Virus record (IMG/VR): IMGVR_UViG_3300020576_003089
Span: 1-64,000 of that record
Reading direction: 5' to 3' (one strand)
Origin: a virus
Lineage: Duplodnaviria; Caudoviricetes
DNA length: 64,000 nucleotides
In this document: piece after piece, positions 1-64,000 of the stretch
Layout: each line of letters opens with the position of its first letter
How positions within the stretch are numbered: position 1 is the first letter of the stretch
Made by a program: the position numbers and the translations under genes
The notes under the pieces: model-generated
The model's input: only the letters and a program-made list of their open reading frames with translations
Databases searched by the model: none
What the model was told of the DNA's origin: nothing

Positions 1-2771
1 CCTTCTATTTTAACATTCCATGTATTATTATCAATAGTTTGACCTATGTTTCTAACTAAAAAGTCAAAATCATTTCCAAAACTAGCAGGAAGTATATTTT
101 TAGAACCCCCTTCAACATTAAATATATTACCTATTCTAATTCCTGCAATTCCTAAAAATTCTAATCCAACTACTATAGGAATAGGCATAGATTTATATGC
201 TTTTTTATCATATTTACTATCCCAATATACTATTAAATCTCTTAATGAATTATTTAATGATAATAAATTAACATTATTAGTGGCCTCTGAGTTGTTATTA
301 CCTCTAAAATTTAATAAAGATGTATAAAATGCTAATTGCGATACTGCTAAATATAATGGATTATTAGTATCAATTGTATCTTTATTTAATTCTACATTAG
401 TAATTCTATCATTAGGTGATGTAATATCTACAAATCTATTACGAACTTTAAAATTGTAATTAATTAAACCTTTATTATTTATACCTAATTTACCGGAAGA
501 TGCTTGAGTACTAATAGCAACCATAGTACCTTGTTCAGGAAATATTTGTGATTTAATATTATGATTAATAATAAGTGATTTATTATAATCTACATCGAAT
601 CTAAAAGGATCTACATTTTGAGATTCAACAAAATCTTTATCAATTATTTTAGCTATATTATCTATTGGATCTGCATATATTTCAAATGCATTCATACTAC
701 CAATGCTATTTTGAACTCTTGATAATATATCCTTAATAAATGTATTTAATACAATTTCATTTTTATTATTTTTATCGTTATTTACACTTTGTGGTTTAAT
801 TAAACTATATAAAAAATTTAAATTTAAATAAATGTTTGATATGTCTCCCTTTCTATAATTGTTTTCATTAGGTTTAATGAAATATGGTTCTAAATCATTA
901 AAGCGATTTTTTAATGTTTCTTGAATATCTTTAAATTGTTTGGGTCTAAATGAATCTATAGTATTTTGACTAAATGTACGATCTTTATTTATCAATGAAT
1001 TTAATGATTCAAAATTATCCATTATATTTATTTCCCATCTATTTTGAGGAAATATTTTCTGTGTAAAAGCTTTTATTACATTTGGATATGTAAGTTTAGC
1101 ATAATTAAATTCTCCATCAGAAACAGTGGATTTAGATGTAATTAAGTCTGAAAATAATACTAAATTTTTAGTACCAGCTATTGGTAATATATCTTGTTGT
1201 ATAAAACCAATTCTTGTATTTTTATCTAATTTTAAAAAATCATATAAATTAATAGTTTGATTATTGTTTGAATCAAGTTTAGTTATATAATTTTTATTTG
1301 ATCCTTTAAATTTTAAATTTAACGTTCCATCCCCATTATTAACAGTTTTTTGAATATCAATATTATATTCAATATATTGTTGAATATTATTAAGAGACGT
1401 TTCTAAGTTATTAGTAGTTAATTCTTTTTCTAATATTTCTAAAAAACTTTTATATATTAATTCAGTATTTTGATTACCTATTAAATAAAGTACTTTATCT
1501 TTTATATCAACTGAATATTCTTTACCAGGTAATATATTATATGTTTCTTCTTTACCTTCTTTATATGCTATTCCATCAATCCATCCTTGAGGTTTAATTA
1601 AACAAATATTAGGATCACATGGTAATTGAAATGGATGTGCTTGACATGCAAATGAACTAGATTCAAATGTAGATAATTTTATTATATTTGAATTTAACAT
1701 ATAATAATTTAATATATCACATAAACTACCTAATGTTATATATGCTGATATATTAGATCTTTTTGATATCATTACACTCTGAGGATTAATAATATCCTTA
1801 CTAAAGTGAGAAAAATGCATATTAAGTGAACCAACATTAGGTAAATCTGCTTTAAATGATAATGATTTATCTAAAAAATATATTTTTGCTTGATCATATG
1901 CATATTCATTTAAATCATTTAAAATACCACATAACTTTCCTTCTACATATTTACTAATGCCTTCTGAATCTAATTTTGTTTCAGCATTTCCTAAAGGTAT
2001 TCCATTTTCAGATATATTTGTATCTAGATCTATATTGTTAATTTTCCAACTATCTAAAATTTCACCATATGTTATAATAGTTACATCACAATCATAACCA
2101 TTATCTTTTCTTAATTGCCAATTAAAATTTTGTACTTTTCCTAAACATATATCATAATTACCATTAACTGATTGAACTTCTGTATTAGCTATTTCATACA
2201 ATTGCATTAATGTTTTACTTTGAAATTCACCTCCACTTTCTAAAAATTTTTCTCCAAATTTAGGTAATTGTAATCTTTTACCTGTACTTAATTCTTGAGT
2301 CCATCCCCACTCAACACAAATTACATATCCTGGTCTCATATATAATTGTTCCATAATTTCTAATTGCGAATTATCCCAACAATTAAATTTTACAGTAACT
2401 TTACGTAATGAACCATTTGCTGAAAATGATTGACAATCTAAATTAGTTATACCAGGTAATGGTCTTATACCATGTCTATTTTTAGTTGTATATCCTTTTA
2501 ATAAATCACCTTGAGGATTTTCATTTCCACCTAAAATGCTTGATAATACATTTTGTTTAGCTAAAGTATTATCGTAATCACTATCTAAATAATCTCCAGT
2601 TTCTATATTTTTTAATGCATCATCTTTTAATGTATTCACCCCAGACGTCATTCTAATCCAAGCTGTAGGCTGGATTAATGAATTAATGTTAGAACGATTT
2701 AATAAATTGTTTTGTCTAGCATATAATTCATTTTGAATTGTTTTGGGAAATGATGAGTTAAATATTGACAT
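1..2771 (-). CDS. Large putative baseplate hub/tail structural protein, 3' end runs off the window (absent from ORF track)
   Basis: ATG at 2771 (MSIFNSSFPKTIQNELYARQ...TAWIRMTSGV...LYMRPGYVICVEWGW). The start and end segments I translated (ends ...IGQTIDNNTWNVKIE) are in the same frame with no stop; I did not check every codon in between. Sits directly downstream of the LysM/baseplate genes. Confidence 0.6.
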   Translation of the reverse strand, partial: MSIFNSSFPKTIQNELYARQNNLLNRSNINSLIQPTAWIRMTSGVNTLKDDALKNIETGDYLDSDYDNTLAKQNVLSSILGGNENPQGDLLKGYTTKNRHGIRPLPGITNLDCQSFSANGSLRKVTVKFNCWDNSQLEIMEQLYMRPGYVICVEWGWTQELSTGKRLQLPKFGEKFLESGGEFQSKTLMQLYEIANTEVQSVNGNYDICLGKVQNFNWQLRKDNGYDCDVTIITYGEILDSWKINNIDLDTNISENGIPLGNAETKLDSEGISKYVEGKLCGILNDLNEYAYDQAKIYFLDKSLSFKADLPNVGSLNMHFSHFSKDIINPQSVMISKRSNISAYITLGSLCDILNYYMLNSNIIKLSTFESSSFACQAHPFQLPCDPNICLIKPQGWIDGIAYKEGKEETYNILPGKEYSVDIKDKVLYLIGNQNTELIYKSFLEILEKELTTNNLETSLNNIQQYIEYNIDIQKTVNNGDGTLNLKFKGSNKNYITKLDSNNNQTINLYDFLKLDKNTRIGFIQQDILPIAGTKNLVLFSDLITSKSTVSDGEFNYAKLTYPNVIKAFTQKIFPQNRWEINIMDNFESLNSLINKDRTFSQNTIDSFRPKQFKDIQETLKNRFNDLEPYFIKPNENNYRKGDISNIYLNLNFLYSLIKPQSVNNDKNNKNEIVLNTFIKDILSRVQNSIGSMNAFEIYADPIDNIAKIIDKDFVESQNVDPFRFDVDYNKSLIINHNIKSQIFPEQGTMVAISTQASSGKLGINNKGLINYNFKVRNRFVDITSPNDRITNVELNKDTIDTNNPLYLAVSQLAFYTSLLNFRGNNNSEATNNVNLLSLNNSLRDLIVYWDSKYDKKAYKSMPIPIVVGLEFLGIAGIRIGNIFNVEGGSKNILPASFGNDFDFLVRNIGQTIDNNTWNVKIE

Positions 2772-2782
2772 TTATATTGTTA

Positions 2783-3070
2783 TTAATTTGCACCTTCAAT
2801 TATTTTTAAAACTTTATTAATATTTTGAGGAATACGTAACTGAGTTCCAGGTGTAGGAAATAATGAACCATTAGTAACATTATTGTTTACAGCAGCTATT
2901 ATTTTCCAATAATCAGTTGAACCATAATAATTAAATGATATTAAATCTAATCTATCTCCTACTCTAGTAATAATATAAATATCACTCTCATCAAATGGTA
3001 TTGATGGGTAAATATTATTTTTGTAATATTTTTTACTTGTAAAAGGTTGTATTTTAATTTCGTTAATCAT
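2783..3070 (-). CDS. LysM/tail-X-like baseplate wedge protein
   Basis: YIITRVGDRLDLISFNYYGSTDYWKIIAAVNN...PGTQLRIP is the typical LysM/tail protein X pattern; baseplate context. Confidence 0.75.
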   Translation of the reverse strand: MINEIKIQPFTSKKYYKNNIYPSIPFDESDIYIITRVGDRLDLISFNYYGSTDYWKIIAAVNNNVTNGSLFPTPGTQLRIPQNINKVLKIIEGAN

Positions 3071-3371
3071 TAATATTTTTTATATTTACTTTATCTAAAG
3101 GAATTTCTATACCAATTGCCTCCTGATTTATATCATATCCATCAACATCTATTTTAAATTTAGATAAGTATTTTAATAATTCAGCTGCATATTCATATGG
3201 TTGTAAACCTGAATTAAGATTAAAATATACACAACCCTCATCTACATAGCCTTTATATTTATATTTATTATCTAATAAAACATATACATAATCATCATTA
3301 ATAAAATATAATGGAATTTTATTAGGATTATTTATTCCTAATTCGTTAATTAATTGTGTTAATTTTATCAT
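3063..3371 (-). CDS. Leader-tagged hypothetical protein (MIKLTQLINELGINNP), putative head-internal cargo
   Basis: Shared N-terminal leader; overlaps both neighbours. Confidence 0.7.
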   Translation of the reverse strand: MIKLTQLINELGINNPNKIPLYFINDDYVYVLLDNKYKYKGYVDEGCVYFNLNSGLQPYEYAAELLKYLSKFKIDVDGYDINQEAIGIEIPLDKVNIKNIND

Positions 3372-5296
3372 TATGCTATATTTAATTCTTGTCTTTGAAA
3401 AGTAAGATTTCCATCTTGACCTTCTGTAAATTTATCTTTATTTTCAAACTCACCTGAATTAATACCACCTGTTATATAATTAACATCAGCATTATCATTT
3501 TGAGCTATCCAACTTAAACTATTATCATCAGTTCTTTGTGGTAATTCATTATTTCCTTGATTATTAACTCCAATAGGTGTTAATGTTAATGATACTTCTA
3601 TTATATGAGGTAAAATTAATAATTTATCTTCACCTTCAGGTTCTCTCATTGATATTTCCCAAGGTGAATCGTTAGGTATTTTATATGTTAATGATTTTAT
3701 TATACAATGTTGTCTATCAATATAATTACCAATAGTTATTCTTGAAAATGTACCTTCTAACAAACCATTATTATATTTACCTGCCATTCCTGACATTAAA
3801 TAATTTAATTTTTGATACATCGGTTTCATTTCTTCTTTAGATAATGATGCTACTTTAAAACTAACATTAATTGAACGATTAAAACCATTATATATTTTTA
3901 ATTTTTCAGATCTATTAATATAACCTATATCTGACCATTCAGCATTAACACTATCTGATATATCTGTAATATACGCTCTAAAAATCATCCAATTTGAATT
4001 AGTTTGATCTAAAATTGTTTCAATTCTAAATTTAACTAAATCTCTTACATTAAAGTGTTTATCTCCTATTTTAACATAATCATTTTGAGCCTTTTTTTCA
4101 GTAAATAAAGGTGTTAAATTTATTTGATCTTGTTTTCCACTTCCAATTCTTTGTTCTCTACTATTTTCAAACCAACTTCCTCCTATTGTAATAATTTTAC
4201 CTATTTGATTACAATAAAATATATTTTTATTATCATTGGGTAATGATGTTGAATTATTTGCATAAACATATGGAGTATCAGGATTTTGTGAATAAGTTTT
4301 AGCATTTTTAAATGATGAAAATAATGTTGAAGGTACATCTGATCCAGTTTGACTTAAGTATATTGGAGTAACTCCATTTACAGTATCTTCATCTAATATA
4401 ATTTTATTAAATTCATCAGGGTATATTTCTAAAGCTTTATTACTAGCTCCATATAATAATTGATATGGTATTTTAGTTCCATTAGGTATTGCTTCAATAT
4501 TATAATTAATATCTGTAAAACCTGTATAAGGAATAAATCCTCTTAAACCTATTCCATCATTTTTATAAACATCCTTTAATGTATTATAATATCTTTTGAT
4601 ATTAGTAAATCCTATACCATAAAATGATTTAGGTCCACCTACATATGAATATATATTATTATCCCCATCTAAAAAATTAACTAATTTAGATAAAAATCTA
4701 TTTGTTTTTATTTTAGATAAAAACTGAGTACTAGTATCTAAATCTTCTGTTGATTCTAAGAATATTAATTTATTTCTAAATTTAACTAATTGATTCTCAC
4801 CCTCTCTTAATTTCTCACCCTCTTTTATTTTTTCATAAGAATCCATATCACCAAAAACATCCGAAACTTGACCTGGAATTAATCCAGCTCTTTTAATATG
4901 TCCTCCTACTCCAGATATTGCTACTTGACCTATTGTATTAACAGGTGAATATATTTGATTCGATAAAGGACCATTACCAAAATTAGAATTAATATTCATA
5001 GCTTGTAAACCAATTTGTTTAGCTATGAACTGAGGACCATGTTTGGGATCAGTTAAGAAACGTCCTATTCTAACTGTATCTATTGTTGCCGCTCCTGTTC
5101 TAGTATTACGTAAATTTATATCGTTTCCTAATATATTAAAATTATCAGGTAATAAATTTAAAGCAGTATCTGTTAATGAGTTTTTTTCATTTCTATCAAA
5201 TGATTGATCCACTACGTTTACAACAACGTAAGGCCCATTATCACCATAAGTTAATGAGCGTAGTTTTGTTTCATCTAATTTATTTTTTAAACTCAT
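3371..5296 (-). CDS. Putative baseplate/tail-tube initiator-like protein
   Basis: C-terminal DSVNAEWSDIGYINRSEKLKIYNGFNRSINVSFKV...MYQKLNYL resembles contractile-tail tube-initiator domains; lies between tape measure and LysM genes. Confidence 0.5.
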   Translation of the reverse strand: MSLKNKLDETKLRSLTYGDNGPYVVVNVVDQSFDRNEKNSLTDTALNLLPDNFNILGNDINLRNTRTGAATIDTVRIGRFLTDPKHGPQFIAKQIGLQAMNINSNFGNGPLSNQIYSPVNTIGQVAISGVGGHIKRAGLIPGQVSDVFGDMDSYEKIKEGEKLREGENQLVKFRNKLIFLESTEDLDTSTQFLSKIKTNRFLSKLVNFLDGDNNIYSYVGGPKSFYGIGFTNIKRYYNTLKDVYKNDGIGLRGFIPYTGFTDINYNIEAIPNGTKIPYQLLYGASNKALEIYPDEFNKIILDEDTVNGVTPIYLSQTGSDVPSTLFSSFKNAKTYSQNPDTPYVYANNSTSLPNDNKNIFYCNQIGKIITIGGSWFENSREQRIGSGKQDQINLTPLFTEKKAQNDYVKIGDKHFNVRDLVKFRIETILDQTNSNWMIFRAYITDISDSVNAEWSDIGYINRSEKLKIYNGFNRSINVSFKVASLSKEEMKPMYQKLNYLMSGMAGKYNNGLLEGTFSRITIGNYIDRQHCIIKSLTYKIPNDSPWEISMREPEGEDKLLILPHIIEVSLTLTPIGVNNQGNNELPQRTDDNSLSWIAQNDNADVNYITGGINSGEFENKDKFTEGQDGNLTFQRQELNIA

Positions 5297-5304
5297 TAGT
5301 TATT

Positions 5305-5649
5305 TTAGTAGTGTTCAGTTAAAGGATATTTAAGTTTAGAAAAAATTATTTTTCCAAATTTATCTATCTGAGGTCTAGTAAATTTCTCTAAAAACCCTTC
5401 ATATGATATTATATGAGGTCCAGGATATTTAAATTTATGAAAAGTTGACATAATTATCATCCAATTATATTCTAAATTAGAATAATTTGTAGGGTGTTTT
5501 ATCCATAAATTAGTACCCGCCCAATTAGCAACCTTCTTATCATCACTTCTTAAAGCTTTCTGTAATAATTTAATAAGAGTGCTTACATCTTTAATTTTAG
5601 TTGGTTTATTTATTTCTAATTCATTAATAATATTCATTAATTTTATCAT
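5305..5649 (-). CDS. Leader-tagged hypothetical protein (MIKLMNIINELEINKP)
   Basis: Shared leader. Confidence 0.7.
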   Translation of the reverse strand: MIKLMNIINELEINKPTKIKDVSTLIKLLQKALRSDDKKVANWAGTNLWIKHPTNYSNLEYNWMIIMSTFHKFKYPGPHIISYEGFLEKFTRPQIDKFGKIIFSKLKYPLTEHY

Positions 5650-5666
5650 TAGTTGTATTAGTTATT

Positions 5667-5990
5667 TTAGTAATGTCCGTCAGCAGGACCTAAATCATCA
5701 TAGTTTTGTCCAGCTGTAGACTTATATATTTGAATTCCAGTTAAATTTTGTGGAGCTATTGGATCAGTTTCATCTAAATTAGATTCAGGTTTATTTAAAA
5801 CGGTTCCATTAAAATTTTTTATATATGTATTACTTGGATTACTAAATATAGAATAATCTCTATGTAATGGTGTTGCAGTAGTACCATCTATTGGACTTGG
5901 TTGTGGAAAATATCCATATATTCTAGCTGATAAACCAGTTGGTCCATCTAAACTTAAATTACTTATTGTTAATTGATCTATTACAGGCAT
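5667..5990 (-). CDS. Hypothetical virion-associated protein
   Basis: 107-aa ORF in tail module, preceded by ATATTTAT motif at 6008-6015. Confidence 0.55.
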   Translation of the reverse strand: MPVIDQLTISNLSLDGPTGLSARIYGYFPQPSPIDGTTATPLHRDYSIFSNPSNTYIKNFNGTVLNKPESNLDETDPIAPQNLTGIQIYKSTAGQNYDDLGPADGHY

Positions 5991-6014
5991 AATATTGTGT
6001 TTTGTATATAAATA

Positions 6015-6314
6015 TTAAGTAATAATAATTTCTACTACTTTTTCATCAGTAAGACCATCAGTTACAATCCATGTTGATACAACTCTATTATTCATTTCAA
6101 ATTCATAATTTTCAGTCCATTCTAAATCTTCTAAGAAATTTTTTAATCTTTTATCTATTTGATCTAAAGGTATATCATAACTATTATCTGGGTTTTCCCA
6201 ATTTATATTAAAGTGTTTAAGTAATTTAATAATTGAATATTTAGCTGTATTATTATTTAATTTGATAGGATTATTTATTTCTAATTCGTTAAGTAATTGT
6301 GTTAGTTTTATCAT
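6015..6314 (-). CDS. Leader-tagged hypothetical protein (MIKLTQLLNELEINNP)
   Basis: Shared leader. Confidence 0.7.
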   Translation of the reverse strand: MIKLTQLLNELEINNPIKLNNNTAKYSIIKLLKHFNINWENPDNSYDIPLDQIDKRLKNFLEDLEWTENYEFEMNNRVVSTWIVTDGLTDEKVVEIIIT

Positions 6315-6316
6315 AA

Positions 6317-8737
6317 TTAATAAAATGTTCTTGAATTTTCTTTAAATGATGCTAATGGTGCTGCTTTTCCTAATGCAAATTCATTTATTTGAATAACATT
6401 TCCACCTTTAGCTACTTCATATTGTTGTTGATTAATTGCAATTAATTTTTCTAATTTATCTTCTAATTTTTTATAATCATAAAATTGTTGATTATTTGAC
6501 CCTCTATTAATATTAGGGCTTACTGCTAAACCATCACCTTTTGTTGTTATAGCAGTTGCACCATAATTATCTGTAATTGTAAATGGACCACGTGATGAAG
6601 GTGCTATACCATCTGGCACTTCTTGTGCTTTTTGTGCTGATTCAGCAGCTTTACTATTCATTGATGCTATAGCAATACCTGCCGCTGTTAATCCAATAAC
6701 TGCCCCTATACCAAAACTTCTCATAGATGCTGAAGTAGTTGTAAATGCTGCTTCAGCTGCTGATAATCCTACTAATCTAGCTAAACTTACTCCTAAAGCC
6801 ATCATATTTTTTAACATAATACCACCCATCATTCCACTAATACCTATAAATAAAGTATTTAATACCCAAGTTTTATTTAATATAGTAATTATACCATTTA
6901 ATAATTTACCAAATGGGCCATCTACTAAATCAATTACGGTTTGTTTAAGTTTATCCATTGACTTTGTAAATTTTTCTTGTAAACTTAATTGCATACCTTG
7001 TTTTTTAATAAATTCTCCTAAATCACCACCTTGTTCTGCAAATATTGCTCTTTGTTTAGCTGTTAATTCATCAGCTCCTTTAATATTAGAATTAATCATT
7101 TCTTGTTGTAATAACATATCAGCCATTTCATCTCTGCTTAAACCAAATGATTCTGCTAATGATTTTTGTGCTAATACATTTAAATTAGTAAAATCTTTTT
7201 GTGTACCAATTTGAGATGATATTTCTTGCATTAATGATGCTTGATCACCAAATAATGCTGCAGCTCTTGCTCTTTCTAAATTTAATTCACGTCCTGTTAA
7301 TAATTCAGCTTTTAATTCATTTTCAATTGATGATTCCCAATTTAATAATGATTCACCTATTTTGTCTACTTGTTCTAATGATAAACCTAATTTTTTAGCT
7401 TGTATAACAGCTTCACCTAATGCTTTAGGATTTCCCTGAAATTTAACTAAAATACCAGCGCTTAAATTACCCATATCTTCAAGAATATCTTTACTTGACA
7501 CGTGTAAATGTAATTGTTCTCCCGCTAGAAAAGCGCTTTCAAGTGCTGAAGTTACATATTTTTCATATTCAAAATTTAATTTTGTAGTATTATCAGTAGT
7601 TGATTTAGCTAATTTATTTAATGTTGCAGCGGCTTTATTAGATACACCCATTAATTTAGTTAAATCATTAAATGTTTTTAATTCTGTATCTGCAAATATA
7701 ACTGCTATACCTAATTCTTTAGATAAATTAGCTTGAGCTTCAATCATATCAGTAACTGATAAACTACCATCTTTAATGGTTTTAACAAATTCAACATAAC
7801 CATGTCTAATATCTCTAACATAATCTTTTGATAAACCTAAGGTTTCAGCCATGTTAGTAACATGAGTATCTGCTTCAAATAATGTACCAACTAAATTTTT
7901 TAAACCTAATAATGCTAATAAACCTGTAAATTTATTTAATAAATATTTTCCAATACTATCTGATACTTCTTTACGATCTTGTTGTTTTTTTATTTTCTTT
8001 AAGAGTTCAATTTCGGTTTCTAAATCACCTTTTAATTCATCATTAATTCTTTCTGTATTTTCTAAAGCTTCAACTTTATCAATTGCTAATTCATTTAAAA
8101 TTTCTTGCTTTTTAACTTCTTTTTCTAAATCTTTTAAATAATCACTAAAACCTCTATGATCCTGCATTGCTTTAGAGATCTCTATACTTCTTTGATCTAT
8201 TTTATCCTGTAAATCAGCTATTTTACCTATATTACCTGCTTTAATTGCTAATAATTTTTCCTCTCTATCCTCTAAATTTTTATATTTAAGATCAATTAAT
8301 CTATCTTCAGAATCATCTAATATTTTTTTACCATCAGCTATTTCCTTATTTAAACTATTAATTAAAGCACCTGTTCTATTAATATTATTTTGTTCTTTTA
8401 ATAAAGCATCATTAATTTCATATTGAATATCTCTTCTATTTTTATTATGATTTAATAAACTTTTTTCTAAATTCTTTAATTCTTCATTAATTTTAGCTGA
8501 GGTTCTATTTTCTTTATTATATAATACTTTTGAAGCGACTATATTAGCTAATGATAATTCTAATTGTTTTGATAAACTAACTAATTCTTTTTCACCATTA
8601 GTTAATTCTAATGTATTATCCTTAAGCTTTTTAGCTTGATTTGCTGCATTTTCATATGCTTTACCTAACTCACCAACTTGTTGTTGAGCTAATTTTTCTG
8701 CTGATGCATCTGCATTATCTATATTTCTATTAGCCAT
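6317..8737 (-). CDS. Tape measure protein
   Basis: 806 aa, long coiled-coil/Ala-Leu-rich helical sequence with hydrophobic Gly/Ala C-terminal segments; position after tube and chaperone genes. Confidence 0.75.
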   Translation of the reverse strand: MANRNIDNADASAEKLAQQQVGELGKAYENAANQAKKLKDNTLELTNGEKELVSLSKQLELSLANIVASKVLYNKENRTSAKINEELKNLEKSLLNHNKNRRDIQYEINDALLKEQNNINRTGALINSLNKEIADGKKILDDSEDRLIDLKYKNLEDREEKLLAIKAGNIGKIADLQDKIDQRSIEISKAMQDHRGFSDYLKDLEKEVKKQEILNELAIDKVEALENTERINDELKGDLETEIELLKKIKKQQDRKEVSDSIGKYLLNKFTGLLALLGLKNLVGTLFEADTHVTNMAETLGLSKDYVRDIRHGYVEFVKTIKDGSLSVTDMIEAQANLSKELGIAVIFADTELKTFNDLTKLMGVSNKAAATLNKLAKSTTDNTTKLNFEYEKYVTSALESAFLAGEQLHLHVSSKDILEDMGNLSAGILVKFQGNPKALGEAVIQAKKLGLSLEQVDKIGESLLNWESSIENELKAELLTGRELNLERARAAALFGDQASLMQEISSQIGTQKDFTNLNVLAQKSLAESFGLSRDEMADMLLQQEMINSNIKGADELTAKQRAIFAEQGGDLGEFIKKQGMQLSLQEKFTKSMDKLKQTVIDLVDGPFGKLLNGIITILNKTWVLNTLFIGISGMMGGIMLKNMMALGVSLARLVGLSAAEAAFTTTSASMRSFGIGAVIGLTAAGIAIASMNSKAAESAQKAQEVPDGIAPSSRGPFTITDNYGATAITTKGDGLAVSPNINRGSNNQQFYDYKKLEDKLEKLIAINQQQYEVAKGGNVIQINEFALGKAAPLASFKENSRTFY

Positions 8738-9005
8738 AACGTTGTACTAGTTGTTTTAATTGATGATAAAACTTATTACGTTCTAATGATGATAAAACAT
8801 CTAAATCAGAACGATCAAAACGTGTATCTTTAAAAACACCATATTTATTATAATATGGTGTAATAATTTGTTGATATTCTTTCCAAGCATTATCATTAGA
8901 AAAAACAAATCTAATTATTGATTCATTCCATAATTTTAATACTGTTTCAATATTAATATTAGGATTATTTACTTCTAATTCCAATAATTGCATTAACTTA
9001 ATCAT
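8730..9005 (-). CDS. Leader-tagged hypothetical protein (MIKLMQLLELEVNNP)
   Basis: Shared leader; body similar to 24164-24424. Confidence 0.7.
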   Translation of the reverse strand: MIKLMQLLELEVNNPNINIETVLKLWNESIIRFVFSNDNAWKEYQQIITPYYNKYGVFKDTRFDRSDLDVLSSLERNKFYHQLKQLVQRYG

Positions 9006-9018
9006 ATTAATAAATATT

Positions 9019-9047
9019 AAGAAAGCACCCTATTTGGATGCTTTCTT
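9019..9047 (-). terminator. Hairpin at end of chaperone-extension ORF
   Basis: AAGAAAGCA...TGCTTTCTT inverted repeat overlapping the stop at 9030; weak U-tract. Confidence 0.4.
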
Positions 9048-9317
9048 TGTTTGATATGTTGGTTGTATGTTTGGTTTTGCTATTAATTCCTTATGTGTAT
9101 TTGGATTAATTACTTCATTATTTTTATTTTCATTATCATAAAATTCCTTTAATTTATTAAAGGTAAATTTACGTAACCAAATAGGCATATGATATACTGT
9201 TTCCCAATCATAAGCACCTTTGCTATTAAATATTATTTCATGTATTTCTGAAAATAAACTAAATCTATAGCTTGAAGTCAGGCCAAAGAAATGTAATCCC
9301 AATGGGAATATCAACAC
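9030..9317 (-). CDS. Tail assembly chaperone extension (GT-like), probably reached by frameshift
   Basis: Overlaps the upstream ORF by 53 nt in the +1 frame; only a TTG start; lies between chaperone and tape measure. Confidence 0.55.
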   Translation of the reverse strand: MLIFPLGLHFFGLTSSYRFSLFSEIHEIIFNSKGAYDWETVYHMPIWLRKFTFNKLKEFYDNENKNNEVINPNTHKELIAKPNIQPTYQTKKASK

Positions 9318-10008
9318 CCTCCTCAGTGTCTTCTGGATAATATCTTAATTCTACATCAGGTTGGATTTCTTGTATATGTTTTCTTAATGCTCTAGCTTCT
9401 TGAACAAGCATATCTTTATCAACATATTGTCTAATATCAGCTGTGTCTTGTTTTCCATTTATACTAATTATAGTATATTTTAAACGTGTTGATGATTCGA
9501 ATGAACTATTAGGATTTATTTTTAATAATCCTTTAATTTCAGCATCAATTTTTTTATGATCACCATGAGTTAAAAGTTTAAAACCAATAACATTATTAGT
9601 CATAGGTGGTTTAAATTCAAATTCATTTTTTCCATCTTTAAATAGTTCTTCGTTAATTTCTTTATCTTTAATAGTAGATAAATCTATTTTACCTTTTTCT
9701 TTTTGTCTTGTGATTGGATGAATATAATCAAATTCATAATCTTTACCATAACCTAAAACTCTTGCTGCAATTAGAATAGCATTTTTATCACCATCTATTA
9801 ATTCATCATAATTTATTTTAGTAACTATTAATGACTGTAATAATTTATCTACAGTAATACCTTTTTCTAAATAACTACGATTAGTTAATATATCTTCATC
9901 TTTAGCCGTCATATAACGCATTTCGATTTCACCTTTTGATAATGCAGACTCTTTTGAGTAGACTAACCCTTTTGAAGGTAATGTTATTATTTCACTTAAT
10001 TCATTCAT
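9265..10008 (-). CDS. Tail/baseplate assembly chaperone (T4 gp26-like family)
   Basis: ITLPSKGLVY...IEMRYMTAKDEDIL...ELIDGDKNAILIAARVLGYG motif; directly downstream of tail tube. Confidence 0.7.
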   Translation of the reverse strand: MNELSEIITLPSKGLVYSKESALSKGEIEMRYMTAKDEDILTNRSYLEKGITVDKLLQSLIVTKINYDELIDGDKNAILIAARVLGYGKDYEFDYIHPITRQKEKGKIDLSTIKDKEINEELFKDGKNEFEFKPPMTNNVIGFKLLTHGDHKKIDAEIKGLLKINPNSSFESSTRLKYTIISINGKQDTADIRQYVDKDMLVQEARALRKHIQEIQPDVELRYYPEDTEEGVDIPIGITFLWPDFKL

Positions 10009-10127
10009 TTTTATTATTAATTTAATGTAAATATAAATATATACACTTTTTATTAATTTTCCAAACTTTTTATTAAAATGAAATAAGAGAGTTGAAGCTA
10101 TACGAAGAATCTTGACTTTCCAACATA

Positions 10128-10162
10128 AACAAAGAAACCCTCCTCTTTCGAGAAGGGTTCTA
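10128..10162 (-). terminator. Rho-independent terminator after tail tube gene
   Basis: AACCCTTCTC-GAAA-GAGGAGGGTT stem-loop followed by TCTTTGTTT. Confidence 0.75.
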
Positions 10163-10179
10163 AAATTATTATTAAATTT

Positions 10180-10671
10180 CTAGTAATTCAAGATGCAATA
10201 ATCCATAGTAAGTGTAGCTGTAATCATTACAGCATTTTCACCACTAGACCAATCAAAATTACCAAAATCAGCTGTTTTAACATAAGCACCTTTAAGTTTC
10301 CATTCTGAAACTACATCACCTACAGGACCTAAAACAGACATTGTGCAATCTTTTTTATAAAAGTCACTATAACCATCTCTACCTGTTACAGATTCATGAG
10401 CTAAACGAGCCCATTCCATAACTGCTTGAGCAGCTGATGGAACTATAGGACTGTATAATTCTATATTTACATCCTTCCATTTAACTTTACCTTTTACTTT
10501 ACGGTAAATATTAATATGATCTAATGTAATTTCACTAGCATCAAAACCTGGAGCAGATGCTTTTTTAATTAAATATGCAGGAATTCCATCTATTTCAAAA
10601 ATAAAACGATTTTCGACTTGTGGTTCATAAGCTGTAAAAAATATTTCATTTGTATCTAATATACGTGGCAT
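10180..10671 (-). CDS. Tail tube protein (T4 gp19-like)
   Basis: NRFIFEIDGIPAYLIKKASAP...GKVKWKDVNIELY...EWKLKGAY...FGNFDW; follows sheath. Confidence 0.9.
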   Translation of the reverse strand: MPRILDTNEIFFTAYEPQVENRFIFEIDGIPAYLIKKASAPGFDASEITLDHINIYRKVKGKVKWKDVNIELYSPIVPSAAQAVMEWARLAHESVTGRDGYSDFYKKDCTMSVLGPVGDVVSEWKLKGAYVKTADFGNFDWSSGENAVMITATLTMDYCILNY

Positions 10672-10703
10672 TTATTTATGTTTATTTTTATATTAATAAA
10701 TAT

Positions 10704-10736
10704 ATAAAAACCCAAGACTCTTACAAATCTTGGGTT
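10704..10736 (-). terminator. Rho-independent terminator after tail sheath
   Basis: AACCCAAGA/TCTTGGGTT 9-bp stem followed by TTTT. Confidence 0.7.
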
Positions 10737-10743
10737 ATTTTAT

Positions 10744-12798
10744 TTAATCAAAGCTTCCGCCAGTTGGTGTTAATGTGAAATTAAGAATTATAAATTCAGC
10801 TGTTCTAGTTGGTTGAATATAAATTTGACCTACTAATTGGTTTCTATCAATAACATCTGAAGTATTATTACTACTATCCATTATTATTTTATAAGCATAT
10901 AATCCTTGCTTTTGAGTAATTGATTCTAAATAAGGTTCAGCAACTGATAAGAAACGGTTTCTAGTTATTTGAGTATTTTGATCAAATACTAATTTTCTAG
11001 CAGTATTACCTAAGAAACCTTTTAATTCAATTAATAAACGTCTTACATTTACTCTATCTAATGATGTTGGACGTTTTTGTAGTGTTTTTTGACCAAATGC
11101 AACAACACCTTCTGAAGGGAATGTAGCTAATGGATTAATATTAGCAGAATATAAATCATCACGATTTTGTTGAGTTAATTTACGTTCAGCTCTAATAACT
11201 GAACCTATTCCTCCTCTATTAATACCTGCTGGTGCAAACCATGGTGCTCCTACTTCATCATTAAAGGCATAAACACCACCCATTACTACTGATGGTGGAA
11301 CCCATACTGCTTTTCCTAAATTAGGACTATATGTTTGAACCCATGGATAATATGCTGCAGCATAAGTTGAAGTACTAGCTGCTGCTGCTGTTATAGCAGC
11401 TGCTGGTGTTTGACCATATGCAGTAGCATCAATTATACTAATATTATCTGCTCTATTTTCTGATAAAGCAATCACATCATCAGTAATTTGATTTAAAGGA
11501 CCATCACCTAAAGTAGCTCCAGGTACTAATAATATTTTAAATTCAAATTCATCTTTATTAGATAATAAATTTAAAGCATTTTCATAATCAGAATATGTAA
11601 ATCCTTGACAGTTAGTTGATGTTGAAGTTAAATTTTCATTAAATATACCATTTAAATTGGTAGCTGCTAAACCTCCTGCTAACGCACCATATGCATTCCC
11701 ACTACCTGTATAAGGTAAACTACCTGATAAAGCTGTATTAAATAATCCATTAGGTAATATAGAATTAGGTATTTTATTTATACTTCCAGGTTTGATTCTA
11801 ATATATTGACTAGAATTAGGATAGTTACCTGCTATTTGTAATATCTGATCAGTAACACTATATGTTAATTTTTGATCACCTATAACACGTCCTATATAGT
11901 TAGGTAATTGTTCATCTAATGATAAATTAGACCATGTTTCTAATACATTTTTATTAGTATCTGAATCATCTCCTCTACGAACAAGTAAAGTAAAATTACC
12001 AGTTGTATTATCTACATAATTTATTTCATATCTAATATTTTTAGAAGAACCTGAAACTAATGTATTAGCACTTCCTAAAATTATACTTCCACTATTATTC
12101 ATTGAATTACCCCATCCTAAACTTTCTACTATAAATGATGTAACATCAGTATTATTAGTTAAAGCACTTCCTGAAACTACTGTATTTACAGCACCTGGAA
12201 CTGTTGATTTAAACATTATTGTTGATGTTAATGAACCTGTAGCAGATGCTGATGTTCTAACATAAACTGATTTAGAATTAACTTTATTTATAACATTTGT
12301 AGCAGTTGAAGATGTTGTAGCTGCCATTGATACATAAAATGTATTAGCTGTATCTACTAACGAGGCAGTTGTTATTTGAAAAGTGTAAGTATTACCACCA
12401 GTACTAATATCAAATGAACCTGTATTAAGTAATGCATTTGCTAATGCTACTGATGATGATGCTAATGTTGAATTTTTATTTAAAACTGTTGATTGTGCAA
12501 AAGTATCATAACCACTTGAACCTGAAACTATTTTAGTTACAAGTAATGATTTTCCACCACCACTAAACCATTCTTTAGCAGCTATAGATGTAAAATATTC
12601 ATAATAGTTACTACCACTTTGAAAAATATCTCCAAATTTAGATAGATATTCACGATATGATGTAACTACTGTAGGTACCATTGGGTTTCCTTTAACTGTT
12701 GGACCTACTATTGCTGCTCCTACTACTTTAGGACCTTGTGTTATTAAACTTTTATCATTTTCCTGCATAAATTGACCAGGAGAAATTATTTGTTCCAT
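10744..12798 (-). CDS. Tail sheath protein (T4 gp18-like)
   Basis: ISPGQFMQENDKS N-terminus; WVPPSVVMGG...PWFAPAGINRG...DRVNVRRLLI...IYIQPTRTAEFI C-terminal sheath domain. Confidence 0.95.
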   Translation of the reverse strand: MEQIISPGQFMQENDKSLITQGPKVVGAAIVGPTVKGNPMVPTVVTSYREYLSKFGDIFQSGSNYYEYFTSIAAKEWFSGGGKSLLVTKIVSGSSGYDTFAQSTVLNKNSTLASSSVALANALLNTGSFDISTGGNTYTFQITTASLVDTANTFYVSMAATTSSTATNVINKVNSKSVYVRTSASATGSLTSTIMFKSTVPGAVNTVVSGSALTNNTDVTSFIVESLGWGNSMNNSGSIILGSANTLVSGSSKNIRYEINYVDNTTGNFTLLVRRGDDSDTNKNVLETWSNLSLDEQLPNYIGRVIGDQKLTYSVTDQILQIAGNYPNSSQYIRIKPGSINKIPNSILPNGLFNTALSGSLPYTGSGNAYGALAGGLAATNLNGIFNENLTSTSTNCQGFTYSDYENALNLLSNKDEFEFKILLVPGATLGDGPLNQITDDVIALSENRADNISIIDATAYGQTPAAAITAAAASTSTYAAAYYPWVQTYSPNLGKAVWVPPSVVMGGVYAFNDEVGAPWFAPAGINRGGIGSVIRAERKLTQQNRDDLYSANINPLATFPSEGVVAFGQKTLQKRPTSLDRVNVRRLLIELKGFLGNTARKLVFDQNTQITRNRFLSVAEPYLESITQKQGLYAYKIIMDSSNNTSDVIDRNQLVGQIYIQPTRTAEFIILNFTLTPTGGSFD

Positions 12799-12854
12799 AT
12801 TTTTAATTAAATTATATTATTGTATCTATAAATATATAAAATATTTAGCAACAA

Positions 12855-13121
12855 TTATTTAATTTCATATGTTTCTAAATTTATATTTTTATCAGAACCA
12901 TATTTATTAGTTAATTCTGATATAAATTCCTTTTCTTGTTCACTTAAATTATACAACGTTGATAATAAATCTTGTTTTTTAGAATTTAATTGATTTTTTA
13001 TATTATCTAAATCAAAATTAATTTTTCCTAATTCAAAAAGCGTATTTATAAATCCATCTTGTATAAATTTTATTCTTTCTTGTTCTTGTTGTGTTAGTTT
13101 TTCCATTTTTGTAGTTTGCAT
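12855..13121 (-). CDS. Hypothetical coiled-coil protein
   Basis: 88-aa ORF ending KYGSDKNINLETYEIK. Confidence 0.6.
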   Translation of the reverse strand: MQTTKMEKLTQQEQERIKFIQDGFINTLFELGKINFDLDNIKNQLNSKKQDLLSTLYNLSEQEKEFISELTNKYGSDKNINLETYEIK

Positions 13122-13318
13122 TTATTTTTATCTTCAGTAAATATTATTTTAGATATAGGACATTTACATTTATTACATATATGCGTATCAAATAATGTTA
13201 AATATGTATTTGATTCACATCCATTACATATTTTAATTCTTTCATTGGCTATATCTTGTTGTTCTTGAGTAGGATTAAAAGATATAACCCATGTTTTAAA
13301 TATTTCAATAATATCCAT
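13094..13318 (-). CDS. Small Cys-rich (putative Zn-binding) protein
   Basis: RIKICNGC...ICNKCKCP...KCKLQKW. Confidence 0.65.
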   Translation of the reverse strand: MDIIEIFKTWVISFNPTQEQQDIANERIKICNGCESNTYLTLFDTHICNKCKCPISKIIFTEDKNKCKLQKWKN

Positions 13319-13325
13319 ATTTTAA

Positions 13326-13535
13326 TTATTTTAATAAATTGTTTATTAACTCAAGTTTAGAATTTATTAACTCAAGTTTAGAATTTATATCATTTACATA
13401 TTTATCTCTTCCAAATATAAGTTGTTCTTTTTCATATTCCAAATCTGATATTAAATTATTTGGATCATATTCTTTTTCAGTTGTTGTAGTTTCTACTATT
13501 TGATTGTTTTCAATTTTGTACGTTGTGTTTTCCAT
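13326..13535 (-). CDS. Hypothetical protein
   Basis: 69-aa ORF containing a 21-bp tandem duplication. Confidence 0.55.
   Translation of the reverse strand: MENTTYKIENNQIVETTTTEKEYDPNNLISDLEYEKEQLIFGRDKYVNDINSKLELINSKLELINNLLK
13342..13383. repeat. 21-bp tandem duplication (TTTATTAACTCAAGTTTAGAA x2)
   Basis: Read directly; encodes INSKLEL twice. Confidence 0.9.
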
Positions 13536-13545
13536 ATTTGTTTTA

Positions 13546-15015
13546 TTAATTTATTGAACGTGAAACCTCTATCCAATTAGTACCGTTATATACTAACATA
13601 AGCACATCATTTGCAGTAGTAGCAAAATCAGCAGCACCTGACAATAACATTGGTGAAGTACCTGCACCACCTGCAGTATTATTTTTTACCGTCAATACCC
13701 CTGCAAAAATTAGTATTATTTGACTTCCTGCCTGCCAATTGGTATTGGTAATAGCTGTGATCTGTGTAGTGCCTGTAATACCAAAAACATTACCTGTAGT
13801 TAGTGTAAGATTGTTAGCACTTGCTACAGTTGCATAACCCGTAGCAAGCCTATTAGTCATATTTGTATAACCGTTTGAATCAATTGTAGTCCTAAGGGTA
13901 TTATTTGTATAAAGTCTTATATCTGCAGCAGCTTGAGTACCAAAACTTATTCCTCCAGATATACCAGTTCCTGTTGATACAACTGCTCCATCTTGAAATT
14001 GCATAGCTGCTGTAGTCCATCCTGTCCCCATACACCATAATCTTAGAGCGTCTGTTCCAGATGCTCCATTTCTGATTTCTATAGATGCATAATCACCTGT
14101 TCCTGCTCCTGAATTATTAACTGCTAATATTCTTTGACCTGTTAATGCTCCATCTCCTATTGAAATTCCTCCTCCTAAAGGTTGTAAAAATATATTGGAT
14201 GCTAAACCATTATTTCTTCCTTGTATTCCTAACACAGTAGAATAAAGACCATATACTATATTTAAACCTGATGATTCATTACCCGTTGTTAAAGCATGAT
14301 TAGTACTTGATAATGATAAAACATTTGCTGATTTTGCAAATATAGTTCCATTTATTGTAGTTCCAGTGTTTATTGAAGGTGTTTTTAATATAGTTCCATC
14401 AAATGTTAAACTAGATTCACCATTTAATGAATTTCCTCCAGTAGAAGTAACAACATAATCATTTACATTATTATTTACAGAAGCTGGTGCATATGAAGCG
14501 GATAAAATATAAGAAGCTGACACAGCATTTTGTGCGTTATTAGCGTATGAAGCAGATAATGCGTATGAAGCTGAATTAACTAGATTAGGTACTGGAGCGT
14601 AAGATGCAGATAAAGCATTACTAGCATATGATGCTGATAATGCTGTATTAGCATATGATGCTGTTGTTGCGTATGATGCTGTTGTTGCATTAATAGCGTA
14701 TGATGATGTTGTAGCATATGACGCTGATACAGTTGTTTGCGAGTTTGTTGCATATGAAGCTGATGTTGTTGTATTAGCATATGATGCTGAAGTAGTATTA
14801 TTTGAATATGAAGATGATAGAGCATATGATGATGTTAATGCATAAGACGCTGATATTGTTGGAGTTGCATTAAGAAAATATGATGCCGTTGTTGCGTATG
14901 ATGCTGATATAGCTTGAGTAGCTATTCCTAATAAAGACCCAGTAAATGATTGAGCATTTATTGTATTTAAATAAGCGTTAGATCCACTAACTATGATTTT
15001 TTTCCAGTTTGGCAT
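13546..15015 (-). CDS. Tail fibre/spike-like protein with SASYA repeats
   Basis: Likely start MPNWKKIIVSGS at 15015; about 20 (S/T)ASYA-type repeats, then a Gly/Thr/Ala-rich beta-type C-terminal region. Confidence 0.6.
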   Translation of the reverse strand: MPNWKKIIVSGSNAYLNTINAQSFTGSLLGIATQAISASYATTASYFLNATPTISASYALTSSYALSSSYSNNTTSASYANTTTSASYATNSQTTVSASYATTSSYAINATTASYATTASYANTALSASYASNALSASYAPVPNLVNSASYALSASYANNAQNAVSASYILSASYAPASVNNNVNDYVVTSTGGNSLNGESSLTFDGTILKTPSINTGTTINGTIFAKSANVLSLSSTNHALTTGNESSGLNIVYGLYSTVLGIQGRNNGLASNIFLQPLGGGISIGDGALTGQRILAVNNSGAGTGDYASIEIRNGASGTDALRLWCMGTGWTTAAMQFQDGAVVSTGTGISGGISFGTQAAADIRLYTNNTLRTTIDSNGYTNMTNRLATGYATVASANNLTLTTGNVFGITGTTQITAITNTNWQAGSQIILIFAGVLTVKNNTAGGAGTSPMLLSGAADFATTANDVLMLVYNGTNWIEVSRSIN

Positions 15016-15112
15016 ATATAGTACTATGATTAGATACACATTAGATGTGCCTACTTCCTTTTAAGGTCAATAATATTATTAATTATAATAAATTAAAATT
15101 GTGTTTCCAAAT

Positions 15113-15304
15113 TTATTTTGTATTTTGTATTAAAAATTGATTTTGTAATTTAACTATTATATTATAAATTATTTCTATATGTTCACCTTTAAAATCTGAA
15201 GATTTTATTAATAATAATAAGAATTTGATTTCATCAGAATTAAATGAATTTAAATCTGCGGTATTGTTGTTAATATTGTTGTTAATTTTTGTAATAAGAC
15301 TCAT
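15113..15304 (-). CDS. Small hypothetical protein
   Basis: 63-aa ORF between two fibre-like genes. Confidence 0.55.
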   Translation of the reverse strand: MSLITKINNNINNNTADLNSFNSDEIKFLLLLIKSSDFKGEHIEIIYNIIVKLQNQFLIQNTK

Positions 15305-15307
15305 TTA

Positions 15308-16273
15308 TTAAGAATATATAAAAATATCACCTGAAGTTGTATTTACATGCATTGTTCCTATACCATAAGTAGGAGCAGCTGAAACATCTGAAGCCGATCC
15401 TGAAATTACACCTATAAAACTTGTAGGTGTTAATGAAGTAGCATTATAATCAGCATTTTCAGCAAGTGACCAACGTGATTTTGTTCCATCACCATTTGAA
15501 TCAAAATATAAAGCATATCCTCTAGCTACACCAGCACTAGAAGAAGCTTGTACTATTATACCTCCATCATTCACTGTGAGAGATCCTGAAGATACTAAAA
15601 TAAATTTATCTTCTATTAATAAATTATCTGTATTAAATGTTGTAGTAGTACCATTAACCGTTAAATCACCTGATATAATTTGATTTCCAGTAATATTCAA
15701 AGTAGTTCCATCAAATGTTAAATTTCCTTCACCATTAATATTTTCAGCACCTGTAGAGGTTAATATATTATTATTAACATTATTTGTAATTAAATTAGAA
15801 ATATTAGAAGCGTATGAAGCTGTACCTGCATATGAAGCAGAAGTGGTCGTACTAGCATATGATGCTGTTGAAGCATATGATGCAGAAGTGGTCGTATTAG
15901 CATATGATGCTGTTAAAGCATATGATGCCGATACTACAGGTGATATATTCATAGCATATGATGCTGTTGAAGCATATGATGCAGAAGTAGCATTGTTTGA
16001 ATACGAAGATGTGATTGTAATATTAGCATATGAAGCAGAAGTGGTCGTACTAGCATATGATGCTGTTGAAGCATATGATGCAGAAGTAGCAATAAGTCCT
16101 GTTAAATCTGAGCCATTTCCTTGAAATGATCCACTAAATGAACCACTTAATATAGTATTAGCGGGTGCAGGATTAATTTTTTGATTAGTACTTACGATTA
16201 CTCCATTACTAGAAGTTACACTTAATAACTCAGCATTAGATCCACTGACTATAATTTTTTTCCAAGTTGCCAT
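15308..16273 (-). CDS. Tail fibre-like protein with SASYA repeats
   Basis: MATWKKIIVSGSN N-terminus shared with 13546-15015; ASYA repeats; GDLTVNGTTTT fibre-type motif. Confidence 0.6.
   Translation of the reverse strand: MATWKKIIVSGSNAELLSVTSSNGVIVSTNQKINPAPANTILSGSFSGSFQGNGSDLTGLIATSASYASTASYASTTTSASYANITITSSYSNNATSASYASTASYAMNISPVVSASYALTASYANTTTSASYASTASYASTTTSASYAGTASYASNISNLITNNVNNNILTSTGAENINGEGNLTFDGTTLNITGNQIISGDLTVNGTTTTFNTDNLLIEDKFILVSSGSLTVNDGGIIVQASSSAGVARGYALYFDSNGDGTKSRWSLAENADYNATSLTPTSFIGVISGSASDVSAAPTYGIGTMHVNTTSGDIFIYS
15828..16087. repeat. 62-bp exact direct repeat (15828-15889 and 16026-16087) inside SASYA region
   Basis: GCATATGAAGCAGAAGTGGTCGTACTAGCATATGATGCTGTTGAAGCATATGATGCAGAAGT read at both positions. 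Confidence 0.85.
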
Positions 16274-16314
16274 TATTTGATTTGATTTGATTTATGTTTA
16301 TAAATATACGAAAA

Positions 16315-17028
16315 TTAATTTACTCCTACAAATATTGATGATGAAGTAAAATATAATCCTCCGTTAGGTGCATCTCCAGTTAATTCAATTGAAGAAGTTG
16401 CAAATATTATTATTCCACTTTGAGATATTTGTAATAAATTTTTATTACTAGCATCTAATACTTGAAGAGGGTTAGTAGCAGATGAAGTTATTTGAATACC
16501 TACATTATCATTAATTCTAAATGAATTTATTGAATTTTTAATTAAAAAAAAATCATTTGAAATGAATGAACTATCAGATAATATATTAGTATTATTATTG
16601 ATTAAAAATATAGAACCTGTTACATTTAAGGATCCTGTAATAATTTGGTCTCCTTTAAATATATTAGAACTGGTTAAAGCAAAATTTATATTATTAAAAT
16701 ATGATGAAGATAATGCAAAACCTGCATATGATGAAGATAAAGCATAAGACGCAGAAATTGATGGAGATGGTGGAGCATATGATGCCGATACAGCATTTTG
16801 TGCATTATTTGCAAAATTAGAATATGATGAACTTAATGCATATGATGCTGAAATAGATGGTACTGAGGGAGCTGATAAAGCATAAGATGCTGTACCTGAG
16901 AATTGTCCTATGAATGAACCTGATATAACAAAATTAGTAATGTCATTACCATAAGATGCAGTTCCTCTAGTATTATTTCTAAATGAACCTGATAAAAAAG
17001 GATCTATTATGTTTCTACGTTTTATCAT
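16315..17028 (-). CDS. Virion protein with SASYA repeats
   Basis: SASYALSSSY repeats; neck/fibre context. Confidence 0.55.
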   Translation of the reverse strand: MIKRRNIIDPFLSGSFRNNTRGTASYGNDITNFVISGSFIGQFSGTASYALSAPSVPSISASYALSSSYSNFANNAQNAVSASYAPPSPSISASYALSSSYAGFALSSSYFNNINFALTSSNIFKGDQIITGSLNVTGSIFLINNNTNILSDSSFISNDFFLIKNSINSFRINDNVGIQITSSATNPLQVLDASNKNLLQISQSGIIIFATSSIELTGDAPNGGLYFTSSSIFVGVN

Positions 17029-17870
17029 TATAATGAACCTGTTGTTTCTAAATCAAATATTATTTGAGATTTTGAAAAATATCTATTTTTATCTACAGAT
17101 TGTTTATTAATTGTATCGGGTATAATATAACCATTTAAAACAATATTTAATGTTGTTTTTATAGCTCTATCTTGACCCTGTTCTACTGTTGTTGCTGTTG
17201 TAAAATTATCAATATTTACTCTGAAATTGAATTTTTCAAAATCTCCCCAATATGAATCAGAAGCATATTCAATAGCTTCTATCAATTTATTATTTTGTTC
17301 TATATAATCAGTAAATAAAATGCAACTATATGTTAACTTTACATAATCAGGTATTACAGATAAATAATATTTTTCAGATGGAATTATATTATTTAATATA
17401 GAAAATTTATCATATGAGTTTTTAACATTAAATTTTTCTTTAAAGGCTTGATATAAATGAGGTTTATTTGCATCTAATTTATTTCCTAAAGTTCTAACTT
17501 TTTCTACACTTTCACGTTTAAATATAATTAATGGTACCATTAATTTACCGTTTTTATCTCTATAAAAACCATCTTTTTGAACTGATTTCCAACGTTCAGG
17601 TGAACCATAAATAACAGGAACTTCTAATCTAACATTATTATGTATAACATTAGGTTTAATATTATTTATAAAATGTTGTAATACTGCATTATCTATATCT
17701 TGTAATCCAATTGATAAATCTTTTATTTCATCATCTTTAACAGATATTTCATTTGCTCTAACATGAGTAAATACAGTATCAGAGTCACCCTTAGTACCTA
17801 AATAAGGTGGTTCTAAAGCAAGTTGAGTTACTTCAGATTCATTTTTTGGTATTGGTTTTAATTTTCTCAT
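17028..17870 (-). CDS. Tail terminator/sheath stabiliser (T4 gp15-like)
   Basis: VPVIYGSPERW...VPLIIFKR...PDYVKLTYSCILFTDYIEQNNKLIEAI pattern. Confidence 0.65.
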   Translation of the reverse strand: MRKLKPIPKNESEVTQLALEPPYLGTKGDSDTVFTHVRANEISVKDDEIKDLSIGLQDIDNAVLQHFINNIKPNVIHNNVRLEVPVIYGSPERWKSVQKDGFYRDKNGKLMVPLIIFKRESVEKVRTLGNKLDANKPHLYQAFKEKFNVKNSYDKFSILNNIIPSEKYYLSVIPDYVKLTYSCILFTDYIEQNNKLIEAIEYASDSYWGDFEKFNFRVNIDNFTTATTVEQGQDRAIKTTLNIVLNGYIIPDTINKQSVDKNRYFSKSQIIFDLETTGSL

Positions 17871-18406
17871 AATCTTTCTTGAACAATTCCTAATTTTTCT
17901 GAACGTGTATAATGAGCTGATACTATAATTGATAATGAATTACCAAAATTGTTTGTATTATTTGAATATGAATATGAAGGGTCTTTACCTACAAATAATT
18001 GGTTTTCTACTATTGTGTCTATTTCATAATAATCTTCATTCCATAAAATAACATCTCCTATTTCAGGTACTATATTATATGTAAATCCTTTTCCATCCTG
18101 GTTTAATTCTGTACTTAAGCTTAATCCAGCTAAATCATCTCTTAAAAATCTAAATTTAACATCTCTATTTATATCTACACCTTCTTCACCTGAACTAGCG
18201 TTTTGTTCTCCTCTATCAATTAAACAATTTAATAATACAGGATCATTATATGTTTTTTTACCATTGCTTTCTCCATATATATTTGAATCAGTTTGTTCTA
18301 GTGATAATTTGTAAAATCCACACTTTTGTTCAATTATATTATTTAATAGTTCTCTATTAATATGTCTTATAAATGATATGTCTCTATTTTCTCCGTATAA
18401 ACTCAT
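17867..18406 (-). CDS. Neck/head-completion protein (T4 gp14-like)
   Basis: SNIYGES...PEIGDVILWNEDYYEI; adjacent to gp13- and gp15-like genes. Confidence 0.6.
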   Translation of the reverse strand: MSLYGENRDISFIRHINRELLNNIIEQKCGFYKLSLEQTDSNIYGESNGKKTYNDPVLLNCLIDRGEQNASSGEEGVDINRDVKFRFLRDDLAGLSLSTELNQDGKGFTYNIVPEIGDVILWNEDYYEIDTIVENQLFVGKDPSYSYSNNTNNFGNSLSIIVSAHYTRSEKLGIVQERL

Positions 18407-18765
18407 TGTTGTGTTATTATTTGAGGATGTTCATTATTTTCAAATTTAATATATTTAAAAGGTATAAATATATTATAATATTGATCATGATTAATAAAAT
18501 TATTTTTGAATTTATAAACTTTAATTAAATTTTGACAATATTTATCTTGTTTTTCTTCTTGAGAACTAATAGGACATCTAAGTACGTTTTTATAGGTATT
18601 ATTTTCTTCATCTAACTCTACATATCCAACACAACCTGTATTTTTACTAAAAAATACATCATACATTATATATTCATTTTCTATATATTCCTCTAATTTA
18701 ACAGTTGCAACTGGATTAGGATTATTTATCCCTAATTCATTTAATATATTTATTAACTTTATCAA
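18403..18765 (-). CDS. Leader-tagged hypothetical protein (MIKLINILNELGINNP; TTG start)
   Basis: Shared leader; 4-nt overlaps on both sides. Confidence 0.7.
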   Translation of the reverse strand: MIKLINILNELGINNPNPVATVKLEEYIENEYIMYDVFFSKNTGCVGYVELDEENNTYKNVLRCPISSQEEKQDKYCQNLIKVYKFKNNFINHDQYYNIFIPFKYIKFENNEHPQIITQQ

Positions 18766-19343
18766 TATTCTCCTACTTTTTGAATTGTTTGAAATCTTGG
18801 TAAAAATTGAACTAAACCTTCTATTTTGTCAGTTACTAATGCTACTTTTTTTATTTTCTTAATATCTTCTTCAGGTGTAGTTGTTACCATATATTTTAAT
18901 TTTAATAAAGAATATTCATGTTTATCTGTTGATTGACTATCTAAATAATCATTTTGTTCTACTGATACTACTACTACTCCTGTTATTCCTCTAATAGAAT
19001 TATAAACAAATACTTTATTTACATCATTTGTTACCTTAATTAACACTTCAATCTTATAAATAATGTGTTGAACTTCATTTAATTTACCATTATCAAATAT
19101 TGCGTTTATATAATATTCAGATGTACTTAATTCTCCCCAACTAAGTCCATTATCAATTAAATCTATAATGTCTTCTTTTGATCTACAATTTTCTAAATCT
19201 GCTAATATTCCATTATAATAATCATCATTACCAATATTTGATTTTTTTTCCTTTAATATTATTTGTCTAAATTTATCCTTCCAAGTCTTAAGTAATGGAT
19301 TATTTATTTCAAGTTCGTTTAATATGTTTGTTAATTTTATCAT
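18762..19343 (-). CDS. Leader-tagged hypothetical protein (MIKLTNILNELEINNP), two-module with internal KLNE
   Basis: Shared leader; internal GKLNEVQH junction. Confidence 0.7.
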   Translation of the reverse strand: MIKLTNILNELEINNPLLKTWKDKFRQIILKEKKSNIGNDDYYNGILADLENCRSKEDIIDLIDNGLSWGELSTSEYYINAIFDNGKLNEVQHIIYKIEVLIKVTNDVNKVFVYNSIRGITGVVVVSVEQNDYLDSQSTDKHEYSLLKLKYMVTTTPEEDIKKIKKVALVTDKIEGLVQFLPRFQTIQKVGEY

Positions 19344-20519
19344 TTAAAATATATAAAGTTGTAAAGGAATTTTATTTAACTCAGCTTGCATTGATTCAGC
19401 TTCAGCTGCTCTTTTTTCAAATTGCATTTTTCTTGAAGTTTCATCTAGATCTGCTCTTAGTTTTTCTAATAGTGCTACTTTTTCTTCTTTAGCAGATGAT
19501 AATAAATCATTGCTATTTAATATTACTGAATCACCAGGAATAGGAATAGTTTGATATTTACCTCTAATATACCCTAACATTTCTTTAGCTATTGTTAAAG
19601 TAAATTGTCTAATCCATTGTTTACCTAAATCATTTATTTGAGAATATACAGGATTTGTATATGGAACATTTGATATATTAGTTACTAAATTAGTACCACC
19701 ACTCCCACTTGCTGCATTTCCTAAATTATTATTTGTAACATTATTTCTATCATCTTTCATTATATAATGAAAGAAATAAGTATAATCTTGTTGTGGTATT
19801 GGAAATATTCTTAATTTATTATTAACTAAATCAAATGAATATGCTGATCTTCTAACTTGATCATTAAATTCAATACCTTGCATTATCTGCATATCAAAAT
19901 ATACAGGCATTAAAGTAAAATTAATACCTGGAGATGTATTACCAAATCCAAAAGATCCTAATAAAGATTGTGTTCCTATACCACTATATGGATCAAAATA
20001 TCTAACTAATGCTGGAGATTGTTCATAAAATAATCTTTTAATTTCAATTGAACCTGTAATACCAGAACCAGATGCCCATAAATTATAATCATTTAAATCA
20101 TAATCTTGTACACCTGCTAAAACTTGAAATGAACCAGTATGGAATGTTATATTACCACCAGTTCCAGCTTCACTAGCATATTGTTCTGCTATTCTAATTA
20201 TAGCACCCATATTAGGTGTTATAAGTTGATTATTCCAACTAGAAGATCCTGTAATATTACCTTCCATTGAAAGGTAATTATCTCTTATTTTATATTGATA
20301 TACTTCATTACTATATGTAGTTATAGCTTCTTCAAAAGCAGTATAAATATTAATATCTTGAAGTTCTACATTATGTATAGGATACCCTAAACGTTGGGCT
20401 ACCCATAACGCTATCTTAGGTCCCTCTGCTTGAAATTCAAGATCAGAATCATAAAAACCAAAAGGTGTTGAGCCTGAAATAGGACCACCTGAACCAGACC
20501 ATATAGGGATGTTACTCAT
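19344..20519 (-). CDS. Neck/head-tail adaptor protein (T4 gp13-like)
   Basis: RLGYPIHNVELQDINIYTAFEEAI...WIRQFTLTIAKEMLGYIRGKY...LNSNDL. Confidence 0.7.
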   Translation of the reverse strand: MSNIPIWSGSGGPISGSTPFGFYDSDLEFQAEGPKIALWVAQRLGYPIHNVELQDINIYTAFEEAITTYSNEVYQYKIRDNYLSMEGNITGSSSWNNQLITPNMGAIIRIAEQYASEAGTGGNITFHTGSFQVLAGVQDYDLNDYNLWASGSGITGSIEIKRLFYEQSPALVRYFDPYSGIGTQSLLGSFGFGNTSPGINFTLMPVYFDMQIMQGIEFNDQVRRSAYSFDLVNNKLRIFPIPQQDYTYFFHYIMKDDRNNVTNNNLGNAASGSGGTNLVTNISNVPYTNPVYSQINDLGKQWIRQFTLTIAKEMLGYIRGKYQTIPIPGDSVILNSNDLLSSAKEEKVALLEKLRADLDETSRKMQFEKRAAEAESMQAELNKIPLQLYIF

Positions 20520-20540
20520 TTATTATAAATATTAAATTAA

Positions 20541-21206
20541 TTAATTTCCTTTGTGTTTATATTCAAAATCTAATATTTCACCAACTAATCCACTTCTATG
20601 ATTTTCCTTTAATTTAACGTGTTTAATTGCTGAAATGTGTTTAGATAAATTAATAACATATTTTAAACCATTAATAGCTTCATTAGTATCTTGTTGTTCA
20701 TTATCACCATTAATAACTATTTTACCTGTTTTACCTAAACGTGTAAGTAATGCTAACATCTGATGTTTAGTTAAATTTTGTGCTTCTTCAATTATTAAAA
20801 TATCATCTACTGTTTTACCTCTAACAAATTGAACAGGCATTGCTAATAATTTTTTTTCTTCAATAAACTTGTTAATAGCAACTTCATCATACAATTTGTA
20901 TAAATTTTCTACAAATGCTTCCATATATGGATCAAATTTACCTTTTATATCACCTGGTAAAAATCCCATAGTTTCACCTACTTCAATTAATGCTCTAGTA
21001 TTATAAATTTTATCTATTAATCCATCTTGTAAAAAATTAAGAGCGGCATTAGCACAAACTAATGATTTACCACTTCCTGCTTGTCCTGTTATTATTGTTA
21101 TTTGATTATCTATAATTGTTCTTTTTGCTTCTTTTTGTTCTTCATTTAATTGAATTTTATATTTAATTGGATTTTGTCTAGGTTTTTTAGGTTTATCGTA
21201 AGACAT
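20541..21206 (-). CDS. phoH: PhoH-like ATPase
   Basis: GQAGSGKS Walker A, GFLPGDIKGKFDPY, FVRGKT, IIEEAQNLT, GDNEQQD, HRS motifs; probable start MSYDKP at 21206. Confidence 0.92.
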   Translation of the reverse strand: MSYDKPKKPRQNPIKYKIQLNEEQKEAKRTIIDNQITIITGQAGSGKSLVCANAALNFLQDGLIDKIYNTRALIEVGETMGFLPGDIKGKFDPYMEAFVENLYKLYDEVAINKFIEEKKLLAMPVQFVRGKTVDDILIIEEAQNLTKHQMLALLTRLGKTGKIVINGDNEQQDTNEAINGLKYVINLSKHISAIKHVKLKENHRSGLVGEILDFEYKHKGN

Positions 21207-21254
21207 ATAATTATTATTTTTCAATAAATATACGAAAATTATACTATAAAACAA

Positions 21255-21286
21255 ATAAAAAGACCCAAACTTTCGTTTGGGCCTTT
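21255..21286 (-). terminator. Rho-independent terminator after major capsid gene
   Basis: AGGCCCAAAC-GAAA-GTTTGGGTCT then TTTTATTT. Confidence 0.85.
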
Positions 21287-21305
21287 ATTTTAAATGTTAA
21301 TTAAA

Positions 21306-22922
21306 TTATACTGTTTCTAATCCTTCAACGAAGATTCTTGCATAATAATCAGGTCTGATCATTTTCTTAGCATATCTTGTCATTAACCCTTTACGAGGAG
21401 TAAATGTGTTTGGATCATATAATAATGGAGTCATTATTAATGGCACATAAGGAGCAAATACAGCACCACATTCTAAGAATTGTGAACCTTTGTAACCCAT
21501 TAATATAACATTTTCAGTCATATATGGATTTTTGTACACTTTATAACGGCTGTTTAATTGACCTATTTTTTGTACTCCAAAGTTAAATGTATCTTTTTCA
21601 CCATCTCCATCAGTTGCAAAACCAGGAATTGATTCTAATACAGTGCATATTGCTGGAGAACATACCATGAAATTAGCACCACCTCTTAATGATAATTGGT
21701 GAATTTTATTAGATACTTTTTGTAATTTAGTACCTAATGTTGAGAACCATCCACCTTGTGCATTATAATAACCACCTGTTGTAGCTGATTGTTGAGTAAA
21801 CCCAGCACCATTCCATACATTGTTATTTCTTGCTGACCAATAATCAGTAGTAAATGCATTTTGGATTAACATATCTAACAATTCTAAATCAATTTCCATT
21901 GAAATATATTGAGATAAGATACCTGTTAATTCTGCTTCAGCATCAACACTTTGATAAGCATTTAAATCTTGAGCAAATTCAGGAGTCCATTGTGCTTTTA
22001 ATTTACGAGTTTTAGCAACAATTGGTTCTGATTTTAATTGAACATTAATTTCAGGAATAACAATTGGGTTAGCTTGAGATAAAGTACCTTCATTTTCAAA
22101 ATCACCACGAGCTGCTGGAGTAGGTTGAACACTATAGAACATAGTATAGTTAGCACCTGATGGTAAAACTGTAGCTACAGATGAACCAGTTATAATAAAT
22201 ACAAATGTACCATTAGTATTGTTATAAGTAGTAAATTGTTGTAAAATGTCTGATGCTACTACAAATGAACCAGTTGAAGCAACAAATGATCTAACAGCGT
22301 TTGCATCCATAGAAGCAGTAATAGCATTAGCTACAATTGTAACTTTTTTCAATGATGCCGTGTTATAAGTTGAATCATAGTTAATATCAGCCCATGTTAC
22401 AGAACCTGAAGTACCAGTTAAACCTGATGCTGTAAACGGATTAATTGAATAATTAAAACGTCCTGCTTCATATAATGAAGAAGTAGCATTTATATCTGTT
22501 ACATTTGTTGTAGGATTAGCACTATAAAGAGAATCACCTGCTCTAAATGGAGATATACTATTACCATATTTAAAATCTAAGTAAAATACTAGACCTGATG
22601 GTAAGTTCATTGGTTGAACAGAAATAAATTCTTTAGCTGCTATATCACCAAATACTCTACGTACTAATGGTAATGCTACACCAGCCCAGTTTTCAGAATT
22701 ATAACCACCACCACTCATACTATTTGTACCACCACCAACGTTGGTTTCTACAATTAATTGTTTAGCTTGGTTTTCAAGTAACATTGACATTGTGTTTCTT
22801 TCAGTGTCATTTCTTATACCTTCTAAAAGGCCAGATTTAACCCATTTTGAGGCTAATCTTTTTGAGTCTTCTTGAATCACTTTAAATGTGTTTGATGATT
22901 CAAGTAATTGTTGTATATTCAT
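21306..22922 (-). CDS. Major capsid protein (T4 gp23-like)
   Basis: LPLVRRVF...SVQPMNLPSGLVFYL...AKTRKLKAQWTPEFAQDL...DAEAEL...FAPYVPL...TFTPRKGLMTRY. Confidence 0.97.
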   Translation of the reverse strand: MNIQQLLESSNTFKVIQEDSKRLASKWVKSGLLEGIRNDTERNTMSMLLENQAKQLIVETNVGGGTNSMSGGGYNSENWAGVALPLVRRVFGDIAAKEFISVQPMNLPSGLVFYLDFKYGNSISPFRAGDSLYSANPTTNVTDINATSSLYEAGRFNYSINPFTASGLTGTSGSVTWADINYDSTYNTASLKKVTIVANAITASMDANAVRSFVASTGSFVVASDILQQFTTYNNTNGTFVFIITGSSVATVLPSGANYTMFYSVQPTPAARGDFENEGTLSQANPIVIPEINVQLKSEPIVAKTRKLKAQWTPEFAQDLNAYQSVDAEAELTGILSQYISMEIDLELLDMLIQNAFTTDYWSARNNNVWNGAGFTQQSATTGGYYNAQGGWFSTLGTKLQKVSNKIHQLSLRGGANFMVCSPAICTVLESIPGFATDGDGEKDTFNFGVQKIGQLNSRYKVYKNPYMTENVILMGYKGSQFLECGAVFAPYVPLIMTPLLYDPNTFTPRKGLMTRYAKKMIRPDYYARIFVEGLETV

Positions 22923-22959
22923 TGTTTTTTATTTATTGTTTTATTGTTATTGTTTTTTA

Positions 22960-24003
22960 TTATTTAATACCTGCTAATACTTGCATTCTTAAAAGACTAT
23001 CATTAACTTCTAAAATTGGTTTTCTTTGAGACATTCCTGCTGGTTTTGAAGCAAATCCTAAGTTTTCTTTTATAGTTGATTTTTTATTAGGATTAACAGG
23101 ATTTAATATATTAGAATTTAAAGATTCAAATATTAATTTAACTTCTTTTACATTAGTAGCTCTATCAAATGATGAAATAACTTTTAATTTTTGTCCTTCA
23201 TTTAAATTTTTAGCTTTAAATATTTTATTTACATAAAGTAATTTAGCGTTTAATAAATTAATTTCATTAATTTCAGTACGTAAAACTTTAACAGCTTTAT
23301 ATGCTTCGTTTAATTTTCTTTTTAATATTTTATTTTCATTTAAACCAGAATTTGAAACATTTGATGGTTGAACCATATCATCTAATTCTCTTAATATTTC
23401 ATCAATATCAAATTCATCTTCATCTTCACTACCAGGCATTCCACCACCTAAATCATCTCCCATGTTATCCATTCCCATTTCTCCACCTAAATCGTCTCCC
23501 ATTCCACCATCTAAATCATCTCCCATTCCTAAATCGTCTCCCATTTCTCCACCTAAATCTTCAGTTCCAGTACTCATTTCTTGACTTACTACTGATTGAA
23601 TAAGTGTTGTAAATTCTTCAACTGTTAAATTTGATAATTTTTCATCTGATTTATCATCTTCATCTTTCTCTGAACCTGTTTTTTCTTTAGGTTTAGATGG
23701 TTTTGATGGTGATTTATCATCTGATTTTTTATCTGATTTTTTGTCTTTATCTTTGTCATCATTATCATCTTCACTTTCATTTAAATCGTCTTCTAATTCT
23801 TGTAGGATTGAAGAAAGATCTACATCTTCTTCTAATTCGTCATTTCCGAATTCATCCATTTCATTTAATTTTCTAGACATCATTTTTTCAAGTTTAGGTT
23901 TTAATGTTTCTTCCAAAGCATTTTTAGCATTTATTAATGCAGTTTCACGAATCATTTTTGCATCAGCAATTGCATCTTGCAATACATTATTGTTTTTTGA
24001 CAT
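22960..24003 (-). CDS. Prohead scaffold/core protein (T4 gp22-like)
   Basis: Acidic coiled coil with GDDLGG low-complexity tract, between protease and capsid genes; ends RMQVLAGIK. Confidence 0.85.
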   Translation of the reverse strand: MSKNNNVLQDAIADAKMIRETALINAKNALEETLKPKLEKMMSRKLNEMDEFGNDELEEDVDLSSILQELEDDLNESEDDNDDKDKDKKSDKKSDDKSPSKPSKPKEKTGSEKDEDDKSDEKLSNLTVEEFTTLIQSVVSQEMSTGTEDLGGEMGDDLGMGDDLDGGMGDDLGGEMGMDNMGDDLGGGMPGSEDEDEFDIDEILRELDDMVQPSNVSNSGLNENKILKRKLNEAYKAVKVLRTEINEINLLNAKLLYVNKIFKAKNLNEGQKLKVISSFDRATNVKEVKLIFESLNSNILNPVNPNKKSTIKENLGFASKPAGMSQRKPILEVNDSLLRMQVLAGIK

Positions 24004-24135
24004 TTTTCCTTAATTATTTTTTTGTTGGAAATAAGATTATTATAATCTTAATAGTATTTTTTTCTAAACCATATCATATGAGATAATGATATATTGAGGT
24101 TATTAATAAATATATAGCAAAGGTCAAAACCATAC

Positions 24136-24165
24136 AAAAAGAAACGTTTCTTTTTAGAAACGTTT
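24136..24165 (-). terminator. Rho-independent terminator
   Basis: AAACGTTTCT-AAAA-AGAAACGTTT then CTTTTTG. Confidence 0.7.
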
Positions 24166-24424
24166 AATTATTCATTATTTGTTTTAATTCTCTGTAAATT
24201 TTTTCTAAATCTGATTGAGAAAATAAATCAAAATCATATGTTTCTAACCAATCATCACTAATATTATATTTTTTTATATATGGTTTACATATTTTTAAAT
24301 ATGAATTCCAATGATTGTTCCACTTAGGTATTGATATTGAATTCCAATACTCTTTTACCTTTGCTAAATTTATATTAGGATTATTAATGTCGAGTTCAGA
24401 TATAAGAGACATTAACTTTAACAT
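24164..24424 (-). CDS. Leader-tagged hypothetical protein (MLKLMSLISELDINNP)
   Basis: Leader variant; probable start is the 4th codon of the tracked ORF. Confidence 0.7.
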   Translation of the reverse strand: MLKLMSLISELDINNPNINLAKVKEYWNSISIPKWNNHWNSYLKICKPYIKKYNISDDWLETYDFDLFSQSDLEKIYRELKQIMNN

Positions 24425-25035
24425 AATGCACACACACCGGTTTGGTTACAAATAATATCTGTAATTATATTATTAATTTTACTATATTTAGTATCTGAAA
24501 TATGATTTAAATTTTCATTTAATTTATATTGATAAGCATTATTTGTAGATGGGGTTGAAACTAAATCAGCACATAATAAATCAAAATCATCTTGTACTTC
24601 TACAGTATTTTCACTTACTTGTTTAACGGAACCCATTCCTCTAGTTGATATACCTAATGGAATATTATTAGATGCAATTTCTTGTGCTATTCTGCCTGAT
24701 GGAGTATTTAGTAATTCTATTTCAGCCATTACATTATTACCTTCCCACCATATTTTAGTAATTAAATGAGAAACATTATTTAAATTAATAACTGATGAAT
24801 CGGGATGATCTAATTCACCTAATGCTGTTCTATTTTTAACAGGGCCTTCATTATATTTATTAAATTCTCTTTCTAATATAGCTTTAGGATATTTACGACC
24901 ATTTCCATTTTCAGCCTCTGCTTCCTGTATTTTACCTCTAACACGCATACGACCATTTCCTCCAGCTTTAGATTCATTTATAGTTGAATCTATACTAAAG
25001 TTAAATGGGATTGTGTCTATTAATAATTCTTTCAT
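24418..25035 (-). CDS. Prohead protease (T4 gp21-like)
   Basis: NGNGRKYP...RTALGELDHP...VSHLIT...LLNTPSG...GISTRGMGS...DLVSTPST. Confidence 0.95.
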   Translation of the reverse strand: MKELLIDTIPFNFSIDSTINESKAGGNGRMRVRGKIQEAEAENGNGRKYPKAILEREFNKYNEGPVKNRTALGELDHPDSSVINLNNVSHLITKIWWEGNNVMAEIELLNTPSGRIAQEIASNNIPLGISTRGMGSVKQVSENTVEVQDDFDLLCADLVSTPSTNNAYQYKLNENLNHISDTKYSKINNIITDIICNQTGVCALC

Positions 25036-26435
25036 TATTTTTTAAATAATTTTTTAATTCGTCTTTTTATTTCTTGCATCATTTCAGAAGTTATCTTAGG
25101 AGATAATACATAAAATGTTTTAACACCATCTTCACCTTCATTACTAGATTCTACTTTAATATTAAATTTTGTTTCTAATTCACTTAATATATGTGTAGGT
25201 AATTCATCCCAATAATCATATTTTAAATAAACTTTTAGATTTTTTTCAGTTAATCTAATATTTTGACATTCATCTGGACATTTAGTATCTATAAAATTTT
25301 GTACTTGATTTAATATTCCTTCATTACTAACTTCTAGTTCATTTACATTTTGACCTTGTTCAGCTTTTCTTCTTTTATATTCTGCATTTGGGTCATTGAT
25401 TGCTAATTCATTTAAACCCTTAACTTTTTTCATTTTACCACCTGTCATATCCATTACACCTTTAATACCTTTAGCTCTAACAGCTTTATGTGTTAAATCT
25501 TTAACTTTAATTTTAGGTGTAGTTTCTTTTTTAGCTTTATTAGCAGATGCTTTATCCTTTTCTACACCTTTAGGATTTTCCATTTTGTTTAACTTATCTG
25601 TTGTATTAGACATTTTTTTATCCATTTCAACTGGTAAATCAGTGCGTTTTTTAACTTCTGGTTCTATTTTTTTAATATCTCCACCTGCTAATAATAATTT
25701 AGTATAATAATAAGAATGTTTACTTAAATTAGATTTAACTTTTTTCATCCATTTTTCAATAGTTCCTGTTGGATCAATTGATCTTTCATAACGCATTCCT
25801 ATTTGTTGTTCTAAAGGATCTACTTCGTCTTTACCTTCAATACCATTATATTTTGAATCTGAACCATCCCATTTAGAACCCATTGGTTTAAATTTAGGTT
25901 CTTTTATTTCACGTAATGTTTCATTATCAAAATCAATTAATTCTAAATCAGCTATATAGTCATCTTCAATATCATAATCATCATCTTTATCTATTTTCCA
26001 TTCATAATCATCTTCATCTTCATCTTCTTCTGGATTTTCATTTAAATCTACCCAATTAAAATCATCTTCAACCATATCTTCATTACCATATATGTCTAAA
26101 TTACGTAATATTTCTAAATCTTCTTCACTAGGTGCTGCAGGTTCAATTGAATCATTATCTATTCTTAAAGAACGTTTTGGTATTCTGAGATTATCAGTAT
26201 CAAAATCTATAGGATCATCATGTTCTTCATCTCTTGGAATTGCTTCATCTAATTGACTTTCACAATTACATCCTTCAGCTATTAAACTTTTGGCTTTAAA
26301 TATTTTAATTGTATCTTCGAATGTATTTACATTAGTAATATAATTAGGAAAAGTTCTACGTGCTTCACGTAAAAAATCTTTCTTACTTATTTTACCTTCT
26401 TGTAAATCAATACATAAGTTTGTTATATTTTTCAT
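25035..26435 (-). CDS. Putative prohead core/internal protein
   Basis: Acidic; internal LNELAINDP and VNELEVSNE junctions; located between portal and protease. Confidence 0.5.
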   Translation of the reverse strand: MKNITNLCIDLQEGKISKKDFLREARRTFPNYITNVNTFEDTIKIFKAKSLIAEGCNCESQLDEAIPRDEEHDDPIDFDTDNLRIPKRSLRIDNDSIEPAAPSEEDLEILRNLDIYGNEDMVEDDFNWVDLNENPEEDEDEDDYEWKIDKDDDYDIEDDYIADLELIDFDNETLREIKEPKFKPMGSKWDGSDSKYNGIEGKDEVDPLEQQIGMRYERSIDPTGTIEKWMKKVKSNLSKHSYYYTKLLLAGGDIKKIEPEVKKRTDLPVEMDKKMSNTTDKLNKMENPKGVEKDKASANKAKKETTPKIKVKDLTHKAVRAKGIKGVMDMTGGKMKKVKGLNELAINDPNAEYKRRKAEQGQNVNELEVSNEGILNQVQNFIDTKCPDECQNIRLTEKNLKVYLKYDYWDELPTHILSELETKFNIKVESSNEGEDGVKTFYVLSPKITSEMMQEIKRRIKKLFKK

Positions 26436-27115
26436 TAAATACTAATTTGTTTTTGAGGTGCTTGATTAAATTCGGCTACTTTAGCTTGCTCTTGAGCTGG
26501 GGTTTGTGTTTTACTAAAGCTTAATACTTTAGCCCATTCTACTGAATTAGCTTCACCTTCTTCTTCTCTACCTGTTAATTTAATATAAATACCATCTTTT
26601 TCCATTTTAATCTGATATTTTTTTCCATCTAATGCTTTTTTAACTGCATCAAAACGTTCTTGGGGATTAACATTTTCGTTTAGCTTAATATTAGCTAATT
26701 GTTGCATTCTTTTAATTTCGTCTATTTGTTGTTTCATTTTTATTTTTATTTTATTAGCTAATTCATAATCTTCATCTTCAATAGCTTTTTCTAATTGGTT
26801 TTCTAAAGTTTCATTTTCATTTTCATCAAATCCTATAACAGGTTCATAGTTTTGAATTGAATCAAGTTCCCCAATATCGTCAAATTTATAATTATTATCT
26901 AAAAATATAATTATACCTTGATTAGTTCTTTTAATTTTTAACTTAACTGTACCACCAGGTTGTTGACTATATATAAATTTTTTATTAATAAAAACATCAT
27001 CATATTCATTTACTTTAACAGCCCAAGGTACTACATATCCATAATTATTTACAGGTAGGTTTTCTATATAATTATTCCTATTTAAATTATTACTGGGTAA
27101 TTTAAGTTCTCTCAT
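26435..27115 (-). CDS. Putative core/internal protein with RMQQLANIKLNE motif
   Basis: Motif read in translation. Confidence 0.5.
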   Translation of the reverse strand: MRELKLPSNNLNRNNYIENLPVNNYGYVVPWAVKVNEYDDVFINKKFIYSQQPGGTVKLKIKRTNQGIIIFLDNNYKFDDIGELDSIQNYEPVIGFDENENETLENQLEKAIEDEDYELANKIKIKMKQQIDEIKRMQQLANIKLNENVNPQERFDAVKKALDGKKYQIKMEKDGIYIKLTGREEEGEANSVEWAKVLSFSKTQTPAQEQAKVAEFNQAPQKQISI

Positions 27116-27117
27116 TA

Positions 27118-28407
27118 TTATAATCCTTTGATTTTATTGTTAAGTGTTTCCACTAATTCTTGTATTTTGTTAATTGATTGTTTTGTTTTATCCCAATATT
27201 GAACACCTTCTTCATTTTCACTTAATTCTTGTTTCATTCTATTCATATATTCAACAATTCTATCCACTTCTTGGAGTTTTGATTTAACTGTTTTGATACC
27301 TTTATGAAGCATTTCATTTTTACTTCTGAATTTTACTTCTTTTTTAAATTGACCATATGATGCTTCTTTTAATATCATGTTTTGAATAAGTTTATTAAGT
27401 TTTGATTCGTTTATATTATTACGTACTAACAAATATGCTTTATATATTTGATTTTTATTATTTTCTAAATATGTTTTTAATTTTTGTATTGTACCATGTA
27501 TGTTTCCTGATGTTAAATCTAAATTAAATTCTTTTGATATTAAACTAAATTTATCTGGATCTTTTACACATATTCTTAGTATATCTTGAATGCTTGGAAT
27601 TTTATTTATACCTAATTCATTTATTGAATCTTGTTTAAATGAATTATAAGCACTGTTTCTCCAAGTCATTAAAATATTTCTAATATTTTTATCTTCAGGT
27701 AAAGCTGAAGCATTTGATACTTCAAACCATTTATTTAATTCAACAGGTCTTTTATGTAGTATTGTATTTAATACTGAATCAGATGTGTTATTTGAAGCTC
27801 CAAATTCACCATGTTTATTAAGTAACATAGCTAAACGTTCAGCTGCTTTAGTTACTTCAGGTGTTTCTTCTATTTCGGATTCATATAAAGGAACATTCAT
27901 GTCTTTATTCACATCAGTTTTGTTTGGATTTTGAATAACCCAACCATCACTTGATTTAGACATTATTAATGGTAAAGATAAAAAACCATTACCTAATACT
28001 TTTGTATTAGCAGCATATTTTTTAATTAAACCTCTAACTTGTTGTGGTACTCTTTCTTTTAAAAACAATGTTAATTTACCTAAACTTTGTTCTTTTGCAA
28101 ATGAACTTCTACCTCTTTCAATATTATCTAATGCTGTTTTAACTAATGGATCTATCATTAATATAGATTCACCTTTTGAATTAGTTGCTATTTTAAAATA
28201 TATTTTTGGTTCTTGAGCAAATCCAAACCCAATTGGTTTTAATAATGATTCTGGAAATTCAAATTCATTAGGAACAAAACGTCTGCCTTTTTTTAATGGT
28301 ATAGCTTCTTTAAACAATTTTGGTGTTGCAGTAGTTTCTCCAGGACTAGTTATGTTCCCTTCTTCTTCAAGAATTTCTTTTAATATTTTTGCTATTATTT
28401 TACTCAT
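27118..28407 (-). CDS. Putative core/internal multi-module protein
   Basis: ILKEILEE N-terminus; internal INELGINK, NINES and ILKE junctions. Confidence 0.5.
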   Translation of the reverse strand: MSKIIAKILKEILEEEGNITSPGETTATPKLFKEAIPLKKGRRFVPNEFEFPESLLKPIGFGFAQEPKIYFKIATNSKGESILMIDPLVKTALDNIERGRSSFAKEQSLGKLTLFLKERVPQQVRGLIKKYAANTKVLGNGFLSLPLIMSKSSDGWVIQNPNKTDVNKDMNVPLYESEIEETPEVTKAAERLAMLLNKHGEFGASNNTSDSVLNTILHKRPVELNKWFEVSNASALPEDKNIRNILMTWRNSAYNSFKQDSINELGINKIPSIQDILRICVKDPDKFSLISKEFNLDLTSGNIHGTIQKLKTYLENNKNQIYKAYLLVRNNINESKLNKLIQNMILKEASYGQFKKEVKFRSKNEMLHKGIKTVKSKLQEVDRIVEYMNRMKQELSENEEGVQYWDKTKQSINKIQELVETLNNKIKGL

Positions 28408-29252
28408 TATTTTAAATTAGAAAGCTCTTCAACAAGTTGATAATATTGTAATAATGATACCACATTTTCGTCTTTAACATTTTCTGTTTTTTCTAAAGGT
28501 TTAAGAAGATGAATTACCTCCGTTAACTTAATAGAAGAAGTTTTATCATCTACCTTTTTAGAAAGTTTAAGTAATTCAGATTTTAGGTTTTTATAGTTTG
28601 AATTTACGAATTCTCTTAAATTAGAAACATTACCTATGTTGTTAATATATTCTTTTAATATTGTTTTTTGATTATTATTTAAATTTTGATATTTGTCATT
28701 AAATTTTTCTAATAATGATCTATATGCTAATATACGTGTATCCGAATCTAATTTTGAATATTCTTCATATATATCTTCACCTTTTTTAATATCTTTAGAA
28801 CATATATGTTCTAATAATGTATTTTTATTTTCGATAAGAATATCGGGATTTATAAAATCAACAGAATTGTTAGATTCTATTAATATATAAGCAGCTGCAT
28901 ATTGAGGGTAATTATTTATTTTATTTTTGCAAAATAAATCTAAATTATAATTTTCTTTAATTTCTTTAATTAAATTATATTTTTCTCTACGTATAGTAGA
29001 ACGATTTAATCGTTTTGATAATAATATTATATTATCAATAACGGAGTTAGCTTTAATTTCAGATAAGTTTTTATTATTTATTAATGATTGATATAATTTA
29101 TGTTCTTTAGCTAATTCAGTTTTAGAAAAATATTTTTTAATTATATTAACAGCTGGTGAATCATTACCTGATATGGTATCGTTGGTTACTTGTCGAATTA
29201 ATAATTCGAATAGTATTGCCGTATTTTTATACTTTGAATTTTTTATTTTCAT
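28407..29252 (-). CDS. Conserved-type hypothetical head morphogenesis protein
   Basis: 281-aa helical ORF (KYKNTAILFELLIRQ) immediately downstream of portal. Confidence 0.55.
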   Translation of the reverse strand: MKIKNSKYKNTAILFELLIRQVTNDTISGNDSPAVNIIKKYFSKTELAKEHKLYQSLINNKNLSEIKANSVIDNIILLSKRLNRSTIRREKYNLIKEIKENYNLDLFCKNKINNYPQYAAAYILIESNNSVDFINPDILIENKNTLLEHICSKDIKKGEDIYEEYSKLDSDTRILAYRSLLEKFNDKYQNLNNNQKTILKEYINNIGNVSNLREFVNSNYKNLKSELLKLSKKVDDKTSSIKLTEVIHLLKPLEKTENVKDENVVSLLQYYQLVEELSNLK

Positions 29253-29282
29253 TTGTTAAGATGTATACACTATATAAATATA

Positions 29283-31178
29283 TTAGATATTTTCTTCCTT
29301 AATATTAGATTCATTTAACAATTCTGATTCTGATTCTTGTTCTTGTTCAAATATTAATGTTTTTTTAAATTGTGATGGCAAAGATGATTTAATTTTATAA
29401 AGTTCTTGTAATGCTTTATTACTAACTAAATCCATAGTTGAACTATTTTCACCCTTTCCTAATCTATCACGTCCTAATGGATCTTGCTGTGTGTTTATCA
29501 TAGATGCTTTTTCAATAGGGCGTCCAATAGGTGATTTTTCATCATAACCAGCTGGAACATCACCATTTGTATTCATTCCTGTTCTACCCTTACCATATAA
29601 TGATGCTAAATCGTGTGGTGTACCAAATGATTTACCTGAACGTAATGGATCATTCCCTTCATTTTCTATCTGAGCTAATCTAAATTCACGTTTTTTATCT
29701 TCAATAACTAAATCACGGTGTTCATCATATTGATCTTCACTAAATTCAAACACATTGTTATAAATCCAATCAGATGGTAATAATTTACTATCTATTACAT
29801 CTTTAGCTAATTGAATTTTTTCTTTCCATAATGCTACTTTTTCTTGTTCATATACTATTGATGGAGTAGTTAATGATAATTCAAAATTAGTTAATGTAGC
29901 ACCATCATATCCTTGAGTATATAAATGTATTAATGCTATTTTATATAATTCTGATATAACTATACGTTGGATGCGTTCAATTGTACGAGCAAATCTAATA
30001 TCTTCAGCAGCAAGTGTTGCTTTTCCTGTTAAATCTTTTTCAAAACCAAAAAATGCTTTAGGCACTTTTAATGCTGATAACATTTCATCTCTTAAAAAAT
30101 TAACATCCTCAATAGCATTATATTCTAATCCTTTTAATGTATCTATTTTAGTTGATTGATCATTACCTCTAACAGGGATATAAAAATCCTCCATTAAATT
30201 CATCATGTTATATTTTAAGTTATATTCACCAGTTGATTGATCTATAAAAGGTGTTTTTTTAACTTTTTGTTGTAATTTTTGCATGTATGAATCTACTTCA
30301 TGTGATGGTAAATTTCCTACATTTACTGTAAATACACGTTTTTCAGGGGCTCTAGATATACGATGTAGTAACATCGCATCTTTCATTAATGAGTATTGTT
30401 TAAATGTTTTACGAGCTCCTTCTAAATAACTTTTTCCATATGGTAAATAATTGGCATCTGCTAGTAATCTAAAATGAGCTATTTCATAATTTTGAAATTC
30501 CATTTTACCATCTCTTGAATTGCTACCTATCATTCCTAACCCCGCTACTGCTAATGATTGAGGATCTATTCTAAATGTAGTTTTAGGTACTTTTCTAACA
30601 TCAACACTATCATCTAATCCTTCTTCACGAGTCATTTCATATGTTGATAATGGCATTACATTAAATACACCAAATTTTTCTGCTATTTCTAATTTAAGAT
30701 AAAAATCACCATATTTACACATATTTCTAATCCATAACCATAAATTAAATTCAATATTTAAAACATCATAAAATAAATTATATAAAATTTGTTGTACATT
30801 TTCATCACTTGATCTAATTTGTAAGATTTCTCTCATTTCATTTTTTAAAGTAGATTCATCTGCTATGATATCTAAAGCTGAACTTATAATAGGTTCAGTA
30901 TCCATTACTTCATAATCAGCATATAGCTGTGTACGAAGTGTTTGAATATTCATTGTTGGATTATATGGATTAGTAGCTCCATATTTATGTAATTTAGAAA
31001 ATCTATCTACTAATGAGTTAGTTCTGACATCACCATATGATTGAGTTTTATCAAAATCATTTACTTTTAGTTGTTTACCACCAACGTTGCGTATTACAAC
31101 ATTTGTACTAAATATCTTCTCTAATTTATCAAATACACCTTGTTTAGGTTGTTCTTGATTATTTGTATTTTCTGCCAT
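29283..31178 (-). CDS. Portal protein (T4 gp20-like)
   Basis: LPYGKSYLE...DAMLLHRISRAPEKRVFTVNVGNLP...EDFYIP.RG...IDTL.G...ALKVPK. Confidence 0.95.
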   Translation of the reverse strand: MAENTNNQEQPKQGVFDKLEKIFSTNVVIRNVGGKQLKVNDFDKTQSYGDVRTNSLVDRFSKLHKYGATNPYNPTMNIQTLRTQLYADYEVMDTEPIISSALDIIADESTLKNEMREILQIRSSDENVQQILYNLFYDVLNIEFNLWLWIRNMCKYGDFYLKLEIAEKFGVFNVMPLSTYEMTREEGLDDSVDVRKVPKTTFRIDPQSLAVAGLGMIGSNSRDGKMEFQNYEIAHFRLLADANYLPYGKSYLEGARKTFKQYSLMKDAMLLHRISRAPEKRVFTVNVGNLPSHEVDSYMQKLQQKVKKTPFIDQSTGEYNLKYNMMNLMEDFYIPVRGNDQSTKIDTLKGLEYNAIEDVNFLRDEMLSALKVPKAFFGFEKDLTGKATLAAEDIRFARTIERIQRIVISELYKIALIHLYTQGYDGATLTNFELSLTTPSIVYEQEKVALWKEKIQLAKDVIDSKLLPSDWIYNNVFEFSEDQYDEHRDLVIEDKKREFRLAQIENEGNDPLRSGKSFGTPHDLASLYGKGRTGMNTNGDVPAGYDEKSPIGRPIEKASMINTQQDPLGRDRLGKGENSSTMDLVSNKALQELYKIKSSLPSQFKKTLIFEQEQESESELLNESNIKEENI

Positions 31179-31200
31179 ATTATTATTAATAAATATAATT

Positions 31201-32793
31201 TTACCCTAAAAGCCATTTAATATCTTCAGCTTGACCATTTACATTCATTACATAAGGATTTGTTGTGTTTTGTAATCCTATATTATTAAAAGTTGGATAT
31301 AAATCAGTATAAACGTCTTGAGTTATTCCTGATATTGCGGCTCTTGTTAATTTTTGATGTTGTACATTAAACTTTAATGCTGTATCTCTTATGAATAATC
31401 CTATTCCTAAAGATATTACTAAATCATCATTATAACCTGATTGAGCTTGTGCTTTACCATTATGCCAAATAAATACTCTTAGTTCTTCTAATAAACGTTT
31501 AGAATGAAATATAAAACTCTTTTCACGAATATACGACTCCATTTTTGAGATAACAAGAGGTCTTGTTTTTGTAGAATTTGTAAAACCTGGTATTGTTTGA
31601 TCACTTTCCATTTTATCTATGTATTTATCCATTGTCATTTCCCCATATGATCTTGGTGAAAAATACATATTTGTATATCCTCTTTCAAGAACTGTTTGAA
31701 CAACATCCCAACCAATATTTGAATTCTCTATTACTAATAAGGCATTGTTGTATTCAGTTGCTACTGAAACTAACATATGACCATATTCTCTAGTTCCTAT
31801 TTGTGATTTATATTCAGCAACTTGCTCACAGGCTTCTACATCTATAACATGAAATGCTGAATAATCACCTCCATCTCCACGTGAAACGTCAGCTACAACT
31901 ATATAATTTTTACTAAAATCAACATATTCCCAAATCCAAAAATCATTACCCATAAATCTACGTTCTATTGGTTCACGGATATAATTTTCTTCATAAAATG
32001 CTAATAAACCTGATTCAACAACAGTATTACCAGAACCTAAAAAGTCACAATCATATTCTTGTGCAAATTCACGTATACTCATGTTGTTTTTTTCTTCTTG
32101 ATACCATTTTTCATCTCTATCAGGATGTAAATTCCATTTTAATTCAATTTTATGAAAATCATTGGGTTTAGGTAAATCATTATACATCCTATGAAACCAA
32201 TTACCAATTCCATTTGGTGAAGATAATGCTATAATAGATCCTCCGGTTGCAATTGTTGGTTTAATTGAAGTATAAATTTTATCAATACCTTCAATAAACG
32301 CTGCCTCATCAATAATTAACAATGATACAGCGTAAGAACGACCTGTATCACTAGATGCTGATGTTGCTATAATTTGAGAACCATTTGCTAATTGTAAAGA
32401 TAATTTATTATTTGATAAAGGTTTTTTATTACCTTTTAACCAACTTGGTAAATTTTGGAACATAAATTGTACCTTATCAACCATTCCTTTAGCTGTTTCT
32501 TGTTTAGTAGCTATACATAACACGGTTTTATCTTTTTGAAATAACATAGTATGTAAAGCATAACCAGCTGCTAAAGTGGATATACCTAACTGTCTAGATT
32601 TATTAATTATATTATATCTATTAGTTTTAAAATCATGTAATACATTTTCCTGAAATGGATATAAATTAAATAACATACGCCCTTTTTTAGGGTGTGATAT
32701 ATAACAATATTTTTTCATAAAATGTATAGGATCTAAAGCACATTTAATATATTCTTGCTTTATTACTTCCTTTATTTGATCATTATTAGTCAT
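31201..32793 (-). CDS. terL: Terminase large subunit (T4 gp17-like)
   Basis: KSRQLGIST Walker A, LLIIDEAAF Walker B, SSPNG, FAQEYDC, ADVSRGDGGDYSAF, NDDLV; probable start MTNND at 32793. Confidence 0.95.
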   Translation of the reverse strand: MTNNDQIKEVIKQEYIKCALDPIHFMKKYCYISHPKKGRMLFNLYPFQENVLHDFKTNRYNIINKSRQLGISTLAAGYALHTMLFQKDKTVLCIATKQETAKGMVDKVQFMFQNLPSWLKGNKKPLSNNKLSLQLANGSQIIATSASSDTGRSYAVSLLIIDEAAFIEGIDKIYTSIKPTIATGGSIIALSSPNGIGNWFHRMYNDLPKPNDFHKIELKWNLHPDRDEKWYQEEKNNMSIREFAQEYDCDFLGSGNTVVESGLLAFYEENYIREPIERRFMGNDFWIWEYVDFSKNYIVVADVSRGDGGDYSAFHVIDVEACEQVAEYKSQIGTREYGHMLVSVATEYNNALLVIENSNIGWDVVQTVLERGYTNMYFSPRSYGEMTMDKYIDKMESDQTIPGFTNSTKTRPLVISKMESYIREKSFIFHSKRLLEELRVFIWHNGKAQAQSGYNDDLVISLGIGLFIRDTALKFNVQHQKLTRAAISGITQDVYTDLYPTFNNIGLQNTTNPYVMNVNGQAEDIKWLLG

Positions 32794-32821
32794 ATATATA
32801 AATATATACAAGAAATTTTAA

Positions 32822-32852
32822 GCAGAAAGAAACCCATACTTTCGTATGGGTT
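32822..32852 (-). terminator. Rho-independent terminator upstream of terminase
   Basis: AACCCATAC-GAAA-GTATGGGTT then TCTTTCT. Confidence 0.8.
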
Positions 32853-32873
32853 AAGTAATTTTAATTAATTATT

Positions 32874-33230
32874 TTATAAGTTAGTTCCAGTTGGTTCATA
32901 ATAATAAAGATCTTTTCCATTTATATTTATTTTACTCCAATCAGCTAAATCAGCATCTTGAATATCTTGTTCTGTAGGTTCATGATCTATTAAACAAATT
33001 GAATCTACTGCTTCACCTATCCAAACTTGACCATTTTCACCTTGAAATACTTCTTCATATCTCATATCCTCAGGATATTCATCTTCACCTATTATTTCAT
33101 TTACAATTTTTTTTCTATTCAGTTTTATGAAATTTAATAAATCTCTAGGATCATTAATAGTTATTTCGTTTAATGGACGAATACCTGCTAATTGCTGCAT
33201 TCTATGTATTTCGTTTATTTGTTTTTTCAT
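32874..33230 (-). CDS. RMQQLAGI-leader hypothetical protein
   Basis: MKKQINEIHRMQQLAGIRPLNEITINDP. Confidence 0.7.
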   Translation of the reverse strand: MKKQINEIHRMQQLAGIRPLNEITINDPRDLLNFIKLNRKKIVNEIIGEDEYPEDMRYEEVFQGENGQVWIGEAVDSICLIDHEPTEQDIQDADLADWSKININGKDLYYYEPTGTNL

Positions 33231-33232
33231 TT

Positions 33233-33601
33233 TTATTGTTTTATAATTAAAAATACAGCTAATACACCTAATAATGCTGAAGTTGATGTACCTAATATAC
33301 GTCCTTTAATTTTAAGTAGTTTTTGTTTATTAATTAATTTTTTGTTTATTTTTTCTAAATTATTAATTTCTTGCTTATAATTTATTTCTTTAGATTCATA
33401 TAAATCAATTATTTGATCTTTAACAATAACTTTATTATTAGTTAATATTAAAGCATTATTTAAATATTTAACTTCATTAATTAATGAATCTTTTTGAATT
33501 AATTCAACTATAACTTTTTTAGCTATTGAATCTGGTAAATATGTTTGTGCTTTTGAATTTAAAAACATTAACATAGTTAGTAATGTTAATATATATTTCA
33601 T
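33233..33601 (-). CDS. Secreted/membrane coiled-coil protein (spanin-like candidate)
   Basis: Signal peptide ending SKA-Q, coiled coil, C-terminal hydrophobic segment. Confidence 0.4.
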   Translation of the reverse strand: MKYILTLLTMLMFLNSKAQTYLPDSIAKKVIVELIQKDSLINEVKYLNNALILTNNKVIVKDQIIDLYESKEINYKQEINNLEKINKKLINKQKLLKIKGRILGTSTSALLGVLAVFLIIKQ

Positions 33602-34020
33602 ATTGATTTATTTACTGATGATTGAATATGTCCATTTGATAACTTTTCACATTTAATTTGAATTATTAATACTTGATCTTTTACAGATGACAACCTATCA
33701 ACTATATTATTATAAGATAAAACCATATCCATATATATAATAAAATCATGATCCATATATTCATCATTTTCATTTTTCTTAGGCACATATCCTGATAAAT
33801 ATAATGGATTTTTTAATAAACCTTCTATTTGTTTTGTTAAATTTCTATCAAATAAAATTATAGTTATATTACCTACATAATTAGTTCTCATATTTTGAGA
33901 ATATTGAGCTAAAAACCCATTAATTATTCCTAATATATTATAATTATTTAACCACCATTTAACATTTTTTTCTATAGGTTCGTTTAATGATTCTTTAATT
34001 AAATTTAATAACTTTATCAT
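33598..34020 (-). CDS. Leader-tagged hypothetical protein (MIKLLNLIKESLNEP)
   Basis: Leader variant; 4-nt overlaps on both sides. Confidence 0.65.
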   Translation of the reverse strand: MIKLLNLIKESLNEPIEKNVKWWLNNYNILGIINGFLAQYSQNMRTNYVGNITIILFDRNLTKQIEGLLKNPLYLSGYVPKKNENDEYMDHDFIIYMDMVLSYNNIVDRLSSVKDQVLIIQIKCEKLSNGHIQSSVNKSI

Positions 34021-34334
34021 TGGTAGCGTTGTTTAAAAAATGAATCAATTTGATATGGTAAATATGTTGGTACTTCCTTTATTCTATCTTTATACACAAC
34101 CCTATCTTTATAAATTATAACTGAAGCTATATCTAATCTGCGATCTAATTCGTCTATTTCAAGTCTATGATATTGAACCATAGAATCTAACATTTTATTT
34201 TGATTTCTAAGAATAACGTTTTCAGTAGTTAGCTGTTGAACTTTTTTAGTTAAATCTTGTCTAGGCCAAAATATAAGTAATATTATTCCTAATATTGCTA
34301 AACCTAATAATATGTAAGGAAGTTTTTGTTTCAT
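34017..34334 (-). CDS. Inner-membrane-anchored coiled-coil protein (i-spanin-like candidate)
   Basis: N-terminal TM helix LPYILLGLAILGIILLIFW followed by coiled coil. Confidence 0.45.
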   Translation of the reverse strand: MKQKLPYILLGLAILGIILLIFWPRQDLTKKVQQLTTENVILRNQNKMLDSMVQYHRLEIDELDRRLDIASVIIYKDRVVYKDRIKEVPTYLPYQIDSFFKQRYQ

Positions 34335-34338
34335 TTAT

Positions 34339-34971
34339 TTAAATTATACTCCAAGTACCTGGTTCTGTTAAATTTTCTCTTAATTTATCTATTACTTCTT
34401 GTTTTTTTAACGCTGGAATAACATTTCCTGATTTATTTAATTTAAAAATATTTAAAAATTCATTACCATCTTCATGTGATAAAGTTGGGTAAGCATATAA
34501 AGTATATCCATCGTTTTCTATTTTTATACATCCCATATCATGGGTTTTACTATAATCAACCAGATAATTAGCTAATTGAGGTCCATTATCAATATCATTA
34601 GTATCACCATTATTAATATTATAATATCCTGGTTTTATTTCCTTATATAAATCAACATCCCAACCATTATCATCAAATTCTTCTATTTTTACTTCTAAAC
34701 TATTAAAACTATTTATATTAAAATTATCATACCATTTATTAAATTTATTTAAATTAAATTTATCTAAATCAAACCCACTTATTATATCAGAAATATAATC
34801 ATAATATCCTGCTCCTCCTGATCCTACTCCTCCTAATAATCCTTCATCAAATGAAATTCCAATTTCACCTAATTTAGTACCAATATCTGATAAATCATTT
34901 GGATCATTTAAGTCTAATTCATTTAATTTAATTCCTGCAAGTTGTTGCATTCTGCGTATTTCGTTCATCAT
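34339..34971 (-). CDS. RMQQLAGI-leader hypothetical protein
   Basis: MMNEIRRMQQLAGIKLNELDLNDP. Confidence 0.7.
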   Translation of the reverse strand: MMNEIRRMQQLAGIKLNELDLNDPNDLSDIGTKLGEIGISFDEGLLGGVGSGGAGYYDYISDIISGFDLDKFNLNKFNKWYDNFNINSFNSLEVKIEEFDDNGWDVDLYKEIKPGYYNINNGDTNDIDNGPQLANYLVDYSKTHDMGCIKIENDGYTLYAYPTLSHEDGNEFLNIFKLNKSGNVIPALKKQEVIDKLRENLTEPGTWSII

Positions 34972-34972
34972 G

Positions 34973-36067
34973 TTATTTTATTATACCTGCTCTTAATTTA
35001 AATTTTCTTATTAATGATTCATCTAATGTATCTTCAATATCATCTTCATCAAATTCAAATTCATCTTCAAAACTAAATTTATCATTATCTGATGTATTAG
35101 ATTGTTTATAAGGTATATCACCTACTGCTTTAATTATTTTATTATATAAGTTTTTTAAATGTCCTGGTAGTTTATGTTCTAACATTTCAATAATTGCACG
35201 TTGTACATCTAATTCTTCTTGTTTAATTAAACTTGCATATTCATCTACTAAAACATCAACTTTTGAACCTGAATTCAAAACACGATTTCTTTCTTGAGAA
35301 TAATAATTATCACTTACATCATCTTCATTAATTGATTTTTTTACTTTAACACGAGACTGTAATTGACTATTAATTATTTTTTGAAGTAATCTATCATGTG
35401 TAAAGAAAAATTCTGCTGCTTTACTTCTAGCATTAGAAGGAGCTATATATTGGTGTTTTGGTAAATCTGGTTCTACTTCATCGGGTTCGTCAAATTCATC
35501 CTTATCTTTACCTTTTGAAACATTAAAATATTGAGACAATTCATTATCTGAATCTCTTTCATAATCGTTTTCATCTTCTAAGTCTTTCTTCTCATTATCA
35601 AATCTATTTCTAGGTTTTGTTAAGGCTTCACCTGAAATAGGTTCAATTATTCCATATGGTTCTAGTACATCTTTTACAACTGGATTAAACATTTGTTGTC
35701 TACCAAATTTAGGATCACCTTTCATTTCCCCATATGCTTTAGCTATATCTAATATTTGCCATTCTGGATTTTCACCTGCATAATCCAATATAAATTTAAC
35801 AGTTTTACTATTTTGTACTTTATCAGGAGCTGCTAATAATTTTGCTCTCCAATCGTCTGCTAATTTATATTTTGAAGGGATTCTAGCCATTTCATCTAAA
35901 TCTGCTTCTTTTAATTTGCGTCCTTGTGTTGTAGTTGCTGTTTTTATATTTGGATCGGTACGTAATGAATTTGAATCTGGTTCATTATTTACATATGTGG
36001 TTTTGCCCGTTTTATCGGTAACCATTGTTCCTTCTACTAATTTAGATAATATATCTAGTGTTCTCAT
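34973..36067 (-). CDS. Acidic hypothetical protein with C-terminal KFKLRAGIIK motif
   Basis: Several LxE junctions; C-terminus resembles scaffold end. Confidence 0.6.
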   Translation of the reverse strand: MRTLDILSKLVEGTMVTDKTGKTTYVNNEPDSNSLRTDPNIKTATTTQGRKLKEADLDEMARIPSKYKLADDWRAKLLAAPDKVQNSKTVKFILDYAGENPEWQILDIAKAYGEMKGDPKFGRQQMFNPVVKDVLEPYGIIEPISGEALTKPRNRFDNEKKDLEDENDYERDSDNELSQYFNVSKGKDKDEFDEPDEVEPDLPKHQYIAPSNARSKAAEFFFTHDRLLQKIINSQLQSRVKVKKSINEDDVSDNYYSQERNRVLNSGSKVDVLVDEYASLIKQEELDVQRAIIEMLEHKLPGHLKNLYNKIIKAVGDIPYKQSNTSDNDKFSFEDEFEFDEDDIEDTLDESLIRKFKLRAGIIK

Positions 36068-36069
36068 TC

Positions 36070-36606
36070 TTAATTTTTAAAATGTGCTAATAAATATTGC
36101 TCAATTTGAGAAATACGCTGTTCTATTGTTCCTTCTATTTTTAATAAATGTTTTGGTGGATATTCATCTAATATTAGATTAATTACATTATCAATTTTAT
36201 CACGATAATCTGAATTAGTTTCTCGAACACCATTATTTTCAATTTCTACACCTTTAGGTGAAACATATATAATTAAATCATAATCATTACGAAGTTCCAT
36301 TACTAAATTAGTATATAATTCTTTTTGTTTTTGAGACATTGTTTGTGAGCTTAATGTGAATGCACATACGTCAAAGCACGTTCTATCTGTTATGATATTT
36401 TTATTCATTAATTCCAAGCTGCGTTCAGCAGCAAATACCAATTGACCTTTTAAAGTCGAATCTGTATTTAATGCTATACCTTGATCTCGTAAATATTTAC
36501 TACGTTCTGTAGCGGTCTTATATTCTTTAAATTGCTCTAACTTAGCTAATTCATTTACAAGTGTTGTTTTTCCACATGATATGGTTCCTGTTAATCCTAT
36601 TTTCAT
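36070..36606 (-). CDS. P-loop nucleotide kinase/AAA (NadR-type or dNMP-kinase-like)
   Basis: MKIGLTGTISCGKTTL Walker A; ITDRTCFD; YDLIIYV. Confidence 0.8.
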   Translation of the reverse strand: MKIGLTGTISCGKTTLVNELAKLEQFKEYKTATERSKYLRDQGIALNTDSTLKGQLVFAAERSLELMNKNIITDRTCFDVCAFTLSSQTMSQKQKELYTNLVMELRNDYDLIIYVSPKGVEIENNGVRETNSDYRDKIDNVINLILDEYPPKHLLKIEGTIEQRISQIEQYLLAHFKN

Positions 36607-36740
36607 ATTAATCCTAAATTTTTATTACTCTTATTTTTACATGAACTTTTATATTGATGTTTTCTAGCTGAAAAGTTTATAGATTGACCAATATATACTT
36701 TATTACTTGGACTCGTTATTTTATAAATTCCTATGTTCAT
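36603..36740 (-). pseudogene. Truncated GIY-YIG homing endonuclease (45 aa)
   Basis: Translated by hand: MNIGIYKITSPSNKVYIGQSINFSARKHQY...LI-stop; full GIY...YIG motif, then a stop overlapping the kinase ATG. Confidence 0.8.
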
Positions 36741-36988
36741 ATTAATTTTAACATTCGTGCACGCTGATATGAAACCATCTTACCATTTTGGGGATTTAAA
36801 AACTGTCGTTTTGTTAATGGTATATTAGATTGTTCTTTAACAATAATTTCATCTTGATGTTTATATCCTTTTGGATATATCACTTCTACTTCATAAGGTC
36901 CTGATGTACTTTTTGCTGGATCATATTTCCAAACATCTATTGTTCCATCACTATTTGTGTATGAGAAATTTCCAGTTCTATTTATCAT
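36737..36988 (-). CDS. Hypothetical protein
   Basis: 83-aa ORF, coupled to neighbours. Confidence 0.55.
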   Translation of the reverse strand: MINRTGNFSYTNSDGTIDVWKYDPAKSTSGPYEVEVIYPKGYKHQDEIIVKEQSNIPLTKRQFLNPQNGKMVSYQRARMLKLI

Positions 36989-37175
36989 TTACTTCACTTT
37001 TTTTCTGTAACCATTCTTCTTTTGACATTTTAATACCAAATAAATAATATTCAGCTTTTGTCTTATCACCTTCAGGTATATAAGCAGGAAATGTCCAACT
37101 ATGTAATTTATTAATACCGTTTATTTTAATGAAATGACATACCGTTTTATTAGATGTTTTAACTTTATTATCCAT
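36978..37175 (-). CDS. Hypothetical protein
   Basis: 65-aa ORF downstream of an AGTCAAAATTCTT box. Confidence 0.55.
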   Translation of the reverse strand: MDNKVKTSNKTVCHFIKINGINKLHSWTFPAYIPEGDKTKAEYYLFGIKMSKEEWLQKKSEVNDK

Positions 37176-37224
37176 CTTTATAAGTTTTTATAAAATTACA
37201 TTAAGAATTTTGACTTTACACAAA

Positions 37225-39192
37225 TTAGTTTAATATATCTTTAAAATTAGATAATGAATATTTTATTTCGTTTATTTTATTTCTATTAATAAAACTGAAT
37301 TCTACTTTACTTGGGTTTAATATTCTACTATCTTCTTCAACATTAGAAGGATAACCTGATATAATATTGTCACCACCATTTATTTTAGTTTCTTCTCCAT
37401 TAATATATTTAAAAATATTTCCATTATCATCAGATAAAACCCATTTATAATACCCACCATCATCACCAGATAATGCTAAAGGAATTAATACAAAATCACC
37501 TTCAGGTAATGTGATTAAAAAGGGCATAGCATATTTAATAAAAATATAAGATGCATCATTTTTATCACCATATTTTTTAATAAATGATATTATTATTTTT
37601 CTTTCTTGAGATGGTAAATCTTTCCATAATTGATATGTAATAGGAACTGGAGTTATTTTTGCCTCAGGCATGTTAGTAACTTTCTCTAGTTCTTTTTCAG
37701 ATAAATTTTTAACTAAATTATAATCCCAGTTAGAATACAATTTATAAATTATGTTATATAATACTTTAGTTTTTTCATCTTCTATATACTTAGAAGCATA
37801 TTTTGGAATATATGAAAATGTTTTTACCATATTATTCACATATTTTGCGGCTGCATCTTCTCCAAAATATTTTAAAGCATATTCAAATGTGATATCTTTT
37901 TTCTCAAATAATTCAAAATATTTCAATTTATAAAATTCATCTAAAAATTGAATAAATGGTAAAGGTAATAAATCATTTACTTCCTTAATATCATTGTTTT
38001 TCTCATAAGAAACTAAATTTATTTTAAATTTACGATCAGCATATCTTTTAGCTAAACTTTTTATTACTTCTCCATCAGAATTTTTTAAATCATCCATACT
38101 AGGTTTAAATCCTGAATTAATAGCTAATTGTTTTTGTTCTTTAGTACAAATTTTAAACATACCATTATCAAAAAATCCTACATCACTAGCTCTTTTTTGA
38201 ATATACGCATTTTTTACTTCATTTGAAGCTTTAGCAAACGAATTTAAATTAAATCTACCATTAGAAGCAATATTTTCAATTTCTTCTGATTCAGGTGGTG
38301 CTATATATACAAATAAATTTTTTAAATCCTTAAGTTTATTCCATGCTTTTATACCACTTTCTTTACCATATTTAATCATATGTTTTCCAACTTCATCCCA
38401 TGAAATTCCTTGTTTATTTCCATCATTTTCATGACCTGTTCCATATTCATTAACAGCATCAGTAACACCAAATTTACCATTTTCAAACACGTGTATTACA
38501 AAGAAGTGATACCAATTTTTAAATTGAGGTTTTTTAGCTTCAGGATCATTCCATGTTTCAGCAGATTGTTCTGAATCAGCAACATAATAAAAAGTTCTGT
38601 ATAAAGCACCTTGACCTGATTCACCACCAAATCTATATCTAAAATATCTATTTATTCCTGGGTTTTTATCACCTATACAAAAATTATAATATTTATTTTC
38701 TCCATTTGTCCCTTTATATTTGTAAGCATAATTTAATCTAATACATGCTTCTTTATTAGAACCTTCATAAACATATAATCCATTTCCACTATAAATTTTA
38801 CTTACACCCGTAATATTTAATAAATGGGCATCCTGAACTGTATAAAAATCTTTAGATGATTTTTCTGCTTTTGTACCATATGAATCAAATAATATCTCCA
38901 TATCCTTCCAAGTATATTTCATTATATCTTGAGGATTTTCTTGTCTTAATGGTTTTTCACCCATTCTTAGTTTCTTATCAGGGTCAGGAGGCATAAATTT
39001 AGGTGATAATGTTAAAGTTTTTGCTTGAATTCTTTTAACAATATTACTTTTAATTCTATCAAAATTATCTATAGCAGCACGCATTACTTCTTCAGTAACG
39101 GTACCTTTAGTTTCTTTAGTCCATTCTGCTATTTTAAGTTTGATTACTTTATCTGAAAATTCTTTTAAATTCAGTAATTCTAATAATTTCAT
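37225..39192 (-). CDS. Large leader-tagged hypothetical protein (MKLLELLNLKE)
   Basis: 655 aa; first 24 nt identical to those of 39202-39600. Confidence 0.65.
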   Translation of the reverse strand: MKLLELLNLKEFSDKVIKLKIAEWTKETKGTVTEEVMRAAIDNFDRIKSNIVKRIQAKTLTLSPKFMPPDPDKKLRMGEKPLRQENPQDIMKYTWKDMEILFDSYGTKAEKSSKDFYTVQDAHLLNITGVSKIYSGNGLYVYEGSNKEACIRLNYAYKYKGTNGENKYYNFCIGDKNPGINRYFRYRFGGESGQGALYRTFYYVADSEQSAETWNDPEAKKPQFKNWYHFFVIHVFENGKFGVTDAVNEYGTGHENDGNKQGISWDEVGKHMIKYGKESGIKAWNKLKDLKNLFVYIAPPESEEIENIASNGRFNLNSFAKASNEVKNAYIQKRASDVGFFDNGMFKICTKEQKQLAINSGFKPSMDDLKNSDGEVIKSLAKRYADRKFKINLVSYEKNNDIKEVNDLLPLPFIQFLDEFYKLKYFELFEKKDITFEYALKYFGEDAAAKYVNNMVKTFSYIPKYASKYIEDEKTKVLYNIIYKLYSNWDYNLVKNLSEKELEKVTNMPEAKITPVPITYQLWKDLPSQERKIIISFIKKYGDKNDASYIFIKYAMPFLITLPEGDFVLIPLALSGDDGGYYKWVLSDDNGNIFKYINGEETKINGGDNIISGYPSNVEEDSRILNPSKVEFSFINRNKINEIKYSLSNFKDILN

Positions 39193-39606
39193 TTATTTTA
39201 TTTATTTATAATTGTTTTTAAAATATAAAGTAATATAAGGAGTATTTAATTTATATTTAAATCTAAATTTATCAGCTGCTTTTTTAAATATTTCTATTAA
39301 ATCATCCTCATAATCCTTATATATCCAATGAATAAAGTGAATCCCACTAATTTTTATTCTTCTCATAGAATTACCATTTTTTAATTTATATATATCATTA
39401 TAATAATCTATTTTACCATAAGTGTTTTGATGACCATTTAAACTTTGAATAAATTTATTTAATTGTTGAGGTGGAATAGGAAATTCTTTTAATATTTCAT
39501 TTGTACAATAAATTAAAAATAATTTTAATTTATCTTTATCATAAATATCAGAATTAGGATTAATTACTTCTAACTCATTCAGTAATTCTAATAATTTCAT
39601 TTATTT
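39169..39606. repeat. 30-bp exact direct repeat (39169-39198 and 39577-39606) covering two gene starts
   Basis: Minus strand AAATAA-ATGAAATTATTAGAATTACTGAAT at both positions. Confidence 0.85.
39202..39600 (-). CDS. Leader-tagged hypothetical protein (MKLLELLNELEVINP)
   Basis: Shared leader. Confidence 0.7.
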   Translation of the reverse strand: MKLLELLNELEVINPNSDIYDKDKLKLFLIYCTNEILKEFPIPPQQLNKFIQSLNGHQNTYGKIDYYNDIYKLKNGNSMRRIKISGIHFIHWIYKDYEDDLIEIFKKAADKFRFKYKLNTPYITLYFKNNYK

Positions 39607-40699
39607 ATTTTTTACAAACGTTAACAATTGTTATGGCTTTTTCATCAAATATTATTCTAACTGAACCATTTGAATGGGTATTACCATCTATTCCTGATCT
39701 TAATAAAAATAAAGAAGCATCTTTAGGTGCATTAGTTGAACCTTGATTTTTAAAATAATTTTCAATTTTATTGTATACATCAAAACCACTTAATGATGTT
39801 GTAAATTGAAAATTGTGATTTTCTTGTTTTGCTCTATTATTTATTTTATTAATCTGATTTTGAGGTACTCTATTATCTAAATCTAAATATTCATATTCTG
39901 ATGGTTTTTTACCTTTATGTAATAATACAGTATAAACATATTTCATTGGTTCTGTTTGAATCTCCATCCCTTTAATGATATCAATAAATCTTTTATATTC
40001 TTTTATTAAAGGTATATCATCTGGGTCTTCATCTTCTTCTAATATTTCTATCATATCCTCAGCATATTCAATAAATTCATCTACTGTTTGTAATTTAGAT
40101 GGTAATCTTTCAAATACTATACAATCATATTCAAATGCTAATTCATGTGGGTTTTTACCTTGAAAAAGTATCATTTTTTTACCACTATTACTCCCAACTC
40201 CAGCATAACCATTGGCCATATTAACGTCTTTAGCAAAATACAAACCCCATCCATACATTTGCATACCTGCACCTAAACCTATAGCTGCTGTTCTATAACA
40301 TTTAAAATAATTAGAACCACCACCATAAAATGTTTCTTCCTCAGTTATAGGTTGTTTATTGTTATTTAATTTTTCTTGAATTTTAAATTTATCTTTCAAA
40401 ATTTGTCTTAATTCTATTTGTTTATTCTTAGGTAATGATTTTATTTGTTGTAATATATGAGATATTGGTTTTTGGTCGTTATTAGAAGTTATTAACCATA
40501 TATGGTTAGATCCATGTTGTTTAATGTAAAATGGATAAGGTCTTTTTTTTAATCCTCTAACTGATAAACTACTCCATCTATTATCATCTTTTAACCTTTG
40601 AATTATTTCATTGAATTGGTTATCATTATCTACTCGTATAGGTATTTTTATAGGAGGTTTATTAATTTCTAATTCTAATAAGTTTGTTAAATTAATCAT
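39605..40699 (-). CDS. Leader-tagged protein with ADP-ribosyltransferase-like (ART-PolyVal-type) C-terminal domain
   Basis: MINLTNLLELEINKP leader; FYGGG...AIGLGAGMQMYGWGLYFA...SLFLLRSGIDG matches the polyvalent-protein ART signature as I recall it. Confidence 0.6.
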   Translation of the reverse strand: MINLTNLLELEINKPPIKIPIRVDNDNQFNEIIQRLKDDNRWSSLSVRGLKKRPYPFYIKQHGSNHIWLITSNNDQKPISHILQQIKSLPKNKQIELRQILKDKFKIQEKLNNNKQPITEEETFYGGGSNYFKCYRTAAIGLGAGMQMYGWGLYFAKDVNMANGYAGVGSNSGKKMILFQGKNPHELAFEYDCIVFERLPSKLQTVDEFIEYAEDMIEILEEDEDPDDIPLIKEYKRFIDIIKGMEIQTEPMKYVYTVLLHKGKKPSEYEYLDLDNRVPQNQINKINNRAKQENHNFQFTTSLSGFDVYNKIENYFKNQGSTNAPKDASLFLLRSGIDGNTHSNGSVRIIFDEKAITIVNVCKK

Positions 40700-40704
40700 G
40701 TTTC

Positions 40705-41757
40705 TTAATCCAGATCTTCTAAACCTGTGTCATCTTTTTTTAAATCATTATTAATATCATTCATAATATTCTGAGCCCAACGTTTTTGATTTGGTGTCAA
40801 TTTATTATTAATAGCATTTTCAATAAATATTAAAAATTCTTCATCTTGCATTTTATATATTTCAACAAATAATAATTCTCTTACTCTAGGATCGTCATAA
40901 TTTGATTCATTATATAAATTACTTACTGCATCATAAATAAATTTACCATATTGCATATCATGAGGTTCATTACTTAATTGATCTACGTTTCTTACTACAT
41001 TTTGATTTTGTTCTTTATCTGTTCCAAATCCTTGTAATGATAGTAATTCATATAAACCCTTAACAATTTCATGAACTAACATAGGAAAACATATAGCTCG
41101 TGCTACAATTGTTATTTTAATTGGTTCTGGTTCATCAAATCTATTTTTTTCTTCTTCATCTTCTCCTACTTTAACATAAACTTTACCACCTTCAGTTTTT
41201 CTACCTAGACTTAACATTGCTAGCATCATTGCTATTGCATTTTCATCATCAAATATTCCAAAAACTCTTTTAATTAAACCATTATAATCATTAACTAAAT
41301 TTTGATCTAATTTATCCAAATTATCTCTAAATAATAGAAATGCAAACGCTCCTCTAATTGAGGAACCTTGAGTAATAGCATTTATTACTCTACGTTTTTT
41401 ATCTGATGGTAATTCTTCCCATGATTCCTTAGGTGGAATTTTAGGTGGTTCAGGCATACCTGCATTAACATCAGTTACTATTTTAGCATCAATTTCAACT
41501 CCAGCATATTTTATAATTGGATATGCTTGATGAACTATATCTACAGCTGTTTGTTCTAAACTAGGAATATGTGACTTTTCAAAAACCATTACTTTTTGTA
41601 AAAGAGCAACCATATCACGTTGAGAACTATTAAGATTAATAGTTTTACCTAAATCAATTAAACTCTGTTTAGATTGACCCTTTAATAAATTTAATGTTTC
41701 TGGTTTAAATATTTTCTCATAATTAACTTCTTCTTTAATTATTTTTTTATTTCTCAT
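40705..41757 (-). CDS. Hypothetical protein (IIKEE N-terminus)
   Basis: 350-aa ORF. Confidence 0.6.
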   Translation of the reverse strand: MRNKKIIKEEVNYEKIFKPETLNLLKGQSKQSLIDLGKTINLNSSQRDMVALLQKVMVFEKSHIPSLEQTAVDIVHQAYPIIKYAGVEIDAKIVTDVNAGMPEPPKIPPKESWEELPSDKKRRVINAITQGSSIRGAFAFLLFRDNLDKLDQNLVNDYNGLIKRVFGIFDDENAIAMMLAMLSLGRKTEGGKVYVKVGEDEEEKNRFDEPEPIKITIVARAICFPMLVHEIVKGLYELLSLQGFGTDKEQNQNVVRNVDQLSNEPHDMQYGKFIYDAVSNLYNESNYDDPRVRELLFVEIYKMQDEEFLIFIENAINNKLTPNQKRWAQNIMNDINNDLKKDDTGLEDLD

Positions 41758-42176
41758 TATTTAGTTAGTGATTTAAAACGATTTTCAATTTTGTTAATTA
41801 TTTCTTTCTCTTTACCTGCCTTAGGTGCAGTTTCAGGAGCAGTTTTTGGTGGAGTTAATGGTCTACGTGGGCCTGGTTTAGTTGAGGGTTTACCAGGTGC
41901 TATTGATGGACTAGGACTAGTACCAGGTGATGGTGCTGGAGCTGGGTTATTTTCATTCATATGATCACTAGTGTATTTAGCTAAAATAGATGTGCATATA
42001 TTAGCAAATTCATCCATTTTGATACCATATTCACCTTTAAGTGATGTAAATAAACCTTTTAAACCATTTAAAACTTCTGCTTTTACTTCGTTTGGATCGG
42101 GAGCTGCTTCTAAGTTTTCTTTTATTACTTGTTTAACTATATTCTTAATTGAATTAGCTAATTTTTTTTTATCCAT
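41757..42176 (-). CDS. Pro-rich hypothetical protein (VIKENLE leader)
   Basis: PAPAPSPGTSPSP linker. Confidence 0.6.
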   Translation of the reverse strand: MDKKKLANSIKNIVKQVIKENLEAAPDPNEVKAEVLNGLKGLFTSLKGEYGIKMDEFANICTSILAKYTSDHMNENNPAPAPSPGTSPSPSIAPGKPSTKPGPRRPLTPPKTAPETAPKAGKEKEIINKIENRFKSLTK

Positions 42177-42218
42177 TAGTATAATTTATATATAAATATT
42201 AAACAAAATCAAAAGATG

Positions 42219-42341
42219 TTACTTATTGTATTTCCAAATATAACCATATGCTGTTTTTTGTAATCCAATCAAACATTTTCGTATAGTTTCACCACTAGTA
42301 TTAGCTAATTCTAAGAATCGAAGAAGCCACATAAATTCCAT
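42219..42341 (-). pseudogene. Relic of homing-endonuclease C-terminal NUMOD1-type DNA-binding domain
   Basis: Translated by hand: ...ELANTSGETIRKCLIGLQKTAYGYIWKYNK-stop, matching the ends of 43214-44035 and 56481-57167. Confidence 0.65.
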
Positions 42342-43233
42342 GTGCACCACTTACTGTTATACCTCTTGCTGATAGAGCATCTCCAACAAAATAAACATTT
42401 GGGTAATCAATTAATGATAAGTTATTATAATTTACTAATGGTTCAGGTGATAAATATTTTACTTCGGGTATATATATTCCCCAATCATCACCAAATTCAA
42501 ATATTTTATTCATTTGATCAATAAAATTAAGAATATAATCAGCATATTCTTTTCCTAATGATTGTTCTAAAGCTGCTTGTCCATTTCCAATTTCAAAACA
42601 AGATACTCTATTTCCTTCTGATGTTAATGATGGTTTACGAGATGGAGAAAAATAATATCCTACTCTTTTATCTTTTCTTAACCATGAATCGTCAGAGAAA
42701 TGTGATTGTATTGCTTGACATTTACTTACAGCTTCTCTACACCACTCAAATGGATTTTCAATACCTTTAATCTCCATTAATATACCAAAATTGGTCATAT
42801 CATTTCTAAATTCTTCACCTTTCTTAGCATGACCATTATATGAAATATCACCATATGTCTCTTCTACTGCAACATAAGCGGCGTTATTATTAGTGCAAAA
42901 TGTACGAATACTTACACTATTTTCTTCTTGTTTTTGTTTTTCAATTTGGTCTAAATCTAATCCTGTAGTGTTATTGAATTCTTTTTTATATTCTTCTCTA
43001 GTCTTACCTTCAGGGTATTCAAATTTTAAAGGGTAATGTTTTTGGTATAATTTAAAGTCATAACTAATATCAATTAATTTTTGAAAATATTTTTGTGGGC
43101 TTTCAAATCTCACCCCAATCTGGGCTGCGCGAGCTTCAGTAGGGAGATTTTTTTCTTTCATAATTTTTTGAGTTAAATCCATACCAGCTTTACCAGTACC
43201 ATAAATTAAAGTATCAAATTTTATTTTTCTCAT
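42301..43233 (-). CDS. FAD-dependent oxidoreductase (COG2509-like), C-terminal half
   Basis: KFDTLIYGTGKAG, QIGVRFE, RTFCTNNNAAYV, NGHA, TNFGILME, PEVKY, YFVGDA..RGITVSGAHG. Confidence 0.8.
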   Translation of the reverse strand: MRKIKFDTLIYGTGKAGMDLTQKIMKEKNLPTEARAAQIGVRFESPQKYFQKLIDISYDFKLYQKHYPLKFEYPEGKTREEYKKEFNNTTGLDLDQIEKQKQEENSVSIRTFCTNNNAAYVAVEETYGDISYNGHAKKGEEFRNDMTNFGILMEIKGIENPFEWCREAVSKCQAIQSHFSDDSWLRKDKRVGYYFSPSRKPSLTSEGNRVSCFEIGNGQAALEQSLGKEYADYILNFIDQMNKIFEFGDDWGIYIPEVKYLSPEPLVNYNNLSLIDYPNVYFVGDALSARGITVSGAHGIYVASSILRIS

Positions 43234-44035
43234 ATTGATTGTTTTTATATTTCCATTTATAACCTAAAGTTGATTGTCTTTTTCCTTGACAACAAAGACA
43301 TATACTTCCATTACTTTTTAATCCGGTTGTATTTTCAAATTCTTGAACAGAATCCCATTCTCTAATAAAATTATCTTCTAAATCATATTGTAATATAGGT
43401 TTTCTTCTTTTTTGTGAAACCATTTGATTTCTATAAGTCCAATCTATATTTCGTTTTTTAAAAGCCTCACTTTTCTTTTTTCTAGTTTCATCAGAATCTT
43501 TTATACCTAATCTAACTTTTTTACCTAACATAGACTTACTTTTTTTATCACATGTCTCTTTAGATTGTTTTTTACCTTTATTAAGTGATATATGACCTTT
43601 TAATCCTTCAGATATTTTTCTTTTAGATTCTTCAGAATGTTTCATTCCTGTGGTGCCAGATTTAACACCACATTCTGCTATATTAGCTAATATATAACCT
43701 TTATTTCGCAACTCTAATTCTGTTTCTCTTTCTTTTAATAATGCTTCTTCTTCACTTAATCCTTCAAATAATATCTCAGATTCAAATACACCATCATTTT
43801 TATTTACAATATTATGCCAGTATTGATTTCTACCGTATGTTCTAATTTCTCTTCCAGGTACTCCTTTTCCAACATAAAATGGTTCATTTATATCAGGTCG
43901 TATATGGATATAAACTATAAAATTATTGTTTTGTTTTCTTTTCGTGATATTTTTGTTTAAGTTTTTCATCGATTTTTTCTTTATTAGACCAGTAATATTT
44001 CTTACTATATTCTCGTTGTTTGAGAATACGTTCAT
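43214..44035 (-). mobile_element. Free-standing homing endonuclease (GIY-YIG variant + NUMOD3 + NUMOD1)
   Basis: FIVYIHIR...FYVGKG; KHSEESKRKISEGLKG; ILQYDLEDNFIREWDS...GYKWKY. Confidence 0.85.
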
Positions 44036-44107
44036 CTTCTGTTTGGTATTTTTTGATACGTCCCATCGATTATAAATATTACAGATCTAAGAAAAAATCT
44101 AAGAAAA

Positions 44108-44635
44108 TTAATTATGTTTTGAAATTTTAATTATTTCATTAGGTTTAATATCTAAAACATAACATCCATAAAAACTTAAATTTTTATTTTTTAAATCAAT
44201 TAATTCAGAAACATCCTGTAATGTTGGGTTAGATTTAAATTCAATCATTTCATCAAATTTATCAAAATCTTCTACACCAAATTCTTCAGGATCATAATCA
44301 TCTAAATCTATAAAAACTTCATTTAATGGTTTTTTGAATTTAATATTAATATAAGGTATATCTCCTCCTTCATCACTCATAGTATCTATCATTTCAAATC
44401 TTACTCTTTGGGTAGGAATAGCAGGTTTACTAGATGATTTAAAATTTTGCTGTGTTGCTTTTAAACCATTTTTAAATTCAGGTTTCCATACAGTATATCC
44501 TGTATCTCCTCCTCTTTCAAAATCATCTTGAGATTGAAGAAAAGAAGTGTTTAATTCAATAGTTAGAGTGTTATCTTTATTTAATGCCTTATTAATTTCC
44601 TCTTTAATGATTTGTTTTAATTCAGATTTTCTCAT
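44108..44635 (-). CDS. Hypothetical protein with MRKSELKQIIKEE leader
   Basis: ORF track translation. Confidence 0.65.
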   Translation of the reverse strand: MRKSELKQIIKEEINKALNKDNTLTIELNTSFLQSQDDFERGGDTGYTVWKPEFKNGLKATQQNFKSSSKPAIPTQRVRFEMIDTMSDEGGDIPYINIKFKKPLNEVFIDLDDYDPEEFGVEDFDKFDEMIEFKSNPTLQDVSELIDLKNKNLSFYGCYVLDIKPNEIIKISKHN

Positions 44636-44682
44636 ATTTTTATCTAATTTTTATATTTGTTTATTCTTTGTCTAAGAAAAAA

Positions 44683-45150
44683 TTAAACTATTTTTAAAAT
44701 ATATTTTGGTTCTAAATACCCTGGTTTATTAGAAATAATTCTTTCTTCTGCTAATTCAGATCCTCCTAAAGAATCAATTTTAACTCCTACTTGCTTAAAC
44801 CATTCATCACTTGGTTTATCTATATATGTAGAAGCTTGGATAGGAACAATTTTATATTTTTCTGATATTTTATTACCATCTAAAACAATTAGCGTTTTAT
44901 GTTTCCAATTTTGTTTTTTTCTTGTAGTAGATATAAAATATTCATTTGATATTTCTTCTTGAGGTTCACTAAATTTTAATCCTTTATCTAAAATATTTTT
45001 TATATTTTTAATATTAGTATAATGATATAATAATCCAATTTGTTTTCCTTCATTTAAGAAATCATCATCTTTATTAATTTTGTTTTCTGTAGTAATCCCT
45101 GCTAGTTTTTGTAGTCTTTTGATAATTCCTTCGTTTAGTTGTTTTTTCAT
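44683..45150 (-). CDS. RLQKLAGI-leader protein, ADP-ribosyltransferase-like fold candidate
   Basis: After LNE: LLYHYT...NILDKGL...ISTTR...EERI. Confidence 0.5.
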   Translation of the reverse strand: MKKQLNEGIIKRLQKLAGITTENKINKDDDFLNEGKQIGLLYHYTNIKNIKNILDKGLKFSEPQEEISNEYFISTTRKKQNWKHKTLIVLDGNKISEKYKIVPIQASTYIDKPSDEWFKQVGVKIDSLGGSELAEERIISNKPGYLEPKYILKIV

Positions 45151-45153
45151 ATT

Positions 45154-45618
45154 TTATTTTTGAATTTCAAATTTAATTTTTTTATTATTTAGTAATTTGA
45201 TGAGATTTTCATCTGGTTTATGGAGGATAGCTTTAGTAATAGTTGTTATAGGAATATTACCTTGTATAGAAATAGTTCCTCCTTCGTAACTTCTATTAGC
45301 TTGGGTCATTTTATTTTTTATCTTATTGCTATCTATCACAAATGTAACATCCAAATCTCCTAATCCATAAAAATTATTATTATCATGTGGAAAATCAGAA
45401 ACATATACAAATTTACCATAATTTGGATCTTCATACCAATCTTCAGGATTTTGGTTTGTTGATTTTAATATGTTTTCATAAGTTTTAATTTCACCACTTT
45501 TCAAAATGTTTAAAGCATTTTGTATATCTGTTGAATGATAAACTAAATTACCTTTTTGGTATTCTTTATCTTCTTTAAGTATTCCAGCTAATTTTTGCCA
45601 TCTTTTAAATTCTTTCAT
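45154..45618 (-). CDS. RWQKLAGI-leader protein, ADP-ribosyltransferase-like fold candidate
   Basis: After LKE: LVYHST...LNILKSGEI...FVYVS...VTFVID...GNIPITTI. Confidence 0.45.
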   Translation of the reverse strand: MKEFKRWQKLAGILKEDKEYQKGNLVYHSTDIQNALNILKSGEIKTYENILKSTNQNPEDWYEDPNYGKFVYVSDFPHDNNNFYGLGDLDVTFVIDSNKIKNKMTQANRSYEGGTISIQGNIPITTITKAILHKPDENLIKLLNNKKIKFEIQK

Positions 45619-45624
45619 ATTATA

Positions 45625-46143
45625 TTAATCTTTAATTATTATTTCATTGTTTTCAAAATCTACATCTTCTACCTCAGTTTCCCATTCAAATTTAACACCT
45701 TTATCTAATAAATACTCATACCAAGCAACTGCTATAAGAGAAAGATAATTGCTTCCTATATGCCAAACAGGAAATAATCTTAATCCAAAATACGGTTTAA
45801 TGAATTCTGGTTCATCTATTGGATTGGAGCAGAATATTTCTTCTGGTTTAGGATGGAAACGTTTGAAATTATTGATTACTTGATCCATTAACTCCATAGC
45901 TTTTTCTTCACCACAGTATTTACTTAATTGTCCTCCAATTGCAGTGTGATATGTTAATTTACCGTCGCTCCATCCACCTGCACCTAACATACCTTCCATT
46001 ACTTCTTCAGGTTTACGTTTGTAAGGATCATTTCCTTTATCTATAATGGTAATTAATTCACCTGGATATCCGTTATCTACTAATTTAGTAGCAGCATTTA
46101 TACCTGCTACTCCAGCTCCTACTATTACTATTTTTTTATTCAT
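45625..46143 (-). CDS. FAD-dependent oxidoreductase (COG2509-like), N-terminal half
   Basis: KIVIVGAGVAG Rossmann motif; GAGGWSDGKL; HIGSN; ends at EDVDFENNEIIIKD. Confidence 0.85.
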   Translation of the reverse strand: MNKKIVIVGAGVAGINAATKLVDNGYPGELITIIDKGNDPYKRKPEEVMEGMLGAGGWSDGKLTYHTAIGGQLSKYCGEEKAMELMDQVINNFKRFHPKPEEIFCSNPIDEPEFIKPYFGLRLFPVWHIGSNYLSLIAVAWYEYLLDKGVKFEWETEVEDVDFENNEIIIKD

Positions 46144-46370
46144 TTATTGTTTAAATTTAAGAGATTTTGTTCAAGTTCTTTTATTACTTCTTCATATTGT
46201 TTACTTGTAATATCCATTGCTTCATCTGTTTGTCCTTTATCAGCAAAATCTTTACATAATTTAGCTAAATCAATTGCTGCTATTAAATTATCTTTTTTAG
46301 ATAACATTCCTTTATATGGATTATGGTTTGATGATTTCAACATCAATTCTATTATTTCTTTATTTTTCAT
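46140..46370 (-). CDS. Hypothetical protein
   Basis: 76-aa coupled ORF. Confidence 0.55.
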   Translation of the reverse strand: MKNKEIIELMLKSSNHNPYKGMLSKKDNLIAAIDLAKLCKDFADKGQTDEAMDITSKQYEEVIKELEQNLLNLNNK

Positions 46371-46722
46371 TTAATCTTTCTTTAATACGTTGTTCAATTA
46401 TTTCTCTATCTTGTTGTGTTGGTTGATAATCATTCATTAAATTATTAGGTATATTATCCCAAGCATTACCATAATAAGATACATTGAAACCTCTATCAAG
46501 ACATTCTTTATAAAGTTCTTCATACCTGTTTTTTAAATATCCTAATTTGTTATAGAAAAATTTTACATGACCTTTTCCTAATGTGAATTGATTTGGGATA
46601 TCTACTATTTTAGCTCTACCACTTGAAATAGTATTAGGAATACGTTTAATTTCTCTATGTTCAGCCATTAAATGTCTGTTTGTTAATTCTCTAGGTTTAA
46701 TACCTACATTGATTCTTGTCAT
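46360..46722 (-). CDS. denV: Pyrimidine-dimer DNA glycosylase (T4 endonuclease V)
   Basis: MTRIN...LTNRHLMAEHREIKRI...FTLGKGHVKFFYNKLGYLKNRY. Confidence 0.95.
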   Translation of the reverse strand: MTRINVGIKPRELTNRHLMAEHREIKRIPNTISSGRAKIVDIPNQFTLGKGHVKFFYNKLGYLKNRYEELYKECLDRGFNVSYYGNAWDNIPNNLMNDYQPTQQDREIIEQRIKERLNEK

Positions 46723-46804
46723 TCTATAAAAGTAAGAAAAGAATTTTGACTTTTAACAACCTGTTTCTCGTACTATTATTTTTGACCTTTAATTTCTGTA
46801 ATTT

Positions 46805-47077
46805 TCATTCTGAACCTGGACCTTCCATCCATTCATTTTCATCTATTAATGATAAATTGTCAGATATAACTAAACCTCCACAATCATCTTCACTTCTCGT
46901 TATAATTATTTTAATATAATCTTCTCCATCATCATTTTCTTCATCTCGGATTTGCCAATCTAATTCATCACTATTAGGATTTAAAATTCCAAAACCTGTT
47001 TTATTCATAATGAGTTCAAGATTTAATCTAACCCAACTTTCACTAAATCCTGGTTTATTTACTTCTAATTCGTTTAA
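46805..47077 (-). CDS. Cargo module, probably the frameshifted tail of 47074-47952
   Basis: Frame upstream of Met47008 reads LNELEVNKPGFSESW..., preceded by TGA. Confidence 0.5.
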   Translation of the reverse strand, partial: LNELEVNKPGFSESWVRLNLELIMNKTGFGILNPNSDELDWQIRDEENDDGEDYIKIIITRSEDDCGGLVISDNLSLIDENEWMEGPGSE

Positions 47078-47952
47078 TCATTTAAATCAGGTTCTGTCCA
47101 TTTAATTATAATACTACCATATTCATCCGTTGAAACTTTAACTCTTTCTATAAGAGCTTCATGATCATTAAAAATTAATTTCTTTCCTTTTAAAAAGTTA
47201 AAGATTTTATTATATTCTTCTATTTGTTCATCATCATCCCATAAATGATCTTCATTAAACTCATATTCAATATTTTTATCTTCTCCCATCATGTTATCTT
47301 CATAATATACATCTATAACGTTTCGGATATATTTTTCAACTTCAGAACGAGTTAAAGGGTGATTTACTTCTAATTCATCTATTAGATCTTCGTCATCTTC
47401 CCATTTTTCATCATCATCATCATCGTCATCCCAATCATCTGATATTTCTAGCATTATTTCATATGCTCTTTTCAAAGCTAAATTTATTGAAGAATATTTT
47501 ATAGGTTCTTTTATTGCGTTTCCAAAAGCATAATATGCTTCTATTGTAAATCCATTTTCTTTTTTAATAATTTTAACATCATCTGTATGATTTTCATCAT
47601 GACCATCCATAGGTGCTGAAAACCAATAAACAATATCTTCTTTAATATCTTCAGGTTCTAATATAATTTCATCCCATCCTTCAGGAATTTTAACATTAGG
47701 ATTACTTATTTCTAATTCGTTTAGTTGAATACATGCTAATTGTTGCATTCTTTTGATTTCATCAATTCCTGCTTTTTCTAAACGTGAATAATATTTAGGA
47801 TCTTCTGCTAAATGATCTAATGCTATTTCTTTAGCAATTATTGAACTATTGGTATGTTCCATTTCATGTTTTATACCTTTTTTAAGTTCATTGTGGTCTA
47901 CATTTTTAGGATTTAATTTATCTCCTTTTCCACCTCGTAATTTATTTAACAT
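47074..47952 (-). CDS. Multi-module protein: small helical domain (DUF5661-like, from memory) + RMQQLACIQLNELEISNP + cargo + DELEVNHP + cargo
   Basis: HEMEHT...IAKEIALDHLAEDPKYYSRL, then the repeat junctions. Confidence 0.65.
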   Translation of the reverse strand: MLNKLRGGKGDKLNPKNVDHNELKKGIKHEMEHTNSSIIAKEIALDHLAEDPKYYSRLEKAGIDEIKRMQQLACIQLNELEISNPNVKIPEGWDEIILEPEDIKEDIVYWFSAPMDGHDENHTDDVKIIKKENGFTIEAYYAFGNAIKEPIKYSSINLALKRAYEIMLEISDDWDDDDDDDEKWEDDEDLIDELEVNHPLTRSEVEKYIRNVIDVYYEDNMMGEDKNIEYEFNEDHLWDDDEQIEEYNKIFNFLKGKKLIFNDHEALIERVKVSTDEYGSIIIKWTEPDLND

Positions 47953-48478
47953 TATATGTTCTGTTTCCTATTTTAAGTTTTTGAATAGTTGTCCAATTTA
48001 TCATTCTATATCCTTTAGTTTGAACATCATATACGGGAATTAATCCTTTTTCCTCTGGGTTGTATGGCAATTCACCGCCCTTAAGGTAGGCTTTCACACC
48101 TAAACGAGCATTCATCATACGTAATGTACCATCTTTTTTAATAAACCAAACAGTAAAGAATTTACCTTTAGTTGATTTAATCATATTTTTAGCATCAATA
48201 GGTGAAATATCTTTTACCTGTTCTGGTTCATCATCTTCAGGTGTATCTAAATCAAATTCAGGTTCTAATGGTGAATTAATATCAATAGTTCCGGCACCGG
48301 TTGGATCTATTGGTTTTAACTCAGGTTCTTCCTGATTATCAGCACTTGTATCCATATTAGTATCATCAAGACCTGGAATTGGTTTAGCTAAATCTAATTC
48401 GTCTTTGTCTTTATCATCTAAATTAGGTTCATCTAATTCATTAAGTATTTGACGTACTATTTTTAATAATTTAATCAT
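47942..48478 (-). CDS. Leader-tagged protein with C-terminal SH3-like beta-barrel
   Basis: MIKLLKIVRQILNELDEP; GKFFTVWFIKKDGTLRMMNARL...PVYDVQTKGYRMINW. Confidence 0.6.
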   Translation of the reverse strand: MIKLLKIVRQILNELDEPNLDDKDKDELDLAKPIPGLDDTNMDTSADNQEEPELKPIDPTGAGTIDINSPLEPEFDLDTPEDDEPEQVKDISPIDAKNMIKSTKGKFFTVWFIKKDGTLRMMNARLGVKAYLKGGELPYNPEEKGLIPVYDVQTKGYRMINWTTIQKLKIGNRTYNVK

Positions 48479-48755
48479 TACTGTATTTTAAATGTTCTTT
48501 AAAAGCTTTAATTAAATCCTGTTTTAATATAAACATATCATCTTCACTAGAACCATGATCATTCCATGATTCAACCATCTCTTTTATATCTTCTTCATTG
48601 TTTGGGAATAATGGTAATAAATGTTTTAATATTATATCTTCGCTTATCCATATAAATTCATATCCACCATTTTCATCTATTTCTTTAAATCCAATTTGAA
48701 TCAAATTTGGATCTTTAATTTCTAATTCATTTAATATGTCTAATAATTTGATCAT
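48471..48755 (-). CDS. Leader-tagged hypothetical protein (MIKLLDILNELEIKDP)
   Basis: Shared leader. Confidence 0.7.
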   Translation of the reverse strand: MIKLLDILNELEIKDPNLIQIGFKEIDENGGYEFIWISEDIILKHLLPLFPNNEEDIKEMVESWNDHGSSEDDMFILKQDLIKAFKEHLKYSND

Positions 48756-48767
48756 TAATTATAAATA

Positions 48768-49514
48768 TCACTTATCTTTGTTCTTATAAGTGGTTTCACT
48801 AACAGTATGGTATTTACCACAACCATTACATTGTAATTGCACACGTTTTAAACCAGCTGCTGATATACGAGTAGTTGCTATTTTCATTTTCTTTGAACCA
48901 CATTCAGGACAATCAACTTTATCACCACCATTTAACATACCATGATGAGTTTTAGATGTAATGTAATTAGCCAATTTTAGATATACTTTTTCTAATAAAA
49001 TTACATCTTGTTTACAGTATTTAATCATATAATTTAATGATTTTTCATCATTTTCTAACACAATTTTTTTCCATAAATCAAATGATGTTGAATTTTTACT
49101 ACCTAATCCTAAAAAATTAGCGATATAATTTAAAGTATTACTTTGAAATTTAAATTTAGACCTTGCTGCTTTTAAAGTATCTAATGTTGTGTATGATGGA
49201 AACATTGGAATACCATGAAATAAACATCTAGTTTTAATCCAAGGTAAATCGAATTTATCTCCATTGTGTCCTATTAATTCATCTGCTTCATTTGCTATTT
49301 TTACAAATTGTTGAAGCATTGTCTTATCATTTTGATTTTTATCCCAAACTATTGAATGAACTTGTTTTTCACCTCTCCATTTATAACAAATACATATAAT
49401 ACGTCTTTCTTGAATAATGTTGTCGTAGGGTATATTTTGTTTGTAACCTGCTTGCCAAAACAAACCGATGTTAGGACAGGTTTCAATATCAAAAAATAAT
49501 TGTTTTACTTTCAT
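48768..49514 (-). CDS. RNase H-like/DnaQ-superfamily 3'-5' exonuclease with C-terminal Zn ribbon
   Basis: FFDIET, GHNGDKFDLP, YCKQDV; CPECGS...CNGCGK. Confidence 0.85.
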   Translation of the reverse strand: MKVKQLFFDIETCPNIGLFWQAGYKQNIPYDNIIQERRIICICYKWRGEKQVHSIVWDKNQNDKTMLQQFVKIANEADELIGHNGDKFDLPWIKTRCLFHGIPMFPSYTTLDTLKAARSKFKFQSNTLNYIANFLGLGSKNSTSFDLWKKIVLENDEKSLNYMIKYCKQDVILLEKVYLKLANYITSKTHHGMLNGGDKVDCPECGSKKMKIATTRISAAGLKRVQLQCNGCGKYHTVSETTYKNKDK

Positions 49515-49556
49515 GTAAATTTTTTTAGTTAATATAAGATAATATAAGAATTTTGA

Positions 49557-49769
49557 CTAGAATTTCAAGTCGTCAAAATTATCTGATTTATCCATATAAA
49601 ATACATCTTTAACACCTTTACTATTCTTAAGATGAATTTCAACATCTTCTTCAGTGCGTTTTATATTATATATAGTTATTTTTTCACCTTTTTTAAAGGT
49701 ACCTATGTTTCCAGCTAATTTAAAGGTTTCACCTTGTGTTATTTTAGCTTCATTTAAAAATTGTATCAT
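49557..49769 (-). CDS. Small hypothetical protein (MIQFLNE)
   Basis: 70-aa ORF with short LNE leader. Confidence 0.55.
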   Translation of the reverse strand: MIQFLNEAKITQGETFKLAGNIGTFKKGEKITIYNIKRTEEDVEIHLKNSKGVKDVFYMDKSDNFDDLKF

Positions 49770-50413
49770 TATTGAGGATTTTGTGCTCTAGATTGAGCTA
49801 GTAATTCTTCGTCTTCTTCAGGAGTATTAGCTGGGATTTCACTATCACCATCTAATGGAGTATCACTAGGTTGAGCCGGTTCAGGTCCTCCACCATCAGG
49901 GAAGTTACCTCCACTAAAACTACCACCACTTCCTCCACCTAAATCATTTGATAAACCTTGATCATATTGTGCTTGTTGTTGTTGAGCAATATTAGGATCA
50001 GGCTTACTTAATAATAATAGATCTGCTATTGATTGAGATGCTCTTTCTAGTTCTCCTATATTAGCAGGATAATATTTTTTACCTGAAATTCTTATTCTAA
50101 ATTTATTTGAACCAATGTATGTTATATCAAATTCTTGTCCATTAATTAATTCAATATTGAATACAGTTGGTTTTGGAGCTATAATTCTAATTGAAGCTAT
50201 AAATCTACCAAATGCAGGAGACATTAAGTCATCCATTAACTCTTTTAATTTAGGAAATCTATAAATTAAAAAAATCGCCTTTTCTGCTGATTTTTCCTTT
50301 TCTTCTTGTTCCTTTAGAGTTTTTTGGACTGCTTTTTTAATATATGCTTCTAATATTAGTTTTTTATTAGTCATTTTGTTGATTATCTTGTAAATCTTCT
50401 TGTCCAACTTCAT
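49769..50413 (-). CDS. Hypothetical protein
   Basis: 214 aa; KKLILEAYIKK/TLKE N-terminal motifs, Gly/Pro-rich tail. Confidence 0.6.
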   Translation of the reverse strand: MKLDKKIYKIINKMTNKKLILEAYIKKAVQKTLKEQEEKEKSAEKAIFLIYRFPKLKELMDDLMSPAFGRFIASIRIIAPKPTVFNIELINGQEFDITYIGSNKFRIRISGKKYYPANIGELERASQSIADLLLLSKPDPNIAQQQQAQYDQGLSNDLGGGSGGSFSGGNFPDGGGPEPAQPSDTPLDGDSEIPANTPEEDEELLAQSRAQNPQ

Positions 50414-50771
50414 GAGTTAAACCCATTAATTCTTTAATTTTACTTGTTTCAGAAGTAATTTTATTTCTTAATAATGAAATTTGATTATCAAGTTTTTGTT
50501 CTAATGCTACTCCTTTAGATTTAATTAAATCTAATTCTTTAGCAAATCTAGCTAAATCAGCAAATTCAACTTCAGTAGTTGCTGTTTTTTCAGCAAATTT
50601 AGCAGTTGATATTTCTATTTTCATTTGTTCTAAAGCAGCTAAATTCTTTTTTAAATCAATTAATTTACCTGAACTTTTTGGAAGTTTTTCAGTTTTTTCT
50701 TTCTTTTTAGCTTTTTCTTTTTGAACAGCTTCTAATATTAATTTAACTGCTAATTCTTTTGTTATTTTCAT
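50367..50771 (-). CDS. Coiled-coil hypothetical protein
   Basis: 134 aa; KLILEAVQKE. Confidence 0.6.
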   Translation of the reverse strand: MKITKELAVKLILEAVQKEKAKKKEKTEKLPKSSGKLIDLKKNLAALEQMKIEISTAKFAEKTATTEVEFADLARFAKELDLIKSKGVALEQKLDNQISLLRNKITSETSKIKELMGLTHEVGQEDLQDNQQND

Positions 50772-50772
50772 T

Positions 50773-51411
50773 TTATTTTAATTTTGCTATTGTACCATAA
50801 CTACCAATATATTCACCTTTAGAATTCTTTTTATGGAAGGCTATACCATGTACTTTTATTGAATTTTCTCCTGATGTAAATGTATATATTTCATCAAATA
50901 TTCTATTTTCAATCACTGAATTTTCCCATGCTTCTGAAATACGTCTTGTATCTTCATGTGATATACAAGATATCCATCCATTTCCTAACATTTCTGATTC
51001 TACTCTTTTTACTAATTTACACATAGATGGGGAAGCATATGTTATTTCACCTTGCTTTCCACTTATCCAAAATGCAATTTGTTGCATATTAAGAGATATT
51101 CTATGGGTATCTTCTAAACTATCTACTTTATCACCAATAACATTAACATTAGATTCAATTAATTTTATATTTTTTTCTACTCTATTAATACTATCACGCA
51201 ATGAACTACCTCCATTAGGTAATACTTCTTTTAAAACTCTATCTAGTTTTAATAGAGCGTCTTGCATTCGCTCAGAATTTTGTATTCTACTTTCTACTAC
51301 TTTTTTTCTTCTTAATATTGCTGGTTTAATTACTTTTTTCCATAAAATACCAACTGTTGATAATATGGTTATTATTGATATAATTATACCTAATATTTCT
51401 GATAAATCCAT
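50773..51411 (-). CDS. Membrane-anchored coiled-coil protein with PAS-like domain
   Basis: N-terminal TM; NGGSSLRD; GEITYASPSMCKLV...EMLGNGWISCISHEDTRRISEAW. Confidence 0.7.
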   Translation of the reverse strand: MDLSEILGIIISIITILSTVGILWKKVIKPAILRRKKVVESRIQNSERMQDALLKLDRVLKEVLPNGGSSLRDSINRVEKNIKLIESNVNVIGDKVDSLEDTHRISLNMQQIAFWISGKQGEITYASPSMCKLVKRVESEMLGNGWISCISHEDTRRISEAWENSVIENRIFDEIYTFTSGENSIKVHGIAFHKKNSKGEYIGSYGTIAKLK

Positions 51412-51435
51412 ATATAAAGATGTTTATAATAAATA

Positions 51436-52050
51436 TTACATACCCATTTTTTCTTTAATTTCCTTAACTCCTTCTCTAAATTGTTGAATTATTTTTTCTT
51501 TATCTATATTACCACCCATAATCTGTTCAATATCACCATGTTCAGTTACATATGAATTATTATATCCATTAATAAATGTATCAAAAAATGCATTTTCTAA
51601 ATCTTTTAAATAACCATTAACATTATCTTCTTTGATTTTACGTTGATATTCATCATATTTACCATCTCGCTTAAGTTCAGTTTCAAATTGAATAACGCAA
51701 TCTAAACACATTTTATGAATACTATATAGTTTCTTATTTGAAGTTGAAGTACTCATTGGTTTATCACATTTAGGACATACTAAAGGTAATATAATTAATT
51801 GTTTTAATTCGTCAAATTTAGTCAAGGTTTGTTTTATTCCGTTTTGGAATATCCATTGTTTACCATTTTCCTCCCAAATTTCACCTTCTTTACGTTCTGT
51901 TATAGTATGGTTATAACCTACTTGCGTAGTAGTTTTATCATTTGTTTTTTTAGAAACAATATTACGCATTCGTTGCACATCACGTTTATTGAATTCTTTA
52001 ATCAATTTTGAATCATTCGTCATCTGAAAATAGTTTTTTAGGTATTTCAT
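51436..52050 (-). CDS. Hypothetical protein with Zn-finger-like CxxC pairs
   Basis: CPKC...HKMCLDC. Confidence 0.6.
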   Translation of the reverse strand: MKYLKNYFQMTNDSKLIKEFNKRDVQRMRNIVSKKTNDKTTTQVGYNHTITERKEGEIWEENGKQWIFQNGIKQTLTKFDELKQLIILPLVCPKCDKPMSTSTSNKKLYSIHKMCLDCVIQFETELKRDGKYDEYQRKIKEDNVNGYLKDLENAFFDTFINGYNNSYVTEHGDIEQIMGGNIDKEKIIQQFREGVKEIKEKMGM

Positions 52051-54715
52051 TGTTAATTGTTAATATTTTATTTACATCATTAGGATCATACATTACAATG
52101 TATTGACCTGATTGTTTTTCTTCTACTGCTTTACGTGTTCTATGATTACCATCTATAAGTATTAATTCATTTTTATCATTTTCATCTTTAAAATTAGCTA
52201 TTAACCCTAAAGGTTCATTATAATTTATATTAATTTGATTATATTTTTTAGGATTAGCTTCTGAAAATTCAGGATGTGATAAAAAATGCATCACTTCAGG
52301 TGAATATGTTTTTATTTTAGTTTTTATATCACCTTGTTTTATTAAGTTATATGCTTTAGATACATCAAATTTATAGCGACCATGATATGCTGAAAATGTT
52401 TCATTTTCTCTTTGTGATTCGTTAATATTAACATATTTTTTAACTAATTGTTTCATTTCACTATAAAAATTATTTAAATCTTGTTTAGATAATATTTTTA
52501 ATCTTCTAGTTTCTAAATCTAAATTATATTTTTCACAATATTTATTTCTTATTTCTTCATATTCTTCCCAACCTTTACTATTACTTGCAAACTCCTTCCA
52601 ATTCGAATAAATATTTTCATCATAATAATCATATATTTCTTCCCAAGATGGGTTAGGATTATTTATTTCAAGTTCATTAATTTTACTTTCAACTAGTTGA
52701 GTATAATATTCAGGATGCAATTTACCCCACTTTCTCATAACTAAACCTGCAAATGCGTTAGCTTCATTTTCATGTGGAGAACCATCTTCACCACTATTAT
52801 CAGTTAATTCCTTATTTATATTTTGATGTAAATGTTTCCATTCATGAGCAAGACTTCTCCAAGAATCCATTAAGTTTCTACCTTTAATATAAACTGTTAT
52901 TTCATTATTATTTGGATCAAAATGAGCAAAACTTGTAGTTTTAGACTTATCTTTAGTTAATTTAATGTTATATTTTTCTTTAATTGGTAATTCTTGTTGT
53001 AAGAATTTTATAAATTCTTTAAATGAATCTTTAATTGATTTTTTAGATTCATTTAATTTTTTATTTTTATTATTGTTATTAATATCTATTAACCCACTAG
53101 CATCATATCCCAATTCATTATTAGTAAAAAATAAACCTCCATCTTCTAATTCATATTTTTCTATTCTATCAACATCAAAAATTATTACTTTACCTGTATG
53201 AGCAAAGGTATATAAATTTATAGTTCTAATTTTAATTTTATCTCCTATTTTAATATCATTAGGATTAAAATTAGGTATATATTTTGTAAAATCCCATTGT
53301 TTAGATGGTTTATTTATTCCTAATTCGTTTAATTTTTTAATATTTTTAATATCAAACATTGATTCAATTTCATTAAAATCAATTAATCTTTTATCAAATT
53401 GTTTAGTAATTAAATTTTGGAATTTAATAAAGTCTACATTAAAATCAACAAATGTTGTTTTATAGTAATATAATATTCCTTCAGTTATACCTTCCCATAA
53501 TATTAAAATAGGACTTAATGGATACCAATCGACATATTCAAAATTTCCTATTATATATTCTAAGTCAATATATTTGAATAATTTGGGATTTATTTTAGCA
53601 AAATCTTTAAATAGTTGTTCTAATTCATCAAGATTATTAATTGTTTTTTCATTCCATTGTTCTGGAATCTTTATATGAAATTTTAATGGTTCATTTATTT
53701 CTAACTCATTAATATCTTTTTTTTCTAAATCTTCTAAACATATTTTAGATTCATCCCACCATTTATTTACTATATCAATATGTCTTGTTTCATAAAAATT
53801 ATGTAAATTTTCAAAAAACCATCTTAAAAGTATTATTTTACTTGCTTTATCAATAGTTAAAGGAAATCTTATACCACCTGTTTCAGACATGTTTCTATTG
53901 TTTAATCTACCAATTTCTTTTTGTAATTTAAGATTTATATTTTCAAAATAATTGGATAATTTTATAAAACCTTCCTCACTAGTTATATAATCAGGTTTAG
54001 TTGGTTTAACTATAGGAATGTATTTTTTTGGTTTTAATACTTCCAGTTCATTAATAGCATTAGATTTACGAATTTCTTCATCCTCATTATATGGGATACG
54101 TTCTCCACTTACATAATCTTCAAATGCTATATCATCACTGTTTGGTATAGAAACACATTTCCAACCATTAGACCAATACCATCCTTCTTCTCCACCTATG
54201 GTTTCATCATCAGGTTCATATATTTTTTGCAAATATTTATTTTCTTTCCAATTATCACCAGTCCACCATAATTTAATATCATATGTTTTACCTACTTGAG
54301 GTTTGCGTGGATTATTAATTTGTAGTTCGTTTAGTTCATTTTTATTTTTATATAATTTTAATCCAGCAAAAAATGAATATAAATCACTATAATTACATTT
54401 ATATATAAATTCAAATCTATCATAAGCTATATAAAAATGTTTATCATTCCAAACATCTATATAATCATTAATATTAGTTCCTTCTTCTTTATGTATTTGT
54501 TCTAATATTTCATGGAAAGCATTCTCAACATCATCAAATGAATTAAATTGATTATATTCTACTAAAGGTAATAATTCATTATATAATTTATTCCATTTTT
54601 GACGTTCTAAATCAGGTTTAGGTTTATTAATCTGCAATTCATTTATTTCATCAGCTTCAAGAATTTGTTCCTTATGTAATTGTTTTGACCACCAGTCTTT
54701 ACTAAATAATTTCAT
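52013..54715 (-). CDS. 900-aa polyprotein of modules joined by NELxINxP linkers (includes HExxH and ParB-like modules)
   Basis: Six full linkers and two short xNES junctions; AHEWKH; LIDGNHR. Confidence 0.75.
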   Translation of the reverse strand: MKLFSKDWWSKQLHKEQILEADEINELQINKPKPDLERQKWNKLYNELLPLVEYNQFNSFDDVENAFHEILEQIHKEEGTNINDYIDVWNDKHFYIAYDRFEFIYKCNYSDLYSFFAGLKLYKNKNELNELQINNPRKPQVGKTYDIKLWWTGDNWKENKYLQKIYEPDDETIGGEEGWYWSNGWKCVSIPNSDDIAFEDYVSGERIPYNEDEEIRKSNAINELEVLKPKKYIPIVKPTKPDYITSEEGFIKLSNYFENINLKLQKEIGRLNNRNMSETGGIRFPLTIDKASKIILLRWFFENLHNFYETRHIDIVNKWWDESKICLEDLEKKDINELEINEPLKFHIKIPEQWNEKTINNLDELEQLFKDFAKINPKLFKYIDLEYIIGNFEYVDWYPLSPILILWEGITEGILYYYKTTFVDFNVDFIKFQNLITKQFDKRLIDFNEIESMFDIKNIKKLNELGINKPSKQWDFTKYIPNFNPNDIKIGDKIKIRTINLYTFAHTGKVIIFDVDRIEKYELEDGGLFFTNNELGYDASGLIDINNNNKNKKLNESKKSIKDSFKEFIKFLQQELPIKEKYNIKLTKDKSKTTSFAHFDPNNNEITVYIKGRNLMDSWRSLAHEWKHLHQNINKELTDNSGEDGSPHENEANAFAGLVMRKWGKLHPEYYTQLVESKINELEINNPNPSWEEIYDYYDENIYSNWKEFASNSKGWEEYEEIRNKYCEKYNLDLETRRLKILSKQDLNNFYSEMKQLVKKYVNINESQRENETFSAYHGRYKFDVSKAYNLIKQGDIKTKIKTYSPEVMHFLSHPEFSEANPKKYNQININYNEPLGLIANFKDENDKNELILIDGNHRTRKAVEEKQSGQYIVMYDPNDVNKILTINNEIPKKLFSDDE

Positions 54716-54726
54716 ACGTATAAATA

Positions 54727-55497
54727 TTATTCTATTTTAATAGATGTTGGGTATTGTAATATTATAGGTTTGTCATTAGGATTTTCTAAACGATATATAT
54801 CATACACCTTAGTAAATATATCAAAGTTTTTTTCTATTTCATCTATTATTTTGATTTGCCATCCTTTACCTTGCCATTCCTTTTCAGTACGAGTAGCTGC
54901 TTTTAACCATAAAATTCCAGTTTTAATTACTTTTACATCATGTGTTTCATTCCATGCTGTCGCATATGCTGCTAATTGTAATTCATATGTGGTATGCAAT
55001 GAATTAGAAGTTTTAATATCTAATAACCATAATTCATCTTTTATTTCAACTATTAAATCAGCAGTACCTGCAAATTCATATTTATCACTAAATAAATGAT
55101 ACTCAGTTGCTATTAATTTAGGTTTATAACGATTCCAAAATTCAGCAAATCTTAAAATCATTTTCCAAACATCTAAATTATATTTAATGTTACCTATATT
55201 ATCTATCCAATGTATTTCTTCACCTTTAATAAAACGTTCACAAGCATCATGTACTTGTCTACCTTCATCAGCGGCTTGAGCTGCTATAATTTCAGAATTA
55301 AAACCATTAGCTTTAATCCAATCTTCGAAAAATCTACCTTTAGGAAAATAATTTAATATGGTTGATACTGATGGATAATATTCATTATTTCTTTTATAGA
55401 AACGTTGATCAAAAACATTTAATTGTTTTGAATCTTCACTATATTCAACTGTTCTTTTTATGTGTGTGTTATGTAGGATATTTTGTCCTTTATTCAT
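54727..55497 (-). CDS. PD-(D/E)xK exonuclease (Cas4/lambda-exo-like)
   Basis: YPSVSTIL, G.QVH, AGTADL, LLDIKTS, YELQLAAY. Confidence 0.85.
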   Translation of the reverse strand: MNKGQNILHNTHIKRTVEYSEDSKQLNVFDQRFYKRNNEYYPSVSTILNYFPKGRFFEDWIKANGFNSEIIAAQAADEGRQVHDACERFIKGEEIHWIDNIGNIKYNLDVWKMILRFAEFWNRYKPKLIATEYHLFSDKYEFAGTADLIVEIKDELWLLDIKTSNSLHTTYELQLAAYATAWNETHDVKVIKTGILWLKAATRTEKEWQGKGWQIKIIDEIEKNFDIFTKVYDIYRLENPNDKPIILQYPTSIKIE

Positions 55498-55534
55498 AAA
55501 TTCAAAATTTCTCCAATATACATTAAAATTTTTA

Positions 55535-56488
55535 TTAAATCAAATTTAATTTTAATTGCATAAGTTTGGAAAAATCTAGTTGTTTTGTTTTTTCTAAGAT
55601 ACTTAAAAATCGACTATAACCAATTTCATTAATATCTTTACCATCAATTTCAACTAAATATACTTCTTTTCCCATATCCATCAATTTTTCAGCATATCTA
55701 ATTGAAGATTTAATTGCGTCTGGATCTAAACATATATATATTTTATCTACTGATGATTCAGCTAATTTTTCCATTAATGCATTATTAATTATTTTACCAA
55801 ACAATGGTATAACATTGCGTTTTATTGTTAGGGCATCGAATATACCTTCTACCAATATTATTGGTGCATCCCAATTAATGAATAGTTCTAAACCTATAAC
55901 TTTAGATGATATAGGTGGGTTTTTATATTTGGGAAATACATCTTCTTTAAATGATCTAGCTACAAAATAATTTAATTTACCTTTAGCATCATATGATGGT
56001 ATAATTATTCTACCTGAATATTTACCACTTTCACAAAATCCTATATTATATTTTAGAATATCATCTTTTGTTATATGACGTTTTTTAAGATATTGTATTG
56101 CTCTTCGAGCTTCTAGTTGAACTACTTTATTTAAATTACTTATATCAACGAGTGAAACATATTCTTCTGGTAGTTTAATTTGTTCTTCAGGAGCTTGTTG
56201 TTTTTTAGAACCTGGTCTTAAAATTAATTTTAATTCATTGTTTTTATCAGGTGCAACTTCTAACTTTTTGAATAATGATTTGACTGTTTTGCCTTTTGTT
56301 TCTAAACATGTCCAACAGTGCCATGGATTTTCTCCTTTTTCATTAGTTTCTAAATTTATTTCTAATTTTCTTTTATGATGATTACATATAGGGCAATGAT
56401 AAGAATAATTACCATTAGAAGTATATTTCCCTTCTTCACCTAAAACACGATTTAATAAATCTAATAATGTGTTATTTATATTAAGCAT
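55535..56488 (-). CDS. DNA primase (Zn-finger + TOPRIM)
   Basis: CPICNHH...WHCWTC; YLKKRHI; GRIIIP; LVEGIFD; CLDPD. Confidence 0.85.
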   Translation of the reverse strand: MLNINNTLLDLLNRVLGEEGKYTSNGNYSYHCPICNHHKRKLEINLETNEKGENPWHCWTCLETKGKTVKSLFKKLEVAPDKNNELKLILRPGSKKQQAPEEQIKLPEEYVSLVDISNLNKVVQLEARRAIQYLKKRHITKDDILKYNIGFCESGKYSGRIIIPSYDAKGKLNYFVARSFKEDVFPKYKNPPISSKVIGLELFINWDAPIILVEGIFDALTIKRNVIPLFGKIINNALMEKLAESSVDKIYICLDPDAIKSSIRYAEKLMDMGKEVYLVEIDGKDINEIGYSRFLSILEKTKQLDFSKLMQLKLNLI

Positions 56489-57167
56489 ATTTCCAAATAA
56501 ACCCTCCTGCTTGTTTTTGTTTACCCTTCAAAAATGAATTAATATCTCCTTTTACATATTTAGATGCTTCACTTATAGATTCCCATTCTTTGATAAAATT
56601 ACCTTCTAAATCATATTGATTTACTTTTTTTCTTAAACATTCTTTACCTCCACTAGTATCCCATGTTACTTTTCTACCTTTTAAACCTTTGGATATATTG
56701 TTTTTCCATTTATCATCTATCCATGTTCTATCCATGGTTTGATATGAATTTTTATGGTTTATTTTATGATTTTCATCAAATGGTTTAGGTTTACCTTTAT
56801 GTATTTTACTCATTTTTTCCTTAGTAAATTCATTATGTTTAAAACCTAATCTACTTTTACTAAGTTTTAACTTTGATTCTTCAGTAAAAAATGAAGGTCC
56901 ACCTCCACCATTATTTTTATTAATAACATCAAATCCCCATTGTTTAAATTGCTCAATCCAATATGTTTCTAGTGGTTTCCAATCTTTTTTATCTAATGAA
57001 TCAATTTCGTCTATATAATCATATGTTATTTCATTACCATATGTTGTTTTGTGATTAATAAATCTACAATTTTTAGTTTTACCTATGTAGACTTTATTTG
57101 GATCTCCGTAACAATTAGTTACTAAATATATTTTTGTAGAGTATAATAATATAGAATTTTCTTTCAT
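56481..57167 (-). mobile_element. Free-standing GIY-YIG homing endonuclease with NUMOD3/NUMOD1
   Basis: KIYLV...KVYIGKT; KHNEFTKEKMS; VNQYDLEGNFIKEWESISEA...AGGFIWKY. Confidence 0.85.
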
Positions 57168-57181
57168 TTACACAAGATAAA

Positions 57182-57640
57182 TTAAAGATTTTGACTTAAA
57201 TCTTTTGTAAATATTTTTCCTAAAATGTTACTATTAATGAATAAATCAGGTTTTTCTAATACTTCATAAACACACAAATATTTTAATTCAAAGTAAGTGA
57301 GCTCTTTTGAAGAACGAGCAAGTTTGAGTAAATAACGTTCATAAATTGATTTATCAGGATTATTTTTAATTACATCAGCACTACCATAATATGTTTTCCA
57401 ATCAGATTCAGCTATTACTTGTTTTTTAGAAGCCTTTCTACCTCTAGTAATAGGTAATGCTTTAATTTCTTTTTTACCTAATTTAATATTTCGGTTAGTT
57501 TTGAAATTTTTCTTACCAATATACATTTTACCTGAAACTGTATCTTTAACTAAATAAATAAATCCATACCATTCATCTATATTGAATGATTCATTATTTA
57601 TTAATTCGTCTTCTATTTTATTTAAATTCAATATATCCAT
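57182..57640 (-). CDS. GIY-YIG-family (Seg-like) nuclease
   Basis: YGFIYLV...GKMYIGKK...WKTYYGS...LTYFE. Confidence 0.7.
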   Translation of the reverse strand: MDILNLNKIEDELINNESFNIDEWYGFIYLVKDTVSGKMYIGKKNFKTNRNIKLGKKEIKALPITRGRKASKKQVIAESDWKTYYGSADVIKNNPDKSIYERYLLKLARSSKELTYFELKYLCVYEVLEKPDLFINSNILGKIFTKDLSQNL

Positions 57641-57956
57641 CTTCTATATATGTATCCATATTCTCAAACATATCATTTGCAGTACTTTTATCCATTTTTT
57701 CTAAATTTTGTATAATTTCATCTTTAGAAAGTTTTATTTTATTGAATAATGGATTAAACCCATACCAACTATTTAATATATCTGATATAACCCATTCTTC
57801 TGAATCCTGTAATTCCCCTAAACTAAAGTTATATTTTTCTAATAATTTTTCTAATATATTTACATCATTTATTACATCTATTCCTTTTTGAGTTAAATTA
57901 TATTGCTTAGGATTATTGATTCCTAATTCATTTAATATTTTTTGTAGTTTAATCAT
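57618..57956 (-). CDS. Leader-tagged hypothetical protein (MIKLQKILNELGINNP)
   Basis: Shared leader. Confidence 0.7.
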   Translation of the reverse strand: MIKLQKILNELGINNPKQYNLTQKGIDVINDVNILEKLLEKYNFSLGELQDSEEWVISDILNSWYGFNPLFNKIKLSKDEIIQNLEKMDKSTANDMFENMDTYIEDGYIEFK

Positions 57957-58900
57957 TATGTATCATATTTAATAATTATGTTTGTATCAAGTTCGGGTGA
58001 AATATAAATAGATTGTCCCATTTTAGCAACAGCTAATAATTCGTTATTATCATTATATAAACCTACTCCAGTTATATAAGGTGAAAATGATGAACCTGTA
58101 GCAAAATCTAAAACTGTTCCATCAGCACTTCCTGATTTTAGTAACGTTGGATTATAACTTAAATTAAAATTTTCAGCTTTTATTTTACAGTAAATATAAT
58201 TTTCATATGTATTCCATTCATTTTTAAAAGAATAAACTAATGAACCTGTTAAAGGCATTGGAAATAAGTTTTGATATAGTTGATTTGTAACTATACATAA
58301 TCCAAAAGCATAAAAAATATTTCCTACAGGAATACCTGAACCACTTGAATATTGTTCAACATAATTATAATCCCAATAACCTCCTGAAACATATAATGCA
58401 CCTGATAATGCGTACTTATAATCTAATAAATTACCATAACCATCATCTAATATATAATAATCTGATGATGATACTATAAATGATTTAGGTAATACTTGGT
58501 TTCCATAAATGTCTTTATCTATATAAATAGATTTTATAGTTTGCCCATCATTTGTAGGAAAATAATTATCAAATAATGGGTTTTCATTATAATTAAAATA
58601 TGAACTAGTATTTCTATAATTAGAAGCTGAAATATAATATAATGAATTTATTCTATCTTGAGGATAAGGTAAATTTAAATTATTATATTGATGATAAAAC
58701 AATTGGTTTATTTTATTATATTCTAATTGTTCTACACCAGTAATAGTTCCACTAATAAATAAACTAGAAGTACAAATTCCTGTATAACATTTAATATATT
58801 CATCATAAGATGAAGCTGTATAAGCAAATGACCATTGCTTATTAGATACAATATTATCCTGATATATATCAGATTTATTTATTTGTTTAAATACTGACAT
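57956..58900 (-). CDS. Virion structural (baseplate-region) protein
   Basis: C-terminal YIT.VGLYNDNNELLAVAK domain; paralogous to the next gene. Confidence 0.6.
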   Translation of the reverse strand: MSVFKQINKSDIYQDNIVSNKQWSFAYTASSYDEYIKCYTGICTSSLFISGTITGVEQLEYNKINQLFYHQYNNLNLPYPQDRINSLYYISASNYRNTSSYFNYNENPLFDNYFPTNDGQTIKSIYIDKDIYGNQVLPKSFIVSSSDYYILDDGYGNLLDYKYALSGALYVSGGYWDYNYVEQYSSGSGIPVGNIFYAFGLCIVTNQLYQNLFPMPLTGSLVYSFKNEWNTYENYIYCKIKAENFNLSYNPTLLKSGSADGTVLDFATGSSFSPYITGVGLYNDNNELLAVAKMGQSIYISPELDTNIIIKYDT

Positions 58901-59020
58901 TTATTAGTTTTAAAAACTTAATTTGGTTCTTATAAGTTGTTCTTTGGTAAAGTCTTTTAATAATGGTCTAGACAATTTAGCAACAGCTAATAATTCGTTA
59001 TTATCATTATATAAACCTAC
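58022..59020. repeat. 45-bp exact repeat (58022-58066 and 58976-59020) in paralogous genes
   Basis: TTTAGCAACAGCTAATAATTCGTTATTATCATTATATAAACCTAC at both sites. Confidence 0.85.
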
Positions 59021-59866
59021 AGATGTAATATATGTTTGAGGACTATTTACTAAAGTACTATAAATTATACTTCCATTATCATCTATAATAGATGGATTAG
59101 TAGTATAATTAAATTCACTATTTTTTACTCTTGTAAAGAAATATCGAGATGATACAGTTTCTTGTGATTGTAATGTAAACCCAGCTCCTGCTTTTATAGC
59201 ATTAAATATTAACTTAGCATTATCCGTTAAAGTATTACTAGTTCTATTTGGCGTTAAAGTAATTACTGAATCTATTAAAGAACAATCTAATAATATTATA
59301 TCTAAATCAGGAAATAAATATCCAAATGATGTACCTGTTAAAGCACCTGTTTGAACTATGTTATAATATCTATTTTCTCCTATAAAGTTAGTAGTTGAAG
59401 TTACAGAACTATCATCTGTTAAAGCTAAACTAAAGGTAGATGTTAATTGTAATCTTAATGAACCAGGATATATGCTCTCTTTATATCTAGATCTTGAAAA
59501 ATTTATTACATAAAAATCTTCAGATGTTGTACCAGTTCCATTATTAAATACAAAATTTTGTGTTTCTGTACCAAATATTAAATTTCTATATTCACCATAT
59601 ATTACTCTAGAGGGTGAATTAGTTGTTGAAGCTACAGCATTAATTGCAGCAGAACCTGAACCACTAACATGAGCATATTGTAAGCTAAATTGAATTTCTG
59701 AACCTGTTAAAGCAGATCCAGTTTGGTAAACATTTACATTATATTCTGTATAAGTAGAAGATGTAAAAAATGTAGTTAATGGATTAACATTATTAGCCCA
59801 CATAGATGTTACTACTGCTTCTGAACTAACTACTGAATCTTCGGGTGTGTATCTTGAAAAACTCAT
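58910..59866 (-). CDS. Virion structural (baseplate-region) protein
   Basis: C-terminal VGLYNDNNELLAVAKLSRP domain. Confidence 0.6.
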   Translation of the reverse strand: MSFSRYTPEDSVVSSEAVVTSMWANNVNPLTTFFTSSTYTEYNVNVYQTGSALTGSEIQFSLQYAHVSGSGSAAINAVASTTNSPSRVIYGEYRNLIFGTETQNFVFNNGTGTTSEDFYVINFSRSRYKESIYPGSLRLQLTSTFSLALTDDSSVTSTTNFIGENRYYNIVQTGALTGTSFGYLFPDLDIILLDCSLIDSVITLTPNRTSNTLTDNAKLIFNAIKAGAGFTLQSQETVSSRYFFTRVKNSEFNYTTNPSIIDDNGSIIYSTLVNSPQTYITSVGLYNDNNELLAVAKLSRPLLKDFTKEQLIRTKLSF

Positions 59867-59874
59867 ATTTTTTA

Positions 59875-60534
59875 TTATATTTTTTGAATATTTAAAGGAA
59901 TGGTGATGCGGGCGCCGCTTGATCTACCTATAGCTGTAATAGTAGTTGTTAATAATGTACCAGGAGTTAATGAAGGAAACAATGTATCTATTGTAGTACC
60001 TGTCAATGTAAATGAAGTTCCTACTGCTGATAATGATAATACTGTTCCTGATGTTTGATTTAACCCATCTATAACAGGTAAATTATTTATTCCAGTTCCT
60101 GCAAATGTTGATAATAATCTACCATCAGCAGCTGTTAATATATAACCACTTGATTCATATGTACTTGTTGAACCTAAATAATTTAATGTTTGAGGTGTAA
60201 TAGTTAATGAAGCACCTTGTTTTAATATTATTGAAGTATAACCTAAACTAATTACAGGTAATTTACTTGTTCCACGAGGTAAAGTAACTAACTTATAACG
60301 CATTATTTGTGATTCATTAGGTATAGCTTCTAATATAGGTGTATTTTCTATAGCTTCACCATAATAAGCTGAACCACTTGGGTGTGTTGGATTATATAAT
60401 GTGTAATCTATTTCATCATCTGCTAATGCAAATTGGGTTATACGAAATGATCCATCATTACGAGCTAAAAGTTCACGACCTCTTTTTGTAAGAATAGCGT
60501 CTATACTAATAGTTTGATTATTTAAAATTGCCAT
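59875..60534 (-). CDS. Baseplate wedge/tail-collar-like protein
   Basis: AILTKRGRELLAR...ITQFALADDEIDY motif. Confidence 0.55.
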   Translation of the reverse strand: MAILNNQTISIDAILTKRGRELLARNDGSFRITQFALADDEIDYTLYNPTHPSGSAYYGEAIENTPILEAIPNESQIMRYKLVTLPRGTSKLPVISLGYTSIILKQGASLTITPQTLNYLGSTSTYESSGYILTAADGRLLSTFAGTGINNLPVIDGLNQTSGTVLSLSAVGTSFTLTGTTIDTLFPSLTPGTLLTTTITAIGRSSGARITIPLNIQKI

Positions 60535-60559
60535 GTTGTTTTATATTATTTAAATTAAT

Positions 60560-60793
60560 TTAAGAATAAAATATTGCTGCTCCAGCTGATATAGATGCAC
60601 TAGTTATAAGCAAATTAATATTTACACCTGAACCAAATGTTAAAGGACTAGTACTAGTAGCTAATACGGTACCATTACCATCTTTTAATCCAGTAAATGT
60701 AATAGCTTGGGCTACTATACATCCTAAAAACGAGCCTGTAACTGAACCAGAACCACTTATTGATGTTCCTCCTATTTTATTTATTAAAGCCAT
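60560..60793 (-). CDS. Small Gly/Ser/Thr-rich virion protein
   Basis: 77-aa ORF after an ATATTTAT motif. Confidence 0.5.
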   Translation of the reverse strand: MALINKIGGTSISGSGSVTGSFLGCIVAQAITFTGLKDGNGTVLATSTSPLTFGSGVNINLLITSASISAGAAIFYS

Positions 60794-60851
60794 TTTAATT
60801 GTTATTTATATTGATAAATATACGAAACTTAAATCTGTTTTCCAAGTTATA

Positions 60852-61136
60852 TTAAACTTTATATTTATTATATAATTCTAACATATTTTTATAAAACTTA
60901 TATAACTCACTTCCTTTTATATTTTTAATAACATAGGGTATACTAGTGTTGGATTTAGATATATTATTGTTAATTTGAGTAATATAATATAAATCTTTTA
61001 ATTTATTATACCCTATAGTACCCCTATAAAATCCTCTATTATTTATAATTGTTTCATATAATTTTAAAGCTTTATTAATATTATAAATAGGTTCATTTAT
61101 ATCCAATTCATTAATTAATTGTGTTAGTTTTATCAT
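60852..61136 (-). CDS. Leader-tagged hypothetical protein (MIKLTQLINELDINEP)
   Basis: Shared leader. Confidence 0.7.
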   Translation of the reverse strand: MIKLTQLINELDINEPIYNINKALKLYETIINNRGFYRGTIGYNKLKDLYYITQINNNISKSNTSIPYVIKNIKGSELYKFYKNMLELYNKYKV

Positions 61137-64000
61137 ATTAGATTTTGAGATTTAAGATTTTTAATAATATCACCTGATTTAACTTTTAATTTTTCATTAA
61201 CATATTGTGGATATACTATACCTTGATTTTCTGAATCTGAGAAATTAGTAGATTTTAATAATATAGATGTTTCATCTGGTACTATTTTTTGTACAGCATA
61301 ATATGGTATGTATTTTTTATCATCTGTATTATAAGGTAAACCTGTAGTAAAATTAGGTAAATCTTGATCAACAACTATAGTTAAATAATTATCACCTAAA
61401 AAAGGTGTAAAATATACATTTATTATATTATATTCTTTAAATATGTATGTTCTATCATGATATTGAGTATTTGCAGATAATCCAATAGCATAATCAATAG
61501 GATATACTAAAAATTTATCTCCTTTATCTATTGTAAAATTAGTATAATTAATATCAAATACATTTGTATTTAAATTAGTATTATATCTAAATGTTCCATA
61601 ATTATCTGATATAAGTTTAGGAAACACTACTATTCTATTAGAACCTGCTGCTTTCCAAGGTAATGAACCTGAATTTTGATAATAATTAGTAAACCCATTA
61701 GGAAATAACCATTCTTCACCGGTAGCATATCCAGTTGACATATATATAGAACCACCATGTTTACAATAATTTGTTTCATGTGTTCCTTGTAAACTAAAAC
61801 TAGAAGAATCAATATTTAAACCAAATATTGGATGAGGACTACCTCCTAATACAAAATCATATGATGCAACTGCATATGAAGATGGTCCAGGTGAACTAGC
61901 ACTTATTTGAATATTAGCTAATAATTCAGAATTACCATTTACTAATTTATGATATTTTGTAGTAGGATAAACTGAATGAGATACAAATACAAATAAATTT
62001 GATGTTACTACATAAGGTAGTAAATCATTAGTTATACTACTACCTGTAATAGAATGTAATACTCCATTTTGATATATAGTATATGAAGCAAGATATATTC
62101 CTGTTATACTAGCGGAAGTTATTAAATCATATGATGCACTAACTATAGTATCACTAGCATTTGGTAATTCAAAATTCTGATAACCTGAACTACCTAAATT
62201 ATACAATACTGTATCTATACCATATCCTCCTTTATATATTTCTATATTAGTATTACTAGGTTTAATTGAACCTGAACTATCAAAATAAGATATAGTAATA
62301 TTTTCTCCAGATTTAAAAATATTTTGTATATCAACAATATTATTATTTTGATTATTTAAATCTAAAACATTATTTTGTTCATTAATTAAATATTTTAATT
62401 TTAATTGAGAGACATTAGCTAATAATAATGAAGATTGTTTAATATTAGTAAAATATGAAACATTATTTTTAATAATATCTATTGTAGATGATTTACCAAA
62501 TGAAGTATCTCCATCTGTATATGTATTATATAAGGCACTAATTAATTTAGTTCCATTATATCTAGATCTATTTAAACCTGTATCATAATAATTCGAATCT
62601 TGTATTTCAGTTGGTACTAATATATTTTGAGATGAATATGGTTGTATTTCTATTTTTCTTCTAACATTAGATAATCTACTAGCTGATATATTATTTAATA
62701 ATACGTTATAATCAGAATGTTGGAATAAAGATAAATTTAAAGAACTTGATAAAGCGTAAGGATTAAAATTATTGGGGATAAAAAATTCACCATATAAATC
62801 TTTATTACTACCTGATATTTCACCATTATAATATGGTTCTTTAGTATTTTGTAAATAATAATAAAAATTATCATAATCACTATTTAATGAAGCTGTACTA
62901 TATGATGCTTCATACATAGTTTGATTATCAATGTTTGGAAGATTTCTTTTCCATTTTATTCTTTCTAAAGCTTGTTGTTTTATAATAATACCCTCACTTA
63001 AATTAGATTTAAATGGTAAATAATCTTTTACCATTTTAAATAAAGTATTATCAAAACATTGAGATAATTCTATAAATCCTCTTATATCATACTTAGTTGT
63101 AAAACTAGATGATATAGCTGATGCTCTTATTTGATCTAAAGAATAATATGAACTTGATATTTCATATCTAGGATCTCCCAAATAATCATCAATACTAAAA
63201 TTAGGATTAGAAGATGTAATTGAAGCTGAAATTATTAAATCTATAGGATATTGAGGTGAAAATGCTATATCTACTCTGCTATCATCATTTTTATAATTTT
63301 CATATACATCGTCTGCTAATTTAATTTTTGGGTGTAATATAGACCCATAACTAGCTGTATATACAGAATTATCAATAATTCTTATTTTATTTGAACTATA
63401 ATCTAATAATGATGCTTCAGTATTTGAATTACCTCCGTATTCTTTAATATTTAAAATACTACCTGTAATGCCAAAAGTTGTAATTAATTCTTGAATAGTT
63501 TTATATGAACCCTTCCCTTTAAATAATAGTGGAATATTATGATATATTCTTTTATACAACTCAGCAATTAATTGTTGAGATGATAAAACTCCATTATTAC
63601 CAATAATATAATTATATAAATCATCATCTTCCTTTGTATTATATAATTTAATACCTAGGTCTTGTAAAGCAAAAAATACTAAATCTTTTGAAATACCATT
63701 ATCAACATTATTATAACTTTTGTAATAATCAGTAATTGATTTTATATAAATCCAAATATTATCAAAATAATGACCTATCATATCAATAAAATTAATATAT
63801 GGTTCATTATTTTCATCTATTGCAATGTATTCAGGAATAGCATCTGATAATTTATTAGGATTATTATTATCATAATATATAGATGAATCAATACTACTTG
63901 AAAACCATGTTAATGTATTTATTGAACCTGTAGATTCTAAAACATATGGTGGATTTATATTAGATTTAGGCCATGTTGATGAACCTGAATTAAAATATAA
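61133..64000 (-). CDS. Large baseplate-wedge-like structural protein, 5' end outside window
   Basis: Frame is open from 63781 up to 64000 (translated by hand); KRIYHNIPLLFKGKGS...ILNIKEYGG motif. Confidence 0.6.
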   Translation of the reverse strand, partial: LYFNSGSSTWPKSNINPPYVLESTGSINTLTWFSSSIDSSIYYDNNNPNKLSDAIPEYIAIDENNEPYINFIDMIGHYFDNIWIYIKSITDYYKSYNNVDNGISKDLVFFALQDLGIKLYNTKEDDDLYNYIIGNNGVLSSQQLIAELYKRIYHNIPLLFKGKGSYKTIQELITTFGITGSILNIKEYGGNSNTEASLLDYSSNKIRIIDNSVYTASYGSILHPKIKLADDVYENYKNDDSRVDIAFSPQYPIDLIISASITSSNPNFSIDDYLGDPRYEISSSYYSLDQIRASAISSSFTTKYDIRGFIELSQCFDNTLFKMVKDYLPFKSNLSEGIIIKQQALERIKWKRNLPNIDNQTMYEASYSTASLNSDYDNFYYYLQNTKEPYYNGEISGSNKDLYGEFFIPNNFNPYALSSSLNLSLFQHSDYNVLLNNISASRLSNVRRKIEIQPYSSQNILVPTEIQDSNYYDTGLNRSRYNGTKLISALYNTYTDGDTSFGKSSTIDIIKNNVSYFTNIKQSSLLLANVSQLKLKYLINEQNNVLDLNNQNNNIVDIQNIFKSGENITISYFDSSGSIKPSNTNIEIYKGGYGIDTVLYNLGSSGYQNFELPNASDTIVSASYDLITSASITGIYLASYTIYQNGVLHSITGSSITNDLLPYVVTSNLFVFVSHSVYPTTKYHKLVNGNSELLANIQISASSPGPSSYAVASYDFVLGGSPHPIFGLNIDSSSFSLQGTHETNYCKHGGSIYMSTGYATGEEWLFPNGFTNYYQNSGSLPWKAAGSNRIVVFPKLISDNYGTFRYNTNLNTNVFDINYTNFTIDKGDKFLVYPIDYAIGLSANTQYHDRTYIFKEYNIINVYFTPFLGDNYLTIVVDQDLPNFTTGLPYNTDDKKYIPYYAVQKIVPDETSILLKSTNFSDSENQGIVYPQYVNEKLKVKSGDIIKNLKSQNLI

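What the first reader, a model, noticed from the sequence alone, without database searches (positions are those of the whole stretch)
22960..47952. Second tag, RMQQLAGI, shared with the extreme C-terminus of the scaffold protein
Seen: the scaffold ends LLRMQVLAGIK. The same motif is N-terminal in 32874-33230 (RMQQLAGIRPLNE), 34339-34971 (RMQQLAGIKLNE), 44683-45150 (RLQKLAGI) and 45154-45618 (RWQKLAGILKE). It is internal in 26435-27115 and 47074-47952, and a variant ends 34973-36067 (KFKLRAGIIK). It is usually followed by an LxE site. Known: scaffold C-termini are the coat-binding element in several phages (e.g. P22). Inference: cargo proteins mimic the scaffold's capsid-binding peptide to co-assemble into the prohead and are then freed by the protease.
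Basis: partly seen in the sequence, partly recalled or inferred. Interest (0 to 1): 0.82.

Follow-up and report, generated by a model that had tools for sequence, protein, structure and literature searches.

The report
Scaffold-tail peptide reused as capsid-loading tag
In a T4-like phage and hundreds of uncultured relatives, the last 15 residues of the head scaffold protein also sit on the front of many unrelated small proteins, next to a head-protease cut site. These proteins are therefore probably loaded into the capsid through the scaffold's own docking peptide, but no experiment shows this yet.

Summary
Seven proteins carry xEIxRMQ(Q/K)LAGI, against 0.0045 expected by chance. The codons vary synonymously, so the conservation is at the protein level. 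A profile built only from other phages' copies finds exactly these seven. The eighth claimed copy (KFKLRAGIIK) is not recovered.

The phage is a distant T4 relative with a gp23 capsid protein, an S77 gp21-type protease and a gp20 portal.

- **Scaffold ends.** In 73 of 73 related contigs found through the capsid gene, the upstream scaffold ends in this motif. So do the scaffolds of Flavobacterium phage immuto, Microcystis phage Mel-JY01 and Rhodothermus phage RM378. T4 gp22 does not.
- **Position.** An exact-motif scan of IMG/VR gave 84 copies 1-5 residues from a stop codon and 37 within the first 22 residues of small proteins. The 46 cargo bodies compared (39 from IMG/VR and 7 from this window) fall into 42 unrelated groups.
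- **Cut site.** A hydrophobic-x-Glu site of the T4 protease type lies between tag and protein body, at +3 in 30 of 43 N-terminal tags and at -7 in 89 of 134 C-terminal tags.
- **Leader swapping.** Orthologues of two cargo families exchange this leader for other leaders at the same junction.

The best reading is a capsid-targeting propeptide copied from the scaffold's docking tail. This is a new variant of the T4 targeting-sequence principle. Binding, packaging and cleavage are untested. The scan's first stage noted the same motif on another genome.

The parts
22960..24003 (-). Head scaffold gene (gp22 position, 347 aa). It has a long N-terminal helix, an acidic disordered middle, a helical domain at 219-300, a disordered linker at 301-334, a short helix at 335-343 and the tail GIK.
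   Evidence: It lies between the S77 protease and the gp23 capsid gene. It is homologous to the pre-capsid ORFs of immuto and the IMG/VR contigs. Model. Similarity to T4 gp22 is only weak (hhalign prob 7.8%).
22963..23007 (-). Scaffold C-terminal peptide VNDSLLRMQVLAGIK (residues 333-347). The core motif is at 22966-22989.
   Evidence: 16.9 bits. The same terminus is found in 73/73 capsid-anchored relatives.
23008..23016 (-). I-L-E (residues 330-332), a candidate protease site that would detach the scaffold body from its tail peptide.
   Evidence: Glu at -7 from the motif Arg in 89/134 non-redundant C-terminal tags. T4 gp21 cuts after L/I-x-E (PMC9026906).
33165..33230 (-). Leader of ORF 32874-33230: MKKQINEIHRMQQLAGIRPLNE. 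The motif is at 33180-33203.
   Evidence: 19.3 bits. The gene lies just upstream of the large terminase gene, as in relatives such as L092.
34918..34971 (-). Leader of ORF 34339-34971: MMNEIRRMQQLAGIKLNE, followed by LDLNDP. The motif is at 34930-34953.
   Evidence: 21.6 bits. Orthologues carry this leader, RFQQLAGI variants or a T4-CTS-like NFDLKKYIAEG leader.
45049..45150 (-). Leader and linker of ORF 44683-45150: MKKQLNEGIIKRLQKLAGITTENKINKDDDFLNE. The motif is at 45094-45117. The cargo has an ADP-ribosyltransferase-like fold.
   Evidence: 13.7 bits. Leader helix 3-16 and a disordered linker precede the domain. Top fold matches are Tpt1/KptA and DarT. Orthologues swap three leaders at the LNE|GKQVG junction.
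45571..45618 (-). Leader of ORF 45154-45618: MKEFKRWQKLAGILKE. The motif is at 45580-45603.
   Evidence: 24.0 bits, the best in the contig. The cargo has only a weak sub-threshold Pfam 2CompART hit.
26675..26728 (-). Internal tag in ORF 26435-27115: QIDEIKRMQQLANIKLNE. The motif is at 26687-26710. The preceding MKQQIDEIK looks like a former N-terminus. The gene lies in the portal-to-protease head module.
   Evidence: 20.6 bits. In L067 the gene at the same place starts MKQQINEVKRMQQLAGI. LANI is also the scaffold variant of the closest relatives.
47716..47766 (-). Internal tag in ORF 47074-47952: IDEIKRMQQLACIQLNE. The motif is at 47728-47751. It sits between a DUF5661 domain and a downstream domain.
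   Evidence: 15.3 bits. In L040 the homologous downstream domain carries the tag near its N-terminus.
34976..35005 (-). Doubtful C-terminal variant KFKLRAGIIK* of ORF 34973-36067, preceded by L-D-E.
   Evidence: The string is present but the tag HMM does not recover it. Genuine non-scaffold C-terminal tags exist elsewhere: L015, L017, L086, L100.
24418..25035 (-). Prohead protease, the enzyme presumed to remove the tag.
   Evidence: Pfam Peptidase_S77, E 2.4e-27.
21306..22922 (-). Major capsid protein (gp23 type), a candidate receptor of the tail peptide.
   Evidence: Pfam Gp23, E 3.9e-74. 57% identical to the capsid protein of Flavobacterium phage immuto.

Best explanation
The peptide of about 15 residues, hydrophobic-[NDS]-[ED]-x-hydrophobic-x-R-[MWF]-Q-x-L-A-G-I-(I-K), is the docking tail of the gp22-position scaffold in a large clade of distant T4 relatives. 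In the model it is a short helix and a 3-4 residue tail on a flexible linker. The same peptide has been copied onto the N-terminus of many unrelated small proteins, and sometimes onto a C-terminus or a domain junction.

Inferred mechanism:
1. During prohead assembly the tagged proteins occupy the site that normally holds the scaffold tail. By analogy this is most likely the inner face of the gp23-type capsid protein.
2. They are thereby enclosed in the prohead.
3. The S77 gp21-type protease cuts at the hydrophobic-x-Glu site that always lies between tag and protein body.
4. This frees the cargo inside the head, for probable ejection with the DNA, and likewise detaches the scaffold body from its tail.

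Shown here: the shared peptide, its conservation and positions, its portability, the adjacent cut-site motif, leader swapping, and the presence of the protease gene. Inferred: binding, the receptor, packaging, cleavage and ejection.
For: - **Significance in the contig.** 7 copies against 0.0045 expected, with protein-level conservation. An independent HMM recovers exactly these copies.
- **Scaffold tail.** All 73 scaffolds found through the capsid gene end in the motif. So do immuto, Mel-JY01, RM378 and LR756508.
- **Unprompted bimodality.** Of 123 exact copies in IMG/VR, 84 lie 1-5 residues before a stop, and 78 of those sit directly upstream of a gp23 gene. 37 lie within the first 22 residues and 2 are internal.
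- **Portability.** 46 cargo bodies fall into 42 clusters.
- **Cut-site motif.** [LIVM]xE lies within 9 residues in 41/43 N-terminal tags (background 12%), with the Glu at +3 in 30/43. It is present in 120/134 C-terminal tags (background 44%), with the Glu at -7 in 89/134. T4 gp21 cuts after L/I-x-E (PMC9026906), and an S77 protease is encoded here.
- **Leader swapping.** Two cargo families exchange leaders at one conserved junction, and one of the alternatives resembles the T4 CTS.
- **Gene position.** 16 of 39 non-C-terminal (N-terminal or internal) copies lie on loci that also hold a terminase, portal or head-core gene.
- **Models.** The leader is a helix on a disordered linker. The scaffold tail is helix 335-343 plus GIK after a disordered linker. 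This is the architecture of the 80alpha scaffold 'helix-and-hook' ending in RIIK, which binds the capsid protein and is copied by CpmB (PMC5644958).
- **Cargo type.** One cargo has an ADP-ribosyltransferase-like fold, like the packaged T4 Alt.
Against: There are no proteomic, structural or genetic data for any phage of this clade.

- Hydrophobic-x-Glu is a low-information motif in these Glu-rich proteins. It also occurs inside the extended tag (L-S-E at -6 to -4), so not every such site can be a cut site.
- Cargo tags do not track the scaffold's own variant. Immuto has scaffold RWQK but cargo RMQK. This window has scaffold RMQV but cargo RMQQ, RWQK and RLQK.
- Complete relatives carry only 1-2 strict copies, so the system is small in most genomes.
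- T4's own targeting sequence is thought to address the scaffold core, not the shell (PMC3012670).
- The scaffold assignment rests on gene order, composition and clade-wide homology, with only weak similarity to T4 gp22.
Confidence: 0.6

Rival explanations
1. Same targeting logic but a different receptor. The tail peptide binds the scaffold core itself (homotypic helix bundling of scaffold tails, which cargo tags join) or the portal, and not the capsid protein. Cargo is then built into the core as in T4, or is placed near the portal.
For: T4 internal proteins are described as targeted into the scaffolding core and co-purify with gp22 (PMC3012670; PMC9026906). Small residues (A, G) in LAGI suit helix-helix packing. 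No clean capsid-tail covariation was found.
Against: In systems solved at high resolution (80alpha SP and CpmB) the extreme C-terminal helix-and-hook of the scaffold contacts the capsid protein. The same is established for the C-terminal 25 residues of the herpesvirus scaffold (my own knowledge, not checked in a paper here). The modelled linker-helix-tail architecture fits a tether that reaches the shell.
Confidence: 0.25
2. The motif is a docking (exosite) element for the S77 protease. It marks the neighbouring hydrophobic-x-Glu for efficient cleavage and has no role in loading proteins into the head.
For: The motif is always within 3-7 residues of a conserved candidate cut site. The determinants of gp21 specificity are described as surprisingly few (PMC9026906).
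Against: The site is downstream of the motif in cargo (+3) and upstream in scaffolds (-7), an odd geometry for one exosite. Other, unrelated leaders replace the motif at the same junction in orthologues, so the cut does not need this peptide. The prohead protease acts inside proheads, so substrates must still get in.
Confidence: 0.08
3. The shared peptide is unrelated to heads. It could be a generic interaction, degradation or chaperone signal, or a by-product of recombination or translation-start constraints at gene boundaries.
For: There is no direct evidence of packaging. Tagged genes are scattered among non-structural genes in the window. No shared late-promoter motif was found.
Against: Synonymous codon variation rules out a DNA-level junction repeat. 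The peptide is the invariant end of the scaffold encoded next to the capsid gene in every relative. The positional coupling to a protease-type site is unexplained by these ideas. Tagged genes are enriched near the terminase, portal and head-core genes.
Confidence: 0.05

Closest known systems
Capsid targeting sequence (CTS) of phage T4 internal proteins IPI, IPII, IPIII and Alt
   Same: Both are short N-terminal leaders shared by otherwise unrelated proteins. Both end at an L/I-x-E site of the gp21-type prohead protease, are portable, and sit in a phage with gp20, gp21, gp22 and gp23 head genes. Cargo includes an ADP-ribosyltransferase-like protein, as with Alt (PMC3012670, PMC9026906).
   Different: The sequence is unrelated to MKTYQEFIAE. 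The tag is longer, about 15 residues. It is identical to the scaffold's own extreme C-terminus, it also occurs at C-termini and domain junctions, and T4 gp22 has no such end. In the papers I read here, the T4 CTS is said to address the scaffolding core, and no specific binding site is named.
80alpha scaffolding protein and SaPI1 CpmB C-terminal 'helix-and-hook' (RIIK motif)
   Same: An amphipathic helix and a short hydrophobic/basic tail lie at the extreme C-terminus of the scaffold on a flexible linker. A second, unrelated protein carries the same peptide and uses the same site (PMC5644958). The consensus end here is ...LAGIIK*, and the model shows helix 335-343 plus a tail.
   Different: CpmB is a satellite's size-redirecting scaffold, not cargo. 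There the motif is only C-terminal, and the passages I read do not tie it to protease release. Binding to the capsid protein is solved for 80alpha and untested here. There is no detectable sequence homology.
Shared scaffold tails on herpesvirus and HK97-type maturation proteases
   Same: A non-scaffold protein gets into the procapsid by carrying the scaffold-type capsid-binding tail, and the protease then severs the tail from the body. This rests on my own knowledge of the herpesvirus UL26/UL26.5 M-site and the HK97 protease C-terminal targeting region.
   Different: In those systems the passenger is the protease itself. Here the protease lacks the motif and the passengers are many unrelated small proteins, mostly tagged at the N-terminus.
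Propeptide-bearing ejection proteins of giant phages (SPN3US, phiKZ-like) and encapsulin cargo-loading peptides
   Same: Both have many internal proteins processed by the prohead protease (SPN3US abstracts), or a short terminal peptide that docks cargo to the inside of an HK97-fold shell (encapsulins, my own knowledge, not checked here).
   Different: The SPN3US abstracts listed mention no common leader copied from the scaffold. Encapsulins have no protease release and are not viruses.

Membership tests
T4-type capsid-targeting-sequence (CTS) proteins | Short N-terminal leader conserved among otherwise unrelated proteins | tested here: met
   4 N-terminal copies in the window. 37 N-terminal copies in IMG/VR. 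46 cargo bodies fall into 42 clusters.
T4-type capsid-targeting-sequence (CTS) proteins | Leader ends at an L/I-x-E site of the gp21-type protease | tested here: met
   [LIVM]xE within 9 residues in 41/43 tags against a 12% background. Glu at +3 in 30/43. This is a sequence motif only, and cleavage was not measured.
T4-type capsid-targeting-sequence (CTS) proteins | Phage encodes the gp21-type (S77) protease with gp20 portal and gp23 capsid protein | tested here: met
   Pfam Peptidase_S77 2.4e-27, Portal_T4 6.3e-66, Gp23 3.9e-74.
T4-type capsid-targeting-sequence (CTS) proteins | Sequence similarity of the leader to the T4 CTS MKTYQEFIAE | tested here: not met
   The RMQQLAGI leader shows no resemblance. 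The T4 string was verified in the T4 genome. Only an alternative leader on orthologues (..KKYIAEG..) resembles it.
T4-type capsid-targeting-sequence (CTS) proteins | Leader necessary and sufficient for encapsidation, and removed in the mature head | not testable with these tools
   Needs reporter fusions and virion mass spectrometry.
Scaffold C-terminal helix-and-hook capsid-binding motif (80alpha SP/CpmB type) | Located at the extreme C-terminus of the scaffold and conserved | tested here: met
   73/73 capsid-anchored scaffolds end in the motif plus 0-6 residues, as do immuto, Mel-JY01 and RM378.
Scaffold C-terminal helix-and-hook capsid-binding motif (80alpha SP/CpmB type) | Amphipathic helix followed by a short hook, tethered by a flexible linker | tested here: inconclusive
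   The AlphaFold2 model has 301-334 disordered, helix 335-343 (pLDDT 72-79) and tail 344-347. This is a monomer model of moderate confidence.
Scaffold C-terminal helix-and-hook capsid-binding motif (80alpha SP/CpmB type) | Contacts the capsid protein (N-arm and A/P cleft) | not testable with these tools
   No structure of this clade exists. A PDB sequence search found nothing. Needs cryo-EM or binding assays.
Scaffold C-terminal helix-and-hook capsid-binding motif (80alpha SP/CpmB type) | Sequence homology to the RIIK motif region | tested here: not met
   Only the terminal IIK is shared with the consensus ...LAGIIK*. No PDB chain matched at E <= 10.
gp22-type prohead scaffold (identity of ORF 22960-24003) | Gene between the protease and the major capsid gene, acidic and helical, homologous across the clade | tested here: met
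gp22-type prohead scaffold (identity of ORF 22960-24003) | Detectable homology to T4 gp22 | tested here: inconclusive
   hhalign probability 7.8%, with 33 columns at 36% identity in an equivalent region. No Pfam or PHROG hit.

The most novel reading that the evidence does not exclude
The scaffold's docking site inside the prohead acts as an open loading dock that any protein can use by acquiring a 15-residue peptide at either end. This clade runs several interchangeable address labels: the scaffold-tail mimic, the MIKLxxILNE leader, the KSELKQIIKEE leader and a T4-CTS-like leader. These would send cargo to different sites, such as shell, core or portal, and so set copy number or order of ejection. 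Orthologues changing label would then be retuning dose or timing of injected effectors such as ADP-ribosyltransferases.
Probability: 0.15. Interest if true: 0.8.

Novelty: new variant of a known kind. Interest (0 to 1): 0.6.

Why it matters
The papers read here say the T4 targeting sequence addresses the scaffolding core, but they name no specific binding site. In this clade the tag is the same peptide as the scaffold's own conserved tail. That points to one shared site and makes the receptor question testable in a cultured phage. Flavobacterium phage immuto has both a tailed scaffold and a tagged gene, immuto26A_188.

The result also gives a simple sequence rule for finding head-packaged, probably injected proteins in hundreds of uncultured aquatic phages. 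Some of these proteins have an ADP-ribosyltransferase-like fold. It further suggests a natural peptide for loading foreign proteins into capsids.

Tried and rejected
- **Complex prediction.** The capsid protein (alignment A1) was run with scaffold residues 300-347 (alignment A2). The job returned 'no answer' with score 0.00 and the controls were not run. It counts neither for nor against binding.
- **Late promoter.** TATAAATA gave 34 matches against 41 expected. Inspection of the upstream regions found no shared motif.
- **Other leaders versus the scaffold N-terminus.** An HMM of scaffold N-termini found only the scaffold itself, so the idea that the KSELKQIIKEE leader copies the scaffold N-terminus is rejected.
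- **MIKLxxILNE as a truncated RMQQLAGI.** The tag HMM does not score these N-termini above noise. The idea is not supported.
- **Capsid-tail covariation.** 99 non-redundant pairs were compared, with 17 M-to-aromatic changes on the tree. The top column was capsid residue 15 (changed in 13/18 discordant pairs against 4/36 concordant pairs). The residue pattern is clade-confounded and inconsistent, so nothing can be concluded about the receptor.
- **Database searches.** A PDB sequence search with the scaffold tail gave no hit. PHROGs gave no family for the scaffold or any tagged protein.
- **Homology to T4 gp22.** hhalign of the scaffold alignment against T4 gp22 gave a probability of 7.8%.
- **Literature.** No paper holds the motif strings, and nothing was found for Mel-JY01 or for RM378 virion proteomics.
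- **Eighth copy.** KFKLRAGIIK (34973-36067) is not recovered by the HMM.

Full report
**What the window is.** The window is the first 64 kb of a 75,232-base virus contig with about 25% G+C and nearly all genes on the minus strand. Pfam identifies four head and packaging genes:
- a gp23-type major capsid protein (21306-22922, E 3.9e-74)
- an S77 gp21-type prohead protease (24418-25035, E 2.4e-27)
- a T4-type portal (29283-31178)
- a T4-type large terminase (31201-32811)

The closest cultured relative is Flavobacterium phage vB_FspM_immuto, with 57% capsid identity. Next come Microcystis phage Mel-JY01 (48%) and Rhodothermus phage RM378 (37%). The ORF 22960-24003 sits between the protease and the capsid gene. 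It is acidic and helical and is homologous to the ORF in the same position in all relatives. I therefore treat it as the scaffold. Its direct similarity to T4 gp22 is only weak.

**Checking the observation.**
- A strict regex finds 7 copies. All are in minus-strand coding frames and none in other frames. The mean over 2000 residue shuffles of the contig's proteins is 0.0045.
- The regex was written after the fact. As an independent check, I trained an HMM only on 155 distinct 15-residue tags from other contigs. It recovers exactly the seven copies at 13.7-24.0 bits, and the next best match in six frames of the whole contig scores 3.4 bits.
- The claimed eighth copy, KFKLRAGIIK at the end of 34973-36067, is not recovered and stays doubtful.
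- Codons for Leu, Ala, Gly, Ile and Gln differ among copies, so selection acts on the peptide and not on a DNA repeat.
- The similarity extends six residues upstream of the Arg, to about 15 residues in all.

**The motif is the conserved end of the scaffold in a whole clade.** Immuto's scaffold (immuto26A_204, annotated 'DNA polymerase phi-like protein') ends SRWQKLAGIIK*. Mel-JY01's ends VERMKKLAGIVK*, RM378's ends LERIKRLAGL*, and that of the 484-kb uncultured phage LR756508 ends SRMQKLADIS*.

To avoid circularity I collected 80 IMG/VR loci through the capsid protein alone. An upstream ORF could be read in 73 of them. In all 73 it ends in R-[MWF]-[QKR]-x-[LI]-A-[GNF]-[ILG] plus 0-6 residues.

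The motif fades with distance. LR756511 (32% capsid identity) ends LKTLAGRKAK*. Pseudomonas phage Milchi (25%) and T4 gp22 (...VYAKVASRF*) lack it.

- The 123 copies fall into two classes without any prompting. 84 lie 1-5 residues before a stop codon. 37 lie within the first 22 residues of proteins of about 90-350 aa. Two are internal.
- Of the 84 C-terminal copies, 78 are followed directly by a gp23-type gene. A few belong to other proteins (L015, L017, L086, L100).
- The N-terminal consensus is MKKQILSEEFK-RMQKLAGI-ITE-SQLNE. The scaffold consensus is KPIVESNDAVx-RMQKLAGI-IK*.
- After the tag is removed, 46 cargo bodies form 42 clusters at blastp E<1e-4. The tag is therefore fused to unrelated proteins.
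- 16 of the 39 non-C-terminal copies lie on loci that also hold a terminase, portal or head-core gene. The fetched loci cover only a small part of a roughly 160-kb genome.
- Complete relatives have 1-2 strict copies and this contig has seven, so the set is expanded here.

**A protease-type site always separates tag from body.** T4 gp21 cuts after L/I-x-E (PMC9026906).
- In 41 of 43 non-redundant N-terminal tags an [LIVM]xE lies within 9 residues after the motif, against a 12% background. The Glu is at +3 from the Ile in 30 of 43.
- In 120 of 134 C-terminal tags such a site lies just upstream, against a 44% background in these acidic proteins. The Glu is at -7 from the Arg in 89 of 134. Several exceptions have Asp at that position.
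- In this window the sites are LAGIKLNE, LAGIRPLNE, LAGILKE and LAGITTE...FLNE for cargo, and PILE|VNDSLLRMQVLAGIK for the scaffold.
- The motif carries little information and also occurs inside the extended tag. The positional sharpness is the evidence, not mere presence.

**Leader swapping.** Orthologues (60-87% identical) of the cargo domain of 44683-45150 carry three different leaders. These are the RLQKLAGI leader, MIKL[IT]D[IL]LNE and MKKSELKQ[IL]IKEEISK[IV]LNE. All join the conserved domain at the same LNE|(G/S/A)KQVG junction.

Orthologues of 34339-34971 carry RMQ(Q/K)LAG[IL], RFQ(Q/E)LAG[IL], or a leader of the form NFDL(R/K)K(Y/F)(I/L)(A/T)EG(R/K)LLKE. The core of that last leader, (Y/F)IAE, resembles the T4 CTS MKTYQEFIAE, which I verified in the T4 genome.

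Interchangeable leaders on one cargo, with a fixed Glu junction, are what one expects of removable address peptides.

**Structure models.**
- The 44683-45150 model has the leader as a helix (residues 3-16) that ends just before AGI. A disordered linker follows to residue 39, then a compact domain.
- The best PDB matches of that domain are all NAD-utilising ADP-ribosyltransferase-fold enzymes: Tpt1/KptA, DarT, PARP and Scabin. The scores are marginal (E about 1e-3 to 1e-2, TM 0.41). They agree with sub-threshold Pfam hits to PARP, Tox-ART-HYD1 and DarT.
- The scaffold model shows a disordered linker (301-334), a short helix (335-343, SLLRMQVLA) and the tail GIK.

**Comparison with known systems.** The principle is the T4 capsid targeting sequence: a conserved leader on diverse proteins, removed by gp21 (PMC3012670; PMC9026906). 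The tag here differs in three ways. Its sequence is unrelated. It is longer. It is identical to the scaffold's own C-terminal tail, which T4 gp22 lacks.

The nearest structural precedent is staphylococcal phage 80alpha. The last 16 residues of its scaffold form an 11-residue amphipathic helix and a 5-residue hook (RIIK) on a flexible linker, which binds the capsid protein's N-arm and A/P cleft. The satellite protein CpmB carries the same tail and competes for that site (PMC5644958). The clade consensus here...RMQKLAGIIK*, has the same layout, but this is a resemblance and not a tested membership.

No paper in the searched library contains the motif strings.

**What remains open.** Binding, the receptor, packaging and cleavage are all inferred.
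- The single complex-prediction job gave no verdict.
- A covariation search between the tail's M/W/F position and the capsid alignment was clade-confounded.
- The receptor could be the capsid protein, which I favour by analogy. It could also be the scaffold core, as assumed for T4, or the portal.
- A protease-exosite role and head-unrelated roles are less likely, for the reasons given under the rival explanations.

**Verdict.** I class this as a new variant of a known kind, with interest 0.6. The first stage of this scan noted the same LAGI scaffold-and-leader pattern on another genome (e1-5696463), which I did not examine.

Noticed in passing
window 44683-45150 and 45154-45618 (minus strand): Two tandem tagged genes. 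The first folds into an ADP-ribosyltransferase-like domain, with top PDB matches Tpt1/KptA and DarT at marginal scores (E about 1e-3, TM 0.41). Invariant residues in its family include the H of LYHYT, S-T-T-R and E-E-R. The second has only a weak Pfam 2CompART hit. 39605-40699, which has an MINLTNLLELEINKP leader, also has weak PARP and ART-PolyVal hits.
   Followed up: partly
window, 14 sites such as 19296-19322, 18718-18744, 48708-48734, 57909-57935, 6267-6293: The junction motif LNEL-x-INNP occurs 14 times in coding frames. In 34339-34971, 47074-47952 and 32874-33230 it directly follows the RMQQLAGI tag, so in this phage the two 'tags' share one junction module. The tag HMM does not support common origin of the MIKLxxILNE leader and the RMQQLAGI leader.
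   Followed up: partly
window 47051-47077 (minus strand): LNELEVNKP is in frame with ORF 46805-47008 but lies upstream of its ATG and directly after a stop codon. The true start of this small gene may be non-canonical, or the junction motif may be a remnant.
   Followed up: no
window 44108-44635 (minus strand): This ORF starts MRKSELKQIIKEEINKALNKDN. This is the third leader type, which replaces RLQKLAGI on orthologues of the neighbouring gene 44683-45150.
   Followed up: partly
L001 18731-19972 (MW353175.1 immuto26A_204): The immuto scaffold is annotated 'DNA polymerase phi-like protein', presumably because of its acidic low-complexity region. By position, homology and its RWQKLAGIIK* end it is the head scaffold. 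immuto26A_188 (L001 4780-5244) starts MKKQILSEQFRRMQKLAGIITESQFNE.
   Followed up: yes
window 32812-32873 and about 21255-21300 (minus strand): G+C-rich hairpins followed by T runs (CCCATACGAAAGTATGGGTTTCTTT and GGCCCAAACGAAAGTTTGGGTCTTTTT) lie just upstream of the terminase ORF and of ORF 20541-21254. They look like intrinsic terminators that separate transcription units. The TTG starts called for both ORFs are probably too far upstream.
   Followed up: no
window 26435-27115 (minus strand): The internal tag is preceded by MKQQIDEIK, which looks like a complete N-terminal leader with its Met. In relative L067 the gene in this position starts there. About 125 residues seem to have been fused upstream, or an internal start is used.
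   Followed up: partly
L015, L017, L086, L100 (IMG/VR loci): Non-scaffold proteins of 221-594 aa carry the tag at their extreme C-terminus, each with a hydrophobic-x-Glu just upstream (INE, MNE, VFE). The tag therefore seems to work at either end of a protein.
   Followed up: partly

Follow-up and report, generated by a model that had tools for sequence, protein, structure and literature searches.

Introduction

The nrdA gene of Aeromonas phage Aeh1 is reportedly split by mobE, as Friedrich is said to have described in 2007. Such 'genes in pieces' can remain functional, since the split Aeh1 enzyme is active (Crona 2011, PMC3045599; PMC2988022). Related cases are T4 gene 39/60 with mobA and gene 43A/43B of Aeromonas phages 25 and 44RR with a seg-like gene (PMC2988022). 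Split inteins together with a homing endonuclease have also been found in fractured genes (Dassa 2009; PMC2677866). In HEG-islands endonuclease genes bracket cargo (Barth, Dunham, Seed 2023; PMC10448857), and the same 2023 survey counts 'at least one instance' of an endonuclease-fragmented gene that works as two chains (PMC10448857). Known two-chain genes that arose from free-standing homing endonucleases amount to a handful, each fixed in a single phage lineage.

Here we analyse a split gene for a FAD-dependent dehydrogenase in a 64 kb window (the whole stretch of DNA analysed) from an uncultured, contractile-tailed phage of wastewater/river. We consider it likely that a mobile cassette has split this gene, that the two halves reassemble and that passenger genes ride on the homing platform.

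Results and discussion

Organization of the split locus

The features of the locus are, from the N-terminal half onwards:

45625..46143, minus strand: N-half of the FAD-dependent dehydrogenase, 172 aa; Rossmann β1-GxGxxG-helix and part of the cap domain
45154..45618, minus strand: passenger gene 1, 154 aa; leader tag and ADP-ribosyltransferase-fold body (putative)
44683..45150, minus strand: passenger gene 2, 155 aa; leader of the gene 1 type and HYD1-type ADP-ribosyltransferase-like body (putative)
44671-44680: third copy of TTTTCTTAGA
44108..44635, minus strand: passenger gene 3, 175 aa; SELKQIIKEEI-type leader, bracketed by TTTTCTTAGA copies
44086..44107, minus strand: two copies of TTTTCTTAGA, directly upstream of the endonuclease unit
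43923..44066, minus strand: 47-aa ORF, in a different frame from the endonuclease ORF, whose 5' end it overlaps
43214..44035, minus strand: free-standing homing endonuclease HEG1, 273 aa; putative GIY..YVG-type N-domain, NUMOD3 and NUMOD1
43115..43233, minus strand: co-conversion tract (approximate); the C-half is of the split-allele type over its first 90-120 nt
42301..43233, minus strand: C-half of the dehydrogenase, 310 aa; substrate domain and C-terminal GD motif helix

The original prediction had proposed an oxidoreductase gene interrupted by a ~2.4-kb insert of one homing endonuclease and three cargo genes. All six ORFs (halves and insert) were found on the minus strand at the stated positions, and the gap of 2391 bp indeed holds four of them (154, 155, 175 and 273 aa). 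The N-half carries the GAGVAG Rossmann motif already noted and a short tail (..NEIIIKD) before its TAA stop. The C-half restarts, as had been noted, within the last codons of the endonuclease: its ATG is at 43233 and the endonuclease ends at 43214, an overlap of 20 nt between stop and start.

We looked for an intron, the alternative that the original prediction had itself raised. That an intron, a split intein or translational bypass restores a contiguous enzyme is very improbable. Translational bypass occurs in T4 gene 60, which would be a precedent. Phage homing endonucleases are also often encoded within group I introns or lie between split inteins (PMC2677866). Against such a scheme, the gap consists of four ORFs, the first three only 3-47 nt from the preceding gene, and even the shortest gaps of relatives, down to 369 bp, still hold an ORF. 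An Rfam search of 41500-47000 on both strands gave no match at E ≤ 1, and a group I intron was rejected because no intron RNA core was found at this threshold. A split intein was rejected as well: the halves end and begin within a few residues of the homologous loop, which leaves no room for intein pieces of ~100 aa and ~35 aa. Among the contigs of two RNA libraries none joins the halves, although contigs cannot prove absence.

The halves belong to one dehydrogenase

In many related phage contigs this gene is uninterrupted, one ORF of 445-500 aa, and there are at least 589 relatives. When the halves were aligned to intact homologues of 451-502 aa they abutted, with zero conserved residues lost, at a loop of variable length among homologues. 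Both match phrog_12409 'dehydrogenase' (422 profile positions), the N-half covering positions 2-157 and the C-half 347-418; the N-half also matches the N-terminus of Pyr_redox_2 (27.9 bits, cut-off 26.1). The closest intact homologue, P0003, is 84% identical to the N-half and 89% to the distal C-half. Identities to 36 relatives are 70-88% for the N-half and 67-77% for the C-half. Every column that is invariant in these relatives is retained in both halves, including G9, G11, G14 and D35 (the acidic residue after β2) in the N-half and G284-D285 (the C-terminal GD motif) in the C-half; the halves are not degenerate.

The best solved fold for a model of P0003 (mean pLDDT 73) is 3NLC (Foldseek E 2.2e-14, TM 0.53). 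This structure, VP0956 of Vibrio parahaemolyticus, is one that we take to be the COG2509 representative, and the JGI name of the homologues is the COG2509 name. The split site falls in a low-confidence loop of the P0003 model (residues 175-185) between two strands. Judged from sequence and fold matches, both halves are parts of one COG2509-type FAD-dependent dehydrogenase, and the family assignment originally proposed has held up.

Passenger genes and endonucleases in the gap

Passenger gene 1 starts 6 nt downstream of the N-half stop. The best Foldseek matches of its AlphaFold model (pLDDT 85) are Tpt1/KptA and DarT, at modest E-values of 1.7e-5 to 1e-3. Across 86 relatives the body is conserved and the leaders are swapped; residues in the stretches YHST, YVSDF and YEGGT are invariant or nearly so. 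Passenger gene 2 can be aligned to gene 1 over the leader and the first motif. It scores 16.3 bits against Tox-ART-HYD1 of Pfam (below the cut-off of 25), with PARP and DarT also weak; a 39% identical relative (L004:577-1053), which likewise precedes a C-half, reaches 29.4 bits, above the cut-off. The weak Pfam scores and modest E-values suggest that genes 1 and 2 have a putative ADP-ribosyltransferase fold. Passenger gene 3 had no match in Pfam, PHROGs, NCBIfam or Atlas. L033 has a copy of it that is 84% identical and is located outside the gap, and the SELKQIIKEEI-type leader of gene 3 opens gap ORFs in L007-L011 and L021. The repeat TTTTCTTAGA occurs three times only in the 64 kb window; in L011 and L013 it marks the 5' edge of the endonuclease unit and in L021 the edge of a deletion. 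The 47-aa ORF is also present in L005, L011 and L013. The suggestion that the site collects tagged cargo is supported by the changing leader-tagged ORFs in related gaps, among them copies of passenger gene 1 (88-90% identical) in L033 and L066.

HEG1 (251 aa if translation starts at the Met at 43969) matches phrog_314 'homing endonuclease' with E 8.6e-16. Pfam finds NUMOD3 (28.5 bits, cut-off 20.4) and, below its cut-off of 22.8, NUMOD1 (19.1 bits). The Pfam GIY-YIG model gave no match to HEG1; a GIY-YIG-like motif is visible by eye (VYIH, 10 residues, FYVGKG), and hhalign aligns HEG1 to the HEG2 profile with 88% probability over this motif (33 columns). HEG2 and the L005 variant themselves score 20.4-20.6 bits against GIY-YIG, below the cut-off of 22.6. 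Homologues of HEG1, 52-92% identical, occupy the same position in at least eight loci beyond the window (L005, L011, L013, L044, L054, L075, L105 and L127). The second endonuclease family, HEG2, occupies the same loop from the N-half side, with its ATG within the N-half tail (L003, L033, L035, L041, L066 and L073). HEG2 is fragmented in L041, and only HEG fragments are left in L088/L089.

The cargo could alternatively turn over mainly by ordinary homologous recombination through short leader tags and spacers, which would also drive the split, the endonucleases being further passengers of a hot spot. L007-L010 and L021 carry tagged ORFs only, with passengers and no endonuclease gene, so cargo turnover may run on ordinary recombination and not on homing. 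In L008 a direct repeat of 62 nt (81% identical) covers the ATG and leader of neighbouring gap ORFs, the relatives of the 154-aa gene keep the body while exchanging the leader, and the same leader types are found on many genes across the window. However, these endonuclease-free alleles, which are of the window's type, all keep 25-60 nt of the HEG1 3' end before the C-half ATG, indicating that the endonuclease was there first. Replaced flanks lie on the side of the resident endonuclease (mostly the C-half for HEG1, mostly the N-half for HEG2), which fits cleavage-site immunity, and no DNA of the intact alleles is more conserved than the stretch that is substituted in alleles with HEG1 (94% majority-base frequency). 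We regard recombination as the driver of both split and turnover as unlikely, though not negligibly so.

Split and intact alleles across related phages

Alleles were surveyed in two samples of 80 IMG/VR loci each. In the first, 61 were intact and 19 split; in the second, 63 were intact, 13 split and 4 in neither class. The share split at the same loop is thus 17-24% of sampled alleles. In the sampled split alleles the gaps (369-1236 bp) contain one or other of the two endonuclease families, their remnants and a varying set of leader-tagged passenger genes. At least 29 independent IMG/VR contigs show this split, which is therefore not a chance event. Hundreds of the flavoproteins that gene callers list, 'C-half only', are in truth halves, and annotators should be warned accordingly.

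Split alleles are not monophyletic: well-supported branches force at least three state changes on both half-trees, and pairs of split and intact alleles are found together (L010 with L051; L035 with L077). Outside the gap flanks, L010 DNA is 95-100% identical to the intact L051. Over the terminal ~100 nt of the N-half and the initial ~170 nt of the C-half, identity to L051 drops to 47-62%, against 85-98% to the split alleles L008 and L011. L021 is likewise 97-100% identical to the intact L065/L068 except beside the gap. In the window, alignment columns 1-90 of the C-half are 80-95% identical to the split L003 and 62-67% to the best intact allele; the tract 43115..43233 is 55% identical to the intact P0003, against 89% further on. 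Such stretches of ~60-170 nt on each side of the gap that match other split alleles are the signature of homing with co-conversion. The allele patterns indicate that the cassette moves repeatedly into intact alleles, with presence/absence polymorphism and co-conversion.

These trees also bear on the reverse history, in which the two-gene form is ancestral and the single ORFs are later fusions. Both forms are abundant in metagenomes. However, distant homologues in Campylobacter phages (24-25% identity) and human-gut phage contigs, and the bacterial structure 3NLC, are single-chain, and split alleles are nested in intact clades with near-identical distal DNA. We give an ancestral split almost no credence.

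The halves probably still build one enzyme

In 13 of 13 first-sample split loci that carry both halves, each is open, including in L041 with HEG2 in pieces, and across both samples no frameshift or stop was found in either half of split alleles with both halves on the contig. An in-frame ATG head stands directly at the loop in every split allele. Pairwise dN/dS among split alleles is 0.05-0.30, and still 0.05-0.23 at dS of ~1 or more.

The gene is accessory, and its pieces could be dead remnants of a dispensable auxiliary gene killed by the insertion and yet to decay. L010 and L021, 95-100% identical to intact alleles, stem from very recent invasions, so that intact ORFs there say little, and since the cassette repeatedly invades intact alleles, part of the low dN/dS predates the splits. 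On the other hand, the low dN/dS persists at dS of ~1 or more, the open frames and ATG heads are found throughout, and the halves outlast the endonuclease (HEG2 in L041; HEG1 in L007-L010 and L021; L088/L089). That the halves are dead remnants seems to us decidedly unlikely.

Modelling of the two halves as a complex gave one FAD domain with ipSAE values of 0.91, 0.89 and 0.91 in three runs (best control, 0.32), a score that is expected to be high for halves of a single-chain fold, that may reflect memory of solved flavoproteins and that comes from runs with custom alignments and a riding FAD, both off the tool's calibration. The ipSAE mark is reached by 58 of 80 solved complexes and by 2 of 110 mismatched pairs. 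The runs have at least 95% of contacts in common, with partner pLDDT of at least 87. The new Met-head of the C-half (MRKIKFD..) leads into a strand that is predicted to pair with β1 of the N-half. These data suggest that the two halves probably still build one enzyme.

A model for the mobile cassette

In the homing model that we favour, the cassette has entered the dehydrogenase gene, single-copy as counted within the ~47% of the genome that the viral record covers, at the variable hairpin loop; since the record is this incomplete, an intact second copy elsewhere in the phage is possible. The cassette gives the N-half a short new tail and stop, and the C-half a new ATG and head. Its order places the three leader-tagged passenger genes between the N-half and HEG1, with HEG1 forming the 3' end. 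We infer that the target of HEG1 in intact alleles is the run of conserved codons that specify the LIFAVGKSGIDF motif, and that the substituted version LIYGTGKAGMD protects the allele of HEG1 itself. As the allele comparisons show, spread into intact alleles proceeds by gene conversion, with ~60-170 nt of flanking coding sequence carried along. The endonucleases decay or are deleted, while the split and the passenger genes, which would profit from the homing platform, remain. The two polypeptides are predicted to reassemble non-covalently into one FAD-binding enzyme: residues 9-11 of the C-half would add a strand beside β1 of the N-half, the C-terminal GD helix would pack on the GxGxxG helix, and the new tail and head may pair like the original hairpin.

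More tentatively, we speculate that the loop is a shared landing pad for an 'intragenic HEG islet'. Two unrelated endonuclease families would home into opposite edges of the same loop; interchangeable leader-tagged effectors (ADP-ribosyltransferase-fold, GNAT and others) would be shuttled between phages and may be capsid-loaded; and the tail and head supplied by the cassette would keep the enzyme working in two chains, so that the insertion would cost the phage nothing. This full reading, with all its parts, is possible but somewhat doubtful.

All stages coexist in one population of environmental phages: intact alleles, new invasions whose co-conversion tracts can still be seen, two endonucleases in competition, endonucleases in decay, and split alleles that lack an endonuclease but keep passenger genes. 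The locus makes it testable how a coding region tolerates fragmentation, how a conserved protein motif encodes immunity of the endonuclease target, and whether homing sites are vehicles for accessory, possibly host-modifying genes.

Comparison with known systems

The dehydrogenase resembles VP0956 (PDB 3NLC) in the logic of a Rossmann motif and a C-terminal GD motif, but sequence identity is only 14%. The fractured genes of Dassa 2009 are likewise found in metagenomes as two pieces with an endonuclease gene between them; unlike those, this locus has no intein segments, so the product stays in two chains. With HEG-islands it shares the pairing of endonuclease genes with cargo, close DNA similarity among phages that have diverged elsewhere, and endonuclease types that are interchangeable per site. 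However, the HEG-islands described exceed 10 kb, contain essential core genes and are located between genes (PMC10448857), whereas the unit at this locus measures 0.4-2.4 kb, contains accessory genes with leader tags and sits within the coding region that it splits. In T4 39/60 and in 43A/43B a gene is also fragmented at or beside a free-standing endonuclease, and the pieces cooperate; those genes serve replication, are essential and have become fixed in the respective lineages, whereas here split and intact forms of an auxiliary gene coexist.

The closest parallel is the one first proposed, Aeh1 nrdA/mobE, and it fits: there are intact relatives, an endonuclease lies between the pieces and no splicing element is present (PMC2988022; PMC3045599). 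In both a free-standing endonuclease inside a coding region leaves two ORFs without splicing, and the insertion supplies a new C-terminal tail and N-terminal head, so that reassembly is expected. Activity of the split enzyme has been demonstrated for Aeh1, whereas here it is a prediction. The enzyme is a FAD dehydrogenase and not a ribonucleotide reductase, and the endonuclease is putatively GIY-YIG/NUMOD and not HNH. Unlike in Aeh1, as many as three passenger genes are added in the gap, the site is common to two endonuclease families, and the locus is polymorphic, with split alleles frequent (17-24% of those sampled) and recent invasions visible. This population-wide variation on the known 'genes in pieces' type of Aeh1 nrdA/mobE is what is new.

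The split dehydrogenase

The six ORFs of the original prediction are all present as it described them; listed in the order of transcription, they are:

45625–46143 (−): N-half, 172 aa; GAGVAG Rossmann motif; N-terminus of Pyr_redox_2; phrog_12409 positions 2–157
45154–45618: passenger gene 1, 154 aa; starts 6 nt past the N-half stop
44683–45150: passenger gene 2, 155 aa; 3 nt beyond passenger gene 1; weak ADP-ribosyltransferase family matches
passenger gene 3, 175-aa ORF; no database match
43214–44035 (−): HEG1, endonuclease, 273 aa; phrog_314 and NUMOD3 matches, weaker NUMOD1 match
42301–43233 (−): C-half, 310 aa; phrog_12409 positions 347–418

The halves are separated by a gap of 2391 bp and match the same PHROG (phrog_12409, 'dehydrogenase', 422 positions). 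Alignment with intact metagenomic homologues of 451–502 aa bears out the claim that they make up one enzyme: they abut without loss of a conserved residue, at a loop whose length varies among the intact proteins. The C-half ATG does lie inside the endonuclease end, 20 nt within the preceding ORF. Among intact proteins P0003 comes closest, sharing 84% identity with the N-half and 89% with the distal C-half, but only 55% with the first ∼ 65 C-half residues. In a model of P0003 (pLDDT 73) the split position corresponds to residues ∼ 173–190, a low-confidence loop between two strands. The top fold match of this model is a structural-genomics flavoprotein (PDB 3NLC, E 2.2e-14), followed by general FAD monooxygenase and dehydrogenase folds. 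A PDB sequence search with P0003 gave no match, and searching the PDB with a profile produced nothing beyond weak Rossmann matches (3OC4, NADH peroxidase). The JGI name of the homologues is 'uncharacterized FAD-dependent dehydrogenase'; distant intact homologues (24–27% identity) are found in Campylobacter myophages, with annotation as NAD(FAD)-utilising dehydrogenases, and on human-gut phage contigs.

Within the C-half, 42549–42732 is a variable insertion of ∼ 40 residues that is missing from many homologues, and contigs of three wastewater runs have 176 other letters in place of 182 nt there. Separately, a set of metagenomic proteins (P0217–P0230, P0209 and P0213) consists of C-terminal dehydrogenase pieces (67–82 aa, 151 aa), several of them on 7–32 kb contigs. 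Many of these pieces begin at internal Met residues. Such pieces suggest that, in other phages, the C-half is recurrently split at additional internal sites.

Genomic setting

The window covers the greater part of a 75,232-base IMG/VR virus record (completeness ∼ 47%, CheckV estimate), with a G+C content of 21–34% and nearly all genes on the minus strand. Genes for a tail sheath, major head protein, portal and large terminase assign it to an uncultured contractile-tailed phage; wastewater and river sequencing runs contain near-identical DNA. A gene for a T4 endonuclease V-type pyrimidine-dimer glycosylase (46360–46722) lies two genes upstream of the N-half, a neighbourhood also kept in three related loci (L023, L067 and L069). 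Promoter and terminator counts over 41500–47000 were not above those of shuffled sequence, and the T4 late-promoter word TATAAATA was not found in the window's gap.

Contents of the gap

Passenger gene 1 has 86 relatives in which the body is highly conserved and the N-terminal leaders, modular and all ending in [IL]xE, are swapped. In its predicted structure (pLDDT 85) the fold is similar to those of Tpt1/KptA and DarT, which use NAD+. Passenger gene 2 shares with it the leader and first motif, and a gap ORF of the related locus L004 (39% identity to passenger gene 2) scores above the Tox-ART-HYD1 threshold. Passenger genes 1 and 2 form a tandem pair of small genes with ADP-ribosyltransferase-like fold or motifs. 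Passenger gene 3 found no match in Pfam, PHROGs, NCBIfam or the protein Atlas; a stretch of 25 nt at its 3′ end is 80% similar to the N-half tail, a similarity too short to be given a meaning.

HEG1 has a GIY..YIG-like motif by eye, the Pfam GIY-YIG model gives no match, and a PDB search by sequence found none. Aligned by hhalign with HEG2, a second endonuclease family seen in relatives, it reaches 88% probability across this motif. A 47-aa ORF in another frame (43923–44066) overlaps the 5′ end of HEG1 and is nearly unchanged in L005, L011 and L013, despite the differing GIY-YIG core of L005; its possible roles include conserved leader, regulatory ORF and frameshift partner. Elsewhere in the window, an ORF at 56484–56855 shares 33% identity with the DNA-binding C-terminal part of the endonuclease and may represent a further endonuclease, whole or as a remnant. 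The decamer TTTTCTTAGA has three copies in the whole 64 kb, all within the gap (44086–44107, 44671–44680), where it flanks the 175-aa gene; related loci have it at the 5′ edge of their endonuclease unit (L011:7130–7151; L021:1147). A role as cassette boundary or regulatory word is possible. Many ORFs at 37225–40699, 47074–48755 and other places in the window carry at their N-terminus a tag from a small set of similar ones (LLELLNELE..NP and QKLAGI types), and gap ORFs of related loci begin with the same types.

An intron, intein or translational bypass was considered and rejected: no Rfam family matched at E ≤ 1 in 41500–47000, the alignment leaves no space for intein segments, and four ORFs occupy the gap, the first three of them 3–47 nt from the preceding gene. 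None of the contigs of the sequencing runs joins the N-half to the C-half; being contigs, they show neither transcription nor its lack. Joints in RNA libraries are few, with sides of < 30 nt. Runs X5–X7 have no cover over 44108–44611 (passenger gene 3), and in one X5 contig 45615–45731 is replaced by 727 other letters, the size of an HEG2.

Related loci

An IMG/VR scan with the C-half confirmed 182 relatives and one with the N-half at least 589; from each scan the 80 best loci were analysed, a few contigs being common to both sets. The C-half set holds 61 intact and 19 split alleles, the N-half set 63 intact and 13 split (four were assigned to neither state). The split site is the same loop in every split allele of both sets, and a new head of similar sequence, M-[RK]-[KN]-KIK-[FY]-D, opens each split C-half. 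Gaps in the relatives measure 369–1236 bp, so the window's is the largest among the loci analysed.

Two endonuclease families, HEG1 and HEG2, are carried by the split loci. HEG1 always adjoins the C-half, its stop inside the C-half start; HEG2 (∼ 220 aa, with a GIY-YIG core unlike that of HEG1, scoring 20.4 bits, just below the Pfam cut-off) always adjoins the N-half, its ATG within the N-half tail. That tagged cargo collects at the insertion site holds for the relatives too: their gaps contain, between or next to the endonuclease genes, changing small ORFs with a few leader-tag types, among them copies of passenger gene 1 (L033 and L066, 88–90% identity) and a GNAT acetyltransferase (L073, L102 and L116). 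Recombination through the leader tags is a real competitor as the driver of this cargo turnover, given that adjacent gap ORFs in L008 have a common 62-nt repeat over their leaders and that relatives of passenger gene 1 swap leaders; it may complement homing.

Five split loci (L007–L010 and L021) are endonuclease-free, with 25–60 nt of the HEG1 3′ end preceding the C-half ATG; the remnant in L021 has a TGG-to-TAG change. L088 and L089 hold endonuclease fragments only, and in L041 HEG2 is in pieces. Since endonuclease-free alleles keep the HEG1 3′ end and these other loci carry fragments, the endonuclease arrived first and decays later, the split and its passengers persisting.

Mobility and putative target

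Maximum-likelihood trees of either half require at least three changes of the split state, forced by well-supported branches, and pair split with intact alleles. An ancestral two-gene state was rejected, the distant homologues being single-chain and the split alleles nested within intact clades. Split L010 and intact L051 share 95–100% DNA identity along both halves save next to the gap: over ∼ 100 nt at the N-half end and ∼ 170 nt at the C-half start, L010 is 47–62% identical to L051 and 85–98% to other split alleles. L021 is a similar mosaic relative to intact L065 and L068 (97–100% identity). Mosaics of this kind are the expected outcome when double-strand-break repair co-converts flanking markers, a process known from T4 endonucleases (PMC2988022). 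HEG1 cassettes have most of the converted tract on their C-half side, HEG2 cassettes on their N-half side.

The DNA for the LIFAVGKSGIDF motif ranks with the best-conserved stretches of intact alleles (94% majority-base frequency). HEG1-type alleles have many substitutions there, some of them residue-changing; HEG2-type alleles keep it. From these sequence patterns we infer that the motif DNA is a putative HEG1 target and that the substitutions in HEG1 alleles would confer immunity.

Function of the halves

The window's halves keep all columns invariant over 37 N-parts and 37 C-parts, including the GxGxxG glycines, the acidic residue after β2 and the C-terminal GD motif. No disrupted half occurs among the split alleles of either set that have both halves on the contig. 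Pairwise dN/dS among split alleles is 0.05–0.30, like that of split–intact pairs, part of the divergence predating the splits. That the halves are pseudogene remnants is unlikely overall because they outlast the endonuclease, although this reading may apply to the most recent invasions.

Modelled as a complex, with FAD riding along, the two halves gave ipSAE values of 0.91, 0.89 and 0.91 versus 0.32 for the best control. Of 80 solved complexes 58 attain the mark applied, as do 2 of 110 mismatched pairs; halves of one fold pass it easily, and custom alignments and the ligand deviate from the tool's calibration. Partner pLDDT is ≥ 87, and the runs have at least 95% of contacts in common. In the model, β1 of the N-half (residues 3–9) pairs with C-half residues 9–11, the C-terminal helix (283–304) packs against the GxGxxG helix, and the cassette-derived tail (158–172) touches the cassette-derived head (1–16). 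The predicted complex shows compatibility of the halves, not binding.

Comparison with known systems

The observation of a dehydrogenase split by an endonuclease and its cargo is confirmed, and its earlier interpretation is supported. The proposed analogy with Aeh1 nrdA/mobE has stood up: the mechanism appears alike, and by this analogy would be the same. In that system, the insertion-derived tails are essential for assembly (PMC3045599). The split also resembles T4 39/60-mobA and split gene 43 (PMC2988022), and the bracketing of cargo by endonucleases that can replace one another is reminiscent of HEG-islands (PMC10448857). New features are the host gene, an FAD-dependent dehydrogenase; a multi-gene islet in an intragenic position; one loop common to two endonuclease families; accessory, leader-tagged cargo of putative ART fold; and the visibility of all stages of the process in one population.
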